A stretch of DNA of 62,214 nucleotides, the filler included, from Candidatus Woesearchaeota archaeon (GTDB taxonomy: Archaea > Nanobdellota > Nanobdellia > Woesearchaeales > GCA-2687795), in assembly GCA_030753365.1 (NCBI GenBank). It is 5 parts of 5 records of this genome, joined end to end, with 100 filler letters (N's around TTAATTAATTAA, not from the genome) between each part and the next. Parts side by side here need not be neighbours in the genome. Positions count along the whole stretch, not along the records: positions 1 to 24,254 come from JASMCJ010000007.1; positions 24,355 to 42,134 come from JASMCJ010000011.1; positions 42,235 to 50,978 come from JASMCJ010000012.1; 2 more parts are not named here. One strand, written 5' to 3'. The translations under genes were made by a program, and so were the position numbers. The notes below the pieces were generated by a model. That model was not told where the DNA came from. It did not search any database and saw nothing but the letters and a program-made list of their open reading frames with translations. How positions within the stretch are numbered: position 1 is the stretch's first letter; every line of letters begins with the position of its first letter. Shown one piece after another: positions 1 through 62,214 of the stretch.

Positions 1-126
1 CATCTTGAAGATGAAATTGAAGAAGTTGCGGAAGGAGAAGTTAGAAAAATTGGAAATGGCGGAATGATCATGTCTTCAAAGAAATATATCGGAAAGAAAG
101 TATATGTCTTAGTTAGGAAGGATTAA
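1..126 (+). CDS. Partial (5'-truncated) DUF2080-like small protein
   Basis: Frame 1 reads HLEDEIEEVAEGEVRKIGNGGMIMSSKKYIGKKVYVLVRKD*; resembles the GNxA..K.YIGKKVYV pattern of DUF2080. Confidence 0.6.
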   Translation, partial: HLEDEIEEVAEGEVRKIGNGGMIMSSKKYIGKKVYVLVRKD

Positions 127-351
127 TTGTCCGACAGAGCATCCTTTAAGCAAACTCTTTAAAGTCTTAAACGGCTTATTCAATGTAACATAAACACCAG
201 GAATATTCTCTTCCTCAATCATATGTCTTATAATCTCAAGATTAATGTTCTGATAATCCTTAGCATTCACAGTTGCTAAAGCCACATACTCCTTCAAATC
301 CTTTAAATTCTTATGAAGAGTCTCATCCACAATAGGTTTAGAATCTGCCAT
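109..351 (-). pseudogene. Probable truncated N-terminus of a KaiC/RecA-like archaeal protein
   Basis: GVYVTLNKPF motif; the ORF ends after 80 aa, running antisense into the neighbouring gene. Confidence 0.35.
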
Positions 352-409
352 CTTACTAAATCTACTAATATAATATCTATATAAAAGTTCTGTTTTAAAA
401 AATAAAGAA

Positions 410-482
410 AGCGAAGGGAGGGACTCGAACCCCCGAAAAGTCGCTCTGCAGGCGACCGCCGTAGCCGCTGGGCCACCTTCGC
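410..482 (-). tRNA. tRNA-Cys(GCA), intronless
   Basis: Reverse complement GCGAAGGTGGCCCAGCGGCTACGGCGGTCGCCTGCAGAGCGAC...GGTTCGAGTCCCTCCCTTCGCT folds as a cloverleaf; U73 discriminator. Confidence 0.95.
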
Positions 483-546
483 AAAATAATACAACATAGA
501 ATACTTTGGGTTTAATAAAGTTTGCTGTATTATGACAGAGTAAATT

Positions 547-960
547 TTAGAGATTATACTCATCCACAAAGTTAAGAAAGAACTCTTTATCTTCTTTACG
601 TCTTAGAAATTCAGCCACTTTCGCAATCTCTATCCACATTGCTTCTGGATTATCTTTATCAATGGGCTTTAACTCATCCTTATCTGTTTTAAACAAGAAA
701 AAATGAAAATCTTTTGTATTCCCCTCCTTGCCACTAGGCCTATTATACATCCCTAACTTTTTAACGAACCTTAAATCATCCTTAATTAATCCAGTCTCTT
801 CATATATTTCCCTATACGCAGCCTCAAGAGGATTCTCATCACTATTTATATGTCCTTTGGGCAGTGAAAATAGTCCTTTCCTTTTCCTTTGGGTTACAAT
901 TACCACTTTCCCATCCTTTACAATAACTCCGCCTGCGCTTTGTTCTTTCATATTACTCAA
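547..960 (-). CDS. NUDIX hydrolase
   Basis: Nudix box GHINSDENPLEAAYREIYEETGL; start may be the ATG at 951. Confidence 0.9.
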   Translation of the reverse strand: MSNMKEQSAGGVIVKDGKVVIVTQRKRKGLFSLPKGHINSDENPLEAAYREIYEETGLIKDDLRFVKKLGMYNRPSGKEGNTKDFHFFLFKTDKDELKPIDKDNPEAMWIEIAKVAEFLRRKEDKEFFLNFVDEYNL

Positions 961-1027
961 AATCGCTCCTTTATTTATTAACTTTCCCCTAAATTATATA
1001 TATAACCATCTCTTCTACAACACTATC

Positions 1028-3655
1028 ATGGCACTAACAACCGTCCAAAAGCACAAACTAAAGAAATTCGTAAAAGAACTTGAATCATATAGGGGCCGCC
1101 ATACAGAATTAGTCTCAGTCTACATCCCTCAGGGTTATGACATCAACAAAATAATCAACCATCTCTCACAAGAACAAGGCACAGCCACAAACATAAAATC
1201 AGCATCCACAAGAAAGAACGTAATAGACGCTCTGGAAAAGATGATCCAACACTTAAAATTATTCAAGAAAACACCTGAAAATGGTTTGGCAGCTTTTGCA
1301 GGCAACGTTGCAGCAAGGGAAGGCCAGCAGGACTTCAAAGTATGGAGTGTAGAACCTCCAGTCCCCTTAAAAACCAGAATCTATAGGTGCGACAAAGAAT
1401 TCGTTCTTGACATCCTAAGAGATTTGATGGAAGTAAAAGAATTATATGCTCTGGTAGTAATAGACAGAAGAGACGCAAACATAGCATATCTAAAAGGGAA
1501 AACCATTGTGCCAGTGCTAAAAACCCATTCACAAGTCCCAGGAAAATTCAAAGCAGGCGGCCAGTGTCTTGTAAAAGGCTCTTTAGTCCAATTATCTAAT
1601 GGTTCTCTTCCTAAAATTGAAATTGTTCATAATCCACATATTGTAAAATCAGTTATGATTAAAAACAATTTTTCAATAAAGGAATCAAATATAACAGGCA
1701 AATGGAATGTAAAAAAAGATAAGGTTTACAAGATTATAACAAAAAATCCTCGTATTGAAGTTGAGTCCTCCAAAGATCATGTTTTCTTTGTTGCTTCTAA
1801 TGATAGCATTAAAGAGAAATCTGCTGAAGAACTAAGGGAAGGAGACCATTTAATCATGCCTGAAAAGGTAAGTATAAAAGGAAATATACAAAAATTAAAT
1901 TCAAAAAAATACTATAATTCTTTTATCATAAATAAAAAGGGGCAGGAATTACTAAAGAAGAAAAGAGAGGAAAAAAATTTACTACAAAGAGAACTAGCGA
2001 AACAAACTAATATGACACAAACAACAGTATCATATTATGAGATTGGAAGGAACAATCCAAATAAGGATTATTTAGAAAGACTGTGTAAAAAGCAGCAAAT
2101 CAATTATAGAGAATTTTTGAAAAAATACGCCAAATCAAGCCCCCACCAAGGTTCTGATGTAAGATTGTCAGATACACTCAACGAAGAACTTGCTCAGTTT
2201 CTTGGTTATTTTATGGGAGATGGCTGTATAGAAACCGATAGAATTACTTTTTTTGAACAAGATAGACAAGTAGCCCTAAGTTACAAAAACAAGTATGATA
2301 AATTTTTTCATATAAACTCAAGTTATAAATTCAGAGAAAGTAAAAATCATCATCAAATCAGATTCACGAGCAGGCCTCTGGTAAGATTAATCAAGGAAGA
2401 ATTTCCTGAGATCAAAAAAGCCCTTGATTCAGAAGTTCCCAATAAGATATTAGAATCTTCTGATAATGTTGTTGCATCCTTCTTAAGGGGGTTCTTTGAT
2501 GCAGAAGGTTATACTACATATTCAAGAAAACAGGTTGCTTTAGGCATTAATAATAAAAGGATAATCCAACAACTACAACTAATTTTCCTGAGATTTGGCA
2601 TAATCAGTTCTTTACACGAATATGACAACAGAAGGAATATGTATAGTAATAATCCCCGGTTTACTTTGGATATAACCGAAAAGAAATCTTTAGAACTTTT
2701 CAAGAGATATGTTGGTTTTACTTCTAATATAAAATCTAAGAAATTAAGTACAATCATTAAAACAAAATCTGATACCAGTTATGTTAGACAATTAATAGTG
2801 CCAGGAAGAGAAATAAGGGAAATAATAGAAAAAGCTGGCTACAATCTACAATTATTCCCTAAAGTAACTAATTTCTTTAGAAATGAACGAATGATGAGCA
2901 AACAAACTTTTAAAAGCTCAATACTGGACTATGTCAAAGATAAAAAACTTTACAAACAATTAGAAGAAATCTATAATTATCCAATTCTCCCAGTTAAAAT
3001 AAAAGAAATCAAAATTACCAACAAACCGACAGAAATGATTGACATCTCAGTAAAAAATCAAAACTTCATTGCAAATGGTATAATTGTACATAATTCAGCA
3101 GCAAGATTCTCCAGAATAAGAGAAGGCGCAATCAAAGACCACTTCAAAAAGGTTGCAGAGCATATAAAAAACGAATTCCTTGGCAACAAAAATCTAAAAG
3201 GTATCATAGTCGGAGGTCCTGGCCCTTCAAAATATGACTTTGTAAACAGTGACATAATCACAACAGAACTCAAAAGAAAAATCATAGCAATCAAAGACCT
3301 ATCCTACACCGGCGAATTCGGTCTCCAGGAATTATTAGACAAGTCAGGAGACGTACTAGCCAAAGAAGAAGTAATGGACGAAAAAAACATCATGACAAAA
3401 TTCTTTGAAACCCTATCAAAAAAGCCCGGCATGGTATCCTATGGAAAGAAAGAAGTAATGGAACAGCTAAAGAACGGCACAGTTGAAACCTTATTATTAT
3501 CAGAAGAACTGGACGAAACAGAAATAGAACAGTTTGAGGAAGAAGCCAAAGCAGTAGGAACAGAAGTCAAAATAATCTCCACAGAAACAAGAGAAGGCGC
3601 CCAGCTAAGAGACATGAGCATGGTAGGCGCTATCTTAAGATATGATGTAAGTTAA
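1028..3655 (+). CDS. prf1: Peptide chain release factor aRF1, intein-containing (about 365 aa after splicing)
   Basis: NIKS, YRCDKEF and GGQ motifs; true start MALTT at 1028. Confidence 0.95.
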   Translation: MALTTVQKHKLKKFVKELESYRGRHTELVSVYIPQGYDINKIINHLSQEQGTATNIKSASTRKNVIDALEKMIQHLKLFKKTPENGLAAFAGNVAAREGQQDFKVWSVEPPVPLKTRIYRCDKEFVLDILRDLMEVKELYALVVIDRRDANIAYLKGKTIVPVLKTHSQVPGKFKAGGQCLVKGSLVQLSNGSLPKIEIVHNPHIVKSVMIKNNFSIKESNITGKWNVKKDKVYKIITKNPRIEVESSKDHVFFVASNDSIKEKSAEELREGDHLIMPEKVSIKGNIQKLNSKKYYNSFIINKKGQELLKKKREEKNLLQRELAKQTNMTQTTVSYYEIGRNNPNKDYLERLCKKQQINYREFLKKYAKSSPHQGSDVRLSDTLNEELAQFLGYFMGDGCIETDRITFFEQDRQVALSYKNKYDKFFHINSSYKFRESKNHHQIRFTSRPLVRLIKEEFPEIKKALDSEVPNKILESSDNVVASFLRGFFDAEGYTTYSRKQVALGINNKRIIQQLQLIFLRFGIISSLHEYDNRRNMYSNNPRFTLDITEKKSLELFKRYVGFTSNIKSKKLSTIIKTKSDTSYVRQLIVPGREIREIIEKAGYNLQLFPKVTNFFRNERMMSKQTFKSSILDYVKDKKLYKQLEEIYNYPILPVKIKEIKITNKPTEMIDISVKNQNFIANGIIVHNSAARFSRIREGAIKDHFKKVAEHIKNEFLGNKNLKGIIVGGPGPSKYDFVNSDIITTELKRKIIAIKDLSYTGEFGLQELLDKSGDVLAKEEVMDEKNIMTKFFETLSKKPGMVSYGKKEVMEQLKNGTVETLLLSEELDETEIEQFEEEAKAVGTEVKIISTETREGAQLRDMSMVGAILRYDVS
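1565..3094 (+). mobile_element. Intein (510 aa) with XRE-type HTH and LAGLIDADG homing endonuclease
   Basis: GGQ|CLVKGSLV ... NGIIVHN|S junctions; block B SSKDHVFF; LGYFMGDG and LRGFFDAEG motifs. Confidence 0.95.
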
Positions 3656-3747
3656 GCCAATACCAACCTAACTGTCAAGAACCACCTATCATACACTCAA
3701 AAACTGGATGGAAAATTCAGACATTTTATAAATATATATAGTTTAAT

Positions 3748-3948
3748 ACTTCATGGGTTTAATTCCCTGTTGCTTGCAACGGCTGGATTAAAACATGAAG
3801 TTTAAAAATACCTCACAGCTTGCTGTGATTGGAATTTTTATTAATTATTTAGTTTGGGTTTTATACCCCGATGCTTGCATCGGCTTAATACGCAAACTAA
3901 ATACTAAAAATACCCCGCAGCTTGCTGCGATTGGGATTTTTTATTAAT
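3748..3948. repeat. Tandem ~100-bp unit, four GC-TT-GC palindromic hairpins in total
   Basis: GTTGC-TT-GCAAC, TCACAGC-TT-GCTGTGA, CCGATGC-TT-GCATCGG and CGCAGC-TT-GCTGCG, each preceded by an ATACCCC-like motif. Confidence 0.8.
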
Positions 3949-3956
3949 AGATTAAA

Positions 3957-5615
3957 ATGCCAACTATAAACTTTTCATTCAGGGACTTGCAAGAGCTAAT
4001 CGGAAAAAGGCTCACAATAGACGAGCTAAAAGACTTACTATCCTACTGCAAAGCAGAATTCGAAGACTATGACACAGCCTCAGACGAAGTCAAAGCAGAC
4101 TTTGGCGACACCAACCTACCTTACCTATGGAGCGTTGAAGGAGTAGCAAGGCTTCTAAAAGGAGTTCTAAATTTAGACAGGGGCATACCTCCAATCAGGT
4201 TCAGCAAGAACGGCTACAAAATCATTGTAGACAAATCAACAAAAAAAGTAAGGCCATACATCGCAGCCTTTGTAGCAAAATCATACAACATCAACGAATC
4301 CTTCCTAAAACAATTAATCCAGCTCCAGGAAAAGCTCTGCGAAAACTATGGCAGGAAAAGAAAAAAGGTATCCATCGGGCTATACTCTTACAAGCGAGTC
4401 AAATTCCCTGTCCACTACAAAGCAGTCCCTCCTGACTCAATCAAGTTCACGCCCTTGGAAGGCACCAAAGAACTAAACCTCAGCCAAATCTTAGAACAAC
4501 ATCCCAAAGGCATAGAATATGCCAAAATCCTAAAAGGCTTTGACAAATACCCAATCCTAATAGACTCTGCAGGAGAAGTGCTAAGCTTCCCTCCAATCAT
4601 CAACTCAAACTTCTCAGGAAAAGTTGAAATAGGCGATGAAGAACTATTCTTTGAGGTCACAGGAGATGACCAGGACGCAATCCTTCTGGCAACAAACATC
4701 TTTGCCCAGGCACTATACGAAAGAAGCTTTGAGCTCTTCAGTGTTGACATCAGATACTCAGACAAAAGAATCACAACACCTTCTCTATTCAAAGACAAAC
4801 TAAAAATTACCACAGAAGACGTAACCAACCTTCTAGGCCTTGACCTAAAAGACACAGAAATCAAAGCACTATTAGAAAAAGCAAGATACGATTACAATAA
4901 AGGTTCAGTACAAGTTCCTCCTTACAGAAAAGACATCCTTCACAAAGTAGACGTCATAGAAGACATAGGCATAATGTATGACTACAACAAGATTGAAGAG
5001 TTACCATTAAAATCCTACACCATAGGCGAAACACTGCCCATCACAAACTTCATAGACAAAATAAGAGAACTCATAGTAGGCTTTGGTTACCAGGAACTCC
5101 TAAACCCAATGCTCTCCAACAAAGAGCTCCTCTACAAAAAGATGAACACTCAGGACTTTGGCACAGTGGAAATAAGCAAATACCTCTCAGAAACATACTC
5201 AGTTGTAAGAACCTGGTTACTACCAATCCTACTTGAATTCCTCTCAAAAAACAAGCATGTAGAATACCCACAGAAAATCTTTGAGCAAGGACTAGTAACC
5301 TGCAGAAAAGAAGACAAAATCATTGACTATGAAAGATTAGCAGTCATAAGCGCTCACTCAGAAGCAGACTTCACAGAAATAAAGAAAGTTCTGGATGCCT
5401 TAACAAGATCCTTAGGCATAACCTACACAATAGAAGAAACAGAGCACAGTTCTTTCATCCCTGGCAGAGTAGGCAGAGTAATCATCAAAAACAGAAAAGT
5501 TGCATACATAGGAGAGCTATGCCCAAAAGTAATAGGCAACTTTGGCATTGAAGTCCCAGTAGTAGGATTAGAATTAAACCTCACAGAATTATATGAAGCA
5601 ACCAAAACAGACTAA
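3957..5615 (+). CDS. pheT: Phenylalanine-tRNA ligase beta subunit
   Basis: MPTI start, LIQLQEKL, VLSFPPIINS, YRKDILHKVDVIEDI, SFIPGR. Confidence 0.95.
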   Translation: MPTINFSFRDLQELIGKRLTIDELKDLLSYCKAEFEDYDTASDEVKADFGDTNLPYLWSVEGVARLLKGVLNLDRGIPPIRFSKNGYKIIVDKSTKKVRPYIAAFVAKSYNINESFLKQLIQLQEKLCENYGRKRKKVSIGLYSYKRVKFPVHYKAVPPDSIKFTPLEGTKELNLSQILEQHPKGIEYAKILKGFDKYPILIDSAGEVLSFPPIINSNFSGKVEIGDEELFFEVTGDDQDAILLATNIFAQALYERSFELFSVDIRYSDKRITTPSLFKDKLKITTEDVTNLLGLDLKDTEIKALLEKARYDYNKGSVQVPPYRKDILHKVDVIEDIGIMYDYNKIEELPLKSYTIGETLPITNFIDKIRELIVGFGYQELLNPMLSNKELLYKKMNTQDFGTVEISKYLSETYSVVRTWLLPILLEFLSKNKHVEYPQKIFEQGLVTCRKEDKIIDYERLAVISAHSEADFTEIKKVLDALTRSLGITYTIEETEHSSFIPGRVGRVIIKNRKVAYIGELCPKVIGNFGIEVPVVGLELNLTELYEATKTD

Positions 5616-5648
5616 ACCTTTAAAAACCCCTCTTACTTTCTATCATCT

Positions 5649-5723
5649 GCATGTGTAATGACTTAGTGAACACCCAATGAGGCGCAAGCCGATGATTAAC
5701 GGAAGTAACTTAGGAACGCATGC
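5649..5723 (+). ncRNA. Candidate double kink-turn (C/D-box-like) sRNA
   Basis: 8-bp terminal stem, two K-turns, upstream TTTAAAAA box, downstream T run. Confidence 0.7.
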
Positions 5724-5729
5724 TTTTTT

Positions 5730-7289
5730 TCAATCAATTCTAAAATCAACGCAGATCCTAAACACACCCGGAGAAAACTGTCCGCACTTAACCGTTCTAA
5801 GAATCTTAAACTTCATCTTGTTCCTCTTGCACGCCTCATTAATCTTATCATGAGCTTTTCCAAACTCCTTCTCATTAAGAAAATCATAAAAATGAATCAC
5901 ACTCTTTTTCTTAGAACAAGCCAATGCGCAATCCAGAAAATCCTCCGCAGACTTAGGCAAAGGCATAACAATCCTGTCAAAACACTTCTTAAACTTCTTA
6001 AGATACTTCCATGACGAAATCATCTCTTCAGCCTTTATTTCATCTATGCTTCTTATTTCCACAATCCCCTTAGTCACCAAAGGCAAAATTTTTTCCAACT
6101 TAATAACAGACTTTTCATTAATCCTTGAGCCATGCACATCATTCTTATAATCACTAATATGAAAATAAGTATTGCAATATTTTTGTATATCTTCTATAGC
6201 TTTAGCCATAGAATCAGGCGAATAATTATGCAGCAAATGGCATGTATCAATACACACATTTCTTATTCCTGCTGCCTTAACAACATCAATAATCTCCTCT
6301 TTAGTCTTAATCAGGTTCCTATGAGAATGTTCAAAATAAATATTCTTATAATACTTCTTAAAAGTTTTTGCATTAGCTATAACATCTTTCTTCTCAGCAC
6401 CCTGTGACGCTCCCATAGAAAAATGAACAATCAATTCAACTCCAAACTCATCAACAAGCGAAACCATCTTTCTATAAATCTCATTCTTTATATTAGTATT
6501 AGCCATATCAAGCCCTGGCGAAAAAATATGCGGCTGATGCACAACCACAAACATACCAGAATCAACAAACTCTTTGACATCTTTTCTAAGGTCCTCAAAA
6601 TTCACATCAAAATCAGACTCAAACGTATGAATCTCAATAATTGAAGGATTACATTCCAGGCGTGAAGCCATCTCATCTTTTATCACAGCACTCTTAAGTC
6701 CAATCATCTTCTGATAAAAAACAGGCACAGCCTTCTTAACATCATCATTAATCAGAAAAACATTAGCCAGCTTATTCAACCTAACACTCTCCATCCCGCA
6801 CCTATGCGCATCGGGATTAATCTCAATCCCATAAACAAACTTAGCCTTAGAATTCTTTGCGATAACCAGAGGATAAATTCCACACCCAGAAAACATAACC
6901 AAAACATCTTCACCAGCTTTAATCTGTTCATAAATCCTCTTCCTCTCAGTACTCAGCCTAGAAGAAAAATAAACCTTCTCAACATCAATCTTAACCCTCA
7001 CATCATTCTCCTTATGAACAGTCTCCTTCCTATTCTCCCCAGCCAGCACCTTCATCTTCTGTGTCCTGAAAACACCCTCATGCATCCCAGCCTTCTTGCA
7101 AACCACCTTAACATTCTTAAGCAAAACCAGCAAAGCATCCGCAATAATCTTCTCCTTCTTAACCAGCTCATCAGGAATCTCAATAATAGCAATATCTCCT
7201 ACAAGGTCAAAAGCAGCCCTAAGATAAGAAAACTCCTTCTCTGTCAGCTTTCCCTTCAAAGCCCCCCTCAACGTAGTAGGTTTTTTCAT
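5730..7289 (-). CDS. trm5: Trm5/Taw2-family tRNA methyltransferase with inserted TIM-barrel-like domain
   Basis: FDLVGDIAI, VYFSSRLSTER, VLVMFSGCG, FDRIVMPLP; ~240-aa insert. Confidence 0.8.
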   Translation of the reverse strand: MKKPTTLRGALKGKLTEKEFSYLRAAFDLVGDIAIIEIPDELVKKEKIIADALLVLLKNVKVVCKKAGMHEGVFRTQKMKVLAGENRKETVHKENDVRVKIDVEKVYFSSRLSTERKRIYEQIKAGEDVLVMFSGCGIYPLVIAKNSKAKFVYGIEINPDAHRCGMESVRLNKLANVFLINDDVKKAVPVFYQKMIGLKSAVIKDEMASRLECNPSIIEIHTFESDFDVNFEDLRKDVKEFVDSGMFVVVHQPHIFSPGLDMANTNIKNEIYRKMVSLVDEFGVELIVHFSMGASQGAEKKDVIANAKTFKKYYKNIYFEHSHRNLIKTKEEIIDVVKAAGIRNVCIDTCHLLHNYSPDSMAKAIEDIQKYCNTYFHISDYKNDVHGSRINEKSVIKLEKILPLVTKGIVEIRSIDEIKAEEMISSWKYLKKFKKCFDRIVMPLPKSAEDFLDCALACSKKKSVIHFYDFLNEKEFGKAHDKINEACKRNKMKFKILRTVKCGQFSPGVFRICVDFRID

Positions 7290-8167
7290 ACTATAATCAA
7301 ATAAGCCCCTAAAATCATCAACACCGAAATCACAATCCTATAAGAAAGATACTTCTCATGGAAAAATGTTCCTCCAAAAATAACAATCATTAGGCTGGAC
7401 AAAATAATAATAGGCATTACCAATGAAACATAAGCCATTGAAATCGCTTGAAGCGCAAACAAACTCCCTGCAACTGAAAAAAGCGCAACAACAAACGGTA
7501 AATACCTTGTCTTCTTAAGACAAGCTTTAATCTCCTTAAACCCATACAGAAAAGCATGGACAATATTAAAATTAATAGCAATAAACACCCATATAAGAAA
7601 AAAATAAGTAAAAACATTAGTAATCTTTGACCCTATAATATACTTATCAAAAATAGAGCCAATACTAAAAAGGAACATTGCAAAAATAAAATAAAGACTC
7701 TCTTTAGACTTCATCAAATGCTTAATCGGCGCAACAAAATCTGACAAATGATGGTCTGCCTCAAGCAGGTAAGCAGAAACCAGCAAAATCCCTATCCCAA
7801 TCATCTGCTTAACACCCAACGACTCTGAAAGGAAAAAATATGCAAGCACTGCCACAAAAGCAGGCCTTAGGTTAGCCAATGGTGAAATCAATGAAATATC
7901 ATTATGTCTAAACGCCTTTGCCGTAAACAAAATACCCACAGTCGCAATCAGCGAAACTCCATACACCAAAAACAAAATTCCCTTATCAAAAGACCAATCC
8001 ATAAAAGGAATCAGAAACAATCCAATCAACACAACAAAAATTGTTCTAATTGACTCAAAATTCATAGCATGCGCCTTCATAAGCGCCTTCTTCCTTGCAA
8101 TCTGAAACAAAGTATAAAAGATTGCAGCTCCAATTGCAAAAACATACCATTCCATTTTAAACATCAT
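7286..8167 (-). CDS. EamA/DMT family transporter
   Basis: About 10 hydrophobic segments in two repeats; FFLSESLG and FFHEK ends. Confidence 0.85.
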   Translation of the reverse strand: MMFKMEWYVFAIGAAIFYTLFQIARKKALMKAHAMNFESIRTIFVVLIGLFLIPFMDWSFDKGILFLVYGVSLIATVGILFTAKAFRHNDISLISPLANLRPAFVAVLAYFFLSESLGVKQMIGIGILLVSAYLLEADHHLSDFVAPIKHLMKSKESLYFIFAMFLFSIGSIFDKYIIGSKITNVFTYFFLIWVFIAINFNIVHAFLYGFKEIKACLKKTRYLPFVVALFSVAGSLFALQAISMAYVSLVMPIIILSSLMIVIFGGTFFHEKYLSYRIVISVLMILGAYLIIV

Positions 8168-8190
8168 TTTAGTTATGCTATTCTCACATC

Positions 8191-8264
8191 ATATTGTAGG
8201 GGTGGGCCATTGATTAGGCAGCTATAAGGGGAGGCTCTACATATTTAGTCGTTAGACTAAATAT
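8191..8264. repeat. G-rich repeat plus stop-codon hairpin, copy 1 (diverged)
   Basis: ATATTGTAGGGGTGGGCC...TAAGGGGAGG, then ATATTTAGTC-GTTA-GACTAAATAT. Confidence 0.65.
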
Positions 8265-9291
8265 ACGCATCTAACCCTTTCTGCATCTTCTCCTTCTTAT
8301 CCTCATTCAACTCATCAACAGTCTTCATCACTCTCTCCTTTGAAAAATCATGCTCTTCAACCAGCATCTTAACCAACTTATCAGTGTCAGCGGCTTTCCA
8401 TTCAAGCTCATAATCATCACTAACCTTCATCTTCTTAATCAAATAAAAAACCTCTGTCCATGGGAACTCAAAAAACTCTCCCCACTTAACCTGCTTAAAC
8501 AAACCTTCAGGATCATCCTTAAACTCCTTAACCAGCTTCAACGCATTCTTTGGCCCAATTCCCTTAATCCCTCCAGGATTATAATCAGTGCCAACAAGCA
8601 TACTCAAAATAATCAATTGGTCATGCTCAATCCCCAGATGATTAATATTCTCATCCAGCTTAATCATCTCAGGCTTAATAGTACCATAAGCAAGCTTATT
8701 AATCTTCTTCCTTTTCCCAAGAATAGAAAGATTCCTCACCAATCTTGTTGCTCCAAACAGCAAAGCATCAGCATCATTCGAAGCAACAGCAAACCCATCA
8801 CCTCTCTTAACAATATACGCAGCCTGCGCCTCCGCCTCTGACGGTGCATCTATAACAGGCAATCCCAGCGCTTTAATTAATTTTTTAGCCTCATCAATCA
8901 TCTCCTTGTTTAACCTACTCGTCCTTGACGCAAACTTCTTCATCCCTTCTACATCCTTCCTCTTAACAGCCTCTTCATACTTCTTCATAGCTTCAAGCTT
9001 AATTCCCTTCCTTCTCTCAAGTTCTCTCCTTTTTAATTCAGGCTTTTCCCCATCAAAAACAAAAGCCAGCAAAAGTCCTTTCTTCATAAGATTAGGTATC
9101 CTTGAAAACAACCCAATAAGATGTGAAGTAATCATCCCATTAGAATCAGTAAGCGAAGAACCATCTCTCTGCCTAATAGAAGAAAGAAACTGGTAAAGCC
9201 ACATAGGAGTATCAACAATAAGCACCTTATTCTCCAGTTCTTTAACATCAATATCCTTCTTCACAATCAAATCAGTAATAGCAACGCCCAT
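8257..9291 (-). CDS. fen: Flap endonuclease 1
   Basis: LYQFLSSIRQRDG, FVFDG, APSEAEAQAA, GTDYNPGGIKGIGPK, C-terminal PIP box QKGLDAYI. Confidence 0.97.
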   Translation of the reverse strand: MGVAITDLIVKKDIDVKELENKVLIVDTPMWLYQFLSSIRQRDGSSLTDSNGMITSHLIGLFSRIPNLMKKGLLLAFVFDGEKPELKRRELERRKGIKLEAMKKYEEAVKRKDVEGMKKFASRTSRLNKEMIDEAKKLIKALGLPVIDAPSEAEAQAAYIVKRGDGFAVASNDADALLFGATRLVRNLSILGKRKKINKLAYGTIKPEMIKLDENINHLGIEHDQLIILSMLVGTDYNPGGIKGIGPKNALKLVKEFKDDPEGLFKQVKWGEFFEFPWTEVFYLIKKMKVSDDYELEWKAADTDKLVKMLVEEHDFSKERVMKTVDELNEDKKEKMQKGLDAYI

Positions 9292-9333
9292 TTTATATAA
9301 TCAAGAAATTATGTAATACTTAATCATTTCGGT

Positions 9334-10269
9334 TTAGATACCCTTAATCTGCATCCCCTTAAACTCCTTATTCAACATCATCTTTGCCTTCTTAGTAACA
9401 TCCCCTGTAGTCAAAAACAATGCAGGCAGCTTCTTAGACTGCGCCTGGATATAAACAGTAGATAAATCACCTTCATTAATCTTCTTCTTATTCTTTGCCT
9501 TGCAGAAATAAGCCAAATTTCCAACTGAACTTGAAAGCTCCACCAAAAACTCAATATCATTATTCTTTCTAATCACATTCTGGTTAACCACTTTAATATC
9601 ATTCTCTTTAAAAAACTCCAGCACATTCTTAAGAAACTCATCACTCTTCAGCTTAGAAACCTTCTTCTTTACAGACCTTTCCTTCATAACAGGATGAACA
9701 GCTTCTTTCTTACCAACAGAGTTGGTGCCGGATGTAGTCCGAGCATCATCAGGTTTTATCTCTTTCTTCTCCACTTCTTTTACAACATTTCTATTTTCTT
9801 TCGTTTCCTTAACCTTTTTTTCCTTCTTAACATTAAGCTCCTTCCTAATCAACTCTTCAACATCCTGATTAGAAAGCAAATACCATTTCCAGAAAGTTTC
9901 AATAACACCTTTATAATTCACATTCAAAGGCACAGCAAAATCCTTAATCTGCCTTAACGCAACCCTATCAATAGGCTCAAGCATGCTATCTCTCAACACT
10001 TTTTTTTCCTTCAGCAAATCATAGCTCTTCTTCTCCTTCTCATGTAGCTTATTAGAATATCCCTGCAGCTTCTCCTCCTGCCCCTTAACATAATACAAAG
10101 GGCTGCCGCCAATCTTAAGGTTAGAAATCTTAACCATATTCTCAGAAGCCAGCTCAGAAAGGACAGCTGCTGCCATAATAATACTAGTCTTCAGCTCTGA
10201 ACCAATCTGTACAGGAATCAACGGCCCATCCCTCTCCACAATCTTAAGAACATCATCTCTATTAAGCAT
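9334..10269 (-). CDS. Hypothetical protein (possible N-terminal wHTH, charged linker)
   Basis: 311-aa ORF co-oriented with neighbours; function not recognised. Confidence 0.75.
   Translation of the reverse strand: MLNRDDVLKIVERDGPLIPVQIGSELKTSIIMAAAVLSELASENMVKISNLKIGGSPLYYVKGQEEKLQGYSNKLHEKEKKSYDLLKEKKVLRDSMLEPIDRVALRQIKDFAVPLNVNYKGVIETFWKWYLLSNQDVEELIRKELNVKKEKKVKETKENRNVVKEVEKKEIKPDDARTTSGTNSVGKKEAVHPVMKERSVKKKVSKLKSDEFLKNVLEFFKENDIKVVNQNVIRKNNDIEFLVELSSSVGNLAYFCKAKNKKKINEGDLSTVYIQAQSKKLPALFLTTGDVTKKAKMMLNKEFKGMQIKGI
9713..9747. repeat. 35-bp double-hairpin palindrome inside a CDS, copy 1
   Basis: 34/35 identical to 24820-24854 (opposite strand); encodes DARTTSGTNSVG. Confidence 0.85.
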
Positions 10270-10321
10270 AATAAAAAGAAAAAGAATATTCGTTTAAATA
10301 AATTTATGTTTTACACAACAA

Positions 10322-10924
10322 TCAAGGCCTTAACCACCTAATCTCATAATAGGTAACATCCCCTTCATCATCAACAATCCCAATCAACAATCTCTTCTTA
10401 GTAGAATGTGCAACCCTATTCTTAGCGGCAAACTCATACCATGTAATAGTAGAACCTTCATGCACAGGATAAACCACCCATCTTGCATGATCCTCACCAG
10501 GCTTAACTCCTCTGTCATAAATCCTGAAATCTGCTCCAAACTTCAAAGCAGTCTTAATAATATATCCTCTATTCCTAATATCCTTAAACACGCAAAACCT
10601 TACCCATATATTAGGCTCAACCTTCTGCGCTTTCTTTAAGAACTTTTCAAACGTGATTTTATGATTCCTGCCATCTACAACCTTAAGTCTTCCCTTTTCC
10701 ATAAGATACAAAGCCTCAAGCAGTGATAACTGAACCTTACCATCTTCCACTACGCTTCCATACCTGCTTTGATTATAAAGTTCTCTTGCTTCATCAGAAT
10801 TCTCTGTCAAAACCCTCTCTCTTGAGAAAAATGCAGTAATTTCCTTCTTATTATCAGTATCCTCACTACCTTCATCCTTCAAAATACTGGTATCCTTCTT
10901 ACTTTTTGCCTTTTTCTTAGCCAT
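10322..10924 (-). CDS. endA: tRNA-intron (splicing) endonuclease
   Basis: LSLLEALYL, RGYIIKTALKFGADFRIY..H, RVAHSTKK; Tyr/His/Lys triad present. Confidence 0.95.
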   Translation of the reverse strand: MAKKKAKSKKDTSILKDEGSEDTDNKKEITAFFSRERVLTENSDEARELYNQSRYGSVVEDGKVQLSLLEALYLMEKGRLKVVDGRNHKITFEKFLKKAQKVEPNIWVRFCVFKDIRNRGYIIKTALKFGADFRIYDRGVKPGEDHARWVVYPVHEGSTITWYEFAAKNRVAHSTKKRLLIGIVDDEGDVTYYEIRWLRP

Positions 10925-11046
10925 ATACCTTTAAAAACACAAGGAGCTTATAAAATTTATTATTTAAGTAATCAAAAGCTTTAAATATCAGTAAACCAAA
11001 AATCCTACACATAGTTTATAATATAAGATACTATGGGTGACAATCT

Positions 11047-12483
11047 ATGTTGAAAAGGGGTATATTACTTGGAATAATGCTTATCTTAAGCTCTTTTTAC
11101 GTCTTAGGCTATGGTTTTGATGTATCTATTGAACCCATAAAAACATCTATTTTTATAACAGAAGGAGCTGAATACAAGCTCACAGTCAAGAGCAACCTTG
11201 ACTATGAAAACAGATACAGAATAGTTCTGCCTGACTTCTCTCTCTGGAGCGTGCAGACAAGCCCTCAATCTCACAGATTGTCAGGAATGTTAATCCCTGC
11301 TAATTCAGAAGTCTCAACCACTCTAAAAGTATATCCCACTGAAAAAGTTTGGCCTGGAAGATACCAAATAAAAATCATTGTTGACTCAGAAAAAACAGAC
11401 GAAGAAGTAAGAAAAGTCATTGACTTAAGCCTTCTCTCTGGTGAATACCATCAGGACGAGTTTAAGCCTGAAATTCTTATAACATTAGAATTGCCTAATG
11501 AAGGAAAACTAGATCCAAGACAAAGGCAGACCATTAAGGTAGGGGTTAAGAACAAGAATCTATTAAACATAGCAGATTTAAGCTTAAGCCTCAAGAGCGC
11601 GTTGATTGATGAACAGAAAACAGGCATAAGCCTAAAACCCTTAGAAAAAAAGATAGAAGAGTTTACATTTACGTTTGATTCAACTCAAGAGCCTCTTGAA
11701 GACTCCTTAATTACGACAGTAACAGTTCTTGACAAAACATTCACAGTAGTAAGCGATTATGATGTAATAGGCTTTACCGAATCATTCCAGAAAGAGGTAA
11801 AAACTGAAAAGGGACTACTCAAAACCAAGCAAATAATTACTCTAACAAACCCCAGCAATGTTCCTGCTGAAGAACTATACCAAATAAAAACAAACCCTTT
11901 CCAAAGATTATTTGCTTCCTCAAATCCAAGAGCCTCTGTCGTTAAAGATGATGCAATCTACTTAGAATGGAAAGTTAACATTCCTGCGCAGGATTCAGTT
12001 AAGCTTGAAGTAACCGTAAACTATCTTCCTTTGGTTTTGATTATTGCCATCATATTGATTGGCACACTCTCTTATTATATTTTCAGAAGCCCTCTTATTG
12101 TTATAAAAAGTGTAAGGGAAATAAAAAGAAAGCATGATGGAATCTCTGAATTAAGCCTAATGCTAACAGTAAAGAACAGAACCAAAAAGCCAGTTAATGG
12201 TATTAAGCTCATAGACAAAGTTCCAAACATTATCCAAGTAGAGAAAGAGTTCAAAATAGGCACACTTCATCCAAGCAAGATAACCACTCATGAAGGTAGG
12301 GGAACAATAGTCACATGGAATATAGAATCTTTAGAAGAAATGGAAGAAAGAATTGTTACTTACAGCATGAAATCCAAGCTAAGCATAGTAGGCAAATTTG
12401 CTCTTCCTCCTGCTTCAGTAAAATTCAAAGACAAAAGAGATAAGATTATAGTAGTGCATTCTAATGTTTTAAGTTTGAAATGA
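11047..12483 (+). CDS. Secreted/membrane-anchored beta-sandwich surface protein
   Basis: Signal peptide, beta-rich domains, internal TM helix. Confidence 0.65.
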   Translation: MLKRGILLGIMLILSSFYVLGYGFDVSIEPIKTSIFITEGAEYKLTVKSNLDYENRYRIVLPDFSLWSVQTSPQSHRLSGMLIPANSEVSTTLKVYPTEKVWPGRYQIKIIVDSEKTDEEVRKVIDLSLLSGEYHQDEFKPEILITLELPNEGKLDPRQRQTIKVGVKNKNLLNIADLSLSLKSALIDEQKTGISLKPLEKKIEEFTFTFDSTQEPLEDSLITTVTVLDKTFTVVSDYDVIGFTESFQKEVKTEKGLLKTKQIITLTNPSNVPAEELYQIKTNPFQRLFASSNPRASVVKDDAIYLEWKVNIPAQDSVKLEVTVNYLPLVLIIAIILIGTLSYYIFRSPLIVIKSVREIKRKHDGISELSLMLTVKNRTKKPVNGIKLIDKVPNIIQVEKEFKIGTLHPSKITTHEGRGTIVTWNIESLEEMEERIVTYSMKSKLSIVGKFALPPASVKFKDKRDKIIVVHSNVLSLK

Positions 12484-12516
12484 ATTTATAAATAAACTCA
12501 TATTCCCTTTTTCTTA

Positions 12517-13725
12517 ATGTTAGAACTACTCATAGCTGTACTGTTAGGGATTATGGCAGGAATAGTAACCGGCCTCATCCCCGGAATCCATATTAATCTT
12601 GTATCACTACTTCTCTTAAGCGCCTCTGCTTATTTTTTAAACATTACTTCTCCTTTAGTGTTGGCATGTTTTGTTATTGCCATGAGTGTTACACACACAT
12701 TCTTAGATTCTATTCCATCTATCTTCTTAGGAGCGCCTGACCCTGACATGGCGTTAAGTGTATTGCCAGGGCATAAGTTGTTGCTAGAAGGGAAAGGCTA
12801 TGAAGCAGTTAAATTAACTGTAATAGGCTCCTTGCTATGTTTGATATTGACCATATTGATAATTCCTTTTATGATACCATTTGTGCCTAAACTATATTCA
12901 TTCATCCAACCTTACATGGGACATATATTGATATTTGTAGTTGCTTATATGATCCTAAAAGAGTCTGGGCTTAATAAAAAGGTACTTGGTCTTTTCATAT
13001 TCACCTTCTCCGGAATTCTGGGCTTAATTGTGTTAAACACCCCTAACCTAAATCAACCCCTTCTTGCCATGCTATCTGGACTATTTGGTGTGAGCACACT
13101 GGTTACGTCTCTAAGTGATAACGTAGAAGTCCCCAAGCAAACAATAACAGACTCAATCAAAATACCAAAGTTAAACACCATAAAAGCCTTAGGGGCAGCA
13201 GTCTTCTCTGGAAGTTTGACAGGCATGATGCCAGGCCTTGGAGCAGCCCAGGCAGCAGTGCTAGGCATGCAAATAGTAGGCAACATTGGACCCTATGCAT
13301 TCATGATACTGATTGGAGGTATTAATACTGTTAATTTCTTATTTTCTTTGGTTACTTTGTATACACTCCAGAAAGCAAGAAACGGCGCAGTCGTAGCAGT
13401 CCTAGAAATCGTGAAAAGCATAGATTTAGTTGACTTGATAGTCTTAATTTGTTGTGCTGCTATAGCTGGTGGCATCGCAACCTTCCTTGCCATGTACATC
13501 ACAAAAGGCTTCTCAAACATCATCAGCAAAATCAATTACAAAGCAATCTGCATCTCAATAATAGTACTCATCTCCATATTGGTCTTAATCTTCAACGGCC
13601 CATTAGGCATCCTCATCCTGATAACCAGCACAGCATTGGGAATAATACCTCCTCAATTAGGTGTGAAAAGAAGTCTTAGTATGGGATGTCTGTTACTGCC
13701 TGTGATAATGTTCTTTATGCTTTAA
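12517..13725 (+). CDS. TctA/DUF112 family membrane protein
   Basis: TGLIPGIHIN, THTFLDSIPSIFLGAPD, LPGH motifs. Confidence 0.85.
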   Translation: MLELLIAVLLGIMAGIVTGLIPGIHINLVSLLLLSASAYFLNITSPLVLACFVIAMSVTHTFLDSIPSIFLGAPDPDMALSVLPGHKLLLEGKGYEAVKLTVIGSLLCLILTILIIPFMIPFVPKLYSFIQPYMGHILIFVVAYMILKESGLNKKVLGLFIFTFSGILGLIVLNTPNLNQPLLAMLSGLFGVSTLVTSLSDNVEVPKQTITDSIKIPKLNTIKALGAAVFSGSLTGMMPGLGAAQAAVLGMQIVGNIGPYAFMILIGGINTVNFLFSLVTLYTLQKARNGAVVAVLEIVKSIDLVDLIVLICCAAIAGGIATFLAMYITKGFSNIISKINYKAICISIIVLISILVLIFNGPLGILILITSTALGIIPPQLGVKRSLSMGCLLLPVIMFFML

Positions 13726-13769
13726 GAAATCATCCAGCACCATCCATCCAGTTCATCAAATGCTTCCCT

Positions 13770-13845
13770 ATTTGTTAGGGGTGGGACACGCTACTAAGCA
13801 GCGATAGTGGGGAGGCCCTAAGTATTTAGCGAAGCTAAATGCTTA
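13770..13845. repeat. G-rich repeat plus stop-codon hairpin, copy 2
   Basis: ATTTGTTAGGGGTGGGACAC...GCGATAGTGGGGAGG, then TAAGTATTTAGC-GAA-GCTAAATGCTTA. Confidence 0.8.
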
Positions 13846-14118
13846 ACCTATAGCCCGTCTAGCATCAACAACTTCAGCAGAATTCACTTCTTTAATCTTC
13901 TTAACTTTCTCTTCAAGAGCTTCTGTTGATCCAAGTGCTTCATCCATCACAAAGATTAAGTTCAAAGCCTTCAGTCCAAATGCTATCGGCTCAACTTCCA
14001 CTTTGCCAACCTCTCCGCCAAACTCAGAAATCTCCTTCTTAGCCTCTTCCTCAATCTTACCTAAATCAGCATCAGGACCAGAAGGCATAATCTTCATTGT
14101 AACAATTAAATCTGTCAT
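13843..14118 (-). CDS. ef1b: Translation elongation factor aEF-1 beta
   Basis: KIMPSGPDADL, EPIAFGLKAL. Confidence 0.95.
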   Translation of the reverse strand: MTDLIVTMKIMPSGPDADLGKIEEEAKKEISEFGGEVGKVEVEPIAFGLKALNLIFVMDEALGSTEALEEKVKKIKEVNSAEVVDARRAIG

Positions 14119-14178
14119 TTTATAATTAGATTTATCAGTCTATATATAAACATTTTCATAAAAAAAGAAAAAAAAAGA

Positions 14179-14580
14179 TTAAACCTTAACCACATAGGTC
14201 TTGGCAATCTTATCATGCAATCCCTGCTTTCTGACATCCCATCCAATCATAAAATACCCTATAAACAATATAAGGGTGGACAATATTTTGCCAATATACC
14301 TTAAAATAGCCATCGGAATGCCAATAAATTCACCTTTCTCATTAACAATCCTCATCCCTAAAATCAACTTTCCAGGAGTTCCTCCTTTAATACCATCCAA
14401 ATAAATCACTAAAACCGCCATAGCCAACGAAACAAGATAACTTAATGATCGCATACCAGTAAAATACACTAACACAAACTGTATAATCCCTGCCGGTATC
14501 CCAATTATCAAACTATCCAAAAACGCTGCCACAAACCTTATCCAAAACCCGCCATAAACTGGCTGTTTCATATTTATCAT
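14179..14580 (-). CDS. RDD family membrane protein
   Basis: GFWIRFVAAFLD, TPGK, QGLHDKIAKTYVV. Confidence 0.9.
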   Translation of the reverse strand: MINMKQPVYGGFWIRFVAAFLDSLIIGIPAGIIQFVLVYFTGMRSLSYLVSLAMAVLVIYLDGIKGGTPGKLILGMRIVNEKGEFIGIPMAILRYIGKILSTLILFIGYFMIGWDVRKQGLHDKIAKTYVVKV

Positions 14581-15587
14581 TTTTTACCTCCTTTTTTTAA
14601 TCTTTTAAAATCAACATACGAAAGAAACAAGAAAAGATATTCAAAAGTGAACACAAACGATTCCAGCATTAAAAAAAACAAAACAAGAACTAAATTAATA
14701 GCCACTTTAACCAAATTAGACTCAAAAAAGAGGCTTAAATAAGTATTATACAATGGTTGCCCCACAAAACTATTAATAAATATTGTAATTCCTACAATCA
14801 TAAAAAGTATAATCAAAACCTGCTTTAAATGCCCCTTTGTCATCTGAAAACTCTGCTTTATAGACCTCAAAGGTCCTTGTTCTTCAACAAACATTATTGG
14901 CGTTGCAAAAAACAACTTTAATGACATAAAAATTAAGTAACCAAAAAACAATATTATAAAAAGAAAAATCGATAATATCCCTAGGATTTCATTAACAAAA
15001 AAAAGCATTCCTCCAAGCCCTGCCAGAACCATTGCAGGTATAAATACAATAAAACCAATCAATACTCTCATTGAAAAAAACTTTAACATAAATCTATTAG
15101 TCATCCTCAGCAAATTATTACTCTTTTTCTTCTTTATAGCCAATGCAATCATCAAATAAGCCTTACTGGAAAAATAAAACGAACTAATCATACTCAATAA
15201 AACAAAAACAATCCCCATCACAACATTCTTAGCATTTAACAGTTCCTTATACCTGCTCCAGTCATATCCCTTTCCCTCTAGATATTCTTCAAAATCATCA
15301 TTATAAGTTGAACTTTCTGAATCTTTACCTAAATAATTTATTAATTCCTTACTATAATTATCTGTGCCAATATTTTCTTTACTTAACAAATAATCAGTTT
15401 TTTCCTTATCAAAGTCTTCATTAGCGGAAGCAAGCTCCCTCAACAAAGGGCTTACACCAGAAAGGCTAAAAAACAATGAAATCAAAATCAACGGAACAAC
15501 AATAGAAAACAACACTGGGACCATAATCTTCTTATGCTTCATTAACAGATTAAATCCATCTTCAAAATCTTTCTTAATATCTATCAT
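14577..15587 (-). CDS. Multi-pass membrane protein
   Basis: Several TM segments; SIKQSFQMTKG pattern. Confidence 0.7.
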   Translation of the reverse strand: MIDIKKDFEDGFNLLMKHKKIMVPVLFSIVVPLILISLFFSLSGVSPLLRELASANEDFDKEKTDYLLSKENIGTDNYSKELINYLGKDSESSTYNDDFEEYLEGKGYDWSRYKELLNAKNVVMGIVFVLLSMISSFYFSSKAYLMIALAIKKKKSNNLLRMTNRFMLKFFSMRVLIGFIVFIPAMVLAGLGGMLFFVNEILGILSIFLFIILFFGYLIFMSLKLFFATPIMFVEEQGPLRSIKQSFQMTKGHLKQVLIILFMIVGITIFINSFVGQPLYNTYLSLFFESNLVKVAINLVLVLFFLMLESFVFTFEYLFLFLSYVDFKRLKKGGKK

Positions 15588-15620
15588 TATCCTACTAAAT
15601 ACAAAGCTTCTATATAAACA

Positions 15621-16739
15621 TTATCCCCTCCCAAACACAGCCACACCAATCTCCAATTTCCCCAACCAAATCTTTCTTTCACTAATTACTTTAAACTTAT
15701 ACCTCTCAGCCTTCTCCTTCAACAACCCAACATCATTAGAAACCACCACAATCCTACCCTCCTTAGCCAAACAATAATTCGCCTGATAAAACAACTCCTG
15801 ATACAGCTTCAAAATCTCCTTCTTATTCCACTTATCAGAAATCACAGGAGGATAACAAACAATCCTATTAACTTCTCCTTTTTTAAAATGCGTATCAATC
15901 CATTCAACTCCTGCATTAGAAAACTCAACATCAACCCCTGCAATCTTAGCATTCTTCTTAGCAGACACTATATGAAAAGGCACGCCTTCATACCCAAAAA
16001 TCTTACCACTCTTCCTAACCTTCTTCTCAAAGAACTTCTTAAAATCCGTCTTCAAAAAAGGCTTCAGCTTCAAAAACCTAAACCTCTCCTTATTAAAATA
16101 ATTAACAGGAAACCCAGAAGCAAACAACGCAGCCTCAATCGGTATAACTCCAGTCTTGCAAAAAGGATCTAACAAAACATCCTTATTAAACCCGCTAAGC
16201 CTAACCAAAGCATAAGCTATAGTGCCCTTAATATCATTAGGATGGTTAAACACCTTATACTGTCTTTTACTTAAATCAAACCCTGCAAAATCAACCCCAA
16301 AATAAAAACTATTCTCAAATATATAAGCATAAAACACAACATCAGGCTTATCCAAACTAACCTTATTCTCCAAAGGCATAAGCTCTCCAATCTCCTTCTC
16401 AACATCCTGGCTGGAAAACTTATGCTTCCCAACCCTTCTGCACTCAACCATAAACTTACTACTTTTATCAAGCCATTCCCCATAATCAATCTTCTTAGAG
16501 CCAAACTTCTTCAGCAAATCCTTCTTATCCTTAAACTCAAAACTCTCCAACAAAAAAAGCACTCTTGAAACCGATTGCCCCTTATAACAAAGTGTGCACA
16601 AATCAAGAATTTTTTTAGGTTCAAACACCACAACCGATTCCTTCACACTACCCTCTACCTTAATCAGCTCCTTAATCTCTAAAGCAGTAATATCTTCAAT
16701 ACCCTTTGATGTAATAGCCAAAGCTTTCATAATAATCAT
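15621..16739 (-). CDS. THUMP-domain RNA methyltransferase (Trm14/RlmL-like)
   Basis: TSKGIEDITALE, DLSKRQYK, LLDPFCKTG, YPP. Confidence 0.8.
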   Translation of the reverse strand: MIIMKALAITSKGIEDITALEIKELIKVEGSVKESVVVFEPKKILDLCTLCYKGQSVSRVLFLLESFEFKDKKDLLKKFGSKKIDYGEWLDKSSKFMVECRRVGKHKFSSQDVEKEIGELMPLENKVSLDKPDVVFYAYIFENSFYFGVDFAGFDLSKRQYKVFNHPNDIKGTIAYALVRLSGFNKDVLLDPFCKTGVIPIEAALFASGFPVNYFNKERFRFLKLKPFLKTDFKKFFEKKVRKSGKIFGYEGVPFHIVSAKKNAKIAGVDVEFSNAGVEWIDTHFKKGEVNRIVCYPPVISDKWNKKEILKLYQELFYQANYCLAKEGRIVVVSNDVGLLKEKAERYKFKVISERKIWLGKLEIGVAVFGRG

Positions 16740-16836
16740 TAACTCTTTATCGTATATATATGGTTTTGGGTATTTTTATCACAAAATCCATAGAAACCTT
16801 TTTAAATACAATTCATATCCTCTATTATACCAGTGA

Positions 16837-16864
16837 CTGATGATAACCATTAACATGGTTTGAG
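16837..16864 (+). promoter_or_regulatory. Candidate kink-turn in the L7Ae leader
   Basis: CTGATGA-T-AACCAT-TAAC-ATGGTT-TGA, downstream of a TTTTTAAA box. Confidence 0.5.
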
Positions 16865-16912
16865 AGAGGTTTTTACTTCTCATATATATCTGCACTTAGG
16901 AGGAAAATTAAA

Positions 16913-17263
16913 ATGGCAATTAAAGAAATTCCAAAAGAACTTGTTGAACAGGTATACGAAGCTATCGAAGTAGCCAAAACAACCGGTAAAATCAGGAAAG
17001 GAACAAACGAAACAACCAAAGCAATCGAGAGAGGCATTGCTAAGCTAGTTGTAATCGCAAAAGATGTAACTCCACCTGAAATAACCATGCACATACCTTT
17101 ACTATCAGAAGAAAAGGAAGTACTATGTGTACAGGTCCCAAGCAAAGAAGAGCTTGGCGTATCAATCGGTATTAGCGTTGGCACAGCAAGCATAGCAATC
17201 GTTGAGCCTGGAGAAGCAAAAGATTTGCTTGAAGACATAACCAAAAAGATTAAAGCATTATAA
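16913..17263 (+). CDS. rpl7ae: Ribosomal protein L7Ae (eL8)
   Basis: [25 protein letters not shown]. Confidence 0.97.
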
Positions 17264-17265
17264 AA

Positions 17266-17634
17266 ATGGCTAAAGAAAAAGAACCTGAGGCTAAAGAAAA
17301 GCATTCTAAAGAAGAAGCTCTTAAAGACAAGGCTCCTAAAGACAGGGTTCCTAAAGACAAAGGCACCAGGCCTCCTCAAAAAGAGGAAGCAAAAGGCAGC
17401 ATAAGATTCTCATACGCAGTGCCTGCCACCGTAGAAGAAATCATTGGCAGAACAGGCACAAGAGGAGAAGCAACTCAGGTAAGATGCAAAGTCTTAGACG
17501 GCCGTGACAAAAACAAAATCATAAGAAGAAATGTAAAAGGTCCCTTACAGGTAGGAGATACCTTAATGCTAAGAGAAACAGAAATTGAAGCAAGACCTTT
17601 AAACAGGACAGGTGGCAGAGGTAACACAAGATAA
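17266..17634 (+). CDS. rps28e: Ribosomal protein eS28 with N-terminal extension
   Basis: [31 protein letters not shown]. Confidence 0.95.
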
Positions 17635-17635
17635 A

Positions 17636-17818
17636 ATGGTTAAATGTTCATTCTGCAACAAAACTCTTGAAAAAGGCACAGGAAAACTCTATGTATATGC
17701 TACTGGCAAGACAGAAAATTTCTGTTCATCAAAATGCGAGAAAAACCTAATGAAACTAACCAGAAAACCTTCTAAATTTAAATGGGCAAGCAAAATAAAA
17801 ACAAAAAAGGATAAATAA
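17636..17818 (+). CDS. rpl24e: Ribosomal protein eL24
   Basis: CSFC..GTGK..FCSSKCEKN. Confidence 0.93.
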   Translation: MVKCSFCNKTLEKGTGKLYVYATGKTENFCSSKCEKNLMKLTRKPSKFKWASKIKTKKDK

Positions 17819-17819
17819 A

Positions 17820-18308
17820 ATGATAGAAAGAACATTAGTAATAATAAAGCCTGACGGAGTGCAAAGATCTCTTGCTGGAAGAATAATCTCCAGATTTGAA
17901 GATGCAGGATTAAAAATAGTTGGAATGAAAATGAATTGGATTGATGATGCTTTTGCCAAAGAACATTATAGTGACATAGGCGAGAGGTATGGTAAAAGGA
18001 TTTTAGAAAATCTGGTCAATTATATAAAAGAAGGCCCTGTTATCGCAATGATATTAGAAGGAGTAGATGCAGTTGAAAATGTAAGAAAAATAACAGGAAG
18101 CACCTATCCAAATGAAGCTCTGCCTGGAACAATCAGAGGCGACTTCAGCCACATATCAAAAAATTATGCTAACAAAAAAGAGAGAAAAGTAGGAAATCTT
18201 ATTCATGCTTCTGCAACAAGCAAAGAAGCCAAAGAAGAAATCAAGCTATGGTTCAGCATAGATGAACTACACAATTATAAAACAGTTCACGAGCAGCACA
18301 CGTTCTAA
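17820..18308 (+). CDS. ndk: Nucleoside diphosphate kinase
   Basis: ERTLVIIKPDGVQR, PGTIRGDF, NLIHAS. Confidence 0.97.
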   Translation: MIERTLVIIKPDGVQRSLAGRIISRFEDAGLKIVGMKMNWIDDAFAKEHYSDIGERYGKRILENLVNYIKEGPVIAMILEGVDAVENVRKITGSTYPNEALPGTIRGDFSHISKNYANKKERKVGNLIHASATSKEAKEEIKLWFSIDELHNYKTVHEQHTF

Positions 18309-18322
18309 AAAGGAGGAAACAA

Positions 18323-18976
18323 ATGAAAATAGCACTATTCGGAAGCCCTGGCGTTGGAAAAGGGACATATGCAGCTAAACTAGAAGCAATTTATCATATG
18401 CCTCATATCGCAACAGGTGACCTATTCAGAGCAGAAATCAAGCAGCAAACAGAGTTAGGCAAAAAAGCAAAAGAATACATAGACAAAGGCGCTCTTGTGC
18501 CTGACGAAATAACAACTGGCATGCTAAAAAACAGGTTAGATAAAGAAGACTGCCAAAACGGTTTTCTCCTTGACGGCTTCCCAAGAACAGTAAAACAGGC
18601 AGAAGCCCTTGAAGGAATAACAACCTTAGACGCTATAATCAATTATTTTGCTGATGATGAAGTCATAATCCAAAGATTATCTGGAAGAAGATTATGCAAA
18701 AAAGATGGTTCAATATACCATATAACAAATGTTCCACCAAAACAGGAAAACATCTGTGACAAATGCAGCGGAGAATTATACCAAAGAGACGATGACAAGC
18801 CTGAAGCAATCAAAGAAAGGTTAGAAGTATACAGCACCCAAACAAAGCCTGTTTTGGAATATTACCAAACCAAGGGCATAGTTCACAGAGTTGATGCTAA
18901 CACAAGCATATCTGAACCTAACAATCATATTATCGAAGACACACAAAAAATATTAGACAATCTTAAAGAGGAATAA
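18323..18976 (+). CDS. adk: Adenylate kinase (bacterial-type, LID domain)
   Basis: GSPGVGKGT, GFLLDGFPR, LYQRDDD. Confidence 0.95.
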   Translation: MKIALFGSPGVGKGTYAAKLEAIYHMPHIATGDLFRAEIKQQTELGKKAKEYIDKGALVPDEITTGMLKNRLDKEDCQNGFLLDGFPRTVKQAEALEGITTLDAIINYFADDEVIIQRLSGRRLCKKDGSIYHITNVPPKQENICDKCSGELYQRDDDKPEAIKERLEVYSTQTKPVLEYYQTKGIVHRVDANTSISEPNNHIIEDTQKILDNLKEE

Positions 18977-18981
18977 CTAAA

Positions 18982-21165
18982 ATGGCAGAAAAAATGGTAG
19001 ATAGGGTAACGAGAATTATGAAAGAACCAGACAATGTTAGAAACATCTCTATCTGTGCCCATATTGACCATGGCAAAACAACATTCTCAGACAACCTTTT
19101 AGCAGGCTGCGGCATGATGAGCAAAGAAGATGCCGGCAAAGCATTAAAGATGGACTTCCATGAAGATGAGCAAGAAAGAGGCATCACAATTGACACTGCA
19201 GCAGTATCCATGGTACACATCTTTGAAGAAAAAGAATTTCTAATCAATCTATTAGACACTCCTGGCCACGTAGACTTTGGCGGAGACGTTACAAGAGCAA
19301 TGAGAGCAACCGATGGCGCTGTAGTACTCGTTGACGCAGTAGAAAGCATAATGCCTCAGACAGAAACAGTGCTAAGGCAGGCTTTAAGAGAACTCGTTAA
19401 ACCTGTACTATTCATAAATAAAGTTGACAGATTAATCAAAGAGCTAAAACTAACACCTGATCAGATGCAAGAGCGTTTTATAAAAATAATTGCTCAGGTA
19501 AACAAGTTAATCAAACAGATCGCTCCTGAAGGCTATGGAGACAGATGGCAGGTAAACGTCCAGGAAGGCAGTGTTGCATTCGGTTCTGCATTCCACAACT
19601 GGGCTTTATCCATCCCTTACATGCAGCAGAAAAACCTCACATTCAAAGACATCATAGACCATTATGAACAGGGCGAAAAATACAAAGAGCTTGCAGAAAA
19701 AGCTCCACTGCACGAAGTTGTGCTAAACATGGTAATCAAGCACCTTCCAAACCCAATAACAGCTCAATCATACAGAATACCAAAAATATGGCATGGTGAG
19801 GTTGACAGTGATGAAGGCAAATCATTAATCAAATGTAACTCAGACGGTCCTCTATTCTTTGTCATCACCAAAATAGTAGTTGACCCTCAGGCAGGAGAAA
19901 TCTCTGCAGGAAGAATGTTCTCAGGAACAATGAAAAAAGGCATAGATGTTTATCTAAACAGGCTGAAACAAAACTCAAAAATCCAGCAGGTCTTTATCTA
20001 CAACGGCGCTAAAAAAGAAATCGTAGACAACGTGCCATCAGGTAACATAATCGGTGTTGCAGGCATAAAAGCATACCCTGGAGAAACAATCACATTAGGT
20101 CCAACAGAACCATTTGAAAAAATAACACACATATTTGACCCAGTAGTCACAAAAGCTATTGAAGCAAAAAACCCTGCAGACCTTCCAAAGCTAATAGAAG
20201 TTCTAAGGCAGGTATCAAAAGAAGATCCTACTGTACAAATAGAAATTAATGAAGAAACAGGAGAGCACCTAATGCACGGCATGGGCGAGCTTCACCTTGA
20301 AGTAATCGAAAACAGAATCAAAACAGAAAAAAATGTAGAAGTCAAAACCTCTCCTCCTATCGTTGTATACAGGGAAACAATAACAAAAAAATCAGCGGAA
20401 GTTGAAGGAAAATCTCCTAACAAGCACAACAAATTCTACTTCATTGTAGAGCCATTAGAAGATTCCATAGTAAAAGCAGTAAAAGATGGTTCAATACCTG
20501 AAATGAGAATCAAGAAAAAAGACATGGCCCTAAGAGACAAGCTAGTAGATCTTGGCATGGACTCAAAGATTGCAATAAAAGTAAAAGATATCTTTGATGG
20601 CAACATGTTCATTGACATGACTCGTGGACAGGTCCATATAGGTGAAGTAATAGATATGGTATTAGACATGTTTGAAGACGTTATGAAATCCGGCCCACTA
20701 GCAAAAGAACCAAGCATAAAAATAAAAGCCATGCTAATGGACATGAAACTTCACGAAGATGCAATTCACAGAGGACCTGCACAGGTATACCCTGCAGTAA
20801 GAGACTCCATAAGAGCAGCCATGCTAAACGGTGGTGCAATAATATACGAACCATTACAAGTAATCCAAATAGAAGCTCCTGTAGACTATATGGGCGAAAT
20901 ATCCAAGCTCATTGCCAACAAAAGAGGGCAACTATTAGACATGCAGCAGGAAGAAGCCATAGTAACCATAAAAGCCAAGATGCCAGTAGCAGAAATGTTC
21001 GGCTGGAGTTCAGACTTAAGAAGCGCCACAGGCGGCAGAGGAAGCTCTTCATTAATAGACCAGATGTTTGAAAAGCTGCCAACAGACCTTCAACCTAAGA
21101 TAGTAGGTCAAATAAGAGAAAGAAAAGGCATAAAAGTTGGCGAAGATGGAGTAGCCAGGGGTTAA
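18982..21165 (+). CDS. fusA: Elongation factor aEF-2
   Basis: AHIDHGKTT, ERGITI, DTPGHVDF, NKVD, diphthamide-site HEDAIHRG. Confidence 0.98.
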   Translation: MAEKMVDRVTRIMKEPDNVRNISICAHIDHGKTTFSDNLLAGCGMMSKEDAGKALKMDFHEDEQERGITIDTAAVSMVHIFEEKEFLINLLDTPGHVDFGGDVTRAMRATDGAVVLVDAVESIMPQTETVLRQALRELVKPVLFINKVDRLIKELKLTPDQMQERFIKIIAQVNKLIKQIAPEGYGDRWQVNVQEGSVAFGSAFHNWALSIPYMQQKNLTFKDIIDHYEQGEKYKELAEKAPLHEVVLNMVIKHLPNPITAQSYRIPKIWHGEVDSDEGKSLIKCNSDGPLFFVITKIVVDPQAGEISAGRMFSGTMKKGIDVYLNRLKQNSKIQQVFIYNGAKKEIVDNVPSGNIIGVAGIKAYPGETITLGPTEPFEKITHIFDPVVTKAIEAKNPADLPKLIEVLRQVSKEDPTVQIEINEETGEHLMHGMGELHLEVIENRIKTEKNVEVKTSPPIVVYRETITKKSAEVEGKSPNKHNKFYFIVEPLEDSIVKAVKDGSIPEMRIKKKDMALRDKLVDLGMDSKIAIKVKDIFDGNMFIDMTRGQVHIGEVIDMVLDMFEDVMKSGPLAKEPSIKIKAMLMDMKLHEDAIHRGPAQVYPAVRDSIRAAMLNGGAIIYEPLQVIQIEAPVDYMGEISKLIANKRGQLLDMQQEEAIVTIKAKMPVAEMFGWSSDLRSATGGRGSSSLIDQMFEKLPTDLQPKIVGQIRERKGIKVGEDGVARG

Positions 21166-21252
21166 ATTACCCCTCAAATTTTCATTTCTATTTTTTTCCT
21201 TTAAAAGCCTTACGAAAACTATTTTAAACTCCCTTTTTCTTGTTAATCTAAA

Positions 21253-21408
21253 ATGTCACTAGAAGAAGAAGAGGATGACGAATCAGTATACGATGAAGAA
21301 TCCAGGGAAGATTTAGTTGACGACGATGAAATGTCTCCTCGTGAAGAAGCCTTTATGAAAGGCTATGAGGAAGCAGAAGAAGAAAAAGAGGAAGATGAAG
21401 ACAGTTGA
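21253..21408 (+). CDS. Small highly acidic protein (51 aa), not in the ORF track
   Basis: MSLEEEEDDESVYDEESREDLVDDDEMSPREEAFMKGYEEAEEEKEEDEDS*; TATA-like box upstream; overlaps next start. Confidence 0.75.
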   Translation: MSLEEEEDDESVYDEESREDLVDDDEMSPREEAFMKGYEEAEEEKEEDEDS

Positions 21409-22099
21409 GATAACAAAAGAGATATTCAAGAAATTCCCTAAACTAAATATTGGAATTCTTATAGTTAGAGGAATAACTAACAAAGGCGAAAGTAAAGCTC
21501 TCCACATCCTATTAAAAGAAGTAGGAATCTTACTAAAAACGGATTTTGTTTCAGAAAAACTGGCTAAACATAAGCTCATCTCCCCTTGGAGAAGCGCTTT
21601 CCTTGCTTTTGGCTCAGAACCTCACAAGCATCATTCTTCCGTAGAAAGCCTAATGAGAAAAGTGCTTGATGGCAAAGATGTATTCAGAAAAAATAAGCTC
21701 GTTGACATATACAATTACTTCTCCTTAAAATACTTAATCCCTTTGGGCGGAGATGACCTTGATCAAGTAGTAGGCGATATAAAACTAACCATTGCAGAAG
21801 GCACTGAAAACTTTGTTCCTTCAGGCGAAGGCAATAAGCAGAACCCTGATAAAGGCGAAGTAATCTACAAAGATGAAGTAGAAGTCTTATGCAGAAAATG
21901 GAACTGGAAAGAATGCTACAAAACAAGAATAACAGAAAACACTAAAAATGCCATCCTCTATGTAGAAGGCATCCCTCCTGTAACAAAAAAAGAGCTTGAA
22001 AAACTCCTAAACGAGCTTAAATCCCTAATAAAGCTCCATTGTGGCGGAGATATAACACCTTTTATATTAACCAAAACCAATCCAACAGCAGAATTCTAA
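21395..22099 (+). CDS. Free-standing B3/B4 (PheRS editing-like) domain protein
   Basis: SSVESLMRKV, NKLVDIYN, GGDDLD, GEVIYKD, CRKWNWKE. Confidence 0.85.
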   Translation: MKTVEITKEIFKKFPKLNIGILIVRGITNKGESKALHILLKEVGILLKTDFVSEKLAKHKLISPWRSAFLAFGSEPHKHHSSVESLMRKVLDGKDVFRKNKLVDIYNYFSLKYLIPLGGDDLDQVVGDIKLTIAEGTENFVPSGEGNKQNPDKGEVIYKDEVEVLCRKWNWKECYKTRITENTKNAILYVEGIPPVTKKELEKLLNELKSLIKLHCGGDITPFILTKTNPTAEF

Positions 22100-22545
22100 A
22101 CCTTCTTCTCTCTCAGAATATCATTAATCAATGTTTCCACTTCATGCCTAGTAACAAAATTAACTGGTTCCCACAAATCAACATACTTCTTAATCATATT
22201 CATATCTTCCTTCCTTGCACCCTTCTTAAGCTCCTCTATAATCTGCAGTATTTTAATCTTAATCTGATTAATCTCTTTCTTAAGCTCATTAATATCCATA
22301 TTTATTGTCTTAATCTCAGAATTAAACTTTCTATTAGTGCTAAGCATATTTCGCTCATTCACCATATACCTTCTCTGCAGGTTTGAAGTCCTTTCCTCTA
22401 CAACTCTCAGCTTATTATCTATATTTATTACCTGCTCATTAACCTTTCCAGTATCTTCTGTTTTAGGCTTATCCCCTCCTCCACCAAACAATCCTTTATG
22501 CTCCTGTTTGGCTTGTGGCTTTGGATTAGAATTAATTAAAGGCAT
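22096..22545 (-). CDS. Hypothetical coiled-coil protein
   Basis: 149-aa ORF with heptad character, divergent from the secretion ATPase. Confidence 0.7.
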   Translation of the reverse strand: MPLINSNPKPQAKQEHKGLFGGGGDKPKTEDTGKVNEQVINIDNKLRVVEERTSNLQRRYMVNERNMLSTNRKFNSEIKTINMDINELKKEINQIKIKILQIIEELKKGARKEDMNMIKKYVDLWEPVNFVTRHEVETLINDILREKKV

Positions 22546-22687
22546 AATCTTATAGATTAATCCAATAGTTATTAACTTTATGTGAGTATTTTATAATGGT
22601 AATAAACCATCTCCTTTAAATCAAAACCTTTATATTTAGCATAACTTTATTTTAACCTATAGACTTTAAGTTAACATACTTTTAAAA

Positions 22688-24254
22688 ATGCCAGCCTTTG
22701 AGAAAAAAAAAGAGGCCTTTTCTTATGATATATTAAGAGAAGGAGAAGATGTAATTCTTAGAATAGACTGCGAAGCATACACAAGAGTTCCTTCTCTTGA
22801 AGATGATGAAACATCAATGTCAAAAACCATTGACATTCTTAGTGAAGCAAGCGGTGTTAACAAAATTATCTTTATTCAAAAAAGAGACTATGAATATGAC
22901 ACCTTCCAGGCTGAAACCCTTGCTGAGATTGCAAGAATCTATAAAATGCTTGTAAAACAGAAAATAATTAATTACTATTCTATCACAGACCCTGCAAAAT
23001 ATGCAGAACTCCAGAATATCTTATTCAGCCTCCTTAAAAAAGATCCTTTAGGCGCTTATGTTGAAATAAGAAGAATATTGAGAAGAGAAAAGATTTTTCT
23101 CACAAGAACGCAAAACCCTACTCTAATATCAAGCATCAAGAAAATCATCTCTTTATTGGAATATGTATCCAAACTACTTGATGGCACAAAGCTAATCAAA
23201 CTAATGAGCAAACAGTTAGCAGGCTACAAAATTGGCGATAGGTCATTATACTCAAAAGTATTCAGTCCTGCAGTAAAGCCTGACTTTATTTTCACCAGGC
23301 TCATGGCAGCTTATCCCAAAGAAGGTGAAGAATTAGACGCCTACCTTGTAGGCAACACAGAAGTCACAATCTTTAACATGCCTGATGACATCCAGCCCCT
23401 CTATCATATAATCCCTCCTGAATTCAAGCTCTCTGAAGATAAATATGAGATAATAGATGCTGCAAGAAGAATCATGTCTGAGCACAAGCCCAAAAAGAGC
23501 GAATTCGTTGACCCTGAAAGAATGAGAGAAGTATTCTTCAATGTAGGCCATGACCTCATAGAAGAGCTCTCCTCATACAGAAACATAAGGCTAAGAGCAA
23601 AAGAAGTTGACGAACTTACAAGAATACTTGTAAGATACACTGTAGGCTTTGGTCTTATAGAAGTGCTCCTTCAGGATGAAAAAGTGCAGGACATATCAAT
23701 AAACTCTCCTATGGGCGAACTCCCTATCTTTATTGTTCAGCAGGACTTTGGCAACTGCAAGACAAACATCATGCCCACAATGCCAGAATCAGAATCCTGG
23801 GCATCAAAGCTAAGAATGCTCTCTGGAAGGCCGCTTGATGAAGCAAACCCAATCCTAGACACAGAAATAAAAATCCCTGGCGCAGCCGCAAGAACTTCCA
23901 CTCTCACCGAGCCTTTATCACCAAAAGGATTATCATTCTCTTTCAGAAGACACAGAGACAAGCCATGGACACTCCCCTTATTCATAAAAAACAGAATGAT
24001 AAATCCTCTTGCTGCTGGTGTGCTAAGCTTCCTCATAGATGGAACAAGAACATTCTTTATCTGCGGAACAAGAGGCTCAGGTAAATCATCTTTTCTAAGC
24101 GCCTGCATGCTTGAAATCATGAGAAAATATAGGTTGATAACACTTGAAGATACCTTAGAGCTGCCATTCAGCGCCTTCAAAAAGTTAGGCTTCAACATGG
24201 TACAAATGAAAGTAGCAAGTGCGCTTGCCCATGAATCAAGCGAGTTCACAGCAA
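22688..24254 (+). CDS. Type II/IV secretion (VirB11/CpaF/FlaI-like) ATPase, truncated by contig end
   Basis: GRPLDEANPILD, Walker A GTRGSGKSS, TLEDTLEL. Confidence 0.9.
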
Positions 24255-24354
24255 NNNNNNNNNNNNNNNNNNNNNNNNNNNNNNNNNNNNNNNNNNNNTT
24301 AATTAATTAANNNNNNNNNNNNNNNNNNNNNNNNNNNNNNNNNNNNNNNNNNNN
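24255..24354. other. Artificial contig linker
   Basis: N-run with central TTAATTAATTAA. Confidence 0.99.
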
Positions 24355-24372
24355 AAAAATAAGGAAGTTGGA

Positions 24373-24912
24373 ATGGGGATAAAAGCTCCTAACAAGAAAT
24401 GTGAAGATAACAAATGCCCTTTCCATGGCAGTACAAAGCTGAGAGGCAGAGTTTTCATAGGAGTACTTACGTCAAAAGATACTCACCAGACTGCAACTGT
24501 TGTATGGAAAAGGAGAGAGTATGTACCTAAATATGAAAGATACCTTAAGAAAAGGTCTAAACTGCGTGTTCATAATCCTTCATGTATCAATGCTAAAGAA
24601 GGAGACTTTGTAAAAATTGTTGAATGCAAGCCTCTAAGCAAAACCAAGAAATTTGTAATAGTAGAAAAGCTTGGTGAAGATATCATGTTTGAGCAGAAAG
24701 AAGAAGCATTGGAAAACAGTAAAGTAATGAAAAATAAAAAGGAAGACAAAGAAGAAAAAGAAGAACTTGAAGAAGAAGTTAAAACAGAAGTTAAGGCAGA
24801 AGAAAAGAAAGTAAAGGAAGATGCTCGGACTACATCCGGCACCAACTCCGTTGGGAAAAAGAAAGAAGAAAAGGCAGATAAAACCAATAAAAATAAGGAA
24901 GAATCAGAATGA
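24373..24912 (+). CDS. rps17p: Ribosomal protein uS17 with long K/E tail
   Basis: CEDNKCPFHG, VPKYERY, ECKPLSKTK. Confidence 0.96.
   Translation: MGIKAPNKKCEDNKCPFHGSTKLRGRVFIGVLTSKDTHQTATVVWKRREYVPKYERYLKKRSKLRVHNPSCINAKEGDFVKIVECKPLSKTKKFVIVEKLGEDIMFEQKEEALENSKVMKNKKEDKEEKEELEEEVKTEVKAEEKKVKEDARTTSGTNSVGKKKEEKADKTNKNKEESE
24820..24854. repeat. 35-bp double-hairpin palindrome inside a CDS, copy 2
   Basis: GATGCTCGGACTACATCCGGCACCAACTCCGTTGG. Confidence 0.85.
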
Positions 24913-25313
24913 AATCAACAGAATTTAGAATCACAAGGGCATTGCCTGTAGGAAGCATGGTTAAGACATGTGATAACTCAGGAGCAAAACTGTTAAGAGT
25001 GTTTTCAGTAGTAGGCGCTAAAACAGTCAAAGGCAGAATACCTTCCGCAGGAGTGAGCGATTTAGTGCTTGCATCTGTCAGAAGAGGAAAGCCCGAAATG
25101 AAAAAGCAGAAAGTCTATGCAGTCATAGTAAGGCAAAGAAAGGAATACAGAAGGCCTGATGGCACAAGAATTAAGTTTGAGGATAACTCTGCTGTTGTGC
25201 TGAAAGATGATAAAGGTGGCAGTCCTAAAGGTACTATGATTAAAGGCGCTGTTGCAAAAGAAGTATGCGTAAGATGGCCTGGAATAGCAAAGATTGCGAG
25301 CATAATTGTATGA
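24909..25313 (+). CDS. rpl14p: Ribosomal protein uL14
   Basis: CDNSGAK, RRPDGTRIKFEDNSAV. Confidence 0.97.
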   Translation: MKSTEFRITRALPVGSMVKTCDNSGAKLLRVFSVVGAKTVKGRIPSAGVSDLVLASVRRGKPEMKKQKVYAVIVRQRKEYRRPDGTRIKFEDNSAVVLKDDKGGSPKGTMIKGAVAKEVCVRWPGIAKIASIIV

Positions 25314-25336
25314 TCTAAAATAGATAAACAATAACA

Positions 25337-25783
25337 ATGAAAAAACAATTCAGTAATTCATGGAAAAGCAGCAAACAGCCAAGGAAGCAGAGAAAGTTTA
25401 GATTCAATGCTCCTCTCCATATAAAACAGAAGTTTGTGAGAGCGCATTTGTCTAAGGAATTAAGGGCAAAGTATGGCAGGAGAGCTGTAACACTGAGAAA
25501 AAAAGATACTGTCAAAATAGCAAGAGGGCAGTTTAAAGGCAAAACAGGGAAAGTTGACAAGGTTGACCTGAGAAACTGCAAAGTTTATGTTGCTGGTATA
25601 ACAGTTACCAAAAAGGATGGGAACACAGCATTTTTCCCGTTATATCCTTCAAATTTGATAATCACAGAATTAGTCTTAGAAGATAAAGAAAGGCAAAAAA
25701 TCTTGGATAAGATAAAAATAAAAGACAAAACAGAAAAACAGGTTAAACAGAAACCGGTAAAACAAGTGAAAAAAAATGGTTAA
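25337..25783 (+). CDS. rpl24p: Ribosomal protein uL24
   Basis: SKQPRKQRK..APLH, RGQFKG. Confidence 0.96.
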   Translation: MKKQFSNSWKSSKQPRKQRKFRFNAPLHIKQKFVRAHLSKELRAKYGRRAVTLRKKDTVKIARGQFKGKTGKVDKVDLRNCKVYVAGITVTKKDGNTAFFPLYPSNLIITELVLEDKERQKILDKIKIKDKTEKQVKQKPVKQVKKNG

Positions 25784-26474
25784 AAGACATTTGAAAAGAT
25801 TGACTGTACCAAAGTCATGGGAAATAAGGAAAAAGGAAAATACATTCATAATCAGGCCTAATCCTGGTATGCATAAGTTCTCTTTAGGTATGCCTCTTAG
25901 TGTTGTGTTAAGAGATTTGCTTAAGCTGGCCAACACAATGAGAGAAGTGAAATACATACTAAACAATCAGGAAATCTTAGTGGATAATGTAAGAAGAAAA
26001 GAAAATCATTTTATTACAGGTTTTATGGATACATTATCAATACCGCTTATAAAGAAATATTATAGAATACTCCTAAACAAGAAAGGAGAATTATATATGA
26101 AATCAATTAAAGATTCTGAGGTTGGAGTTAAGCCGTGCAGAGTAATAGGAAAAACAATTCTAAAGAATAAAAAGGTTCAGATTAACCTTGAAGACAGCAG
26201 GAACATAATCGTTGATGATAAAGTTAGGTACAGTATAGGAGATTCGCTGATAGTAGAGCTTCCTTCACAGAAAGTTAAAGAGCATATTACTCTTGAAAAA
26301 GGTTCTGTAATATTCTTAATAGGGGGAAAGCATGTTGGCGGAACAGGAACAATAGTTGATATTAAAGATAAAAAAGTTGTTTATAAGCTTAAATCAGGAG
26401 AACAATATGAATCTCTTAAAGATTATGCGTTTGTTATTGGGAAAGCCAAGGCAAGCATAACAGTAGACGAATAG
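25776..26474 (+). CDS. rps4e: Ribosomal protein eS4
   Basis: HLKRLTVPKSW, GFMD, GGKHVG. Confidence 0.96.
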   Translation: MVKRHLKRLTVPKSWEIRKKENTFIIRPNPGMHKFSLGMPLSVVLRDLLKLANTMREVKYILNNQEILVDNVRRKENHFITGFMDTLSIPLIKKYYRILLNKKGELYMKSIKDSEVGVKPCRVIGKTILKNKKVQINLEDSRNIIVDDKVRYSIGDSLIVELPSQKVKEHITLEKGSVIFLIGGKHVGGTGTIVDIKDKKVVYKLKSGEQYESLKDYAFVIGKAKASITVDE

Positions 26475-26486
26475 TGAAGCAGTAAA

Positions 26487-27086
26487 ATGGTAGAATCACA
26501 AGACAACAGTGGAAATATGGAGAACATGAAAAGTGTGGATACTAATAGCAAAAGCTCTGAGAATAATGAAAATCCTATGAAAACTATAAAAGTAGACAAG
26601 ATTACTATAAACATAGGCACAGGGAAAGATCAGGGAATTTTGGATAATGGCCTTAAACTGATAAAACATATTACTGGTACAAAAGCTGTTGCAACAGCAA
26701 CCACAAAGAGAATCCCTGATTGGGGCATAAGGCCTGGCCTTACTATTGGATGCAAGCTTACCCTGCGTGGGAAAAGGGCAGTTGAGCTATTAATTGTTCT
26801 TTTGGAAGGCGTAGAAAACAGAATGAATGAAAAGCAGTTTGATAATAATGGGAATGTATCTTTTGGTATTAAGGAATATATTGACATACCAAGCGTTAAG
26901 TACAGCCCGGACATACCTTTAATGGGACTTGGAGTAAGTATATCTCTTAAAAGGGCAGGAGGACTCAGAGTTAAGAATAAAAGGATTGCCAGCAGGAAAA
27001 TTGGTAAGAATCATTTAATCACAAAAAAGGAAGCAATTAATTTCATGAAGAAAAATTTTAATGTGAAAATGGGTGAGGAAGAATGA
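26487..27086 (+). CDS. rpl5p: Ribosomal protein uL5
   Basis: [28 protein letters not shown]. Confidence 0.96.
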
Positions 27087-27313
27087 CTGCAAGCGATTTC
27101 AGGAAAATGATAAAGCAGCTGAAAGTTAAGCCAGCTATATTGAATAGATATATGAAGTTCAATGCTCCTAAAGAAAGAAGCTGCGGGTTTAGCTTGCAGA
27201 AATGCAAAAGATGTGGGAGAGTCAAGGCACATATAAGTAAATATGACTTGCACTTCTGCAGACAGTGCTTTAGAGAAATAGCCTCAAAGATTGGCTTTAA
27301 AAAATATAGTTGA
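27083..27313 (+). CDS. rps14p: Ribosomal protein uS14
   Basis: CKRCG..CRQCFRE..GFKKY. Confidence 0.96.
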
Positions 27314-27323
27314 GTGATACAAA

Positions 27324-27716
27324 ATGTCAATGAATGATCCATTAGCAAGCGCATTATCAAAGATAATGAACGCAGAAAATAGGGAACAAAAGGAATGTAT
27401 AATCAAGCCAGTTTCAAAACTGATAAAAAAGGTTTTAGAAATATTGAATGCTGAAGGTTATATAGGCAGTTTTAAAGAATTAGAAGACAGTAAAGGCAAT
27501 ATGCTGCAGGTGAACCTGTTAGGAAAGGTCAATAAAACAGGCGTTATCAAACCAAGATTCTTTATTAAAAAGGATGGTTATGAAAAATTTGAGAAAAGGT
27601 ATCTTCCATCCAATAATTTTGGAGTTTTAATAGTATCAACATCATTAGGCCTTAAGGTTAATAATGAAGCTAAGAAGAAAGGAATTGGAGGCAAATTAAT
27701 AGCTTATGTGTATTAA
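27324..27716 (+). CDS. rps8p: Ribosomal protein uS8
   Basis: DPLASALS, IKPR, GGKLIAYVY. Confidence 0.97.
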   Translation: MSMNDPLASALSKIMNAENREQKECIIKPVSKLIKKVLEILNAEGYIGSFKELEDSKGNMLQVNLLGKVNKTGVIKPRFFIKKDGYEKFEKRYLPSNNFGVLIVSTSLGLKVNNEAKKKGIGGKLIAYVY

Positions 27717-27729
27717 TGCTGATAATAAA

Positions 27730-28281
27730 ATGAGACCTGACAAAATCGAAGAGGAAGTGGAAATGCCGGAAGGAATAAGCGCAAGCTCTGAAGGCAATGA
27801 AATTACCTTGAAGTCTGATAAAAATGAATTGAAAAGGAAGCTGTTTAGCAAAAAAGCAGGCTTTTCAGTAGAAGGTAACAAGGTTAAGTTAGCTGCTAAC
27901 AAACCTTCAAGGATGGAAAAAAAAATCATAGGAACTTTCAAGGCTCATTTAAAGAATATGATAAAAGGCCTGAGCGAGGGGCATGTGTACAAGCTAAAAA
28001 TATGTTCAAGCCATTTCCCTATGACTGTCTCAGCAAGTAATAATGAATTTATTATCAAAAACTTTTTTGGAGAAACCATTCCCAGAAAACTTAGCATTGC
28101 AGAAGAAGTGGAAGTGAAAGTTGAAGGGGACATAGTTATAGTAAGCTCTTTTGACAAAGAACTTGCTGCACAAACAGCAGCATCTATTGAAACCATGACT
28201 AAAAGAACAGGGTTTGATAAAAGAGTTTACATGGACGGCCTTTACATAACAGAAAAAGATGGCAAAGAAATTAAGTTATAA
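27730..28281 (+). CDS. rpl6p: Ribosomal protein uL6
   Basis: SHFPM, NFFGE, DKRVYMDGLY. Confidence 0.96.
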   Translation: MRPDKIEEEVEMPEGISASSEGNEITLKSDKNELKRKLFSKKAGFSVEGNKVKLAANKPSRMEKKIIGTFKAHLKNMIKGLSEGHVYKLKICSSHFPMTVSASNNEFIIKNFFGETIPRKLSIAEEVEVKVEGDIVIVSSFDKELAAQTAASIETMTKRTGFDKRVYMDGLYITEKDGKEIKL

Positions 28282-28291
28282 ATGATATAAA

Positions 28292-28915
28292 ATGGCAGAT
28301 ATAAACAAACTCTTGAAACATAGAAAGGCGCTGAAAGCAAAGAAGCCTAATTTTATTAGACAAGATACTCATAAGAAGAAAAGGTTGATAATTAAATGGA
28401 GAAAACCTAAAGGGTTACAGTCGAAAATGAGGCTTTCTCGTGCTGGTTATAGGAAAAGTGTCAGATTAGGATATAAATCTCCTGTATTAGTAAGAGGAAT
28501 GGACAGGAATGGTATGAAACCTATTCTTGTAAGTAATATTAAAGAATTGGAAAAAATCGATAAAGATACAGAAAGTGTTATTATAAAAAAAAGTGTAGGA
28601 TTAAGAAATAAGATTGAACTGCTTAAAAAAGCAAAAGATATGGCGCTTACAATATCAAATATGAAAGATGTTCCTGCTTTCCTTGCTAAAATTGAGAAAC
28701 AGCTGAAAGCAAGAAAAGAAAACAAGCAAAAACGGCTGAAAGAGCAGAAAGAAAAAGAAAAGCAAAAGATTGAGAAGAAAAAAGAGAAAGATAAGAAGGA
28801 AGCAGAAAAAGATAATAAGAAAGAAAAGACAGCTGATGAACTTGCTGAAAAAGTCAAGAAAGAGGAAGAAGAGCAGAAAAAGGAAAAAGATAAGCTGTTG
28901 ACAAAGAAGGAGTAG
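28292..28915 (+). CDS. rpl32e: Ribosomal protein eL32 with K/E tail
   Basis: KKPNFIRQ, KWRKPKGLQSKMR. Confidence 0.95.
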   Translation: MADINKLLKHRKALKAKKPNFIRQDTHKKKRLIIKWRKPKGLQSKMRLSRAGYRKSVRLGYKSPVLVRGMDRNGMKPILVSNIKELEKIDKDTESVIIKKSVGLRNKIELLKKAKDMALTISNMKDVPAFLAKIEKQLKARKENKQKRLKEQKEKEKQKIEKKKEKDKKEAEKDNKKEKTADELAEKVKKEEEEQKKEKDKLLTKKE

Positions 28916-28938
28916 AATATTGATATAAGGTAATACAA

Positions 28939-29406
28939 ATGGCAAAAATAATTCAAAAAAGACTTGCAGCGCAAATACTTAAGTGTTCCCCGAAAAGGAT
29001 AAAACTTGATTCGCTTAGGATGGAAGATATCAAGAAAGCAATTACTAAAGTAGATGTAAGGAGCCTTATCAAAGAGAAAGCTATCAAGCGAAAAGCTGTA
29101 ACAAGCATATCAAAATCAAGAATAAGGAAGAATAAAGAGCAGAAAAGAAAAGGAAGGCAGAGAGGTTATGGTTCAAGGAAAGGGACAAAAAACCTTAGAA
29201 TGGGAAAGAAGAGACGGTGGATAAACCTTGTAAGAGCGCAAAGAGAACTTATTAAGGAACTGAAACTCAGAAATCGTATAAGTACTAAATCATACAGGAT
29301 GCTTTACTTGAAAATCAAAAGCGGATTTTTCAGAAACAAGAGACACGTAAAGCTTTACATTGGAGAACAAAATCTTTTGGAGAAAAAAATATCAACTAAT
29401 GAATGA
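28939..29406 (+). CDS. rpl19e: Ribosomal protein eL19
   Basis: QKRLAAQILKC, RGYGSRKG. Confidence 0.96.
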   Translation: MAKIIQKRLAAQILKCSPKRIKLDSLRMEDIKKAITKVDVRSLIKEKAIKRKAVTSISKSRIRKNKEQKRKGRQRGYGSRKGTKNLRMGKKRRWINLVRAQRELIKELKLRNRISTKSYRMLYLKIKSGFFRNKRHVKLYIGEQNLLEKKISTNE

Positions 29407-29416
29407 GTAATTACAA

Positions 29417-29908
29417 ATGAAAAAGATAAACAGTAAGACATATAACGTGGAATACAAGAGGAAAAGAGAAGGAAAAACTAATTATAAAACCAGATTAAGG
29501 TTATTATCCTCTCATAAGTTAAGATTAGTAGTAAGAATGTCACTTAAAAACATAAGCCTTCAAGCGGTGGAATACAATCCTGAAGGAGATAAGGTTCTGG
29601 TATCAGCTTCATCAAAACAATTGCAGAAAGAATATGGCTGGGACAAAAGTAGAGGAAACAGGGCAGTTGCATATCTTACTGGATGTTTGCTGGGAAAAAA
29701 GGCGAAAGATAAAAAACTAAATGAGATGGTACTTGATAAAGGAGGTTATCCTAATATTAAGAAATCAAAAGTTTATGCAGCGCTTAAGGGCGTAGTGGAT
29801 GCAGGAATATCTGTGCCTCATTCAGAGGAGATATTTCCTTCAGAGGAGCTTATTATAGGGGAACATAAAGATTTATTTGAAAGTGTTAAGAAAAAAATAT
29901 TAGGTTAA
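29417..29908 (+). CDS. rpl18p: Ribosomal protein uL18
   Basis: RKREGKTNY, AYLTG, LKGVVDAG. Confidence 0.96.
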   Translation: MKKINSKTYNVEYKRKREGKTNYKTRLRLLSSHKLRLVVRMSLKNISLQAVEYNPEGDKVLVSASSKQLQKEYGWDKSRGNRAVAYLTGCLLGKKAKDKKLNEMVLDKGGYPNIKKSKVYAALKGVVDAGISVPHSEEIFPSEELIIGEHKDLFESVKKKILG

Positions 29909-29915
29909 AATCAAA

Positions 29916-30791
29916 ATGACTGAAGACAAGAAAGACGAGGAACAAGTAAAAGAAGAAACTGTGAAAACAGAAGATAATAAAGATAAATCTCCTGAAATAA
30001 AAGGGGGAAGCGGACCAACTGGACACAGGAGAAATGATTCTAATAAAAGGAAATCTTCATATGGTAGGGACCGTGGCAAGCCTGTGGCTTTTGATAAAGA
30101 GGGTTGGAAGCCAAGAACGTCACTAGGTGAACAGGTTAAAAAAGGGGACATAAAAGATATTGATGAAATACTTGACAATGGTATTAAGTATATAGAGCCG
30201 GAAATAGTTGATTGTTTCTTTCCTGATGCAGAAATTGAGTTGCTTTTAGTAGGCCAGTCAAAGGGAAAATTTGGAGGAGGCCAGAGAAGAGTTTTCAAGC
30301 AGACACAAAAGAAAACTAGGGAAGGAAACAAGCCTAAGTTTGCAACTACTGCAGCTATGGGGAATAAAAATGGATATATTGGTATAGGATATGGGAAAAG
30401 TAAGGAAACTGTACCTGCCAGAGAAAAAGCAATGAGAAATGCCAAGCTTAGTCTTATCAAAGTAAGAAGAGGATGCGGCAGTTGGGAATGCGGCTGCAAA
30501 ACAGCTCATAGCATACCTTTCAAAGTACAAGGCAAGTGCGGTTCAGTAATAATCACATTAATACCTGCTCCTAAGGGGACAGGACTTTGTATAAATGGAG
30601 AATGCAAGAAAATGTTAGCCCTTGCAGGCATAAAAGATGTATGGTCAAATGTAATAGGCAAAACTGCAACAAGTACAAACCTAATTAAGGCTTGTTTTAA
30701 GGCACTGAAACAGTTGATGATTGTTAAGATTAAGCCAGATGATGTAGAAAAATTAGGAATAATTGAAGGAAGTATGAAATCAGAATCATAG
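29916..30791 (+). CDS. rps5p: Ribosomal protein uS5 with N-terminal extension
   Basis: WKPRTSLG, RRGCGSWEC, PAPKGTGL. Confidence 0.96.
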   Translation: MTEDKKDEEQVKEETVKTEDNKDKSPEIKGGSGPTGHRRNDSNKRKSSYGRDRGKPVAFDKEGWKPRTSLGEQVKKGDIKDIDEILDNGIKYIEPEIVDCFFPDAEIELLLVGQSKGKFGGGQRRVFKQTQKKTREGNKPKFATTAAMGNKNGYIGIGYGKSKETVPAREKAMRNAKLSLIKVRRGCGSWECGCKTAHSIPFKVQGKCGSVIITLIPAPKGTGLCINGECKKMLALAGIKDVWSNVIGKTATSTNLIKACFKALKQLMIVKIKPDDVEKLGIIEGSMKSES

Positions 30792-30795
30792 AAAA

Positions 30796-31329
30796 ATGGA
30801 AAACGAGACAGAAAAATCAACAATGGAAAAGAAACCTGAAGAGAAAGCTGAAAAGCCGGTTGAAAAAAAGGTTGAAGCAGAAACAGGTAAAAGTATTGCA
30901 AAGAACATAGCAGTCATAAGAATAAGAGGATTAATCAACTTAAGAGGAGACATCAATGATACTCTTGATATGCTTAGGCTTTACAGGAAGAACTATTGTG
31001 TTGTGCTTCCTAACATACCAGCTATAATTGGTATGGTAAAGAAAGCTAAAGATTATATCACATGGGGAGAAATAGATGATGAAACTTATAAATTGCTAGT
31101 AGAGAAGAAAAGTGAAGAGTATAAGGGAAGAGAAGCTGATAGCAAGAATAAAATAAATTACAAAAATAAGTATTTTGTTTCTAATAATAAAAAGTATAAG
31201 AAATATTTCAGGCTAAGCCCGCCAAGAGGTGGATTTGAGAAAAAAGGGATTAAAACACCATTTTCTAAAGGTGGAGTGTTAGGCAACAGGAAAGAGAAGA
31301 TTAAAGAACTAATAAAAAAGATGCTTTGA
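30796..31329 (+). CDS. rpl30p: Ribosomal protein uL30
   Basis: IAVIRIRG, YITWGEI, FRLSPPRGG. Confidence 0.96.
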   Translation: MENETEKSTMEKKPEEKAEKPVEKKVEAETGKSIAKNIAVIRIRGLINLRGDINDTLDMLRLYRKNYCVVLPNIPAIIGMVKKAKDYITWGEIDDETYKLLVEKKSEEYKGREADSKNKINYKNKYFVSNNKKYKKYFRLSPPRGGFEKKGIKTPFSKGGVLGNRKEKIKELIKKML

Positions 31330-31346
31330 TTACAAGGTGCAAGGAA

Positions 31347-31907
31347 ATGACAATCAACAGACGTAAAAAGAATATAAGGCAGAGAGGTTATCATACTCAT
31401 GGCTGGGGCGCTAAAAAGAAGCATAGAGGCGCTGGTAGCAGAGGCGGAAGAGGAAATGCTGGTACAGGTAAGAGAGGAGACGTTAAGAAACCTAGCATTT
31501 GGAAAGATAGTAAATACTTTGGAAGGCATAACTTCAAAAGACCAGGACTTGAAAGAGCAGTTAAAAGTATAAATATTTCTAATATTGAGCTACAGTTTGA
31601 AAAATTGGTTGCGTTAAAGAATATTGTAGATAAATCAGGGCTTTTTGAGATTGATCTTGGCAAGCTGAAGTATAACAAGCTGCTTGGAAAAGGAAAAGCC
31701 ACAAGAAAATATAATATTATTGTTAGAACTGCATCAACAAAAGCTGTAAGCAAAGTTGAAGCAGCAGGCGGGAAAGTTGTGGTAGAGCCTAAGAAGGAGA
31801 AACCTATTAATAATCCTAAGAAACCTGATGAAGCTAAGCTAAAGCCTGAAGCAAGCGCTCAAAAAGAGAAAGAGCCTGTGAAAGCTGAAACTGAGCCTAA
31901 AAAATAG
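31347..31907 (+). CDS. rpl15p: Ribosomal protein uL15
   Basis: RGYHTHGWG..HRGAGSRGGRG, KLLGKG. Confidence 0.96.
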   Translation: MTINRRKKNIRQRGYHTHGWGAKKKHRGAGSRGGRGNAGTGKRGDVKKPSIWKDSKYFGRHNFKRPGLERAVKSINISNIELQFEKLVALKNIVDKSGLFEIDLGKLKYNKLLGKGKATRKYNIIVRTASTKAVSKVEAAGGKVVVEPKKEKPINNPKKPDEAKLKPEASAQKEKEPVKAETEPKK

Positions 31908-31921
31908 TTTGTGCCTAAAAA

Positions 31922-33313
31922 ATGAGCTTTTTTAAGAAACTTATACTAAATCTTCCGGAAGTTGCATCTCCAACACAGAAAAGGCTCTCTTTCAAGGAAA
32001 AGATTAAATGGACAATTCTCGTATTAGTATTATTCTTTATTCTGGGCATGATACCTTTATTTGGGTTAGGGCCTAATGCATTACAGCAATTTGAATATTT
32101 ATCTATAATCTTAGGAGCTAAGTTCGGTTCAATAATATCTTTAGGAATTGGGCCAATAGTAACAGCATCAATCGTGCTGCAGCTGTTAAATGGCTCAGGA
32201 ATAGTAAAGTTTGACTTAAACTCGCATGAAGGTAAACAGAACTTTCAGGGAATACAGAAATTGCTTGCTATATTTTTCATAATCTTTGAAGCTGCAATCT
32301 ATGTATTCATGGGAGGGTTAGCTCCAGCGTCTCAGTTTGCAGGCACACCGCTTTACTTTCAGTTTCAGTTATTGTTAATATTTCAATTGTTTTTAGGGGG
32401 CATGCTAATACTCTTCATGGATGAAATAATCTCCAAATGGGGCTTTGGCTCTGGAATATCATTATTTATAGTAGCAGGGGTGTCTGAGCAAATATTCATA
32501 AGAGCGTTTTCACCTTTACCTTCACCTGCAAATCCAAGTATTGCAACAGGTGCAATACCTGCATTATTCCAGTCTTTGGCAGCAGGAGATCCAAGAACAG
32601 CTGGCTTAATGTTAGCAGGAGTAATAGCAACAGCATTAGTGTTTGCAATAGCAGTATATGCACAGGCAATGAAAGTGGAAATACCATTATCATTCGGTAG
32701 AGTAAGAGGGCATGGAGTTAGATGGCCGTTAAGCTTTATCTATACATCAAACATTCCAGTTATATTAGTAGCAGCGTTAATGGCAAACATACAGTTATGG
32801 GCGAGATTATTGCAGAACTGGGGGCATCCCTTCTTGGGAAGATTTGTAGGTAACACACCAGTCTCAGGCATTGTGAGCTGGCTGTATTCACCTGATCTTG
32901 TTGGCAGGATAATCAAAGGCAGTTTCTTATGGTCAGACTTAGGGCATTCAGCAGTCTATATACTGGTAATGATGTTAGGAGCTATGATGTTCTCAATATT
33001 TTGGGTTCAAACAGCTGGCATGGATGCAAGAAGCCAGGCAAAACAGATGTTGAATTCTGGGCTGCAAATACCAGGGTTTAGAAGGGATGAAAGAATACTT
33101 GAAAGATTACTTAACAGGTATATCTGGCCATTAGCTATAATGGGAGCGCTGACAGTTGGATTGTTAGCAGCGCTTGCGGATTTATCTGGAGCTCTTAGCT
33201 CTGGAACAGGAATATTACTTTCAGTGATGATAATCTATAAACTATATGAAGAAATTGCTCAGCAGCATATGATGGACATGCATCCAATGATGAGAAAGTT
33301 TATGGAAGGTTAA
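31922..33313 (+). CDS. secY: Preprotein translocase SecY
   Basis: LGIGPIVTASI, SKWGFGSGISLFI, YTSNIPVI, IPGFRR. Confidence 0.98.
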   Translation: MSFFKKLILNLPEVASPTQKRLSFKEKIKWTILVLVLFFILGMIPLFGLGPNALQQFEYLSIILGAKFGSIISLGIGPIVTASIVLQLLNGSGIVKFDLNSHEGKQNFQGIQKLLAIFFIIFEAAIYVFMGGLAPASQFAGTPLYFQFQLLLIFQLFLGGMLILFMDEIISKWGFGSGISLFIVAGVSEQIFIRAFSPLPSPANPSIATGAIPALFQSLAAGDPRTAGLMLAGVIATALVFAIAVYAQAMKVEIPLSFGRVRGHGVRWPLSFIYTSNIPVILVAALMANIQLWARLLQNWGHPFLGRFVGNTPVSGIVSWLYSPDLVGRIIKGSFLWSDLGHSAVYILVMMLGAMMFSIFWVQTAGMDARSQAKQMLNSGLQIPGFRRDERILERLLNRYIWPLAIMGALTVGLLAALADLSGALSSGTGILLSVMIIYKLYEEIAQQHMMDMHPMMRKFMEG

Positions 33314-33361
33314 TAGTAGATAAGGAAAAACTTTTATATTCTAAGATTTATAATAAGATTA

Positions 33362-33748
33362 ATGAAGAGTAATAAATGGATAAAAGAGATTGCAAGAGAT
33401 TCTATTGCATTAGGCTCAATACCTTTCTATTTTATTCTGATTATAAGAGCAGTCATAGGGAAATATAATATCTTTGTTTATCAATTGTTGATAGCATTGG
33501 CTGTGTTAGTAGGATTTTCTTTTATAGTGAAGAAATCTAATATGCACATTGCAAGATGCTTTGTGTTATGGATGTTTAGTTCATTGTTCTATAAAGATAC
33601 TTTGTTTACAGTGTTTGCGTTTATACTTTGGGTTGTAGTAGTAATATCATCATATTATCTTAAAGCTAAGAAAAGTGCAATAATTAAAGGTGTTTTGTTA
33701 GGTCTTTTGAGCTCTGGAGCTGCTTACTATCTTGCTGGGATGATATGA
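33362..33748 (+). CDS. Small membrane protein
   Basis: Hydrophobic 128-aa ORF. Confidence 0.7.
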   Translation: MKSNKWIKEIARDSIALGSIPFYFILIIRAVIGKYNIFVYQLLIALAVLVGFSFIVKKSNMHIARCFVLWMFSSLFYKDTLFTVFAFILWVVVVISSYYLKAKKSAIIKGVLLGLLSSGAAYYLAGMI

Positions 33749-34839
33749 CTCTTTTTGCGGAGGAAGTTTCTGATCCTGTATGATTTTTGATAAAAGACTA
33801 AATCTTTTTTTGCTTCTTTTAGTTTTTTTCCTTCATAGACTACTGCATACAGTTCTTCCAGTATGGGAAGATGAAGCCTTGATTGTGTTGTTAGATCATA
33901 CATTGACTTAACTACTCTCAAACCTTCAATGCAGTCATGTTTCATCTTTCTCTTAGCAGCTTTCAAGCTATGCCTTGCCATAAGCCTTCCAAATCTTCCG
34001 TTTCTTCCAAACTTGTAGGTAACTTCAAGGTCAGGGTATCCTGCAGGAGTGTTATCGTATGTTGCTGGATTCATCTTTAGATATTTGAGGATCCTTTTGG
34101 TATCTCTTCCGCAAGCATAGAAAAAGTTTGCAACTGCATTACCTTTAAAGCCAAGTCCAATGCAAGCTCCAAGTGCCATGGCATAGACTTGTTTAAGAAT
34201 TCCACAGTATTCAACAGATTTAACATCATCGCTTCTATGTAAGAGTAGGTAAGGTTTGCATTCCAGCTTGGAAAAAAGACCTGAATTTACTTTGTCTGAA
34301 TCAAAGGCAATCACTGAGCATGCGGGCTGTGTTTCAGTGCTTTTGTTGAGCAGATCCCTTGCTCTTTTTATAAGGCTTTTGTCAAAGTTTGAGGCAACCT
34401 CCCTAGCAATGTTCGGTCCTGATAATACTGCATAGGGCTTGTCTGGCATAACCTCTTCAAAAGCATATGAGATGGGCTTATCGTCTATGACTCCTTTTGA
34501 AGCGTTTACAAACTGCTTAAAATCAAGCTCTCTAAGCCTTAACAGATAGTCCATCAGATATTGAGAAGGTATAGTTGAGACAACTATATCAGAACCGTTA
34601 ACAACATCCTCAAGGCTCTCAGAAACAGAAACATTTTCTGGAACTTCAACATGAAGGAAGCCTTTCTTGGGAAGATGTCTGTGCTTGCTTACATATTCTG
34701 CTAAAGAGCCTTTATATGCTCTGCTCTCTGGGCGTATCCAAAGGTTTATATCAACATTATCATCATTTAGATACTTATTACCATAGAGAACAGCAAGAGT
34801 GGTGCCCCATCTGCCTCCACCTAATACAGATAATTTCAT
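33727..34839 (-). CDS. gpsA: NAD(P)H-dependent glycerol-3-phosphate dehydrogenase-like protein
   Basis: VLGGGRWGTTLA, ASKG, VLSGPNIAREV, VEYCGILK, GRN, IEG. Confidence 0.85.
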   Translation of the reverse strand: MKLSVLGGGRWGTTLAVLYGNKYLNDDNVDINLWIRPESRAYKGSLAEYVSKHRHLPKKGFLHVEVPENVSVSESLEDVVNGSDIVVSTIPSQYLMDYLLRLRELDFKQFVNASKGVIDDKPISYAFEEVMPDKPYAVLSGPNIAREVASNFDKSLIKRARDLLNKSTETQPACSVIAFDSDKVNSGLFSKLECKPYLLLHRSDDVKSVEYCGILKQVYAMALGACIGLGFKGNAVANFFYACGRDTKRILKYLKMNPATYDNTPAGYPDLEVTYKFGRNGRFGRLMARHSLKAAKRKMKHDCIEGLRVVKSMYDLTTQSRLHLPILEELYAVVYEGKKLKEAKKDLVFYQKSYRIRNFLRKKSHIIPAR

Positions 34840-34928
34840 TGTATATTTGGAGTTACTGTATGGTTTTTAAAGGTTGTTGTGGTATAGAACAAAAGGCTTT
34901 TAACAAATGCCTTATTTTATATGAATCT

Positions 34929-35207
34929 ATGGAAGAAATAATGACACGGCTTGAAGATTGGCTTAAGGATGTCGAGCTTCCAGAAATGGCTAAGACATGT
35001 ATTGAGAACTTCGTTTGCAGTTGTGAGCAGTTGGAGAAGAAAGATATGCTTAATTTTGTCTATTTAGATATAATACATTTCAGTTCTCAAGTTCAAGATA
35101 CGCTTATTCAGGGATTTTTCTATTCTTATTTTGGTGTTAACATAGAAAAAGATATGATTAAGCATTTTGTTGATTATTTTGTTGTTTCTGGGTATCATAA
35201 TAACTAG
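34929..35207 (+). CDS. Hypothetical protein
   Basis: MEEIMTRLED start within a longer ORF. Confidence 0.5.
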   Translation: MEEIMTRLEDWLKDVELPEMAKTCIENFVCSCEQLEKKDMLNFVYLDIIHFSSQVQDTLIQGFFYSYFGVNIEKDMIKHFVDYFVVSGYHNN

Positions 35208-35294
35208 AAACCCTAACATTTATAAACCATTTCGCATTTCTAGGGTATATAACCCGTAGACTACTCTACTATATGTGAGTAGGAGGGCATTAAA

Positions 35295-35972
35295 ATGGAT
35301 AAGAAACTAATACTAGACACTTTAGAGAAGGCTAAGAAAGACAGCAAGAAGCGAAACTTTAAGCAGTCAGTTGATTTGCTAATCAATCTTAAAGGGCTTG
35401 ACCTTAAAAAGCCTGAGCATCAAAAAGAATTCTTTATAACATTACATGAAGGTAGAGGTCAGAAGAGTAAAGTCTGCGCGCTTGTACCTGATGAATTAGA
35501 AGCAAAAGCAAAAGATGTCTATGATGCTGTTATAAAAGAATCAGACTTTGAGAGAACTTCTAAGGATAAGGCTTTAATGAGAAAGCTTGCAAAAGATCAT
35601 GAATATTTTGTTGCAATAGCTACAATCATGCCAAAGATTGCTATGCACTTTGGTAAAGTTCTTGGGCCAAAAGGAAAGATGCCAAACCCTAAATTAGGGT
35701 GTGTTCTGCCGCCTACTGCTGATATGAAACCTTTATATGAAAAGCTGCAGAAGACGTTGAGGATTACAATCAGAGCAAGTTCTCATGTATTATGCAAACT
35801 TGGCAAAGAAGATGATGATGTGGAAAAGATTTATGATAATCTAATGACAATATACAATGGTGTGGTATCACACCTTCCAAATGATAAGCAGAATGTTAAG
35901 AATGTATGCCTTAAGCTTACAATGGGACATCCTATCAAGATAGAGAAAGAAAAAGAAAAACAGAAGAAATAA
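35295..35972 (+). CDS. rpl1p: Ribosomal protein uL1
   Basis: KRNFKQSVDL, GKVLGPKGKMP, KLTMG. Confidence 0.97.
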   Translation: MDKKLILDTLEKAKKDSKKRNFKQSVDLLINLKGLDLKKPEHQKEFFITLHEGRGQKSKVCALVPDELEAKAKDVYDAVIKESDFERTSKDKALMRKLAKDHEYFVAIATIMPKIAMHFGKVLGPKGKMPNPKLGCVLPPTADMKPLYEKLQKTLRITIRASSHVLCKLGKEDDDVEKIYDNLMTIYNGVVSHLPNDKQNVKNVCLKLTMGHPIKIEKEKEKQKK

Positions 35973-35978
35973 ATTAAA

Positions 35979-37517
35979 ATGGCGCATGTTGCAGAATATA
36001 AGAAGGAAATTGTAAAGTGTTATGTTGATGATATTGCTAAATATCCTGTAATTGCAGTTGCAAACCTTGAGAGCCTGCCAGCTCAGCAGCTGCAGAATAT
36101 AAGGGGACAGATAAGAGGAACAATAGCACTAAGGATGAGCAGAAAGAAGCTTATGAAACTGGCTATTGAACAATCAAAAGAATCTAAAAAGAATGTTGAA
36201 GCTTTGATAGAACATTTTGATGGCATGCCAGCGTTAGTGTTTACAGAAGAAAACCCGTTCAAACTTTTTAAGATATTGTCAAAGAACAAGAGCAGCGCTC
36301 CTGCAAAAGCAGGACAGAAAGCTCCTAAAGATATAATCATCAAGCCAGGCGCAACACAGTTTGCTCCAGGACCAGTTATCAGTGAGCTAAGCTCAGTTGG
36401 CCTTAAAGTTGGTGTTGAAGATGGAAAAGTTGCAGTGAAAGAGGAATGCACGCTTGTGAAAGGCGGTGAAGTTATTACTGAAGAAATGGCTAATGTTCTT
36501 GCAAAGCTGGGAGAAAAGCCAATGGAAGTTGGGCTTAACCTTACAGCAGTTTATGAAAAAGGAACAATATTCTTAAGAGATGTGCTTGATATAGATGAAG
36601 AGAAATTCATGAGCAATCTTTGTGAGGCAGGTGCATCAGCATTGAACCTTGCAGTAGAAATTGGTTATCCTACAAAAGATACAATTGAATTATTGGTTGG
36701 CAAGGCAGGTCTTGCTGCTAAAGCTATAGCAAAGGAATGCAATATACTTACAAGTGAAACAGTAAGCGATTCATTGGAAGCTGCTGAAAGAGAATCTCTT
36801 GGCTTGAAAGATGCAGCAGGCGTGGAAGTGCCTGAGAAAAAGGTAGAAGAAAAGCCAGTTGAAGAGAAGCCTAAGGAAGAAGCAGCTCCAGTAGAAGAAA
36901 AGGCTCCTGTTGAAGAAAAACAGAAAGAGGAAAAGCCAACTGAAGCAGAGAAGCCTAAAGAAGAGGTAGCTCCTGTAGAAGAAGTTAAAGCTGAAGAGAA
37001 GCCTGAAGAAAAACCAGTTGAGAAAGCCAAAGCTGAAGAACCTAAGGAAAAAGAACAGCCTAAAGAGAAAGAGCCTGTTGAAGAGCTTGCAGAAGAAATG
37101 TCCAAAGAAGAGCATAAGCCTTCTGAAGATAAAAAGGAAGAGTCTAAACAGGAAGAAAAACCTATTGAAGAACCTAAACCAAATGAGCAGAAACCTCGTG
37201 TAATGGATAAGGTTGATAGGGAAGTTGATAAGATGGTTCAGAATGTGAAAGATCATGAAAGCGGAGAAGATAAGAAAAAAAGCGCTGAATTCATAGTTAA
37301 TGAAATAGAAACTCAGGAAAAAGTCAGGAAAGAGGAAAAGAAAAAAGAAGGTGAAATTAAAGAAAAAGAAGAACAGCAGTTAAAACCTGGAGAAATTCCT
37401 AAAGCAGATGATTTAGCAGCTAAAAATAAAAAAGCTGAAGATAAAAAGGATGAAGAGCAGGCTAAAGCTGAAGAACTTTTTGAAAAGCTTAAGAAGAAAG
37501 GCACTTTGAGGGAATAA
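35979..37517 (+). CDS. rplP0: Ribosomal protein uL10 (P0) with ~230-aa K/E/P-rich tail
   Basis: MAHVAEYKK, NPFKL, APAKAG, FAPGP. Confidence 0.95.
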   Translation: MAHVAEYKKEIVKCYVDDIAKYPVIAVANLESLPAQQLQNIRGQIRGTIALRMSRKKLMKLAIEQSKESKKNVEALIEHFDGMPALVFTEENPFKLFKILSKNKSSAPAKAGQKAPKDIIIKPGATQFAPGPVISELSSVGLKVGVEDGKVAVKEECTLVKGGEVITEEMANVLAKLGEKPMEVGLNLTAVYEKGTIFLRDVLDIDEEKFMSNLCEAGASALNLAVEIGYPTKDTIELLVGKAGLAAKAIAKECNILTSETVSDSLEAAERESLGLKDAAGVEVPEKKVEEKPVEEKPKEEAAPVEEKAPVEEKQKEEKPTEAEKPKEEVAPVEEVKAEEKPEEKPVEKAKAEEPKEKEQPKEKEPVEELAEEMSKEEHKPSEDKKEESKQEEKPIEEPKPNEQKPRVMDKVDREVDKMVQNVKDHESGEDKKKSAEFIVNEIETQEKVRKEEKKKEGEIKEKEEQQLKPGEIPKADDLAAKNKKAEDKKDEEQAKAEELFEKLKKKGTLRE

Positions 37518-37572
37518 AAATTATACTTACAATTAATTTAAAAAAAATATGATTGAATAGGAGGAATTAACA

Positions 37573-37887
37573 ATGGAATACATACACGCAGCATTGCTTT
37601 TACACAAAGCAGGTAAAAAGGTAGATGAGCCTTCCGTAAAGAAGGTGCTTGAAGCAGCAGGCGTTGCTCCAGATGATGGTAGAGTGAAAGCTTTAATAGC
37701 ATCACTTGAAGGAGTTAACATAGACGAAGCTGTACAGAAAGCATCAGTTCCAGTTGCTCAGGCAGCTCCAGCAGGAGAGGCTAAAAGCGATGGGAAAAAG
37801 GAAGAAGGAAAGAAAAAAGAAAAACCTGCTGAAGATGAAAAATCAGAAGAAAAAGCAGCTGAAGGATTGTCTAGTTTATTCGGCTAA
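37573..37887 (+). CDS. rpl12p: Ribosomal stalk protein P1 (aL12)
   Basis: [11 protein letters not shown] ... GLSSLFG. Confidence 0.97.
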
Positions 37888-37902
37888 GAGTAATGGCTTA
37901 AA

Positions 37903-38808
37903 ATGCTTTCAAGGGAAGAGGAAACTGAGTTAACTAAGGAATTAGGTAAAGTCAGGAAGGAAATAGTAGATTTAGGAAGAGAGCTAACCCTTGTTGATGA
38001 AGAGAAAGAAGCAGCCTTTGAAAATAAAGAGAAGTATGATAATGACATTGATGAAGCTATAAAGAAAATTCGGCTTTTGAAAGCAGGAAGAGATTCTCTT
38101 ATTTCTCAGATTAAAGATGATAAAGAACTAAGAAAAGTGCTGAACACAGAGTTCAGGCAGAATGTTCTCAAGATTAAAGAAGTAAGAGAATCTCAAAAAG
38201 CGTTGATAGAAAAGCATGGAATAAGTGATCCTACCAGAATAAAAGAAACTATAGGAGATATGGAGTATAAAATAGAAACAGAAGTCATGTCCTTTGAAAA
38301 AGAAAAGGAATTAATGAAAAAGATAAAAGATCTCAAGAAGAAAAGCGGTAAAGTAAGTACCTTATATAATCTTAGCAAAGAGATAAGTGATAATTCTAAG
38401 GATTTAAACATATTAAAAGATGGCTCAAATGATGTTCACCAAAAGATACAAAGTAGAGCATTAACTGCGCAGAATAAGCATGAAGAGTTCATAACCATCA
38501 TAAAAGGGATTGATGAACTCAAGAAGAAAAAGAGTGAATGGCTGCAGAAGTTCTTTAAGCTGAAAATGAAATACACAACAGTGAATGCAGCATTGAAAGA
38601 GAAGCTTGGCATAATGAATGGATTAAATAATAAATATCGAGAAAATTTTAAAGGTAAGAAGAAAAAGAAAGAAGAAATAATCAAAGAGCAGCTCAAAAGC
38701 AAAGAAGAGATTGTACAGAATAAAATGAAAAATGGGGAGAAGCTTACTAATGAGGATTTGTTGGTGTTCCAGGCAGAAAGTAATTTGATAGATAGAAAAA
38801 ACCATTAA
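37903..38808 (+). CDS. Archaeal coiled-coil protein (COG1340-like)
   Basis: Long heptads, IETEVMSFEKEK, GEKLTNEDLLVFQ. Confidence 0.7.
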   Translation: MLSREEETELTKELGKVRKEIVDLGRELTLVDEEKEAAFENKEKYDNDIDEAIKKIRLLKAGRDSLISQIKDDKELRKVLNTEFRQNVLKIKEVRESQKALIEKHGISDPTRIKETIGDMEYKIETEVMSFEKEKELMKKIKDLKKKSGKVSTLYNLSKEISDNSKDLNILKDGSNDVHQKIQSRALTAQNKHEEFITIIKGIDELKKKKSEWLQKFFKLKMKYTTVNAALKEKLGIMNGLNNKYRENFKGKKKKKEEIIKEQLKSKEEIVQNKMKNGEKLTNEDLLVFQAESNLIDRKNH

Positions 38809-38854
38809 TTCTTTAGTTTAGAATGTATGATAAATTATTCTTAGTAACTAATAT

Positions 38855-39049
38855 TTATTCTTTCTTTCCCAGAAAATTAGTGTAACCGCACTTGCCACAG
38901 CTTTCCCTGTCATTATGCTTTGCAAGGAAGACTCCTTCACCGCACTTAGGGCAGGACTTGTTCTTTCTCTTTAACTCACTGCCTGATGCATCATACATTT
39001 CCCCTTTCTTGTTTTGTTTATGGGGCTTGCCTTTTGCTTTCTTTGCCAT
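38855..39049 (-). CDS. rps27ae: Ribosomal protein eS31 (S27ae)
   Basis: [20 protein letters not shown]. Confidence 0.96.
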
Positions 39050-39056
39050 CTTCTAA

Positions 39057-39467
39057 TTATTTCTTAGCTTCCTCTTTGTTATCATCTTTAGCTTCAGGTT
39101 TTGCTTCTTTTTTAGGAGTTTCCTCCTTCTTAGCGTCTCCCTTTGCTTCTGCTGGCTTTTCTGGTTCTTTCTTCTCTTCCTTAGGTTTCTTACCTTCTCC
39201 TTTCTTCTTTTTGCCTTCCTTTGGCTCAATCTTTTTCATGTTTTCTTCGTCTTTGTAAACATAAGCCAAAACACTTGCTTTCTCAAGGCCAAATGCTGTT
39301 TTTATTTCTTTTATAATAGTAAGCTCTGGCTTTGAAGCAGTCTTCTCAGCAATCTGTTTTTTAACAGCTTCTTTAGATGGAGTGCTACCTGTAAAATTTA
39401 GTTCAGCTCTAACTTCAATCCTGTGAAGCAAAGGGTTTTCAGTCTTTGATTTGATTTCTAAGTTCAT
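39057..39467 (-). CDS. rps24e: Ribosomal protein eS24 with K/E tail
   Basis: ENPLLHR, STPS, TAFG. Confidence 0.94.
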   Translation of the reverse strand: MNLEIKSKTENPLLHRIEVRAELNFTGSTPSKEAVKKQIAEKTASKPELTIIKEIKTAFGLEKASVLAYVYKDEENMKKIEPKEGKKKKGEGKKPKEEKKEPEKPAEAKGDAKKEETPKKEAKPEAKDDNKEEAKK

Positions 39468-39504
39468 TTTTATTAAGATTTATTTTGATTAGAGTCTATG
39501 TTAT

Positions 39505-39687
39505 CTATCTTACCTTGATAGCGTACTCGCCTTTGACTGTGATCTCCATCTTCTGCGCAATCATTGACTTGTTAGCATCAGCAATGAAAATCCTGCCCTG
39601 CCAGTTTGTACTAAATTGGTTACCCTTACAAACGGGGCAGTTGTTGCCATCTACAAATAGTTTACAGCTTTTGCATACTTTTTTCAT
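39505..39687 (-). CDS. spt4: Transcription elongation factor Spt4 (RpoE'')
   Basis: CKSC..CPVC..WQG..GEYAIKVR. Confidence 0.95.
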   Translation of the reverse strand: MKKVCKSCKLFVDGNNCPVCKGNQFSTNWQGRIFIADANKSMIAQKMEITVKGEYAIKVR

Positions 39688-40307
39688 TTTTTAGCCTTAG
39701 TTTTTTTACTTTTAGTCTCTTTGGTTTCCTTAGCGCTGGTTTTAGCAGGCGCTTTCTTCTTCTTAGTTGTTTCTTCTTCAATCCAATCTAATCTGCCTAA
39801 GAAAGGCTGTCGCATTGTCAATCCTAACTTAGGGTTGGCAACATCCTTGAAAGAAACAGCAATGATTCTTGCTTTGCATAAATCGTTAACTTTCAGTGAT
39901 CTCTTGCTTTCCTTGCCGGCCAAGACCTTATCCTTGCCAAAGGAAACAAAGTCATCCATGGTCTGTGAAATATGAATCATTCCATCGATTGGTCCCATAG
40001 TGATAAACGCGCCAAAATCAGTAATATCTCTTATCTTGCCAGTTATAATTTCCTGTTGCTCTGGCTTGAATGATATAAGCTCAAAAGTTGTATCATAATA
40101 AGAGGCGCCGTCTCCTGGAATGATAACACCTTTACCTATCTCGTTTATATTTGTTACAGTAACAGCTATGCCAGTTTCCATAGATATAAACCCTTCATAT
40201 TTCTTATTAACAACCTGTAGTATAGCCTCTTCTACTGGTAAATCAAACAGAGTAGGTGATACTCTTATATGGTCTTTTATTGTTAATTTGTAAAACATTT
40301 TATTCAA
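39684..40307 (-). CDS. rpo7: RNA polymerase subunit Rpo7 (E')
   Basis: IIPGDG, FGAFITMGPIDGMIHISQ, LTMRQPFLG. Confidence 0.96.
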   Translation of the reverse strand: MNKMFYKLTIKDHIRVSPTLFDLPVEEAILQVVNKKYEGFISMETGIAVTVTNINEIGKGVIIPGDGASYYDTTFELISFKPEQQEIITGKIRDITDFGAFITMGPIDGMIHISQTMDDFVSFGKDKVLAGKESKRSLKVNDLCKARIIAVSFKDVANPKLGLTMRQPFLGRLDWIEEETTKKKKAPAKTSAKETKETKSKKTKAKK

Positions 40308-40683
40308 GTTTAAGATATCTTTTTTGTCTTATTGATATTATTCCTATGTTCTTTTGCTTTAATCTTGATTTAAGCTCTTTATCTTGCGTTGCGACAATGT
40401 GTTCCTTATTAACTATGTTCATGATTAAGTCATCAACAATCCTGTCTTTATCTGTTTTGATGATGCTTATATGCTTCTGTTTTATCAATGACAATGCAAG
40501 CTTTGCTGCTCTGCCATCTTTGCCTTTATTCTGCTCAATAAGTCCTTTAAGTTCATCTAAGGTCTTATCTATAATGTATAATTTATACCTGAAATCGCAG
40601 ATTCTTTGGATCTCAGCGAATATATCTATCCTGAACTGGCTCACAGCCATAAGGAAGTTTGTATCGAGTATTACTTGTATCAT
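40300..40683 (-). CDS. PIN-domain protein (Fcf1/Utp24-like)
   Basis: ILDTNFL, VDD, VATQDKEL; usual rpoE' neighbour. Confidence 0.9.
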   Translation of the reverse strand: MIQVILDTNFLMAVSQFRIDIFAEIQRICDFRYKLYIIDKTLDELKGLIEQNKGKDGRAAKLALSLIKQKHISIIKTDKDRIVDDLIMNIVNKEHIVATQDKELKSRLKQKNIGIISIRQKRYLKLE

Positions 40684-40719
40684 AGGATATCAGTTCCATT
40701 TATAAAGTTTACCATTAAA

Positions 40720-40983
40720 TTAATCTATTAATTCCTCAATATCTTTAATCTTTTTAGGATTTAAGCTAACTTCTAATCCATAATGAGTTGGCTTTGATAA
40801 AAGTATATGTTCTTTAAGAAGCTCTTCTACTGCTTTCTTAGTGTGTTTAGATATTCTTAATTCATTTGATAATCCTTTAGGAAGGTTATTAATATTTGTA
40901 TGTTTATGTAACCACATTCTTTTTCTATATAATTTTCTAATAATGAACTTTTTAATAATTAGCTTTTCATCCATAATCTCCAA
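40720..40983 (-). CDS. Small basic hypothetical (possible wHTH) protein
   Basis: 87-aa ORF divergent from an HTH gene. Confidence 0.6.
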   Translation of the reverse strand: MEIMDEKLIIKKFIIRKLYRKRMWLHKHTNINNLPKGLSNELRISKHTKKAVEELLKEHILLSKPTHYGLEVSLNPKKIKDIEELID

Positions 40984-41099
40984 AAAGGAGTTGTTATATT
41001 TATAGTTTTCGTTTTATGAACTATGGTTATTAAAATAGAAATGTTTAAATAATACCTCTAGATGTATATGTATATATAGATATATAGTTGTAAGATAAG

Positions 41100-41456
41100 A
41101 TGACAGAAGAAAAAACAAATGAAAAATCTGTATTCATAGAATACTTTGGGGACTATCCATTGATAAGAGTGTTAGATTTTCTAATCTTAGGTAGGGATAT
41201 GGACTACAGTATGACTGAAATAGCTAAGAATTCAGGGGTTGGCTGGACAGCTTTCTCCGAAATATGGCTTCAGCTAATTGAAAAAGATATTGTAACATTT
41301 ACAAGGAAGATAGGCAATGCAAAACTGTTTAGATTGAACGTGGAGAATCTATGGGTTAAAGAATTAATTAAAATGGATAAGATTATCACAAAGTTAGAGA
41401 CTGATAAATTACTTTCTGGAGCTGAACATGGAAAGCCTATGAAAGTAGAAGCGTGA
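41100..41456 (+). CDS. Winged helix-turn-helix protein
   Basis: RVLDFL..YSMTEIAKNSGVGW..TRKIGNAKLFRLN. Confidence 0.8.
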   Translation: MTEEKTNEKSVFIEYFGDYPLIRVLDFLILGRDMDYSMTEIAKNSGVGWTAFSEIWLQLIEKDIVTFTRKIGNAKLFRLNVENLWVKELIKMDKIITKLETDKLLSGAEHGKPMKVEA

Positions 41457-41585
41457 TTTAGTGTTTGGTTTAAATAATTAATAATGTGTCTTTTCTATTG
41501 TTTTGCTGATAATCTAGGCTTACTAATGTTTGTAGCTACCCATTAACCAAAACTTTAATAAGAAACTCTTTTCTAATATTATATT

Positions 41586-42134
41586 ATGCAAAAGAGGAGT
41601 GCTTTATTGATTTTAATATTGTTCTTTATCAACATAGCTTATGCTGCTGAAATAGATTCTTCTGTTGAAGAAAAATTGAATGATAAGGCCTCTGTTTCTG
41701 TGATAGTTGTGTTAAAAGATGTTGATTTATCTGAAGCTAGTAAGGGGATAAGCAGTGTATTTGAACAGAGAAAATCAAAAATAAAAGAACAGCAGGAAAG
41801 GGTTTTGGATTCATTGGAAGTAAAGTCTTTTGAACAACAAACAAAAAAGGGAATAAAAAGCTTAAATTCTGAAGAATATGACATTATGTTGAAACACAAA
41901 TATTCTACAATAAATAGTTTCTCTGGAGAAATTACACAAGAAGGGTTGGAAAAATTAAGAAAAAATCCTAATGTAAAGTCAGTTATTATCAATGGAAAGA
42001 AGGAATTGTTTCTTGATGTAAGCGTTCCAATGGTAAACGCATCCAACACATGGGGTTATGTGTATAATGACACAAACATAACTGGAAAAGGAGAAACAGT
42101 TTGTGTGATTGATACTGGGGTGGATTATACTCAT
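41586..42134 (+). CDS. S8 subtilisin-like protease with I9 prodomain, truncated by contig end
   Basis: Signal peptide; TGKGETVCVIDTGVDYTH catalytic Asp motif. Confidence 0.9.
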
Positions 42135-42234
42135 NNNNNNNNNNNNNNNNNNNNNNNNNNNNNNNNNNNNNNNNNNNNTTAATTAATTAANNNNNNNNNN
42201 NNNNNNNNNNNNNNNNNNNNNNNNNNNNNNNNNN
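42135..42234. other. Artificial contig linker
   Basis: N-run with TTAATTAATTAA. Confidence 0.99.
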
Positions 42235-42318
42235 TATCAGTTCTACGAGTGCAACATACCCTTGATGGGAATCTATTTACAGCATGCACATTCTATTTAG
42301 TTGTTTGAGTGCAGCCCC

Positions 42319-42396
42319 ATTTGTTAGGGGTGGGACACTCGAGAAGTTGTGCGGTAGTGGGGAGGAGTGAAATAAAAATCGAAGATTTTTGTTTTA
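42319..42396. repeat. G-rich repeat plus stop-codon hairpin, copy 3
   Basis: ATTTGTTAGGGGTGGGACAC...GCGGTAGTGGGGAGG, then AAATAAAAATC-GAA-GATTTTTGTTT. Confidence 0.8.
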
Positions 42397-42927
42397 CCAT
42401 GCATCATAAAAAGCATTTCCCTTTGTATCAAAATCTAGAAACTCCTTAGTAACTCTCTGCAGCTTATAAACAACATACCATAACTGATCAGTATAAATAA
42501 AATCCAAATCTTTATTTATAATATAATTCAAATAAATATCTTGTAACTTCTGTAAGAACTTGCTTCCATTAAATCTGTTAGCATAATCAGCCTCAACATG
42601 GCAATCAAAATCTATCTGCAGCCTTCCCTTTGTAAGAATCTTTTTCTCCCCTTCCTTAACAACCTCAAGCTGCTTCATATCTCTAATCTTAATATGAACC
42701 TCTATCCAATATTTAATATACTCATTAACTTTCTTCCATCCGCTCCATTCTATAGTCTGCTCAGCTCCTGCAGGAGAAGGCACTTTATGCTTATACAATG
42801 TTTCCTCAAAGAAATACCCTCTATCAACAAGCCAGTCATGCATAAGATTATACAATTCCTTAAAATCAAAAATCCCATCCAGTTTAATCGTAGCAACTGG
42901 ACTTGGTAAATCATAATTCTTGCTCAT
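42394..42927 (-). CDS. Hypothetical protein
   Basis: 177-aa ORF with GGTGAG Shine-Dalgarno. Confidence 0.75.
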   Translation of the reverse strand: MSKNYDLPSPVATIKLDGIFDFKELYNLMHDWLVDRGYFFEETLYKHKVPSPAGAEQTIEWSGWKKVNEYIKYWIEVHIKIRDMKQLEVVKEGEKKILTKGRLQIDFDCHVEADYANRFNGSKFLQKLQDIYLNYIINKDLDFIYTDQLWYVVYKLQRVTKEFLDFDTKGNAFYDAW

Positions 42928-42973
42928 AGAACTCTCACCTGCTCTTAAACATATATAAAATTATCTATAATGA

Positions 42974-43140
42974 AGGCTTCATCCAAAGAGAAGGTTGCCA
43001 TCAATTATGTGAGCTTTATTAATACTAATATCAAAGCTGGAAGGGGGTTGTCCCTTACGGGGAACCCAGCTCATCTATTCTAAGAAGCTGAAAGCGAGCC
43101 TTATGGCAACCCGAGCTATGCGAGTTTTTGGATGAAGCCT
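42974..43140. other. 167-bp nested inverted-repeat element (MITE-like or structured RNA)
   Basis: Perfect 14-bp terminal inverted repeat AGGCTTCATCCAAA plus internal stems. Confidence 0.7.
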
Positions 43141-44629
43141 ATCTACCTTGAAGCACACAAAGAGATTTATAAATCTCCACGCTATCTTCATAAACCTTCT
43201 CAAAGCACTTATCATCAACATAACTTAATTTGTAAACGCCAAATTCCTCTTTCGCCCTCTCGGAGAAATAAATATACTTCACATCATACTTATCCAGCAA
43301 TCTTATAGCCTCAGTCTGTAAAGGAGTAGTATAAATAGTCATTATATCCTTCAGCCTAATATCAGCATCCTCTATCAACAAAAAGTTAGAATCTCCCATA
43401 TTCTTCCTATGTGCTATAGCTGTTACCAGCACACCTTCCTCTAAAGTAGAAAGAATAGTATCATCTTCACCAGAATTATCTTCAAGCCACCTTAATGCTC
43501 TAACTTCCTCAGGCTTTACAGCTTCCTCTAAACTCTCATTAGCATACGTTACTGAAGGAATAATAGAAGTAAGAACAAAAACAATGCTTATCCCTCCAAT
43601 CAGCACATACCTATATTTATGAAAATGTGTCTTTCCCCAATGCCCTAACAGCATCTTAAACGCCTGCGGAAACAACAGCACAAAAATAACACTAAGAAAC
43701 ATAAGCCCTACATTCAGTTCAATCAATCTTAACATCAAAAGTATTCCAATCAGGAAAGCAAAAGAAATCAGCAAATAAATATCTCTGTTTTTCTCAATAA
43801 AAATATATTTATAAATAATAAACAATCCAAATATTAACGGAATTATGCCTACCTTATAAATAGCTTCAAGAATCGTAATCTCACTAAAAAATCGGTTCAA
43901 CAATTCGGCAGGAATATTTTGCCATATCACATAATATCCATGAGCCAGAAAAGCCCTCCTAAACGTTATAAACAATGACCATAAAATAAGGAACGTGGAA
44001 AACAATATCAATTCAAGCTCTATCTTGCTCTGTTTTAGTCCTATCAACTTAATCAACACCAAAAAAACCAGAAGTGCGCCGCTCAGCACAATAACTGATG
44101 GATGAATAAGCCTTAACACCAAAATAAGCACTATAAAAAAAGAAACATACTTCTTATCCTCCTCAATCTTCATAAAGCAAAAAATCAACAAAGCTGTTAA
44201 CGGCACAACAAGCGCATACACAGACACATCATTAATAGTATCATGAAAAAAAGCAGGAATAAACCCTGAAAGGAAAGCTGTAAACAATGCAACCTTCTTA
44301 TTTTTAGTAATATGGTTAGAAATAATATATATTACGAACGCCAATGAAGCCATAAACACATTCGGCAGTACCTTAAGTACAAATTGTACTGGTAAAAATA
44401 AGTTAAAAAGCGCTAAAACATAATAATACAACGGCGGAAAAAAAAGCGTTCTCCCTCCATAGCTAAGCATATCATTAAACAAAGGCACCCCATTCTGCCC
44501 TATATATTCCACATGCCTTATGGTTTCATATCCTTCAATATTAAAATAAGGCGTCTGAAAAGAAAAATAAAGCCTTGCGGAAAGAGTTAATAAAAATATA
44601 AGAAATAATATAATATGGTTCTTATTCAT
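43139..44629 (-). CDS. Polytopic membrane protein, GT-C-like
   Basis: FPPLYYY loop, many TMs, soluble C-terminus ending LLDKYDVKYIY. Confidence 0.65.
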   Translation of the reverse strand: MNKNHIILFLIFLLTLSARLYFSFQTPYFNIEGYETIRHVEYIGQNGVPLFNDMLSYGGRTLFFPPLYYYVLALFNLFLPVQFVLKVLPNVFMASLAFVIYIISNHITKNKKVALFTAFLSGFIPAFFHDTINDVSVYALVVPLTALLIFCFMKIEEDKKYVSFFIVLILVLRLIHPSVIVLSGALLVFLVLIKLIGLKQSKIELELILFSTFLILWSLFITFRRAFLAHGYYVIWQNIPAELLNRFFSEITILEAIYKVGIIPLIFGLFIIYKYIFIEKNRDIYLLISFAFLIGILLMLRLIELNVGLMFLSVIFVLLFPQAFKMLLGHWGKTHFHKYRYVLIGGISIVFVLTSIIPSVTYANESLEEAVKPEEVRALRWLEDNSGEDDTILSTLEEGVLVTAIAHRKNMGDSNFLLIEDADIRLKDIMTIYTTPLQTEAIRLLDKYDVKYIYFSERAKEEFGVYKLSYVDDKCFEKVYEDSVEIYKSLCVLQGR

Positions 44630-44654
44630 ATTAGTTCATTCTATACTCTCTTTT

Positions 44655-45062
44655 TTATTTGCTTTGAACCTTAGGCAAAGGTAATGGTGGAGGCAGGTTA
44701 ACATCTCTGCTTAGAACCATTGCTTGTATATTGCATCTGCCTAATACATTATTTAATATGCTTGTCAAAATCTCTTTAGGCAGCTTCTTATCCTTCTTCC
44801 AGGCATCATGAATCTCCTTAATCTTTCTACTCTCTTCAAGGAAAATCACTTCTCCAAGCAGCTTAATTTCTCCTACACTTGGCTCATACTTTGAAGTAAA
44901 CTCAAATGAAACCTTAAGTCCTTCCTGTTTTGTCTTGCCTAAATGAATTTCATGCGTTTCAACATCTTTAACGCTCACATTATTATTAATCTTAATCTCA
45001 CCTTTAATAACAGGCTTCCTTTCCGCATTTATCTTAATAAAGTTAAATCCAACAACTGCCAT
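44655..45062 (-). CDS. Hypothetical protein
   Basis: MAVVGFNF start with GGTGA SD; ends LPPPLPLPKV. Confidence 0.75.
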   Translation of the reverse strand: MAVVGFNFIKINAERKPVIKGEIKINNNVSVKDVETHEIHLGKTKQEGLKVSFEFTSKYEPSVGEIKLLGEVIFLEESRKIKEIHDAWKKDKKLPKEILTSILNNVLGRCNIQAMVLSRDVNLPPPLPLPKVQSK

Positions 45063-45147
45063 AATAATCACCAAGAACAAAGAAATTAATAGAGTATATA
45101 AAAGTTTCGAAGAAAAAATTATAGCATTCAGCTTTTAATTAAACTCC

Positions 45148-45477
45148 TTAATCGCTACTTTGCAACACTTTATCACTCACAGATTCCTCTTCTACAGGAA
45201 CATATACCAAAAGCCAATTATCTCCCAGTTGTTGTTCTAAGCGCATCGTTCCTTCATACAGCCGCTTAGTAGGTATATAACCCAAAACTCCAGCAGAAAT
45301 AGTCTTATTAAGCTCCTTTGCTTTATCTATGAGCTCATAAATTTCACTAATTATATTATCATCTTCTTCTGTTGTCTTATATCCTCCAGGATAACACATT
45401 CTTTGCATAAGTGATTCAATCTCTTTTTCAGTCCTACGACATTCTCTATAATCACGAAAAAACTTAGTTATTCTCAT
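45148..45477 (-). CDS. Hypothetical protein
   Basis: 109-aa ORF with upstream TTTAAATA. Confidence 0.55.
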   Translation of the reverse strand: MRITKFFRDYRECRRTEKEIESLMQRMCYPGGYKTTEEDDNIISEIYELIDKAKELNKTISAGVLGYIPTKRLYEGTMRLEQQLGDNWLLVYVPVEEESVSDKVLQSSD

Positions 45478-45530
45478 ATAAACCAGAAATCCTACAAATT
45501 ATTTAAATCTTTCTTAGATATAAGAAATAA

Positions 45531-46628
45531 TTATGGCAACCAACTCTTAGGATTCTTCATCTTATTAGGCAGATACTTGCTAATAACATAATTCAGACCC
45601 CACTTAGCCAACGCCTGCTGCTCTGCTCTAACCTTCATCTGCGCCATCTGTTTCAAAGCTTTTTGCCATTCCCTATGATGCAAAATAAAAGGATCATTCT
45701 TTAACCCATCCTTAATACGTTTTACATCCACTTCCTTTAAAGGATGTGTTGGCAGCTTATAATCAATAATATCCTGAGGGGTAACCCCTATAAACTTTGC
45801 ATTAGGAACACAGAAATACTGGTTAATATGCGCAGCATTCCCTGAGCCAACTTTCAATGTTCTGTAAATATTCATATGCCCATAAGGATCACCATCAGTA
45901 AACACATAAACAGGCAGTTTCTTATCATCACTCAGCCTTCTGATAAATCTCCTGCACGCCCTTGTAGGAACTCCTCCAAGAGATATAAGAATGCAATTAG
46001 CCTTCTTCCAATAATTATGCTTAACCAGTCTCTGAAACATACCAGCAGTCTCAATAGCAAGAATAAACTTAGCATCAGTCTCAAACTTCAGCTCTTCAAC
46101 AGATATTGGAATAGAATAAGCTCCTGAACCAAACTTGGTGCAATCAATCCTAAGCTCCTCTCCAGAATCCCTATCCTTATCTATAACAATCAGCTTTCCT
46201 GCGATATCTCCTCCCTTCTCTTCAGGAATAAACCCTATCTGTTCCCTATTAACCATCATCATAGCTTCAAAATCATCCATCACAGTATCAGAATCCGGCT
46301 GGCTTAGAAACTTAGCTTCCTTCCAGTTCTTACTTACATAATAAGCCTCTCTCTTTGTAGCAATATCCTCCTCCCCAATCAACTGCTTTGACAAAGCCAT
46401 CATCCTTAAAGTTTGAGCAAACGTCTTAACAGTAGAAGCAGTAAGCGTTCTATTCTTCATCTTCCCTAAAAGCTCAAAATAACCATCATTTTCTTCATAC
46501 TTAACATTAGCAAGACTCCTTAGTGGCATATGAAGTTCTGGTTGGTCTTTCTTAAGAATTTTATTATACATGCCTGTAGCAATATCTTTTATCTTAACTA
46601 CAACATTTGATGGTTTTTTATCTGCCAT
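45531..46628 (-). CDS. top6A: DNA topoisomerase VI subunit A
   Basis: TKREAYY catalytic Tyr, AIETAG, GGVPTR, DGDPYG, AEQQAL. Confidence 0.96.
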   Translation of the reverse strand: MADKKPSNVVVKIKDIATGMYNKILKKDQPELHMPLRSLANVKYEENDGYFELLGKMKNRTLTASTVKTFAQTLRMMALSKQLIGEEDIATKREAYYVSKNWKEAKFLSQPDSDTVMDDFEAMMMVNREQIGFIPEEKGGDIAGKLIVIDKDRDSGEELRIDCTKFGSGAYSIPISVEELKFETDAKFILAIETAGMFQRLVKHNYWKKANCILISLGGVPTRACRRFIRRLSDDKKLPVYVFTDGDPYGHMNIYRTLKVGSGNAAHINQYFCVPNAKFIGVTPQDIIDYKLPTHPLKEVDVKRIKDGLKNDPFILHHREWQKALKQMAQMKVRAEQQALAKWGLNYVISKYLPNKMKNPKSWLP

Positions 46629-46691
46629 AGTCGAGAGTAGATTAATAAGGCTTTTTAATACTTTCTATCTAAGAACTTAAGATTATACATC

Positions 46692-46898
46692 TTATTTAGC
46701 CAATCCATAATCACAATGCCTATCAAGATACTCTTTATACCTGTTCTCTAACTCTTCTCTTTCTCTTGCTTCTTCCATAGGATTATAAGAAAGTTTCTCA
46801 TCAGGTTCTATTGAAGCGTTAAATTCAGCTACTGCTCTCTTTGCTTCCCTTATTTTTCTATTAACTCTATAGTTTTTTATCATTTCTCCAATATTCAT
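46692..46898 (-). CDS. Small hypothetical protein
   Basis: 68-aa ORF with GAGGT SD. Confidence 0.55.
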   Translation of the reverse strand: MNIGEMIKNYRVNRKIREAKRAVAEFNASIEPDEKLSYNPMEEAREREELENRYKEYLDRHCDYGLAK

Positions 46899-46984
46899 TT
46901 TATTTACCTCTTTATATCATTTAACATAGAACTAGTATTTAAATCTTTCTATGTTCACTCCTAACAAGTAATCAATCCCTCTTT

Positions 46985-47959
46985 TTAACCAAAATTCCAA
47001 ACCTTCTCAAACTCTTCCAAAAACTCTTCAGCAATCCCTTTATCATGTATAATTACCACATTCTCATCATTCTTCTCATCACCTGAAGCAGATGGATTCA
47101 TGCTTCCAGTAATAACAATCTCATTATCAATAATAAACACTTTATTATGCATCTTCGCAGGATTAGAATCCTTTGTAACATTCAATCCAAAGCCCTTCAA
47201 CCTTTCAAACTGCGAATACTTAGAACCCCCTTGACTCTTCTCAAAAACACCCTTAATATCCTCAACATCAACAAAAAGTATAGCATCAGCAATCTCTTCA
47301 GAAGTAAAGCTAAAAGTCATAAAATAAATACTTTTCTTAGCCTTCAACAAAGCATTAACAATATGCTTAGCACAACGATCCTCTGGGCAGAAATAGTTCT
47401 CAACCTTTATGCCACCAACTAAAACCACTGGATACTCCACATTTTCACCTTCTCCAAACCTTCCATCCCATAACTCCTCAAACTCAGCCTCATAATTCTT
47501 AGACAGAAACCTTGAATTAGTCACAATAAAATTATTATTGTTCTTGTAAGCACCTCTCTCCGTAGGATTAAAAGAGCCTGTAAACAATAACCCATTATCA
47601 ATAATGCAAAACTTATTATGAGAATACTGTCCACCATCATCCCTCTTAACCCAGCTGCCCTTAACCTGCCCTTTATCATTAACATTATCAATAACAACCT
47701 TAACATCAATACTTTCACTCTTCTCACCCAATATACCAATAATAGATTCAAGCTTTAAATCAAACAAAGCGCAGTGAATAGAATCTTTGGCGCTATCCAA
47801 CAAATGATGCAAAACCTCCTCGCAGTTATCTTCCGGGCAGAAATAAGCTTTTATTTCACCTGTTTCCTTTGGTATTTCTACAACAGTTCTATTTGTTATA
47901 CTGGAAGAACAGGATGAAACAAAAAGAACCACAATTACCCATAAGAAACCAAATCTCAT
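46985..47959 (-). CDS. Phospholipase D-family lipoprotein (two HKD motifs)
   Basis: Lipobox-like VSSC; HNKFCIID..TGSFN and HNKVFIID..TGSMN. Confidence 0.9.
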   Translation of the reverse strand: MRFGFLWVIVVLFVSSCSSSITNRTVVEIPKETGEIKAYFCPEDNCEEVLHHLLDSAKDSIHCALFDLKLESIIGILGEKSESIDVKVVIDNVNDKGQVKGSWVKRDDGGQYSHNKFCIIDNGLLFTGSFNPTERGAYKNNNNFIVTNSRFLSKNYEAEFEELWDGRFGEGENVEYPVVLVGGIKVENYFCPEDRCAKHIVNALLKAKKSIYFMTFSFTSEEIADAILFVDVEDIKGVFEKSQGGSKYSQFERLKGFGLNVTKDSNPAKMHNKVFIIDNEIVITGSMNPSASGDEKNDENVVIIHDKGIAEEFLEEFEKVWNFG

Positions 47960-48519
47960 CTTTTCTCAGCTAATTTCCCCACACTCTTCCTCAATCCAAA
48001 CTTCACATCAGCATACTTACCCTCTAAATCATCAAGAAACTTCCTTAATTTCTCATTCATCTTAATTCCAACAAATTTAGTCTTTTTGAACTTGGCAAAC
48101 AGCCTTATTTCATCTTCCCTAACATTGCTGAACAGCTTAACATAACTCTTTTTAGCCTTTTTCTTATTGAAAAACAGCTCTTCTAGGAAAGAACAATCCT
48201 CATTCTCCAATGTCCATGGAATAACTACTTTATTCACTTTATTATTTTTAACAAAACTCTTCAATTCCTTCTCTTTTTCATTACTAAACTCTGGCTTATA
48301 GAAACTCTTCACAGGCAATCCTTTTATTATGCCTTTGACAACCTTTTGGCTCAGTTTATCTAAGAATAGTATTCTATCATCTTTCTTAAACGCCTTATTA
48401 ACCCTAATATCCTTCCTTATTCTAAGCTCTATCTGCTTACAGAAGCAGTTCTCACAGAGCGGCTCAATAGCAGGAAATCTTGCCTTTACAGGCTTTTTAT
48501 GGCATCGTGAACACAGCAT
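47956..48519 (-). CDS. Degenerate TtuA/NcsA-like protein
   Basis: CSRC..CENC finger and KKDDRIL, but no SGGKDS PP-loop. Confidence 0.55.
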   Translation of the reverse strand: MLCSRCHKKPVKARFPAIEPLCENCFCKQIELRIRKDIRVNKAFKKDDRILFLDKLSQKVVKGIIKGLPVKSFYKPEFSNEKEKELKSFVKNNKVNKVVIPWTLENEDCSFLEELFFNKKKAKKSYVKLFSNVREDEIRLFAKFKKTKFVGIKMNEKLRKFLDDLEGKYADVKFGLRKSVGKLAEKR

Positions 48520-48781
48520 ATGTTAATATAATGGTTTGGAGTTTAAATATTACTATGTTATCTCCTCTCATTTTGTCACCACTCCAAAATGCTTAAAAAT
48601 AGAAACATTTATATATAAGCTTACTCACTCTAAAGTAAATAATAGTTATTTTGGGGGAAATAATATTTACATTTAATTTTTTGATATTAGTTTCATTATC
48701 ACCTCTTTTTCCCCAGCAAGTGCTTCTTCGGAAGTGCTTGCTAGGGTTTTATACTCCATTTCTAAGTTTATTAAGAATTCT

Positions 48782-50629
48782 TTAACGTATCTTTATCTCA
48801 ATTTTCTTTCCTTTAATCTTCCTTCTTCTTAATCTCACAGTATAAGCAAATAAGAATCCAAAGCAAAGCCCAAACAACAATGCATACAATACTTTTGTAT
48901 CAATCTGTGAAATCTTAAGGATATCTAAAGAATAAACATTCTTTCTCTCCTTGAAATATATGCCAAGATTACTCAGTTCTAATGCATACTCACTATACAA
49001 TAAAGCAGAATACATATCTGAATCCTTAAGGGACTCAGCATATTCATAATATGAATAACCCAATATAGGAAACATCTCTTCAGTTGATTTCGCTATATTA
49101 TTCTTAATAACCCCTAGCTTAATCTCCAATGCATCCCTTATCTGATCCTCATTCATACCCATAACACTCAAAATAACATTAGCAGATGCCTTTGCCTTGC
49201 TTGCCTTAAACAAGCAAAGCTCATAATCACCATTATTCATGTCTTCATATGCATAGTTAATCTCTTTTCTCGTGCTCTCAAGCAGTCCTGGATAAAACAA
49301 ACTAAAATATTGATACCTTTCTTCGCTTTCAGATATCTTTCTAAGACAAGACTCTTTAAGCAACTCCATATTAAACGAAAACTTTCCCTCTTTGCTTCCA
49401 AAGAATTTGCTCCATGAAAAAACAGAATAAATTCTCTCTGTGCCATATGCTAACTGATAGAAAGATTGCTGACTATCATTAATATTAAGCATACTATCAT
49501 CGAGATATTCTTCAGCCTCTATCATCCTTTCCTTCACCACCATATATGTTTCCAAATCTGTGATACTCTTTATCTCCTGTCTCTCTATACTAATGCTCAG
49601 ATTCTGCAGTTTTTCTTTCATTGAATAAACTATACTCAAAAACTCTTCATTAGAAAAATTTTGAAGATACAGTAATAAATATCCATACTTAACATTAGCT
49701 CCATAACAATAAGAAGCAGAGGAGTAATATCTTTGCTCTCTAAAAGCTTGTTTACTTCTCTCTGTCATATTTTTAGCATCTTTTTCAATATCTATATGAC
49801 TCTGTGTCTTATTAGTAATATCAAACTCCTGAATATTGTCTGATAGCTTCCTGCTTCTATTACATAATAGGTCAGCTAATGACATCATTGTTTCCTTATA
49901 ACTGGAATCAATACTAAGATCCTTTGCTGGTTCCTCAAGAAGTTCTCCTGTGAACTCATATACTGCTTCATTCAGTGTAGAAACCTCCTTAACTTCCAAA
50001 CCCTTTCTTCTGCCATATTCTATAATGTCAATAGTTCTATTCTTTGTCTCTTCAACCGTTTCATTGAACATATCAACTAAATCCTCAGAAAAATCAACCA
50101 AAAGTTCATCATCCTGCACAAACCTTTCCCCTTTGGGAATCAGCACCTTTTCAATACCATCAGAAGCTGCTGCATCCACCTTTGATTTTAACCCACCTAC
50201 AGGCCCTATAAGCCCCCCAGAATTAATGCTTCCAGTAATTGCTATCTTTTCATTTGGTTCAAGCCCTTTAAGCATAGCTGTTGTAAGTACAGCTATAGCC
50301 GCACCCGCTGAAGGTCCCCCTATAATAGCCGAATCAGCCTTAATTGTATAAATAAAATCTATACTGCTGCAATCCATATCAAGAAAATCACATACAATCT
50401 CTTTTGCAAACCTTGTTGATATCTGTGTATCAGACTTAGTAACAGGGAAAGTATCAATGAAAACTCTTCCATTTCCCTCTTTTAGCTCTGCATATAAGTC
50501 AGCAATACTACCCTTATACCCTGCTTCTGATTCACTTACAGCCAGCAGCTTTAGATGCCCTTGAGTAGCATTAACCATAGGCAAAACCAAAAGAATAACC
50601 AATGTTAGCATAAGCGCCTGTAGTCTCAT
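48782..50629 (-). CDS. Archaeal S16 (Lon-like) serine protease, membrane anchored
   Basis: GGPSAG, ITGSINSGGLIGPVGGLKSK; signal peptide and C-terminal TM. Confidence 0.9.
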   Translation of the reverse strand: MRLQALMLTLVILLVLPMVNATQGHLKLLAVSESEAGYKGSIADLYAELKEGNGRVFIDTFPVTKSDTQISTRFAKEIVCDFLDMDCSSIDFIYTIKADSAIIGGPSAGAAIAVLTTAMLKGLEPNEKIAITGSINSGGLIGPVGGLKSKVDAAASDGIEKVLIPKGERFVQDDELLVDFSEDLVDMFNETVEETKNRTIDIIEYGRRKGLEVKEVSTLNEAVYEFTGELLEEPAKDLSIDSSYKETMMSLADLLCNRSRKLSDNIQEFDITNKTQSHIDIEKDAKNMTERSKQAFREQRYYSSASYCYGANVKYGYLLLYLQNFSNEEFLSIVYSMKEKLQNLSISIERQEIKSITDLETYMVVKERMIEAEEYLDDSMLNINDSQQSFYQLAYGTERIYSVFSWSKFFGSKEGKFSFNMELLKESCLRKISESEERYQYFSLFYPGLLESTRKEINYAYEDMNNGDYELCLFKASKAKASANVILSVMGMNEDQIRDALEIKLGVIKNNIAKSTEEMFPILGYSYYEYAESLKDSDMYSALLYSEYALELSNLGIYFKERKNVYSLDILKISQIDTKVLYALLFGLCFGFLFAYTVRLRRRKIKGKKIEIKIR

Positions 50630-50755
50630 AAAAACTCTACTATCACAGAGGGTATATAATTCTTTTCTAGGAGTATATACTACTTGCCAATAACTAAAAC
50701 CGAAAGATTTATATATAAGATATTGTCACTTTTAAGTAATCATTATGCTGTCAAA

Positions 50756-50978
50756 ATGAAAAGAAAAACAAGTACTAAAAAGCCAGTAAAAAGGGCAAAA
50801 ATAGCTAGCAAAAAGGCTAAAATAAAAGCTTCTAAAACCCCAAAAAGAGCTATTAAAGTACAGAATAAGCCTATTAAAAAGCAGAAGTCTATTAAGAAAC
50901 AGGTTAGAACACAGAAAAAGACTTCTAAAATCCAGAAAAAATCTACAAAATCTCAAAAAAAGATTGAATTAGATGAAA
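50756..50978 (+). CDS. Lys-rich N-terminus of a protein truncated by contig end
   Basis: MKRKTSTKKPVK..., open to the gap. Confidence 0.55.
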
Positions 50979-51078
50979 NNNNNNNNNNNNNNNNNNNNNN
51001 NNNNNNNNNNNNNNNNNNNNNNTTAATTAATTAANNNNNNNNNNNNNNNNNNNNNNNNNNNNNNNNNNNNNNNNNNNN
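50979..51078. other. Artificial contig linker
   Basis: N-run with TTAATTAATTAA. Confidence 0.99.
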
Positions 51079-51079
51079 C

Positions 51080-51340
51080 ATTTATACCGCGCAAGGGTTT
51101 GAATTTGATTATGTGGGAGTTATTGTTGGTGAAGACATAAAATATGATAAAGAAAAAGATTGTTTGGTTGGAAATCGAGAGGGAACAAAAGATCCAATCT
51201 TGAAAAGAAGTAAAGAAAATTTTGATAATTATGTTAAAAATATATATAGAGTTTTAATGTCACGAGGAATGAAAGGTTGTTATGTTTATTTTGTGGATAA
51301 GGATGTTGAAAAATTCTTTAAATCCAGATTAAAAAAATAA
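51080..51340 (+). CDS. C-terminal fragment of a DUF2075 (Schlafen-like helicase) protein
   Basis: IYTAQGFEFDYVGVI, KNIYRVLMSRGMKGCYVY. Confidence 0.85.
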   Translation: MYTAQGFEFDYVGVIVGEDIKYDKEKDCLVGNREGTKDPILKRSKENFDNYVKNIYRVLMSRGMKGCYVYFVDKDVEKFFKSRLKK

Positions 51341-51342
51341 TT

Positions 51343-51460
51343 AGTAAAAAGACTATCTGTCCGAAGGACAAAAAGCCCCCTCTTATAAATTTCTTTTACG
51401 AAGTAAAAGACTATATGTGCGTAGCACGGACTCTCCCTCTTTTGTTTCTTTTTCTAAAAG
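51343..51460. repeat. Degenerate ~59-bp tandem repeat with GNA-triloop hairpins
   Basis: AGTAAAA(A)GACTAT.TGT twice; TGTCC-GAA-GGACA, TCTTTTAC-GAA-GTAAAAGA, GTGC-GTA-GCAC. Confidence 0.65.
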
Positions 51461-51498
51461 AAAAATGCGATTTAGATTAGTGAAAATTTAATTGCGTA

Positions 51499-51538
51499 TA
51501 ACATCTTTTAAACGTATGATTTTGTTTAAAAGATGTTA
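51499..51538. repeat. Perfect 15-bp inverted repeat upstream of the integrase
   Basis: TAACATCTTTTAAAC-N10-GTTTAAAAGATGTTA. Confidence 0.85.
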
Positions 51539-51669
51539 ATTGACCAGTGGGTCTTGAGGGGAGACTGGCTGTAATACTGAAATTCTTCATAATTTGGTTT
51601 GCACTGGTCACTGGTCAGGTGCGGGTGAGATTTATATACTAGAAGTTCTGGAACTGTTTCTAGAAAGAG

Positions 51670-52554
51670 GTGTTGATAATGTATTTTAGATATTTTAAAC
51701 GAAAGAAAGGGCCAACAATAAAGCAAGTGGCTAGAAAGAGGTTTGAAAACTTTGTTTCAGAGCTGAGATTAAGATGTTTCAGTGAGAAAACTATTGATAC
51801 ATATACATATTATAATAACAAGTTCCTTGATTTCATTAAGAAAGAGCAGAGAAGCATAACGTCTAATGATATTAAGTCTTACCTCAATTCTCTTATTAAT
51901 AAAGACATTCAGCCAAGAACTGTTCGGATGGCATTGAATTCTATAAAAGCTTACTATGAAGGCTATTTAGGAAAGAAATTATTCAAGAATATTAAAAGCC
52001 CAAAAGTTTCAAAAGATTTGCCTCAGGTTCTGTCCAAAAATGAGATTAAAGCAATGATTGATAATACTAATTTTCTTAAGCATAGGTTGTTGATTGAGCT
52101 GCTATATTCCTCAGGAATAAGGGTTGGGGAATGTGTTAAAGTTGAAATTGATAATATCTACTTTGATGATAAAATTGTATTTATTAAAAATGGCAAAGGC
52201 AAGAAGGATAGGTTTACTATAACATCTAAAATATTTATTGGAGACTTGAATACTTATCTCAATCAAAGGAAAGAGCAGAAAAAATATCTTTTCGATGATG
52301 GTTATACTAACCATATATCTGTCAGAACAGCGGAAGAAATAGTTAAACTTGCAGCAAAGAGGGTAGACATCAGAAGAAGAGTTTACCCTCATTTACTAAG
52401 AGCAAGCTTTGCAACACATCTGATAGAGCATGGAACTCCCATTGAAAAAATTCAAAAACTCTTAGGTCATTCAAATATTGATACCACTATGGAATATATA
52501 GGGACAAGAACTGATGACCTTAAGATGATTAAGAGTCCTTTGGATAATTTGTAA
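51670..52554 (+). CDS. Tyrosine recombinase (XerA/integrase-like)
   Basis: YSSGIRVGE, GKGKKDR, HLLRASFATHL, LLGH, TTMEY; start may be the ATG at 51679. Confidence 0.95.
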   Translation: MLIMYFRYFKRKKGPTIKQVARKRFENFVSELRLRCFSEKTIDTYTYYNNKFLDFIKKEQRSITSNDIKSYLNSLINKDIQPRTVRMALNSIKAYYEGYLGKKLFKNIKSPKVSKDLPQVLSKNEIKAMIDNTNFLKHRLLIELLYSSGIRVGECVKVEIDNIYFDDKIVFIKNGKGKKDRFTITSKIFIGDLNTYLNQRKEQKKYLFDDGYTNHISVRTAEEIVKLAAKRVDIRRRVYPHLLRASFATHLIEHGTPIEKIQKLLGHSNIDTTMEYIGTRTDDLKMIKSPLDNL

Positions 52555-52577
52555 TAAAAGAAAAAAAAGAAAAAGAA

Positions 52578-52802
52578 TTAGTTAGGGTCTTGGAGCAATT
52601 GTAGCTTAAGACTCAATTCTTTTGCTATATACTTTCTTCTTTTGAGAAGTATATCGCAAGTTCTTTTGAAGGCAGCATGTATAATCTTATACTGATACTG
52701 TTTGCCTTTACTGGAATTTAAAGCAAAGTATATGCTTCTTTCCAGATTTGCTATTGTCAGAAAATCTTTTTCTGTCAATTCCAAAATTCTTTTTGTTTTC
52801 AT
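52578..52802 (-). CDS. Small hypothetical protein
   Basis: 74-aa ORF with GAGGTGA SD. Confidence 0.55.
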   Translation of the reverse strand: MKTKRILELTEKDFLTIANLERSIYFALNSSKGKQYQYKIIHAAFKRTCDILLKRRKYIAKELSLKLQLLQDPN

Positions 52803-53014
52803 TTAATTCACCTCAAATGTTTTTCTTTCCCTTTAAGGAGGGTAATCAATGTGATTTTCTATATACAATAGACAAACCAATTAATTCCCTGACTGTTATT
52901 TAGAACATTTGTGGTGTGAATGAAAACAAATCTGAAAGAAAGCTAAATATATTGCAAAACCTCTTCTCTCACGAAACCTTTAAATAGAAACTTATTCTCC
53001 TATAGAATAGTTTT

Positions 53015-53254
53015 GGGTCCGTAGCTCAGTCTGGAATGGGAAGTGATTCACTCGCTAACTCATGGATGATTGGAGCACCGGTCTTATATGGCCACCGTTG
53101 GTACAAACCTAAGAGAGTCGGCGGTCCAGGGTTCAAATACAGCTTTTTTGCTAAAGCAAAAAACTTGGGAAAATGCGGTTTGCTTTCCTTCGGGCGCAAA
53201 CCTTGTTTTTCTTCGGAAAAATCAAGAAAGCTGATGAAAGTCCCTGCGGACCCA
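53015..53254 (+). tRNA. tRNA-Ile(TAT) with three introns (53035-53069, 53089-53115, 53138-53240)
   Basis: Acceptor GGGTCCG/CGGACCC-A; BHB-type junctions at 19/20, 37/38 and 59/60; anticodon at 53085-53087. Confidence 0.9.
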
Positions 53255-53477
53255 TATTATACTCAGATTAGACCTATATTGTGTGATATATAGACCACAT
53301 AATAGGGATTAAGGGCTTTATTTCCGATACTTTTATAAACGGTTTTTAATTCCTTATATTATAAGAATATTACGTATTATCAGCACCTATAGAGGGAATT
53401 CAAATGAAAAACGCTAATAATATTCATACAGTGGCAATCTCTATGGGAATTAAGTTAAGTGAAGAAATCAAGTTAAG

Positions 53478-54446
53478 ATGCCTACAACAAGAAGTCCGAG
53501 AAAAGGAAGTCTGCAATATTGGCCGAGGAAGAGGGCCAGAAAACAGGCAGTTCGAGTTAAATGCTGGGCTAAACTTAGTGAAAAAGGAATTCTAGGATTT
53601 GCTGGTTACAAAGCAGGCATGACTCATATAACTTTTATTGATAATAATCCAAACTCACTAACAAAGGGGAAAGAGATTTCCTGTCCGGTGACAGTGATTG
53701 AATCCCCTCCCCTCAAAACTGCTTCTATAAGATTTTATAAACAAACATCATATGGCTTAAAAATTTGTTCTGAGATTTTTGCTGAAAAAGTTGATAAAGA
53801 ATTAGGCAGAAAGATAGTTCTTCCTAAGAAAAAAGCAGTATCTAAGGAAGTTACCGAATATGATGATTTGAGAATATTAGTTTACACACAACCAAAGCTT
53901 ACAGGCATAGGAAAGAAAAAGCCTGAAATTTTTGAGGTTGCTTTATCAGGCTCTAAAGAAGATCAGCTTACCCTTGCTAAAGAATCATTAGGCAAAGAAA
54001 TTGATGTCTCCTCGGTATTCAAGGAAACACAGTTAGTTGATGTGCATGCAGTAAGCAAAGGAAAAGGTTTTCAGGGTACTGTTAAAAGATTTGGCGTGTC
54101 TATAAGAGGCAGAAAATCTGAGAAAACAAAGAGAGGTCCCGGAAATGTTGGGCCTTGGACAGGCGCAAAAATGTGGAGAGTGCCTTACGCAGGTCAAACA
54201 GGATATCATACAAGAACAGAATATAATAAATTACTATTAAAAATTTCTACAAAGCCTGAAGAGATAAACCCTAAAGGCGGATTTCTTCATTATGGGTTTG
54301 TGAAAAATCCTTATATTTTATTGAAAGGAACCGTGCCAGGCCCTGCTAAAAGAATGATTAGATTTAACCAGCCTATCAGGGCAACCAAGAAATTGCTCTC
54401 GGAAAAGCCTGAAATAGTATATATAAGCCAGGAGTCAAAACAATAA
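53478..54446 (+). CDS. rpl3p: Ribosomal protein uL3
   Basis: PRKGSL, GYKAGMTH, KGKGFQG. Confidence 0.98.
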   Translation: MPTTRSPRKGSLQYWPRKRARKQAVRVKCWAKLSEKGILGFAGYKAGMTHITFIDNNPNSLTKGKEISCPVTVIESPPLKTASIRFYKQTSYGLKICSEIFAEKVDKELGRKIVLPKKKAVSKEVTEYDDLRILVYTQPKLTGIGKKKPEIFEVALSGSKEDQLTLAKESLGKEIDVSSVFKETQLVDVHAVSKGKGFQGTVKRFGVSIRGRKSEKTKRGPGNVGPWTGAKMWRVPYAGQTGYHTRTEYNKLLLKISTKPEEINPKGGFLHYGFVKNPYILLKGTVPGPAKRMIRFNQPIRATKKLLSEKPEIVYISQESKQ

Positions 54447-54458
54447 TAATAACTCAAA

Positions 54459-55265
54459 ATGGAACTTGATATTTTATCATTGGAAAACGGAAAAGTTGGC
54501 AAGATTAGTTTGCCTAAGCAGTTTAACGAAGATATAAGGCCAGACCTTATCAAAAGAGCTGTGTTATCTATTAGTTCACATAAAAGGCAGCCTTATGGAG
54601 CTAGCAAGCTTGCAGGGAAAAGAGCGTCTGCAGAAGTTTCCAGAAGGAGAAGAGAGTATAGAGGCTCTTATGGTATAGGAATATCAAGAGTTCCAAGGAA
54701 AGTTATGAGTAGAAGGGGAACAAGGATGAACTGGGTAGGCGCGTTTGCGTCTGGAACAGTAGGTGGTATGAGAGCACATCCTCCTAAAACTGATAAGATT
54801 TGGGCTCAAAAAGTTAATAAGAAAGAGAGAAGAATGGCAATAAGGTCAGCAATCTCTGCAACACTTGACAAAGAAAGTGTTAAAGGAAGAGGACATATTA
54901 TACCTGAGAATTATCCTTTTGTATTAGAATCCAAAATAGAATCTACAAGCAAGACAAGCGATGCGAAGAAAGTGCTTGAAAAGCTTGGATTTAAAGATGA
55001 ACTTAAAAGAGTCAGCGAGAAGAAAATCCGTGCAGGAAAGGGCAAGTCAAGAGGCAGAAAGTATAGAGTGAAAAGAGGTCCTCTATTAGTAGTTTCAGAT
55101 GAATGCAAACTGTTTAAGGCGCTTGCTAATATGCCAGGTGTGGAAGTGTGTAATGTTAAAACCCTTAACACAGAAATCCTTGCGCCAGGAGCTTTGCATG
55201 GAAGAATGACAATCTTTACTGACAAATCAATAAAAATACTTGAAGAGGGAAAGCTGTTTAGCTAA
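54459..55265 (+). CDS. rpl4p: Ribosomal protein uL4
   Basis: IRPDLIKRAV, GISRVPR, LAPG. Confidence 0.97.
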   Translation: MELDILSLENGKVGKISLPKQFNEDIRPDLIKRAVLSISSHKRQPYGASKLAGKRASAEVSRRRREYRGSYGIGISRVPRKVMSRRGTRMNWVGAFASGTVGGMRAHPPKTDKIWAQKVNKKERRMAIRSAISATLDKESVKGRGHIIPENYPFVLESKIESTSKTSDAKKVLEKLGFKDELKRVSEKKIRAGKGKSRGRKYRVKRGPLLVVSDECKLFKALANMPGVEVCNVKTLNTEILAPGALHGRMTIFTDKSIKILEEGKLFS

Positions 55266-55275
55266 TAATCTTAAA

Positions 55276-55536
55276 ATGGAATCAAGCACAGCAATAAAAT
55301 ATCCATTATCAACTGAGAAATCGCTTAGATTGATGGAACAAGAGAATAAGCTTATCTTTGCAGTAGATAGAGATGCAAACAAAAGCGATGTTAAGAAAGC
55401 AATAGAAGAAATGTTCAAAGTGAAAGTGCTTAAAGTTAATACGTATATAACCCCTAAAGGACAGAAAAGGGCATATGTCAAATTCAGCGACGAAACACCT
55501 GCCATTGATGTGGCAACTAATATGAATATTATGTAA
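55276..55536 (+). CDS. rpl23p: Ribosomal protein uL23
   Basis: YPLSTEKS, KVNT, KRAYVK. Confidence 0.96.
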   Translation: MESSTAIKYPLSTEKSLRLMEQENKLIFAVDRDANKSDVKKAIEEMFKVKVLKVNTYITPKGQKRAYVKFSDETPAIDVATNMNIM

Positions 55537-55540
55537 TAAA

Positions 55541-56254
55541 ATGGGAAAAAACCTTATACAGCAGAGAAGAGGAAGAGGAACGCCTACTTATAGGTCTTTA
55601 AAGCATAAATCTAAAGGAAAGACAGGCATGGTTAGTTTGACTGATCAAATTGTAGAAGGTAAGATAATAGATATTGTTGACTGTCCAAGCCATTCAGCTC
55701 CTTTGCTTAGGGTAAAATATGAAGCAGAGGAAAAGATTAGCATAGCTCCTGAGGGTGTGAAGGTAGGTGATTATATAAGTACAGGTAAAAGTGTAGCAGT
55801 AAAGCTTGGGAATACGTTACCATTATCACAGATTCCTGATGGAACATTTATTTATAATATTGAAAAAAACCCTGGAGATGGTGGTAAATTTGTAAAATCA
55901 TCAGGCGGATTTGCTAAAATTGTATCAAAAATGGCTGATAAAGTGATTGTAATGTTGCCTTCAAAGAAGCAGAAAGAGTTTAAGCTGAATTGTAGGGCAA
56001 GCATAGGCATAGTAGCTGGTGGGGGAAGACCTGAAAAGCCTTTCCTGAAAGCAGGCAATAAATATTATGCTATGAAAGCTAAAAATAAATTATATCCTCA
56101 TGTTAGCGGTGTATCAATGAACGCTGTAGATCATCCATTTGGTGGTTCAAGCTCGTCTCATAAGGGAATACCTACACAGTCAGGAAGGAATGATCCTCCT
56201 GGAAGGAAAGTTGGTATGCTGTCACCAAGGAGCACAGGCAGGAAAAAACGTTAA
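55541..56254 (+). CDS. rpl2p: Ribosomal protein uL2
   Basis: MGKNLIQQRRG, MNAVDHPFGG. Confidence 0.98.
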   Translation: MGKNLIQQRRGRGTPTYRSLKHKSKGKTGMVSLTDQIVEGKIIDIVDCPSHSAPLLRVKYEAEEKISIAPEGVKVGDYISTGKSVAVKLGNTLPLSQIPDGTFIYNIEKNPGDGGKFVKSSGGFAKIVSKMADKVIVMLPSKKQKEFKLNCRASIGIVAGGGRPEKPFLKAGNKYYAMKAKNKLYPHVSGVSMNAVDHPFGGSSSSHKGIPTQSGRNDPPGRKVGMLSPRSTGRKKR

Positions 56255-56262
56255 ACTAAGGA

Positions 56263-56667
56263 ATGATTACAATGAAAAAAGAATTCACATACAAAGGAAA
56301 AACATTGGAAGAAATAAAAGCGTTTAGCATAAAAGAGTTAGCTGACATCATGCCTGCAAGGCAGAGAAGGTCATTATTAAGAGGATTCACTGATGCACAA
56401 AAAATCTTATTAGCAGAAGTAAAGAAGCATAATGAAGGAAAATCAAAGAAAACAATCAAAACGCATTGCAGAGATATGATGGTGCTGCCTAACATGGTTG
56501 GAATGGATATACTTGTTTATAGTGGAAAAGTTTTCGATCAGGTTAATGTTCAGGAAAATATGATAGGCCATTTGCTTGGCGAATTTGTGTTAACAAGGAA
56601 AAGAGGAACACATTCAGCTCCAGGAGTAGGAGCAACCAGGTCAAGCGCGAGCGTATCAGTGAAATAA
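56263..56667 (+). CDS. rps19p: Ribosomal protein uS19
   Basis: PARQRRSL, KTHCRDM, MIGHLLGEF. Confidence 0.97.
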   Translation: MITMKKEFTYKGKTLEEIKAFSIKELADIMPARQRRSLLRGFTDAQKILLAEVKKHNEGKSKKTIKTHCRDMMVLPNMVGMDILVYSGKVFDQVNVQENMIGHLLGEFVLTRKRGTHSAPGVGATRSSASVSVK

Positions 56668-56683
56668 GCAGAGAGACATTAAA

Positions 56684-57448
56684 ATGTATAACTATTCATC
56701 AAAATATGATAAGGAAAGCATGTCAAGAGCTTTTGGTAGAAGTCTGCCTATTTCAACAAAGAAAAGTATTGAAATATGTAACTTCATTAGGCATATGAAT
56801 GTAACAAAGGCGAAAGAAGTGTTGGAAGCTGTAATAGTTAAGAAGGTGGCTATTCCTTTCAAGAGATTTAACATGGACATGGGACATAAAACAGGCATAG
56901 GGCCAGGAAGATATCCTATTAAAACTTCACAGGAAATATTAGACTTATTAAAATCAGCTGAAAGCAATGCAATTTCAAATGAAATGAACAAGGATAATCT
57001 TGTTATATCTCATATTAGCGCTCAGATGGCATCAGCGCCGTGGCATGCTGGAAGACAGAGAAGAAGAAAAGCCAAAAGGACACACATAGAAGTTGTTGTG
57101 GAAGAAAGTAAACAGGATAAGGCTAAGCAAAGCAAGGATAAAAAAGGAGAAGCTAAACCAACTGAGCAGAAACCATCTATAAGCGATAAGGTTGACAAAG
57201 AAGTTGGTAAGATGGTTCAGGATGTGAAAGATCATGAAAGTGGGGAAGATAAGAAGAAAAGTGCTGAATTCATAATCGATGAAGTAAAAAAACAGGAAAA
57301 AATCGGGAAAGAGAAAAAGAAAATAGTGCAGGAAAAAGTAAAGCAGGAGAAACCTGAAGAAAAGGCAGCAGTTAGTGAAGAGAAGCCTAAAAGCAATGGT
57401 AAAGCTGCAAATGCTGACAATAGTCAAAAGGAAGAAGATAGAAAATGA
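56684..57448 (+). CDS. rpl22p: Ribosomal protein uL22 with ~115-aa tail
   Basis: ISTKKSIEIC, GRYP, THIEVVV. Confidence 0.96.
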   Translation: MYNYSSKYDKESMSRAFGRSLPISTKKSIEICNFIRHMNVTKAKEVLEAVIVKKVAIPFKRFNMDMGHKTGIGPGRYPIKTSQEILDLLKSAESNAISNEMNKDNLVISHISAQMASAPWHAGRQRRRKAKRTHIEVVVEESKQDKAKQSKDKKGEAKPTEQKPSISDKVDKEVGKMVQDVKDHESGEDKKKSAEFIIDEVKKQEKIGKEKKKIVQEKVKQEKPEEKAAVSEEKPKSNGKAANADNSQKEEDRK

Positions 57449-58299
57449 TTGAAAGAAAATTTGTTGCACAGAGGACAAAGGAGTTTTTGGTACAGGAGTA
57501 TATAGAAGAAAACCTCAAAAGAGTAGGGCACAGCCATACGAAAATGGTAAAAACTCCTTTGGGAGTCAAGGTAATAATACATGCTTCAAGGCCTGGGTTA
57601 ATAGTAGGCAAAAAGGGCCAAAACATAAAGAAACTAACGAATGCAATAAAGAAAAAGTTTAATTTGGAAAATCCTCAGATAGAAATAAGCGAAGTGGAAA
57701 ATATTAATTTAGATGCGCAAATAGTTGCTGAAATGATAGCAAATTCATTGGAAAGGTTTGGTGCATCAAGATTTAAAGGTATTGGCCATAAAACTATGAC
57801 TAATGTTCTTGAGGCAGGCGCATTAGGTGTTGAAATACTGATCTCAGGGAAAATTCCCAGTTCAAGAGCTAAAAGATGGAGATTTTATAAGGGTTATTTG
57901 AAGAAAAGTGGAGATATCAGCCAGGAAGGAATAAGAAAGGCAACCACTAATGCTTTACTTAAGTCAGGAATGGTAGGGATACAGGTTAAAATCATGCCAC
58001 CAGACATAGAACTGCCTGACAAAATAATATTGAAAAGCGAAGTTGAAGAAATTGTTGAAGAAGGCGAAGAAAGTGCTGATGCTGACAAGGATGATAAGAA
58101 GCCTGAAGAAGACAAAAGCGTTGAGAAAAAGAATAGTAAAGAAGATGAAAAAGATAAGGAGAAATCTCAAAGTAAAAAAGCAAAAGATAAGAAAAATGAG
58201 ATAAAAGAAAATAGCTCCGTTGATAAGGAAGACAAGAAAAAGAAAGAAGACAAGGAAGATAAATCTGATAAGAAAGAAAATGGCAATGTTAAAGAATAA
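57445..58299 (+). CDS. rps3p: Ribosomal protein uS3 with K/D/E tail
   Basis: KTPLG, RPGLIVG, GVEILISGK. Confidence 0.97.
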   Translation: MIERKFVAQRTKEFLVQEYIEENLKRVGHSHTKMVKTPLGVKVIIHASRPGLIVGKKGQNIKKLTNAIKKKFNLENPQIEISEVENINLDAQIVAEMIANSLERFGASRFKGIGHKTMTNVLEAGALGVEILISGKIPSSRAKRWRFYKGYLKKSGDISQEGIRKATTNALLKSGMVGIQVKIMPPDIELPDKIILKSEVEEIVEEGEESADADKDDKKPEEDKSVEKKNSKEDEKDKEKSQSKKAKDKKNEIKENSSVDKEDKKKKEDKEDKSDKKENGNVKE

Positions 58300-58510
58300 G
58301 GAGTTAAGGACAATCAACCCGCGAGAGTTGAAAACAAAGCTTGAAGACCTAAGAAGAGAGTTAATCAAGCTTAATGTTCAAAAAAGTACAGGTACATCCG
58401 CTAAAAATCCAAAACAGATCAAAATCATAAAGAAAACAATAGCAAGGATATTGACTTTGCTACAAAAGAAGTATAAAAAACTGGAAAAAAAACCGGAAGG
58501 TGAAAAATAA
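58280..58510 (+). CDS. rpl29p: Ribosomal protein uL29
   Basis: KELR..LRRELIKL..IKKTIARILT. Confidence 0.93.
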   Translation: MAMLKNKELRTINPRELKTKLEDLRRELIKLNVQKSTGTSAKNPKQIKIIKKTIARILTLLQKKYKKLEKKPEGEK

Positions 58511-58513
58511 AGA

Positions 58514-58822
58514 ATGGGTGAAATATGCGAAAAATGTGGTTTACCAAAAGAGATTTGCGCGTGCGAAAGCATTGCGAAAGAGAACCAGCAGATAATAGTA
58601 AAGATTGAAAAAAGGAAGTTTGGAAAAAAATATACAATGATTGATGGCATAGACGACAAAGAAATTGATATGAAAGAACTAACGAAAAAACTGAAAAGCA
58701 GCCTGGCATGTGGCGGTACGTCCAAAACAGGGGTAATAGAGCTGCAAGGCGACCATAAGCAAAGAGTCAGGGAAATATTGATACAATCAGGGTTTGCGCC
58801 TGAAACAATAATAATTAAGTGA
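58514..58822 (+). CDS. Translation initiation factor SUI1/aIF1
   Basis: CEKCGLPKEICAC, LACGGT, IELQGDH. Confidence 0.96.
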   Translation: MGEICEKCGLPKEICACESIAKENQQIIVKIEKRKFGKKYTMIDGIDDKEIDMKELTKKLKSSLACGGTSKTGVIELQGDHKQRVREILIQSGFAPETIIIK

Positions 58823-58930
58823 AGAATTGAGAAATAAGTGACAAAAATTAAAGAAAAGTAAAAGACACTGAAGCAACAAGAAATAAGAAAAAATAGTCAG
58901 AGAATCATTAAGATGAATTCAACATCAAAG

Positions 58931-59030
58931 NNNNNNNNNNNNNNNNNNNNNNNNNNNNNNNNNNNNNNNNNNNNTTAATTAATTAANNNNNNNNNNNNNN
59001 NNNNNNNNNNNNNNNNNNNNNNNNNNNNNN
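58931..59030. other. Artificial contig linker
   Basis: N-run with TTAATTAATTAA. Confidence 0.99.
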
Positions 59031-59139
59031 TAAGCTGTTGGAGAAGATTTAGTGTTGATAAGCTGGTTGAGAGTGCAATAGAGGGAGCAAAAGCGAAAGT
59101 AATATAAATAAAAATTCACTCTTAGTTGTTATAAGTCTT

Positions 59140-59279
59140 GGGGATGTAGCTCAGCCTGGGAGAGCACTAGACTGAAGTTCCTATGATCTGCTGAGGCGTA
59201 TGCCGATGACAGAACAGAGATCTAGGTGTCCTGGATTCAAATGCTTGCATTAAGCAAGCTGAAAGTTCCAGCATCCCCA
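59140..59279 (+). tRNA. tRNA-Phe(GAA) with two introns (59178-59219, 59242-59265)
   Basis: Acceptor GGGGATG/CATCCCC-A; anticodon stem CTAGA/TCTAG; strict BHB in the T arm. Confidence 0.92.
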
Positions 59280-59394
59280 TTCTTTTCTTCTTAATATACT
59301 TTTAATTATTATCTTCTAATACTTCTAAAAAAAATGGGGACCAGTGAATTTACGCAGTAAATTTTAATGCATCCCCCTTTTTTCTTTTTAAGAA

Positions 59395-59493
59395 CTAAGA
59401 ATCATCATATATATTTTCTTCAACCACTAAGAAACCATCAACCCTTCTTATGATTTCAATGTCTTCATCAATCTTTTTTTGGCTATTTTTCAT
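59395..59493 (-). CDS. Possible 32-aa peptide
   Basis: MKNSQKKIDEDIEIIRRVDGFLVVEENIYDDS*; no other support. Confidence 0.25.
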   Translation of the reverse strand: MKNSQKKIDEDIEIIRRVDGFLVVEENIYDDS

Positions 59494-59620
59494 TTTACAG
59501 CCTTATAACCACTCCCTTTATGTTGTCCACCTATTAAGATATATATCTTTCGCTGTATTTTTGTATAAAAGAGAAAGAATAGTAACTTAGTATAGGCTTT
59601 TCATATAATTCCCAGAGAAA

Positions 59621-60304
59621 TTAGAGCTTATACTGCAGCAAAGCCATCACATGATCCTTCTGATAAGGCCTGAGATTAACCTTATCAATCAACTTAAAGC
59701 CGCTCTTAAGCAGCTTGCTAATCTCTTCCTGGAAAACCCTCTCAGGATTCTTTGTGACATCCACGCTTCTTGCCTTAATAGCAAAAAAAGCATAGCCCTT
59801 ATCTTTTAGAAAGAGTTTAGCATTCTTAATAAGAATCTCTGCCTGGTTTCTCTGCGCAACATCAATGTAAAGAACATCAACCTTGCTTACTTTATCCTTA
59901 TAAGTTTCAGGCAGGTTTGCATTGCCTAGAACAGGGCAAATATTACCTCTAACCTGGCTTATGAAAACAAGGTCTCTCATAACTCTTGGAGCAAAGTCCA
60001 AGGCAAAAATAAAGCCTTTCTCTTTAACTATGTCTGAAATGTAAGTGCAAGTTGTGCCATAAGAAGAACCCAAATAAAGAACAACATCTCCTTCTTTAAT
60101 AGGCATACTCTTTAATCTGTTAAGGATAGCAGCGGAAAGTTTGCTCCTGTCAGGGTTCCATGTTCTGAGCTCAGACCCTTTATGATTAATAAGATCTTCA
60201 TCAAAAAATTTCCTTCCAGGCGTAAGATTCTTTGTAAGCAAAAGCGTTCTTCTGCCTCTCAAACCTAAAAATACTCCTTTAAACTTGCTTTCTTTGATTT
60301 GCAT
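59621..60304 (-). CDS. flpA: Fibrillarin-like 2'-O-methyltransferase
   Basis: WNPDRSKLSAA, VLYLG..GTT, DVAQ, IKARSVD. Confidence 0.96.
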   Translation of the reverse strand: MQIKESKFKGVFLGLRGRRTLLLTKNLTPGRKFFDEDLINHKGSELRTWNPDRSKLSAAILNRLKSMPIKEGDVVLYLGSSYGTTCTYISDIVKEKGFIFALDFAPRVMRDLVFISQVRGNICPVLGNANLPETYKDKVSKVDVLYIDVAQRNQAEILIKNAKLFLKDKGYAFFAIKARSVDVTKNPERVFQEEISKLLKSGFKLIDKVNLRPYQKDHVMALLQYKL

Positions 60305-60472
60305 AGAATAAGAATAGTATTGCCTATTATATAATTTTACCTTTTTTGTATGGATTCTTAATGTTAACCTCTAAAGAGTGTTTTTTACTACAATAAAGTT
60401 TATATACTTGTTATGCATTAAGGAATACTAACAGTTCAAATGCTGTAAAATAATAACCAAGGTGTTAAATTA

Positions 60473-61699
60473 ATGAAAAAAATTCTGTTACTGATGTTGG
60501 TATCTATTAGCATAATTCTTTTAGGTGGATGTGGGCAGATTCCAGAAGAAACTGATGATGACCTTTCATTCATACCTTTTGATGAGATTCCAGTTGGAGA
60601 AGAAGATACTGTAAGCTCACCGCCTTCATTACCTGAAGAAACTCCTGAAACTGTTCCTGAACAGCCTCCAGTTGTTCAAGAACCTGAACAGGAGCTAAAA
60701 GAAGAAGATAAGAAAGATTTGCCTAAGATTGTTGTAAAAGAAACTGAGCCAGTCAAATTAAACCTGAAAGTAACAGATCCTGATGGCGATCCTATAACTT
60801 ATACATATACCAATCCTTTGAATGAAAAAGGCGAATGGCAGACAGAAGCAGGAGATGCAGGTGAATATAAAGTAACAATAACAGCTTCTGATGGCAAATC
60901 AACAACTACTCAGGATTTGTTAATAGTTGTAGAAAGCAAGAACCAGTTGCCTGTGATAAAAAATGTTAATGATATAACTGTTAATGAAGGGCAGACTGTT
61001 ACTTTAAGTCCAGTTGTAATAGACCCTGAAAATGAAGAAGTAAGCATAAAATATTCCGGTTGGATGACTTCATCCCAGTATAAAACAAACTATAATGATG
61101 CAGGAGTGCATAAGGTAACAATAACAACTTCTGATGGTGTTAATGAAGTAAGCAAGGAAGTTACCATCATGGTTAGTAATATAAACAGAGCTCCTGTGTT
61201 GAGCGAATTAAGTGATGTAAGTGTGAAAGAAGGTGAAACTGTTAAGATAGAAGCTATTGCAGCTGACCCTGATGATGATTCTGTTATACTGAGCTATTCG
61301 TCTCCGTTAGATGATGAAGGAGAATGGGAAACTCAGGAAGATGATATAGGTGAATATACTGTAACAGTTACAGCTTCAGATGGGGAATTAGAAGATGAAG
61401 AAGAAATACTTATTACTGTGGTAAGCTCTAACAGCCCTCCTACGCTTGAGTTAGTAACTGAAATAACTGTGAAAGAAGGAGAACCGGCAGTAATAAGCCC
61501 TGTTGTAACAGATCCTGAAGGAGGCGATGTAACGGTTAGTTATTCTGGCTGGATGAGCACTTCTATATATGAAACAAACTATGATGACGCAGGAACACAT
61601 ACTGTAACTGTAACAGTATCTGATGGTGTTAATGAAGTCTCAAAAGATGTAACCGTAACAGTGGAAGATGTAAACAGGCCGCCAGTGTTTGAATGGTGA
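60473..61699 (+). CDS. Lipoprotein with four Ig/cadherin-like repeats (ABAB)
   Basis: Lipobox LGGC; repeated DPDGD, WQT..DAG.Y.VT..ASDG and YSGWM..TNY.DAG. Confidence 0.85.
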   Translation: MKKILLLMLVSISIILLGGCGQIPEETDDDLSFIPFDEIPVGEEDTVSSPPSLPEETPETVPEQPPVVQEPEQELKEEDKKDLPKIVVKETEPVKLNLKVTDPDGDPITYTYTNPLNEKGEWQTEAGDAGEYKVTITASDGKSTTTQDLLIVVESKNQLPVIKNVNDITVNEGQTVTLSPVVIDPENEEVSIKYSGWMTSSQYKTNYNDAGVHKVTITTSDGVNEVSKEVTIMVSNINRAPVLSELSDVSVKEGETVKIEAIAADPDDDSVILSYSSPLDDEGEWETQEDDIGEYTVTVTASDGELEDEEEILITVVSSNSPPTLELVTEITVKEGEPAVISPVVTDPEGGDVTVSYSGWMSTSIYETNYDDAGTHTVTVTVSDGVNEVSKDVTVTVEDVNRPPVFEW

Positions 61700-61704
61700 T
61701 AAAG

Positions 61705-62082
61705 ATGAAGATAATAAAACTTGGAATTGGAGTAATATGTGTGATATTTATATTCTTGTTTAGTTATCTTGGAACCGCGCATACTGCTGATACTATCCAA
61801 TCACATACTGAATCTTTAGAAAACAATCCAATAACCCATAACATAAGAATATTTGATGATTTCATTGAGCCTGATACAATTGTTGTGGAAAGAGACGTAT
61901 CAGTAGAATTATTTATAACATATTCTGGCAGTGAAGCAAACAAGTTTGTTATTGAAGATTATGATGTTGAAGAAAGATTGTTTGATGGCAAGACTATTTC
62001 TCTTAAATTCAAAGCAAATAAGCAAGGAAACTTTGAAATAGGTAGTTTTAGAAGACCTTTGGGAATGCTTGTTGTTAAGTAA
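61705..62082 (+). CDS. Secreted cupredoxin-like fold protein
   Basis: EPDTIVV..V.L, FKANKQGNF, GMLVVK; no Cys ligand. Confidence 0.55.
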   Translation: MKIIKLGIGVICVIFIFLFSYLGTAHTADTIQSHTESLENNPITHNIRIFDDFIEPDTIVVERDVSVELFITYSGSEANKFVIEDYDVEERLFDGKTISLKFKANKQGNFEIGSFRRPLGMLVVK

Positions 62083-62129
62083 AATTCCCTTTAGAAAATC
62101 TTAAATAGTATCTTTTTCTTAATTAGGTT

Positions 62130-62214
62130 ATGACATATGATATAGTTGTAGGCATACCAAGCTATAATGAAGGAAAAAATATTTCTTTTGTTGCAGAACA
62201 AGTGGATTTAGGCC
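62130..62214 (+). CDS. Start of a family 2-like glycosyltransferase (partial)
   Basis: MTYDIVVGIPSYNEGKNISFVAEQVDLG. Confidence 0.7.
   Translation, partial: MTYDIVVGIPSYNEGKNISFVAEQVDLG

Follow-up and report, generated by a model that had tools for sequence, protein, structure and literature searches.

An intein in the catalytic GGQ loop of archaeal release factor aRF1 in a Woesearchaeales genome and its relatives

The gene for release factor aRF1 in a Candidatus Woesearchaeota archaeon (GCA_030753365.1; hereafter G000) is interrupted by 510 codons directly behind the catalytic glutamine. This raises the question of what kind of element occupies the catalytic loop of translation termination and whether it serves its host. 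An earlier sequence-only reading had described the insert as an intein and had suggested that its splicing could act as a switch. The window analysed is the whole stretch of 62,214 nucleotides, five parts of this genome joined with filler; coordinates are positions along it (Table 1).

The gene covers positions 1028-3655 on the plus strand and encodes 875 aa counted from the ATG. In the translation, the insert comprises precursor residues 180-689, starts with CLVKG, ends with IIVHN and is bordered by GKFKAGGQ upstream and SAARF downstream. Pfam searches with the whole 875-aa protein matched eRF1_1, eRF1_2 and eRF1_3 in the flanks besides the domains of the insert, and the NCBIfam model for aRF1 (TIGR03676) scored 384.5 bits against a cut-off of 234.7. 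Together with NIKS, YxCxxxF and GGQ, all features used for the identification of an aRF1 were present. The C-extein starts with the Ser nucleophile at +1 and carries the Arg of the GQxxxR motif at +4. A genome of the same genus, G027, harbors an intein-free aRF1 of 365 aa and shares with G000 a downstream gene pair, Phe-tRNA synthetase beta and a Trm5-like gene. The flanks in G000 (179 + 186 = 365 aa) are gapless and collinear with this allele and identical in 303/365 residues, with an ungapped identity of 156/179 before the site and 147/186 after it. Hence the earlier expectation that removal of 510 aa restores an aRF1 of about 365 aa was borne out. Values of pN against G027 were 0.06 and 0.12 for the two exteins and pS exceeded 0.8, indicating strong purifying selection. 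A second aRF1 was not found in the G000 genome (0.9 Mb, 94.5% complete, 78 contigs); the other match was a 366-aa pelota-like protein.

Table 1. Features of the interrupted aRF1 gene, in positions along the window
Feature	Position	Strand	Model
aRF1 N-extein, 179 aa: stop-codon-reading N domain and start of M domain	1028..1564	+	eRF1_1
NIKS motif, aRF1 N-extein	1190-1201	+	
YxCxxxF motif, aRF1 N-extein	1382-1402	+	
GGQ codons; catalytic Gln (Gln179) is the intein -1 residue	1556..1564	+	
Intein, 510 aa, Cys1...His509-Asn510	1565..3094	+	
N-terminal splicing (Hint) region: Cys1, Ser69-x-x-His72 (His72 at 1778-1780)	1565..1864	+	
XRE/Cro-type helix-turn-helix, residues 126-185, optional in family	1940..2119	+	
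Double LAGLIDADG homing endonuclease, residues 206-395	2180..2749	+	
LAGLIDADG motif 1, Asp219	2192-2224	+	
LAGLIDADG motif 2, Glu314	2474-2509	+	
Basic, helical accessory domain, residues 396-470, between endonuclease and C-terminal Hint region	2750..2974	+	
C-terminal splicing region: Asp493 (3041-3043), His509, Asn510	2975..3094	+	TIGR01443
aRF1 C-extein, 186 aa and stop: remaining M domain and C domain	3095..3655	+	eRF1_2, eRF1_3

Judged from its residues and domains, the segment 1565-3094 is a class 1 intein inserted between GGQ and the following Ser (written GGQ/S below); splicing itself is predicted. Class 1 inteins are described by named blocks, the block B His and the block F Asp among them. 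Cys1, both of these residues, the terminal His-Asn and the +1 Ser are all present. Pfam matches above cut-off were obtained for Intein_splicing (E 3.6e-21), LAGLIDADG_3 (E 1.1e-19) and HTH_3 (E 3.4e-11), and the earlier reading of an intein directly after GGQ, containing two LAGLIDADG motifs (AQFLGYFMGDG and ASFLRGFFDAEG) and an XRE-type helix-turn-helix (HTH), is confirmed; the sequences it had quoted are present. The Hint domain is split around its insert (PF14890, 76 bits, cut-off 35.8; TIGR01443 above cut-off), the nuclease matched PF14528 with 70.9 bits, and the best intein match in NCBIfam was the model of an intein-bearing IF-2. The GC content of the intein, 0.295, is lower than that of the exteins (0.399) and of the genome (0.358). 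Conservation was read from the best 120 of 724 homologue matches, ranked by score, which biases the figures towards intact copies. Among these 120 alleles, the junctions are the same in all, and Cys1, Ser69, His72, Asp493, His509, Asn510 and the +1 Ser are invariant; residue 69 in block B is thus Ser in 120/120 instead of the usual Thr. The acidic residues of the nuclease are kept as Asp219 in 119/120 and as Glu or Asp314 in 120/120.

An AlphaFold model from the single intein sequence reached a pLDDT of 33 and was set aside, while a model on an 89-row alignment had a mean pLDDT of 88. Its best Foldseek matches were TliVMA (7qss), PI-PfuI (1dq3), TliVMA (7qsu) and aRF1 (4af1). TliVMA and PhoVMA, inteins of the Thermococcales V-ATPase A subunit (7qss, 7qsu, 7qst), share the Cys1/His-Asn class 1 splicing domain and a nested double LAGLIDADG nuclease according to part of the text of PMC8966425, which also places the TliVMA accessory domain between the nuclease and the C-terminal Hint region, as in the aRF1 intein. 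The best sequence match to this pair had an E value of 1.6e-13, the best structure match 3.5e-23 with a TM score of 0.77 by target. They differ in the host site, the ATPase P-loop versus aRF1 GGQ/S, and are 15-16% identical in the structural alignment; the aRF1 intein has in addition an XRE HTH before the nuclease. PI-PfuI from Pyrococcus furiosus (1dq3) combines the same Hint domain and double LAGLIDADG nuclease with extra domains (E 1.3e-12 by sequence, E 7e-21 by structure), but it resides in another host, is 18% identical and is shorter at 454 aa.

With a probability of about 0.85, the intein excises itself, rejoins Gln179 to Ser and spreads selfishly by cutting intein-free aRF1 at GGQ/S. 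This reading is based on the observed anatomy, the exact site, the empty sister allele, a patchy distribution, a conflict between trees and a series of decayed forms. Class 1 splicing proceeds by an N-S shift at Cys1, transfer to Ser+1, cyclisation of Asn510 and an O-N shift. The 875-aa precursor would take this route constitutively and yield a normal 365-aa aRF1. Unspliced, it would lack activity, as 510 additional residues sit on the catalytic Gln loop, which has to reach the peptidyl-transferase centre (PMC6514570). Methylation of the Gln would occur only after splicing, since the Arg of GQxxxR sits in the C-extein. This Arg is found at +4 in 120/120 spliced forms and 0/120 precursors of the best-scoring alleles. 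Passages in two papers describe the methylation of archaeal aRF1 Gln by Mtq2 (PMC6144793) and a consensus GQX3R for the mouse enzyme (PMC7708063). An Mtq2-type gene was detected in the G000 genome with 145 bits, and a search for Trm112 gave a marginal match of 22.1 bits on a 309-aa frame. The freed intein may then cut an uninterrupted GGQ/S site, and repair would copy the intein in; the HTH would be used for DNA binding during homing, not for the host. GGQ/S is probably favoured as insertion site for its high conservation and for the lethality expected of an imprecise deletion, which would also keep splicing intact after loss of the nuclease, as in mini-inteins.

The distribution of the intein was surveyed at several levels. 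In a hand-counted census of the order, 19 of 300 other genomes had no aRF1 match. Among the remaining 281, those with E <=1e-104 (245 genomes) were taken as uninterrupted and the 36 intermediate ones were inspected, yielding 28 carriers, 6 empty alleles, 1 site off the contig and 1 allele frameshifted at the site. A search of aRF1 homologues for insertions at GGQ/S had been proposed earlier as a check; in this census 28/281 genomes, about 10%, have one. Fourteen carriers have inteins of 486-509 aa, four of 275-472 aa, one is ended by the contig and nine are mini-inteins of 133-145 aa (131-145 aa overall at this site). The count includes an unpublished carrier, G112, which is in no tree, and eight unpublished uninterrupted genomes likewise absent from the trees (G273, G205, G132, G209, G244, G121, G182, G207); no other result draws on these nine. 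In a sample of the phylum, 23/201 genomes, G000 included, matched the intein at E 1e-30; ten of them belong to other orders of the class, nine of these with the intein at the aRF1 site.

A junction scan of GTDB contigs with a pattern requiring GGQ-C identified 53/119 junctions, among the matches listed, as aRF1 GGQ/C. Their labels were Woesearchaeota, Pacearchaeota, Nanobdellota, Iainarchaeota (3), Aenigmatarchaeota (3), Nanohalarchaeota (2), unnamed archaea and Methanosarcinales (3), and records of the allele span four DPANN phyla. Among the matches listed, the three Methanosarcinales are doubtful as hosts outside DPANN; their N-exteins are 70-73% identical to that of G000 and the contigs are probably mislabelled. 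Homologue matches were labelled Woesearchaeota or Nanoarchaeota, and automatic JGI names read 'eRF1/intein/homing endonuclease'. Of the 150 top-scoring matches in a 50%-cluster library, 63 had aRF1 flanks. The nearest relatives in other hosts are uncharacterised DPANN inteins of RadA, MCM, DHH-family and beta-lactamase-fold proteins; their full-length identity is 26-32%, well below that of other aRF1 alleles (37-72%), they reside at other sites, and some of them have the same HTH. Viruses were considered as carriers and dismissed: 45 pattern matches from a protein search of viral contigs yielded no confirmed relative, and 0/9 junction matches there were aRF1.

Evidence for mobility came from trees built as quick or FastTree runs on metagenome-assembled genomes, which may contain chimeras. 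In a quick extein tree of 67 rows, including 40 empty alleles picked partly as relatives of carriers, the 15 full-length carriers required 13 changes, compared to 13.6 in shuffles (214/500 as low), and G000 was sister to the empty G027 with a support of 99. For 112 of the 120 best-scoring alleles, 17/43 strong intein splits contradicted strong extein splits; odd against even columns as controls gave 0/24 and 0/26. Pairs of alleles diverge in both directions, with 91.1% intein versus 57.3% extein identity in P0058/P0092 and 58.9% versus 92.9% in P0073/P0078. Two congeneric species, G008 and G212, share a 98.8%-identical intein within 91%-identical exteins. They differ in 18/1509 intein and 100/1077 extein nucleotides (Fisher p 6e-23), dS is 0.03 in the intein versus 0.97 and 0.32 in the exteins, and the nearest flank differences lie at -22 and +6. 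This pattern is consistent with a transfer that was recent and involved little co-conversion. For G000 the acquisition is not datable because the closest inteins are only 66-72% identical, and dN/dS against G270 (intein 0.11, HTH 0.18) is a rough figure because dS from G000 to the closest alleles is saturated or almost so. The marks by which a homing endonuclease is recognised, intein-free cognate alleles and traces of horizontal spread, were both found.

Decayed forms were read from 67 distinct complete alleles of the genome samples. HTH and nuclease occurred together in 43, the nuclease without HTH in 9 (one borderline), half a nuclease in 1, and 14 were mini-inteins; an HTH without nuclease occurred in 0. 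Mini-inteins are clustered on the host tree, with 5 changes for 8 alleles (1/500 shuffles as low), and on this placement mini-inteins are vertically persistent. Selfish homing can explain their persistence only if precise loss is difficult. The series of full, degenerate and mini alleles matches the homing cycle described in PMC8966425, in which, as for TliVMA and PhoVMA, a single site has both active and decayed alleles.

The switch proposed in the sequence-only reading is an unsupported and unlikely alternative to selfish homing. It assumes a domesticated intein whose conditional splicing, responding to redox state, salt, temperature or host contact, holds aRF1 inactive until termination is needed. 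The insertion blocks both the catalytic loop and the methylation motif, some lineages keep mini-inteins, and conditional splicing of other inteins is reported in a portion of PMC5874633. With a single aRF1 detected in the genome, termination is expected to rely on splicing, as had been claimed; such dependence is no evidence of regulation, as any intein in an essential site imposes the same. About 90% of the order genomes and the sister genome G027 lack the intein, its horizontal movement is repeated, the nuclease is intact, and regulation by blocking termination would be costly, with ribosomes stalling on all mRNAs. The -1 residue varies across the family, where Trp, Phe and Met occur, so that Gln is not required at this position. 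In redox-trap inteins, Cys1 pairs with an extein Cys. The precursor has Cys only at positions 121, 180, 353 and 400, no extein Cys lies near either junction, and +1 is Ser; this does not agree with the redox traps in a section of PMC5874633, in which Cys1 is paired with a nearby extein Cys or a +1 Cys.

A second alternative concedes homing and assigns the XRE HTH to transcription: the excised intein would bind an operator, which might lie upstream of aRF1, and limit its own supply or regulate host genes. The HTH resembles the phage repressor families phrog_3 and phrog_8 (E 2.9e-10), its residues Arg134, Gln141, Gln152 and Glu159 are kept in 117-119/120 of the best-scoring alleles, and it is an additional domain, since the intein has a second accessory domain. 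This role is nevertheless very unlikely. No complete allele has the HTH without the nuclease, while nine have the nuclease without the HTH. The same HTH occurs in related inteins of DHH and beta-lactamase-fold hosts, HTH-like accessory domains alter the homing specificity of TliVMA and PI-TkoII according to part of PMC8966425, and a bacterial-type scan upstream of the aRF1 gene, uninformative for archaea, yielded no promoter or terminator.

The stretch is present in 20 public runs, almost all with a marine label, from 16 studies; 9 of the runs are flagged as possible sources, and one contig in an unflagged run covers 792-3812 with 3 differences. RNA data are not listed among these runs, and a contig joint skipping 1565-3094, i.e. 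an empty site, was found in none of 8 runs holding this DNA, although contigs can document that an allele exists but not that it is lacking. An error of assembly, or a pseudogene carrying a dead insert while a working aRF1 lies in the unassembled part of the genome, is conceivable at 94.5% completeness in 78 contigs but extremely improbable given the single open frame of 875 codons, the independent contig spanning the insert, the other runs and studies, the purifying selection on the exteins and the identical junctions in the 120 best-scoring homologues.

Related aRF1 genes vary in the loop itself. In family f138 from another order of the class, 21 sites were read among 27 genomes, giving GGW in 8, GGF in 4 and GGQ in 9. 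In each of the 12 W/F alleles the next two residues are Ser-Gln; six of these alleles are invaded and six empty, and they form one clade with a support of 95 (motif columns excluded) beside GGQSQ relatives. Each of these genomes shows only this one aRF1. An Mtq2 match was obtained in 5/5 GGQ genomes (97-146 bits) versus at most 1/5 W/F genomes (87 bits, at the cut-off), a contrast that represents one evolutionary event and includes two W/F genomes below 90% completeness. Among the 50%-cluster representatives with both junctions parsed, 13/32 have W (5), M (5) or F (3), always followed by Ser-Gln. Intein-free aRF1s with variant loops score above the TIGR03676 cut-off. Because the search that recovered the GG[W/F/M]SQ variants started from the intein, their apparent link to it is biased. 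According to PMC6514570, the aVLRF1 and acVLRF1 families have GGxSQ, and classical aeRF-1 has GGQ; the variant loops share the GGxSQ form but belong to full canonical aRF1s, while the G000 protein has plain GGQ, unlike aVLRF1 and acVLRF1.

Escape from homing was considered as the cause of GG[W/F]SQ and rejected, as 6/12 W/F alleles versus 4/9 Q alleles of f138 are invaded and no protection is visible. It is improbable that homing pressure reshaped GGQ in heavily invaded DPANN archaea, with GGQSQ gained first and the old Gln codon then changed to Trp, Phe or Met. The other parts of this scenario, a shift of catalysis by two residues, the release of the Gln methyltransferase and an intein that followed, are likewise to be doubted. 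Whatever the cause, a motif treated as universal needs revision if these canonical aRF1s without GGQ are active.

Inteins of other translation proteins have been described. Archaeal aIF2/IF-2 inteins comprise 15 cases (PMC4760082), and eukaryotic inteins occur in eIF5B and ThrRS (PMC5784728). They likewise reside in a conserved motif of an essential protein; their hosts are GTPases or synthetases, whereas aRF1 is a release factor. The literature view is that core translation components contain few inteins (PMC4760082), with which the aRF1 intein contrasts. No paper on an intein in aRF1 was found in a literature search that left InBase and subscription journals outside. The term 'release factor' is absent from the main text of PMC4760082 and 2/3 of its supplementary files, and term searches did not find it in PMC10710043, PMC5784728 and PMC5874633; 'intein' is absent from PMC6514570. 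The earlier view of aRF1 as an uncommon intein host holds for the literature searched and fails for databases, where hundreds of public sequences carry the intein. The aRF1 allele is real and apparently represents an unreported host and site for a well-known kind of element. The element itself is textbook material, and its value lies in the position within the catalytic loop of translation termination. Being abundant and represented by every stage of the homing cycle across four DPANN phyla, it is a marker of DNA exchange among these uncultured archaea. Alleles with and without HTH, mini-inteins and four different -1 residues constitute a natural set for studying the role of the extra HTH. A second intein in aRF1 was observed just before the Cys of YxCxxxF in two representatives, P0209 and P0224.

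Canonical aRF1 proteins with a GG[W/F/M]SQ loop in place of GGQ were encountered in both intein-invaded and empty alleles. In f138, a family from another order of the class, the aRF1s with the variant loop form a single clade in the tree, adjoining GGQSQ relatives. A methyltransferase of the Mtq2 type, the enzyme modifying the glutamine of GGQ, has apparently been lost where this family has the variant loop.

A second intein site in aRF1 is located immediately N-terminal of the cysteine in YxCxxxF, the stop-codon-reading motif of the N domain. Both proteins with an intein at this position also carry the GGQ-site intein. In the aRF1 gene L109 (contig C21 of genome G275), about 28 nt are absent. 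The gap begins exactly 3′ of the GGQ codons and shifts the frame; it reflects either faulty assembly or a scar left by repair where the nuclease is predicted to cut.

The small source genome of the window contains further inteins on contigs C1, C10, C25/C56, C35, and C38. The hosts, named from their sequences, are GyrB, GyrA (with at least two inteins), a Cbf5/TruB-like pseudouridine synthase, a HerA-like ATPase, and the RFC small subunit.

Location of features in the window and in aRF1 homologues
Feature	Location	Strand	Remark
tRNA-Cys gene	window 410-482	-	upstream of the NUDIX gene and aRF1
105-nt element	window 3841-3945		AT-flanked, two predicted hairpins
Trm5-type tRNA methyltransferase	window 5730-7289	-	holds an inserted xylose-isomerase-like TIM-barrel stretch
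Second-site aRF1 intein	P0209, residues 124-367		
Second-site aRF1 intein	P0224		
GG[W/F/M]SQ aRF1 loop	among loci L277-L297		family f138 of genome G331
GG[W/F/M]SQ aRF1 loop	P0149, P0162, P0165, P0175, P0178, P0181, P0182		
GG[W/F/M]SQ aRF1 loop	P0186, P0197, P0198, P0200, P0202, P0208, P0213		

The 105-nt element downstream of aRF1 occurs in 21 copies with at least 95% identity across the 0.9-Mb genome, and a portion of it is duplicated at window positions ~3805-3840. It has no match in Rfam and looks like a miniature mobile or REP-like repeat that has spread recently.

The window consists of contigs C7, C11, C12, C13, and C18, joined with N spacers. Because this joining is artificial from position 24255 on, the gene neighbourhood past position 24254 is not real. 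The TIM-barrel stretch of the Trm5-type protein comprises residues 227-387, its xylose-isomerase-like match being below the cut-off. The orthologue in the same-genus genome G027 has 274 amino acids and lacks the insert.

Follow-up and report, generated by a model that had tools for sequence, protein, structure and literature searches.

A gene-less G-rich repeat ending in a DNA-type mini-hairpin at gene ends of Woesearchaeales, with a likely copy-in mode of spread

Copies in the window and their host genes

The window, meaning the whole stretch of DNA that was analysed (62,214 nucleotides, filler included, from a Candidatus Woesearchaeota archaeon, GCA_030753365.1), holds three copies of a repeat of about 75–105 bases. 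This element carries no gene, and is composed of two G-rich boxes followed by a mini-hairpin at the 3′ end. The copies and the genes around them are listed below.

7286..8167, minus strand: EamA-family gene, whose start directly adjoins the far end of copy 1
8167..8264, plus strand: copy 1, long form; TAGTT box at 8170, G box 1 at 8199-8206, G box 2 at 8228-8234, hairpin at 8241-8264 with a GTTA loop
8257..9291, minus strand: FEN1 (XPG_N/XPG_I, Pfam), host gene of copy 1, with its stop within the distal hairpin arm
13735..13845, plus strand: copy 2, long form; box at 13749, G box 1 at 13778-13785, G box 2 at 13809-13815, hairpin at 13819-13845 with a GAA loop
13843..14118, minus strand: EF-1beta (Pfam), host gene of copy 2, with its Gly-stop end at the hairpin foot
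42235..42297, plus strand: decayed upstream unit of the head-to-tail array of copy 3, cut by the contig end
42298..42397, plus strand: copy 3; box at 42298, G box 1 at 42327-42334, G box 2 at 42359-42365, hairpin at 42367-42397 with a GAA loop
42394..42927, minus strand: host gene of copy 3, no Pfam match, with its Trp-stop end at the hairpin foot

All three copies were located where a preliminary description had placed them. Copies 2 and 3 agree at 20/20 and 14/15 nt in the two blocks, as reported there; copy 1 fits the proposed consensus only loosely. The element reaches about 30 nt beyond the 5′ start first given, as far as a TAGTT[GC]T box (8170, 13749 and 42298). The loop begins 16, 15 and 15 nt after the last G in copies 1, 2 and 3 (GTTA, GAA and GAA), and in each case the hairpin holds the stop codon of a minus-strand gene, as had been noted for FEN1, EF-1beta and one unassigned protein. 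By folding the plus strand, z values against shuffles of −5.2, −2.9 and −3.7 were obtained for the hairpins of copies 1, 2 and 3, and the excess of G-T over A-C positions (11 vs 2) bears out the earlier view that this is the strand that folds.

Copy 3 is the last of three units in an array that is cut by the contig end; L254 shows all three units, and its array is a homologue of the one found at PAC2 in genome G001. The source genome contains six copies in all, three more than first noted, and every one has its hairpin at a stop codon; the chance expectation of the two-box pattern in this genome is 0.0005. An apparent 15-bp repeat at the EF-1beta copy was set aside, being better explained as element sequence.

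Architecture and distribution of the family

Two size forms were found, of about 75 and 105 bp, besides short tandem arrays. The G boxes lie about three helical turns apart, and the spacing of the hairpin from G box 2 is fixed. The four G tracts, earlier considered a possible quadruplex, contain 4, 3, 4 and 2 G, and the spacer in their middle measures about 21–27 nt; they depart from the pattern of four tracts of three G with short loops, although a two-tier or vacancy quadruplex may be conceivable. The G boxes were fixed in the search patterns, so their conservation does not count as independent evidence; when the search used G box 2 plus the hairpin, G box 1 was present in every true excised match except one decayed copy.

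A hairpin was found in 68 of 80 copies, compared with 1.6% of shuffles, and 63 of the 68 have C..G loop closure. On the G strand the loops are GAA (26), GTA (4), GCA (1) and GNNA (8), with three inverted loops (TTC in two, TAC in one). These are the loop types of DNA mini-hairpins, and they stand on the strand antisense to the genes. According to PMC13037366, such loops are much stabler in DNA than in RNA, resist 3′ exonuclease and occur at the primase sites of single-stranded origins. The stems, first described as differing at each locus, are not free: many share one family stem, which recurs across genomes, and the hairpin travels with the element. In the core, neither a consensus RNA fold nor covariation was detected. 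Readings as HDV-like, twister or pistol ribozymes were dropped on inspection by eye, because pairing partners were lacking.

The family was found in 20 of 401 genomes of the same order, which are related to one another and incomplete, and in 0 of 248 genomes from other orders of the class. Eleven look-alikes were removed before counting (L139, L149, L150, L183, L231, L237, L242, L247, L261, L273 and L278), and six further search matches were likewise dropped. Viral contigs gave 0, 0 and 9 matches, all nine without G box 2 and hairpin. Rfam 15 returned no match at gathering score over the whole window and none at four loci with E up to 10; the element also has no IS match. No description of it was found in the main text of openly accessible articles. 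Within the class surveyed, the family is known from part of one order, and described transposon families do not fit its likely copy-in route.

Empty sites, target repeats and gene-end preference

The empty orthologous sites that the preliminary description had proposed to look for were found at several genes. The FEN1-EamA junction is empty in G001 and G187, and in G001 the FEN1 stop overlaps the EamA start. The rps11-rpoD site is empty in all four genomes with a match, and the DUF3467 end in three of four. On the 3′ side of EF-1beta the core is missing in the five other genomes examined, G001 retaining the hairpin only. The inserted length is 71–82 bp, non-coding. Among the short copies, 7 of 36 are flanked by in-register direct repeats of 35–49 bp that beat every cross-locus control; among the long copies, one of 46 has a 17-bp repeat abutting both ends and 45 have no target repeat. 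None of the six source-genome copies has a significant target repeat, and no young copy was matched to its own empty allele. In the contigs of four runs, the source sample possibly among them, no empty allele was seen, and the two C7 copies were fixed. Some of the repeats fall on the beginning of the following gene; selection acting afterwards could have kept these, or even created them.

Spacers of the 18 pairs that share a host gene across genomes show an identity of 0.53, vs 0.47 for all pairs, while the closest copies (L001/L011 at 0.96, L007/L011 at 0.91) sit at different genes; one three-unit array also occupies different genes in two species. That distant genomes repeatedly use the same genes could be a trace of ancient vertical inheritance followed by loss. 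Judged by these genome comparisons, the element is mobile. Spread by copying in is likely, because copies stand at gene ends, are absent from the corresponding sites of relatives and in some cases carry target repeats of 35–49 bases.

The idea of a non-autonomous element that favours gene 3′ ends stands, with the strict tie to the stop codon giving way to a zone around gene ends: several copies cut into the next gene about 20–45 nt past its start, and the duplication restores that gene, while three G001 copies within a unit bounded by terminal inverted repeats (TIRs) lie away from stops. The fixed orientation noted earlier is borne out as a strong bias, with 46 copies in one direction and four in the other between co-directional genes. 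A role as terminator, also proposed, is doubtful because the genes on either side run in the same direction at 46 of 73 copies (rps11 and rpoD in one case). At stops located at +24 to +31, 17 of 23 genes end in Gly or Trp (14 of 20 after orthologues were merged by hand), vs 6.7% of source-genome genes.

It had also been suggested that the element makes an inverted copy of its target. In such a version the final bases of the target gene would be written out in inverted form during insertion itself, through fold-back synthesis or a guide-like arm. The distal arm is indeed native coding sequence in several copies (rps11, L143, L250 and L253), and in G001 the DUF3467 site, which is empty, matches the distal arm at 7/8 bases. 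This reading is nevertheless highly improbable: both arms lie inside the inserted segment, neither being target-derived, in all seven copies with clear repeats, and one stem family occurs across genomes. The variable segment was rejected as a guide, its match to the flank being 9.15 vs 9.03 in controls. Since the hairpin travels with the element, the pattern is better read as targeting through microhomology to Gly/Trp stops with later correction of the stem.

Another explanation dispenses with a dedicated insertion reaction and regards the repeat as a selected 3′-UTR module (an RNA-end protector, an attenuator, or a C-rich anti-Shine-Dalgarno or protein-binding site) spread among gene ends by ectopic recombination and gene conversion. 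It would account for the near-perfect stems of old copies, a compensated stem change that runs through the stop codon of rps11 when two genomes are compared, C-rich boxes always on the sense strand, repeated use of the same genes and an array that moved between loci within a genus. We consider it unlikely, as only 20 of 401 genomes carry the repeat, its host genes are functionally unrelated, the core has no covarying structure, the loops are of DNA type on the antisense strand and conversion is not expected to give long target repeats. Copy 2 also has no terminator-like site by a bacterial rule.

Insertion route and relation to known systems

As a rule, small elements that lack genes rely on a borrowed transposase, recombinase or reverse transcriptase of a recognisable kind, and each of these leaves characteristic junctions. 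The preliminary description proposed to look for a co-occurring HUH, recombinase or reverse transcriptase gene, and none was seen to track with the element. TnpB was absent from the source genome, Cas1 was found in 0 of 5, and DDE_Tnp_1, the DDE family searched, was found in one of five carriers (G001), with no matching TIR beside either match. Among the 89 of 139 neighbour proteins scanned there was no autonomous partner and no Y1 HUH gene. One XerA-like gene, with no other candidate, was observed in the same 89 proteins.

REP/RAYT and IS200/IS605-derived elements, like our element, have a DNA hairpin, lie just after stop codons and form tandem arrays. A non-autonomous partner of an HUH enzyme (IS200/IS605 TnpA, RAYT or IS91-type) that recognises a single-stranded DNA hairpin would fit the hairpin on one DNA strand near one end, the fixed orientation and the short target motif, and the source genome has three Y1_Tnp matches. 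Such a partnership is quite unlikely: TnpA is present in 10 of 20 carriers vs 132 of 401 genomes overall (p 0.14), it was not found in the copy-rich G001, G018, G103 and G130, and the local TnpA loci have no element-like ends. The element differs further in its AT-rich stem, its separate unpaired G boxes and its long target repeats, no dependence on TnpA was observed, and to our knowledge none of these HUH families makes a long target duplication.

If a G-strand RNA were reverse-transcribed at a primed target, as in a SINE-like retroposon, the expected geometry would agree with several features: the target repeats are long and vary in length, the 3′ end is fixed and shows microhomology, and some forms are shorter at the 5′ side. 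This route is very unlikely, given that RVT_1 was found in none of 20 carriers (incomplete genomes) vs 33 of 151 genomes in the order, that the loops suit DNA rather than RNA, and that no conserved RNA fold was seen. DGR target hairpins (PMC8632793) are DNA stem-loops of DPANN archaea that lie next to the 3′ end of a gene and mark the joining of new DNA; that position is shared, whereas here the carriers lack reverse transcriptase, the hosts are housekeeping genes and the whole element is inserted.

Since no enzyme or autonomous partner was identified, we infer the insertion chemistry from the features above. We tentatively favour a gene-less mobile element that may well move as a single G-rich DNA strand, copied in by host replication or repair enzymes and leaving a long target duplication. 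The hairpin-side end would pair through a few bases with the sense strand, either at GG(N)-stop or where a stop resembles the stem, and DNA synthesis would join it there; joining of the other end, some 40 bp deeper in the upstream gene, would duplicate that stretch. Insertions would survive from the stop codon to about 40 nt inside the following gene, because both genes are then rescued by the duplication. Template switches within the inverted repeat could afterwards copy the coding arm onto the free arm, making the stem look target-built and flipping some loops. By analogy, our guess is that a host primase or polymerase might recognise the mini-hairpin. Mini-hairpin priming signals are described in PMC13037366 for the phage G4/St-1 origins, RSF1010 ssiA and N4 promoters; the loop and closing-pair motifs on one DNA strand are the same, whereas here they belong to a chromosomal repeat at gene ends. 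A further-reaching version, possible though doubtful, sees the element as a minimal parasite akin to a replicon, for which no dedicated enzyme exists anywhere: host primase and polymerase would write its G strand, with the primase-type mini-hairpin at the end, into gene ends. DPANN mobile DNA that duplicates tens of target bases would then form a class not yet described, with this element as its best-defined member.

What sets the family apart is the combination of defined ends, strand and target bias and 35–49-bp duplications with no usual enzyme seen to track it. Insertion with long target duplication has so far been known from genome comparisons only. In PMC2853133, which refers to Nobusato 2000, restriction-modification genes were inserted with long variable direct repeats (46 bp in two cases) and no transposase; these are bacterial inserts, no archaeal case having passed that screen. 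A repeat above 30 bp and the lack of a mobility gene are shared, whereas those inserts bear genes and the present one is 71–82 bp, non-coding and multi-copy, with defined ends, hairpin, target bias and one orientation. About 90 natural copies offer material for studying how such insertion happens, and they show how an insert can enter the overlapping genes of a streamlined genome without breaking them.

Prokaryotic MITEs (PMC11602168 and PMC10969869, where a Woesearchaeal genome is listed as MITE-dense) are alike in being small, non-coding, intergenic and multi-copy, whereas their target duplications are 2–10 bp, against 35–49 bp in seven copies and 17 bp in one here. MITEs also have terminal inverted repeats (at least 10–15 bp), and the ends of young copies here are not inverted repeats. 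Resemblance to MITEs is confined to derived subsets, namely a G001 unit of 114 bp that has TIRs of 14 bp and repeats of about 5 bp, and units in G209 (unpublished).

Copies and anatomy of the element

The three copies reported in the preliminary description were all found in place and as described, and a genome-wide scan by pattern and profile brought the total in this 0.9-Mb genome to six. Judged by its gene content, the genome is taken to belong to a Woesearchaeota-type DPANN lineage. The profile was built from the six copies themselves, with the next match only at E 5.4, and the two-box pattern is expected by chance 0.0005 times in this genome (order-3 Markov model). In 6/6 copies a hairpin lies 14-17 nt downstream of G box 2, and a gene that runs in the opposite orientation has its stop codon at +22 to +29. 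The host genes are:

8167..8264, copy 1, at the end of FEN1
13735..13845, copy 2, at the end of EF-1beta
42298..42397, copy 3, at the end of an unassigned gene
outside the window, at the end of DUF3467
outside the window, at the end of PAC2
outside the window, at the end of rps11

By eye, the host gene of copy 3 (window 42394-42927) and the gene convergent with PAC2 (L011:311-928) resemble paralogues; neither has a Pfam match. A separate two-hairpin repeat family in the own genome, on contigs C8, C34, C37, C50 and C69, has no sequence in common with the element.

Along the strand that bears the G boxes (the G strand), an optional TAGTT[GC]T box is followed by G box 1, then by a spacer and G box 2, and finally, after a short A-rich linker, by the hairpin. 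In about 42 of 81 copies the upstream box precedes G box 1 by 26-30 nt, a second box of this type is often contained in the spacer, and the G boxes are 29-37 nt apart, start to start (31-34 nt in 79/90). The G boxes were fixed in the searches, and their invariance thus does not speak for either a quadruplex or a binding site; no covarying structure was found in the core. The hairpin was detected in 68 of 80 copies (9 of the 80 being from G132, G207 and G209, genomes marked as unpublished) versus 1.6% of shuffles, with a C..G closing pair in 63/68, GNA or GNNA loops in 39 and inverted loops in three; wobble positions on the G strand comprise 11 G-T versus 2 A-C. According to PMC13037366, such mini-hairpin loops are far stabler as DNA than as RNA, and they are found at priming sites on single-stranded DNA.

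Evidence for mobility and target repeats

It is well supported that this gene-less element is mobile. The empty orthologous sites whose search had been proposed do exist: the FEN1-EamA junction is free of the element in the genomes G001 and G187, rps11-rpoD in 4/4 genomes with a match and the DUF3467 end in 3/4, while the EF-1beta end lacks the core in 5/5, G001 retaining a hairpin. That solitary hairpin (L210), right after the stop and devoid of G boxes, is either a relic or an independent structure. For the two copies on contig C7, no empty allele was found in contigs of four runs. When one gene has a copy in two genomes, the copies are hardly more alike than random pairs (identity 0.53, n 18, versus 0.47), and some of the closest pairs sit at different genes; the PAC2 copies (own genome and G001) and the DUF3467 copies (G024 and G218) look vertically inherited.

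Head-to-tail arrays occur at L010, L254 and L263, with G box 2 and the hairpin in the last unit only. Such an array ends with copy 3, and the upstream box looks like a remnant of a preceding unit. Homologous three-unit arrays at different genes in the own genome and in G001 (window 42235-42297, L254:3040-3220, L010) point to exchange between loci. We regard a 3'-UTR module that is under selection and spreads through recombination as a minor possibility. The element works in like manner to REP-type gene-end repeats. One G001 copy (L203) is split by an insert of about 37 bp, which separates G box 1 from the inner box.

Direct repeats of 35-49 bp flank 7 of 36 short copies, each above all cross-locus controls, and a 17-bp repeat was seen at 1 of 46 long copies; at the six copies of the own genome no significant target repeat was found. 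The long repeats run from the hairpin foot to within a few bases of G box 1, the final 10-17 bases being decayed in two of the seven, and the inserted part (71-82 bp) includes both hairpin arms. At L151, L187, L228 and L269 the following gene has the insert within its start, and this start is restored by the repeat; at L239, L246 and L249 no gene start is involved. These seven repeats, like the empty sites, are independent of the unpublished-marked genomes. We tentatively favour a route by which a single G-rich DNA strand is joined by host replication or repair enzymes, leaving a long duplication; the element works in like manner to the "insertion with long target duplication" of PMC2853133. 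In three long copies (L248, L140, L265), the upstream box is flanked on both sides by short stretches similar to the end of the host gene, which gives the impression that an old target repeat had the box inserted into it; the resemblance is not significant in aggregate.

Choice of gene ends

Among 73 non-MITE flanks (8 from the unpublished-marked genomes), co-directional neighbours use the complement of the G strand as sense strand 46 times and the G strand itself 4 times. A stop codon lies within 65 nt in 53/73, and at +17 to +31 in 37/73, with L003, at first miscalled, as one more. Where it falls at +24 to +31, it is preceded by Gly or Trp in 17/23 cases (14/20 once orthologues were merged by hand), versus 6.7% of 796 own-genome genes. 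These ends are native, because the empty EF-1beta and DUF3467 orthologues also end in Gly, and the hairpin end therefore appears to pick GG(N)-stop via microhomology.

In copies with the stop right at the loop, the distal arm belongs to the coding sequence and is matched by the free arm. A fold-back copy of the target would produce this match, and is considered very improbable. Template switching is established within inverted repeats; in that of the hairpin, it would yield both the arm match and the flipped loops with no new reaction.

Enzymes, distribution and TIR-bounded derivatives

Within the order, 401 genomes were searched with two patterns and 151 with a model, and hand inspection of the matches left 20 carriers (3 marked as unpublished); the 248 genomes examined from other orders in the class yielded no element, and the viral sequences searched no copy. 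Metagenomes yielded 56 loci; seven of them (L231, L247, L273, L278, L261, L237, L242) were set aside as other families: these repeats have similar G boxes and C-rich partners, and no AT-rich hairpin.

A co-occurring HUH or reverse transcriptase gene had been suggested, and neither was seen to track the element, in counts for which carrier kin are not independent and genomes are incomplete. Y1_Tnp occurs in 10/20 carriers versus 132/401 order genomes (p 0.14). Movement by an HUH partner is judged unlikely; the element departs from IS200/IS605 derivatives on a defining test. RVT_1 occurs in 0/20 carriers versus 33/151 order genomes, a seeming depletion (0/20 versus 22%) that relatedness may explain. 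A retroposon, which the element likewise fails to match on a defining test, is judged slightly less likely still. Cas1 was found in 0/5 carriers, DDE_Tnp_1 in 1/5 and TnpB nowhere in the own genome, and no transposase or reverse transcriptase was present among 89 neighbour proteins scanned (of 139). DGRs, restriction-modification inserts and MITEs each differ from the element on a defining test. No description of it turned up in the literature searched; the supplements of a MITE census (PMC11602168) could list TIR-bounded subsets.

Three 114-bp copies in G001 (L006, L008, L012), remote from stops, have gained 14-bp TIRs and repeats of about 5 bp, one TIR also serving as the distal hairpin arm. 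Their ends resemble the ISH3 type; no matching transposase was found. Two further repeats come from unpublished-marked genomes alone: in G209, five near-identical copies (L144, L155, L160, L164, L171) lie in a unit of about 215 bp with a different 10-bp TIR, and in G132, three identical copies (L165-L167) border a longer multi-hairpin repeat.

Follow-up and report, generated by a model that had tools for sequence, protein, structure and literature searches.

Does a stretch of archaeal DNA that escapes standard tRNA scans and is overlapped by an open reading frame encode the tRNA that reads AUA, and if so, from where did its longest intron come? The locus lies in a window of 62,214 nt (the whole stretch of DNA that was analyzed), which joins five contigs of a Candidatus Woesearchaeota archaeon genome (GCA_030753365.1, here G000; 897 kb, 94.5% complete) with N spacers at 24255, 42135, 50979 and 58931. 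Features on either side of a spacer are thus not genomic neighbours. The gene itself occupies 53015-53254 on the plus strand (G000:C13:1937-2176), and the original prediction had it split by introns of 35, 27 and 103 nt.

A tRNA-Ile(UAU) gene in four exons

The three introns were found exactly where they had been placed, and they cut the gene into four exons at 19/20, 37/38 and 59/60 (Table 1). When they were removed by script, the product was a cloverleaf of 75 nt, intact in each of its 21 stem pairs, which ARAGORN calls tRNA-Ile(TAT), in agreement with the UAU anticodon that had been predicted. Such a complete cloverleaf, with its invariant bases, after intron removal places the gene among the archaeal tRNA genes with bulge-helix-bulge (BHB) introns. 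On the unspliced gene, neither ARAGORN nor Rfam made a call, just as had been expected of standard scans; a custom intron-aware parser recovers the gene and, when given 400 dinucleotide-shuffled versions of the region (519 kb), returned no tRNA parse. The tRNA-Ile(UAU) stretch should also not be taken for an assembly artefact, as near-identical DNA is present in contigs of three runs from three studies (none marked as a possible source), one of which covers almost the entire stretch unbroken and another the full tRNA gene, with the gene itself unchanged. We regard it as very nearly certain that this is a real tRNA-Ile(UAU) gene.

The open frame of 85 codons that overlaps the tRNA had been described as spurious. 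That it is instead a real protein gene, and its likeness to a tRNA a product of chance, is a reading to which we give practically no weight, since, although the frame exists, its translation has no Pfam match, the orthologous locus of a congener (G001, 75% complete) has no such ORF of at least 70 aa, chance parses were not obtained and orthologous tRNAs are found order-wide. Covariation in the tRNA-Ile(UAU) orthologs refutes the protein reading. Upstream of the tRNA, there is an A/T run which is predicted to be an archaeal TATA-box-like promoter element.

Table 1. Features of the tRNA-Ile(UAU) gene and of the splicing endonuclease gene. Positions are those of the window.
Feature	Position	Strand	Basis
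A/T run, TATA-box-like, about 30 nt 5' of the gene (predicted promoter)	52979..52986	+	sequence; similar run before the G001 ortholog
Exon 1: 5' strands of acceptor and D-stem, D-loop through G19	53015..53034	+	splicing script, parser
D-loop intron, 35 nt, 19/20; central helix 53029-32/53064-67	53035..53069	+	splicing script, parser, orthologs
Exon 2: last part of the D arm (G21), 5' strand of the anticodon stem, UAU at 53085-53087, A37	53070..53088	+	
Intron of the anticodon loop, 27 nt, at the canonical 37/38 site; strict BHB motif	53089..53115	+	
Exon 3: A38, 3' strand of the anticodon stem, variable loop, 5' strand of the T-stem, T-loop through A59	53116..53137	+	
T-loop intron, 103 nt, 59/60, relaxed motif; family common to non-cognate tRNAs	53138..53240	+	
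Repeat core in T-loop intron: imperfect T-run/A-run hairpin and purine-rich tail	53140..53173	+	
Exon 4: U60, 3' strands of T-stem and acceptor, A73 as discriminator; no encoded CCA	53241..53254	+	
Spurious 85-aa ORF overlapping the tRNA, not a gene	53036..53293	+	no Pfam match
EndA, tRNA splicing endonuclease, 200 aa, only EndA-like gene found	10322..10924 (on contig C7 of G000)	-	

Splice motifs and their covariation

Three BHB motifs with 3-nt bulges had been predicted, and all three helices are present. The 37/38 motif is strict, with 3-nt bulges and a 4-bp central helix of Watson-Crick pairs only (53083-86/53110-13), and the 19/20 motif is strict in a form in which two Watson-Crick pairs are joined by two G.U pairs. 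The central helix of the T-loop intron (53132-35/53235-38) is likewise made of four Watson-Crick pairs, but here the motif is relaxed on its 5' side, where an A53139.A53234 mismatch stands after the 5' bulge and before a CAGC/GCTG stem, so this part of the claim has to be softened. Neither the relaxed T-loop motif nor the membership of the 103-nt intron in a shared, repeat-related sequence family (see below) had been part of the original prediction.

All three splice helices covary in relatives. Over 54 distinct ortholog introns (two loci were skipped), the central pairs of the 37/38 motif are kept in 54/54, 54/54, 53/54 and 50/54, and the first two pairs of the intron helix in 54/54 and 47/54. 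For the D-loop intron, a second register of 33 nt (53036-53068) is formally possible, which would leave a 12-nt D-loop and which, as drawn, is 2.2 kcal/mol less stable than the 35-nt register. The latter leaves a D-loop of 10 nt, as in relatives that have no D intron, and is the register of seven of the eight D-intron orthologs (U16-A in three, C16-G in four); the 33-nt register is thus disfavoured.

When the full precursor was folded with ViennaRNA, the D and anticodon splice helices had probabilities of about zero and the T helix of 0.27. As the mature D-stem was also missed by the model, these values should be given little weight, and folding was uninformative as to the order of splicing. 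A 'self-guiding' second pairing of the anticodon intron was considered and rejected, the best helices falling on invariant columns with no two-sided change, in a test that covered ungapped helices of 4-5 bp and the first 14 intron bases. Base 3 of this intron covaries with its partner in the splice motif.

Two wobbles, G30.U40 and U31.G39, are stacked beside the UAU loop (53078-53121), the first being found in 4/49 orthologs and the second in 37/49. These possibly tune the reading of AUA versus AUG.

Decoding of AUA and the orthologous genes

AUA accounts for 6923 of the 17431 isoleucine codons (40%) in 493 long ORFs of G000. TiaS (PF08489) was not found in this genome, nor in any of 151 genomes of the order (Woesearchaeales), nearly all of them at least 90% complete, while four of 14 controls were positive. 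As TiaS was found in none of the 151, the tRNA described here is likely the reader of AUA. The 31 tRNA genes found in G000, a list that is incomplete, include two CAU tRNAs, which were read by eye as initiator-type and Met-type. With UAU, A73, no TiaS and no Ile-type CAU tRNA found, the gene fits the tRNA-Ile(UAU) of archaea that lack TiaS. The original prediction thus stands on this point as well: the predicted spliced product is a complete cloverleaf and no other tRNA decoding AUA came to light. We consider tRNA-Ile(UAU), going by gene content, to be likely the sole AUA reader of the cell.

Two G.U pairs in the D helix, the two formally possible D registers, the two wobbles in the anticodon stem, and a tRNA list and genome that are both incomplete might suggest a decaying or mis-spliced tRNA copy, with AUA being read by a tRNA missing from the assembly. 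We find this very improbable, however, as the whole cloverleaf is paired, as the syntenic three-intron ortholog of G001 has a perfect D helix, as U31.G39 (see above) and G21 (26/49) are frequent among orthologs, and as TiaS was found in none of the 151 genomes and one match to the ortholog pattern per genome is usual.

The Ile-UAU pattern with an intron start was found in 186 of 301 genomes (or in 180 of 294 when seven unpublished ones are set aside), a single match per genome being the rule. Among 49 parsed orthologs, a sample that is biased toward intron-bearing genes and leaves eight loci unparsed, the 37/38 intron is present without exception, a T-loop intron in 14, a D intron in eight and the full set in five, so that three introns are not rare in this gene. 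The 37/38 intron is thus stable, while the D and T-loop introns come and go. A pattern for intronless Ile-UAU, which requires A38 and which other variants would escape, matched in 11 of 301 genomes, but ten of these proved to have an intron starting with AG and one match to be no tRNA at all. Present in every ortholog read, the 37/38 intron is likely under selection, perhaps for a step in the modification of U34. In M. mobile, according to the available part of PMC3575796, AUA is read by an unmodified UAU anticodon.

The family of the 103-nt T-loop intron

On contig C15 of G000, tRNA-Gly(UCC) has at 59/60 a copy of the 103-nt intron that is 86% identical, and four short relatives are found in the Trp, Gly-GCC, Ser and Val tRNAs of the same genome. 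A covariance model that included the T-arm flanks gave six matches in G000, all of them T-loop introns, with no free copy. Cross-isotype pairs at least 80% identical take in four of the 15 T-loop introns of G000, as opposed to none in 50 shuffles. The pairs, Ile-UAU/Gly-UCC (86%) and Ala-GGC/Ile-GAU (82.5%, over a common 40-nt T-loop intron), are what is expected of a transposed intron family, being non-cognate and of the same genome.

The Ile-UAU gene of G001 has the same three intron sites and the same gene order as that of G000. Its T-loop intron, of 31 nt, is unrelated to the one described here, as is another in the Gly-UCC gene of G001, and the 103-nt intron was not found in this 75%-complete genome. 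Since both sites hold unrelated sequences in the congener, the 103-nt family most likely replaced older introns at Ile-UAU and Gly-UCC after the two species split.

Elsewhere, tRNAs for at least eight amino acids (anticodons read by eye) have members of the family in their T-loops, including Glu-CUC (L079) and Val-UAC (L118). The last helix base of the intron tracks base 57 of the host: in the 20 family introns that were resolved (eight further candidates were not, some not being tRNAs or lying at a contig edge), A57 occurs with TGAA in 12, G57 with CGAA in seven and G57 with TGAA in one, i.e., 19 Watson-Crick pairs, one wobble and no mismatch. By DNA search, the family was found in 22 of 401 genomes (21 of 400 without the unpublished G315) and, by model, in 29 of 150, of which G000, G076 and G172 alone scored higher than 90 bits. 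Metagenome loci with the long-form pattern, 33 in number, are mostly T-loop introns, the others lying at 37/38 of Val-UAC, in the D-loop or just after a tRNA. Copies that are 83-95% identical belong mostly to one clade (G215 and G424-G428), whose ribosomal proteins are 74-82% identical, and intron and host trees are not in conflict. As this is so, and as L2 went unmatched in one further genome, G340, which is possibly mis-binned, we do not claim horizontal transfer of the intron.

In alignment A1 (14 sequences), two-sided changes were seen in 15 of 32 pairs, a number reached in none of 500 shuffles, although this test is inflated by related rows. An alternative is that the excised 103-nt RNA has its own function, whether as a circular RNA or as a stable structured one, with the tRNA gene as its expression cassette. 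A fixed length (exactly 103 nt in 10 of the 20 resolved introns), two-sided changes in six of the seven pairs of internal helix 4, and the 82% identity of the intron between G000 and G076, whose ribosomal proteins are only 55% identical, would all agree with such a role. Nonetheless, we hold it to be unlikely, as the family is patchy in the above searches and was not found in the 75%-complete G001, as the host tRNA varies and short deletion forms exist, as Rfam gave no match to the intron at the gathering score, and as covariation is to be expected also of a DNA element that is read as a hairpin.

Some members depart from the common form. A 261-nt T-loop intron at L055:1423-1700 (-) (G285) contains two tandem copies of the element. 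At L063, a family intron lies between 5' and 3' exons that do not pair in the acceptor stem, which reflects either mis-assembly or recombination of two tRNA genes via their shared intron. In several genomes (L073, L095, L158, L161 and L178), it is the 37/38 intron of tRNA-Val(UAC) that is formed by the element, accompanied at L095 by a related T-loop intron.

Free copies of the hairpin outside introns

The repeat core of the intron (Table 1) is also present outside introns in other DPANN genomes. A pattern for the 5' hairpin core matched 81 GTDB loci, mostly in records titled Woese-, Iain-, Micr- or Nanoarchaeota or 'archaeon', and a few in bacterial or other records. Such titles are unreliable as taxonomy, as a record titled Methanosarcinales carries the same stretch as a genome of the Woesearchaeales order (L066 and L041). 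Sixteen loci were flagged as T-loop introns (one of them wrongly) and 65 were not; it should be considered that hairpin loci of one genome are not independent. A direct repeat abuts the hairpin foot at 16 of these 65 loci and is absent at 49, the two controls giving one and zero. Without one row from an unpublished genome, 15 of 64 have the repeat, namely 13 single copies and two arrays. For the single copies, the repeats are 19-44 bp long (one spans an assembly gap) and, by eye, seven duplicate the end of a tRNA and most others the start or end of a protein gene. At the T-loop intron copies, a direct repeat scoring at least 12 was found in 0 of 16, which argues that these copies did not arrive by the same simple insertion.

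At L045, L088 and L108, in different genomes, the hairpin stands at the 3' end of one and the same protein gene, presumably purH-like, with a 35-44-bp duplication of the gene end.

The relation between introns and free copies could also be read in reverse, the family having begun as tRNA introns and the free copies being excised introns, or pieces of them, that were re-inserted into DNA. What free copies have in common is mainly the 5' ~35 nt, and nearly all full-length members are in tRNA genes; G000 has intron copies only; and the seven single copies at tRNA ends make up more than half of the 13. These points fit the reverse direction, which we still find improbable: free copies begin at the hairpin foot and do not have the 3' splice end of the intron, several lie on the strand opposite to the tRNA or at the ends of protein genes, tandem arrays occur in Iainarchaeota-titled records, and no reverse transcriptase (RVT_1) was matched in G000.

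Candidates for a mover or carrier were considered as well. Y1 transposases (eight loci in five genomes) are, by eye, not flanked by the repeat in any case, which sets the family apart from REP/RAYT systems; near one of the eight, a tRNA intron contains a related hairpin. The IS200-like Y1 matches of G000 (C47:4431-4811, C31:75-440 and C72:4224-4364) have end hairpins of their own that are unrelated to the repeat. With no repeat at Y1 ends in G000 and four repeat-rich genomes and no RVT_1 match in G000, neither Y1 transposases nor reverse transcriptase are supported as movers. Nor is there support for viruses as carriers, the long pattern having no match among them and the short pattern three, which by eye are due to chance. 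REP/BIME sequences and MITEs are short non-coding hairpin repeats that form mosaic arrays and have no coding capacity. The present family is like them in all of these respects but differs in its direct repeats, which vary in length from 19 to 44 bp, in the terminal inverted repeat that most free copies do not have (a 7-bp terminal stem is found in the intron form only; a MITE would have terminal inverted repeats and a target duplication that is short and fixed), the lack of any linked transposase among the genes found, and its occurrence as a spliceable tRNA intron.

A proposed origin of the intron

The explanation that we consider probable is that of a tRNA-Ile(UAU) with three BHB introns, spliced by EndA and RtcB and likely the sole reader of AUA, whose T-loop intron would derive from a mobile hairpin and would have been copied between tRNAs. 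In this scheme, the repeat would insert with a target duplication of 19-44 bp, and an inserted repeat would survive either at gene ends, which the duplication would restore, or in a tRNA, where a splice motif removes the repeat from the RNA. [quoted passage not shown] The wider claim, that a protein-less hairpin of several DPANN phyla is a donor of tRNA introns, making long duplications, hopping between T-loops and being removed by a loop-less EndA, with the present gene as a recent capture, is one on which we are evenly divided.

The splicing machinery

EndA of G000 is encoded by a single gene (Table 1), no second subunit being found at E values up to 10 (one match only), and RtcB is present. 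The Tyr-His-Lys residues that we take to be the catalytic triad of EndA correspond to Y136, H146 and K177 by alignment to 1a79. As a single gene combines the two domains with the triad, and no gene for a beta subunit was found, the enzyme is predicted to be of the alpha4 (homotetrameric) type. The protein is close to the EndA of N. equitans by sequence comparison. Its Tyr-to-His spacing is 10, as in M. jannaschii and as opposed to 16 in N. equitans; relative to Sulfolobus 2cv8, it has a 10-residue gap at the presumed CSL site. By alignment, it thus has neither the crenarchaeal-type loop nor the six-residue basic insert of N. equitans, and none of the broad-specificity loops (CSL/L1, ASL/L2, L3) was recognized, although the L3 criterion of PMC5829648 may differ. 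A specificity loop is placed at 90-98 in the available part of PMC3488258. The G000 protein also has a 28-residue N-terminal extension that is basic and acidic.

A single EndA is predicted to cut all three BHB introns and RtcB to seal the exons. In the available text of PMC5829648, only (alpha-beta)2 and epsilon2 types of EndA cut non-canonical introns, and alpha4 enzymes bearing L3 are linked to disrupted tRNAs in DPANN. A single EndA that appears to be loop-less, in a genome in which 15 of 31 tRNA genes have a 59/60 intron, is therefore in testable tension with the published specificity. With the tRNA-Ile(UAU) precursor as a natural substrate, it could be asked if relaxed T-loop motifs are cut by a single-subunit EndA that has no known specificity loop, an activity that current papers ascribe to other types.

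Comparison with known systems

Multiple-intron tRNA genes and intron transposition are described for Thermoproteales (Sugahara 2008 and Fujishima 2010, as cited in the available part of PMC4033280; PMC8450103, likewise in part). As there, up to three BHB introns are found per gene and similar introns occur in non-cognate tRNAs; the present case differs in its DPANN host, in a single-subunit EndA without the crenarchaeal loop, and in a long, structured 103-nt intron whose core is also found outside tRNA introns. In the available part of a preprint on Asgard archaea (bioRxiv 10.64898/2026.10.13.758758), introns in families of at least 80% identity make up 28.3% of all Thermoproteales introns and 1.5% of Asgard introns; our 4/15 should be set beside these values with care, as the method differs and the G000 count considers T-loop introns only. 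That text leaves the arrival of introns open, finds that neither copying nor mobile elements nor reverse transcription provide a general route, and, as far as it is available, contains no DPANN terms.

TiaS-less archaea with a tRNA-Ile(UAU) include ARMAN-2, -4 and -5 (PMC3239211) and Nanoarchaeum equitans and Korarchaeum (PMC3919564), both sources being available in part. G000 resembles them in its UAU anticodon and in the lack of TiaS and of a detected Ile-type CAU tRNA, and it resembles ARMAN-2 in 59/60 introns with relaxed motifs (PMC3239211, in the part available). It differs in that the condition is order-wide here, and in that the EndA of ARMAN-2 is of the three-unit epsilon2 type, as opposed to one 200-aa unit. 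The pre-tRNA-Ile(UAU) of Cyanidioschyzon merolae also has three introns, of which the anticodon intron is removed last, and has pseudouridine at 34 and 36 (available part of PMC9602550). This is a eukaryote, its introns are at 12/13, 37/38 and 53/54, unlike those of G000, and the likeness is convergent.

Three-intron tRNAs and UAU decoding are thus already known from Thermoproteales, ARMAN and Cyanidioschyzon. What is new is the link that the T-loop intron makes, by sequence similarity, between tRNA introns and a free, seemingly mobile hairpin family; a literature search, outside whose coverage most subscription papers fall, returned no description of the hairpin repeat or of the T-loop intron family. 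The hairpin family is a likely source of new tRNA introns and so bears on how archaeal tRNA introns arrive. The donor route can be tested, as a single family includes introns as well as free insertions with duplications, and differs between congeners at two loci. Moreover, as standard scans miss the tRNA for AUA, annotations of such genomes lack an essential gene.

Neighbourhood and other tRNAs of G000

Just upstream of the tRNA, 51113-52554 holds the end of a Schlafen-group helicase gene and a XerA-like tyrosine recombinase; the latter is directly upstream, on the same strand as the tRNA, scores as an archaeal XerA and is syntenic in G001. Integrase-driven disruption of tRNAs is described for Caldiarchaeum subterraneum (PMC3293823, in the part available), and a tyrosine recombinase beside a tRNA, as well as tRNA-end duplications flanking some free copies in other genomes, resemble that case. 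The recombinase was nonetheless rejected as the cause of the T-loop intron, unlike in Caldiarchaeum, because it is syntenic in G001, where the T-loop intron is unrelated.

Downstream of tRNA-Ile(UAU) lies an L3-L4-L23-L2 ribosomal operon. Other multi-intron tRNA genes of G000 are found at C28:21201-21033 (-), C47:817-671 (-), C3:1314-1462 (+) and C67:831-985 (+), and Ile-GAU and Lys-UUU have at least three introns each. Ala-GGC, which is intronless in G001, has a D-loop intron similar to that of one Ser tRNA. At G000:C61:1176-1472, a tRNA-His has its 5' and 3' ends duplicated on either side.
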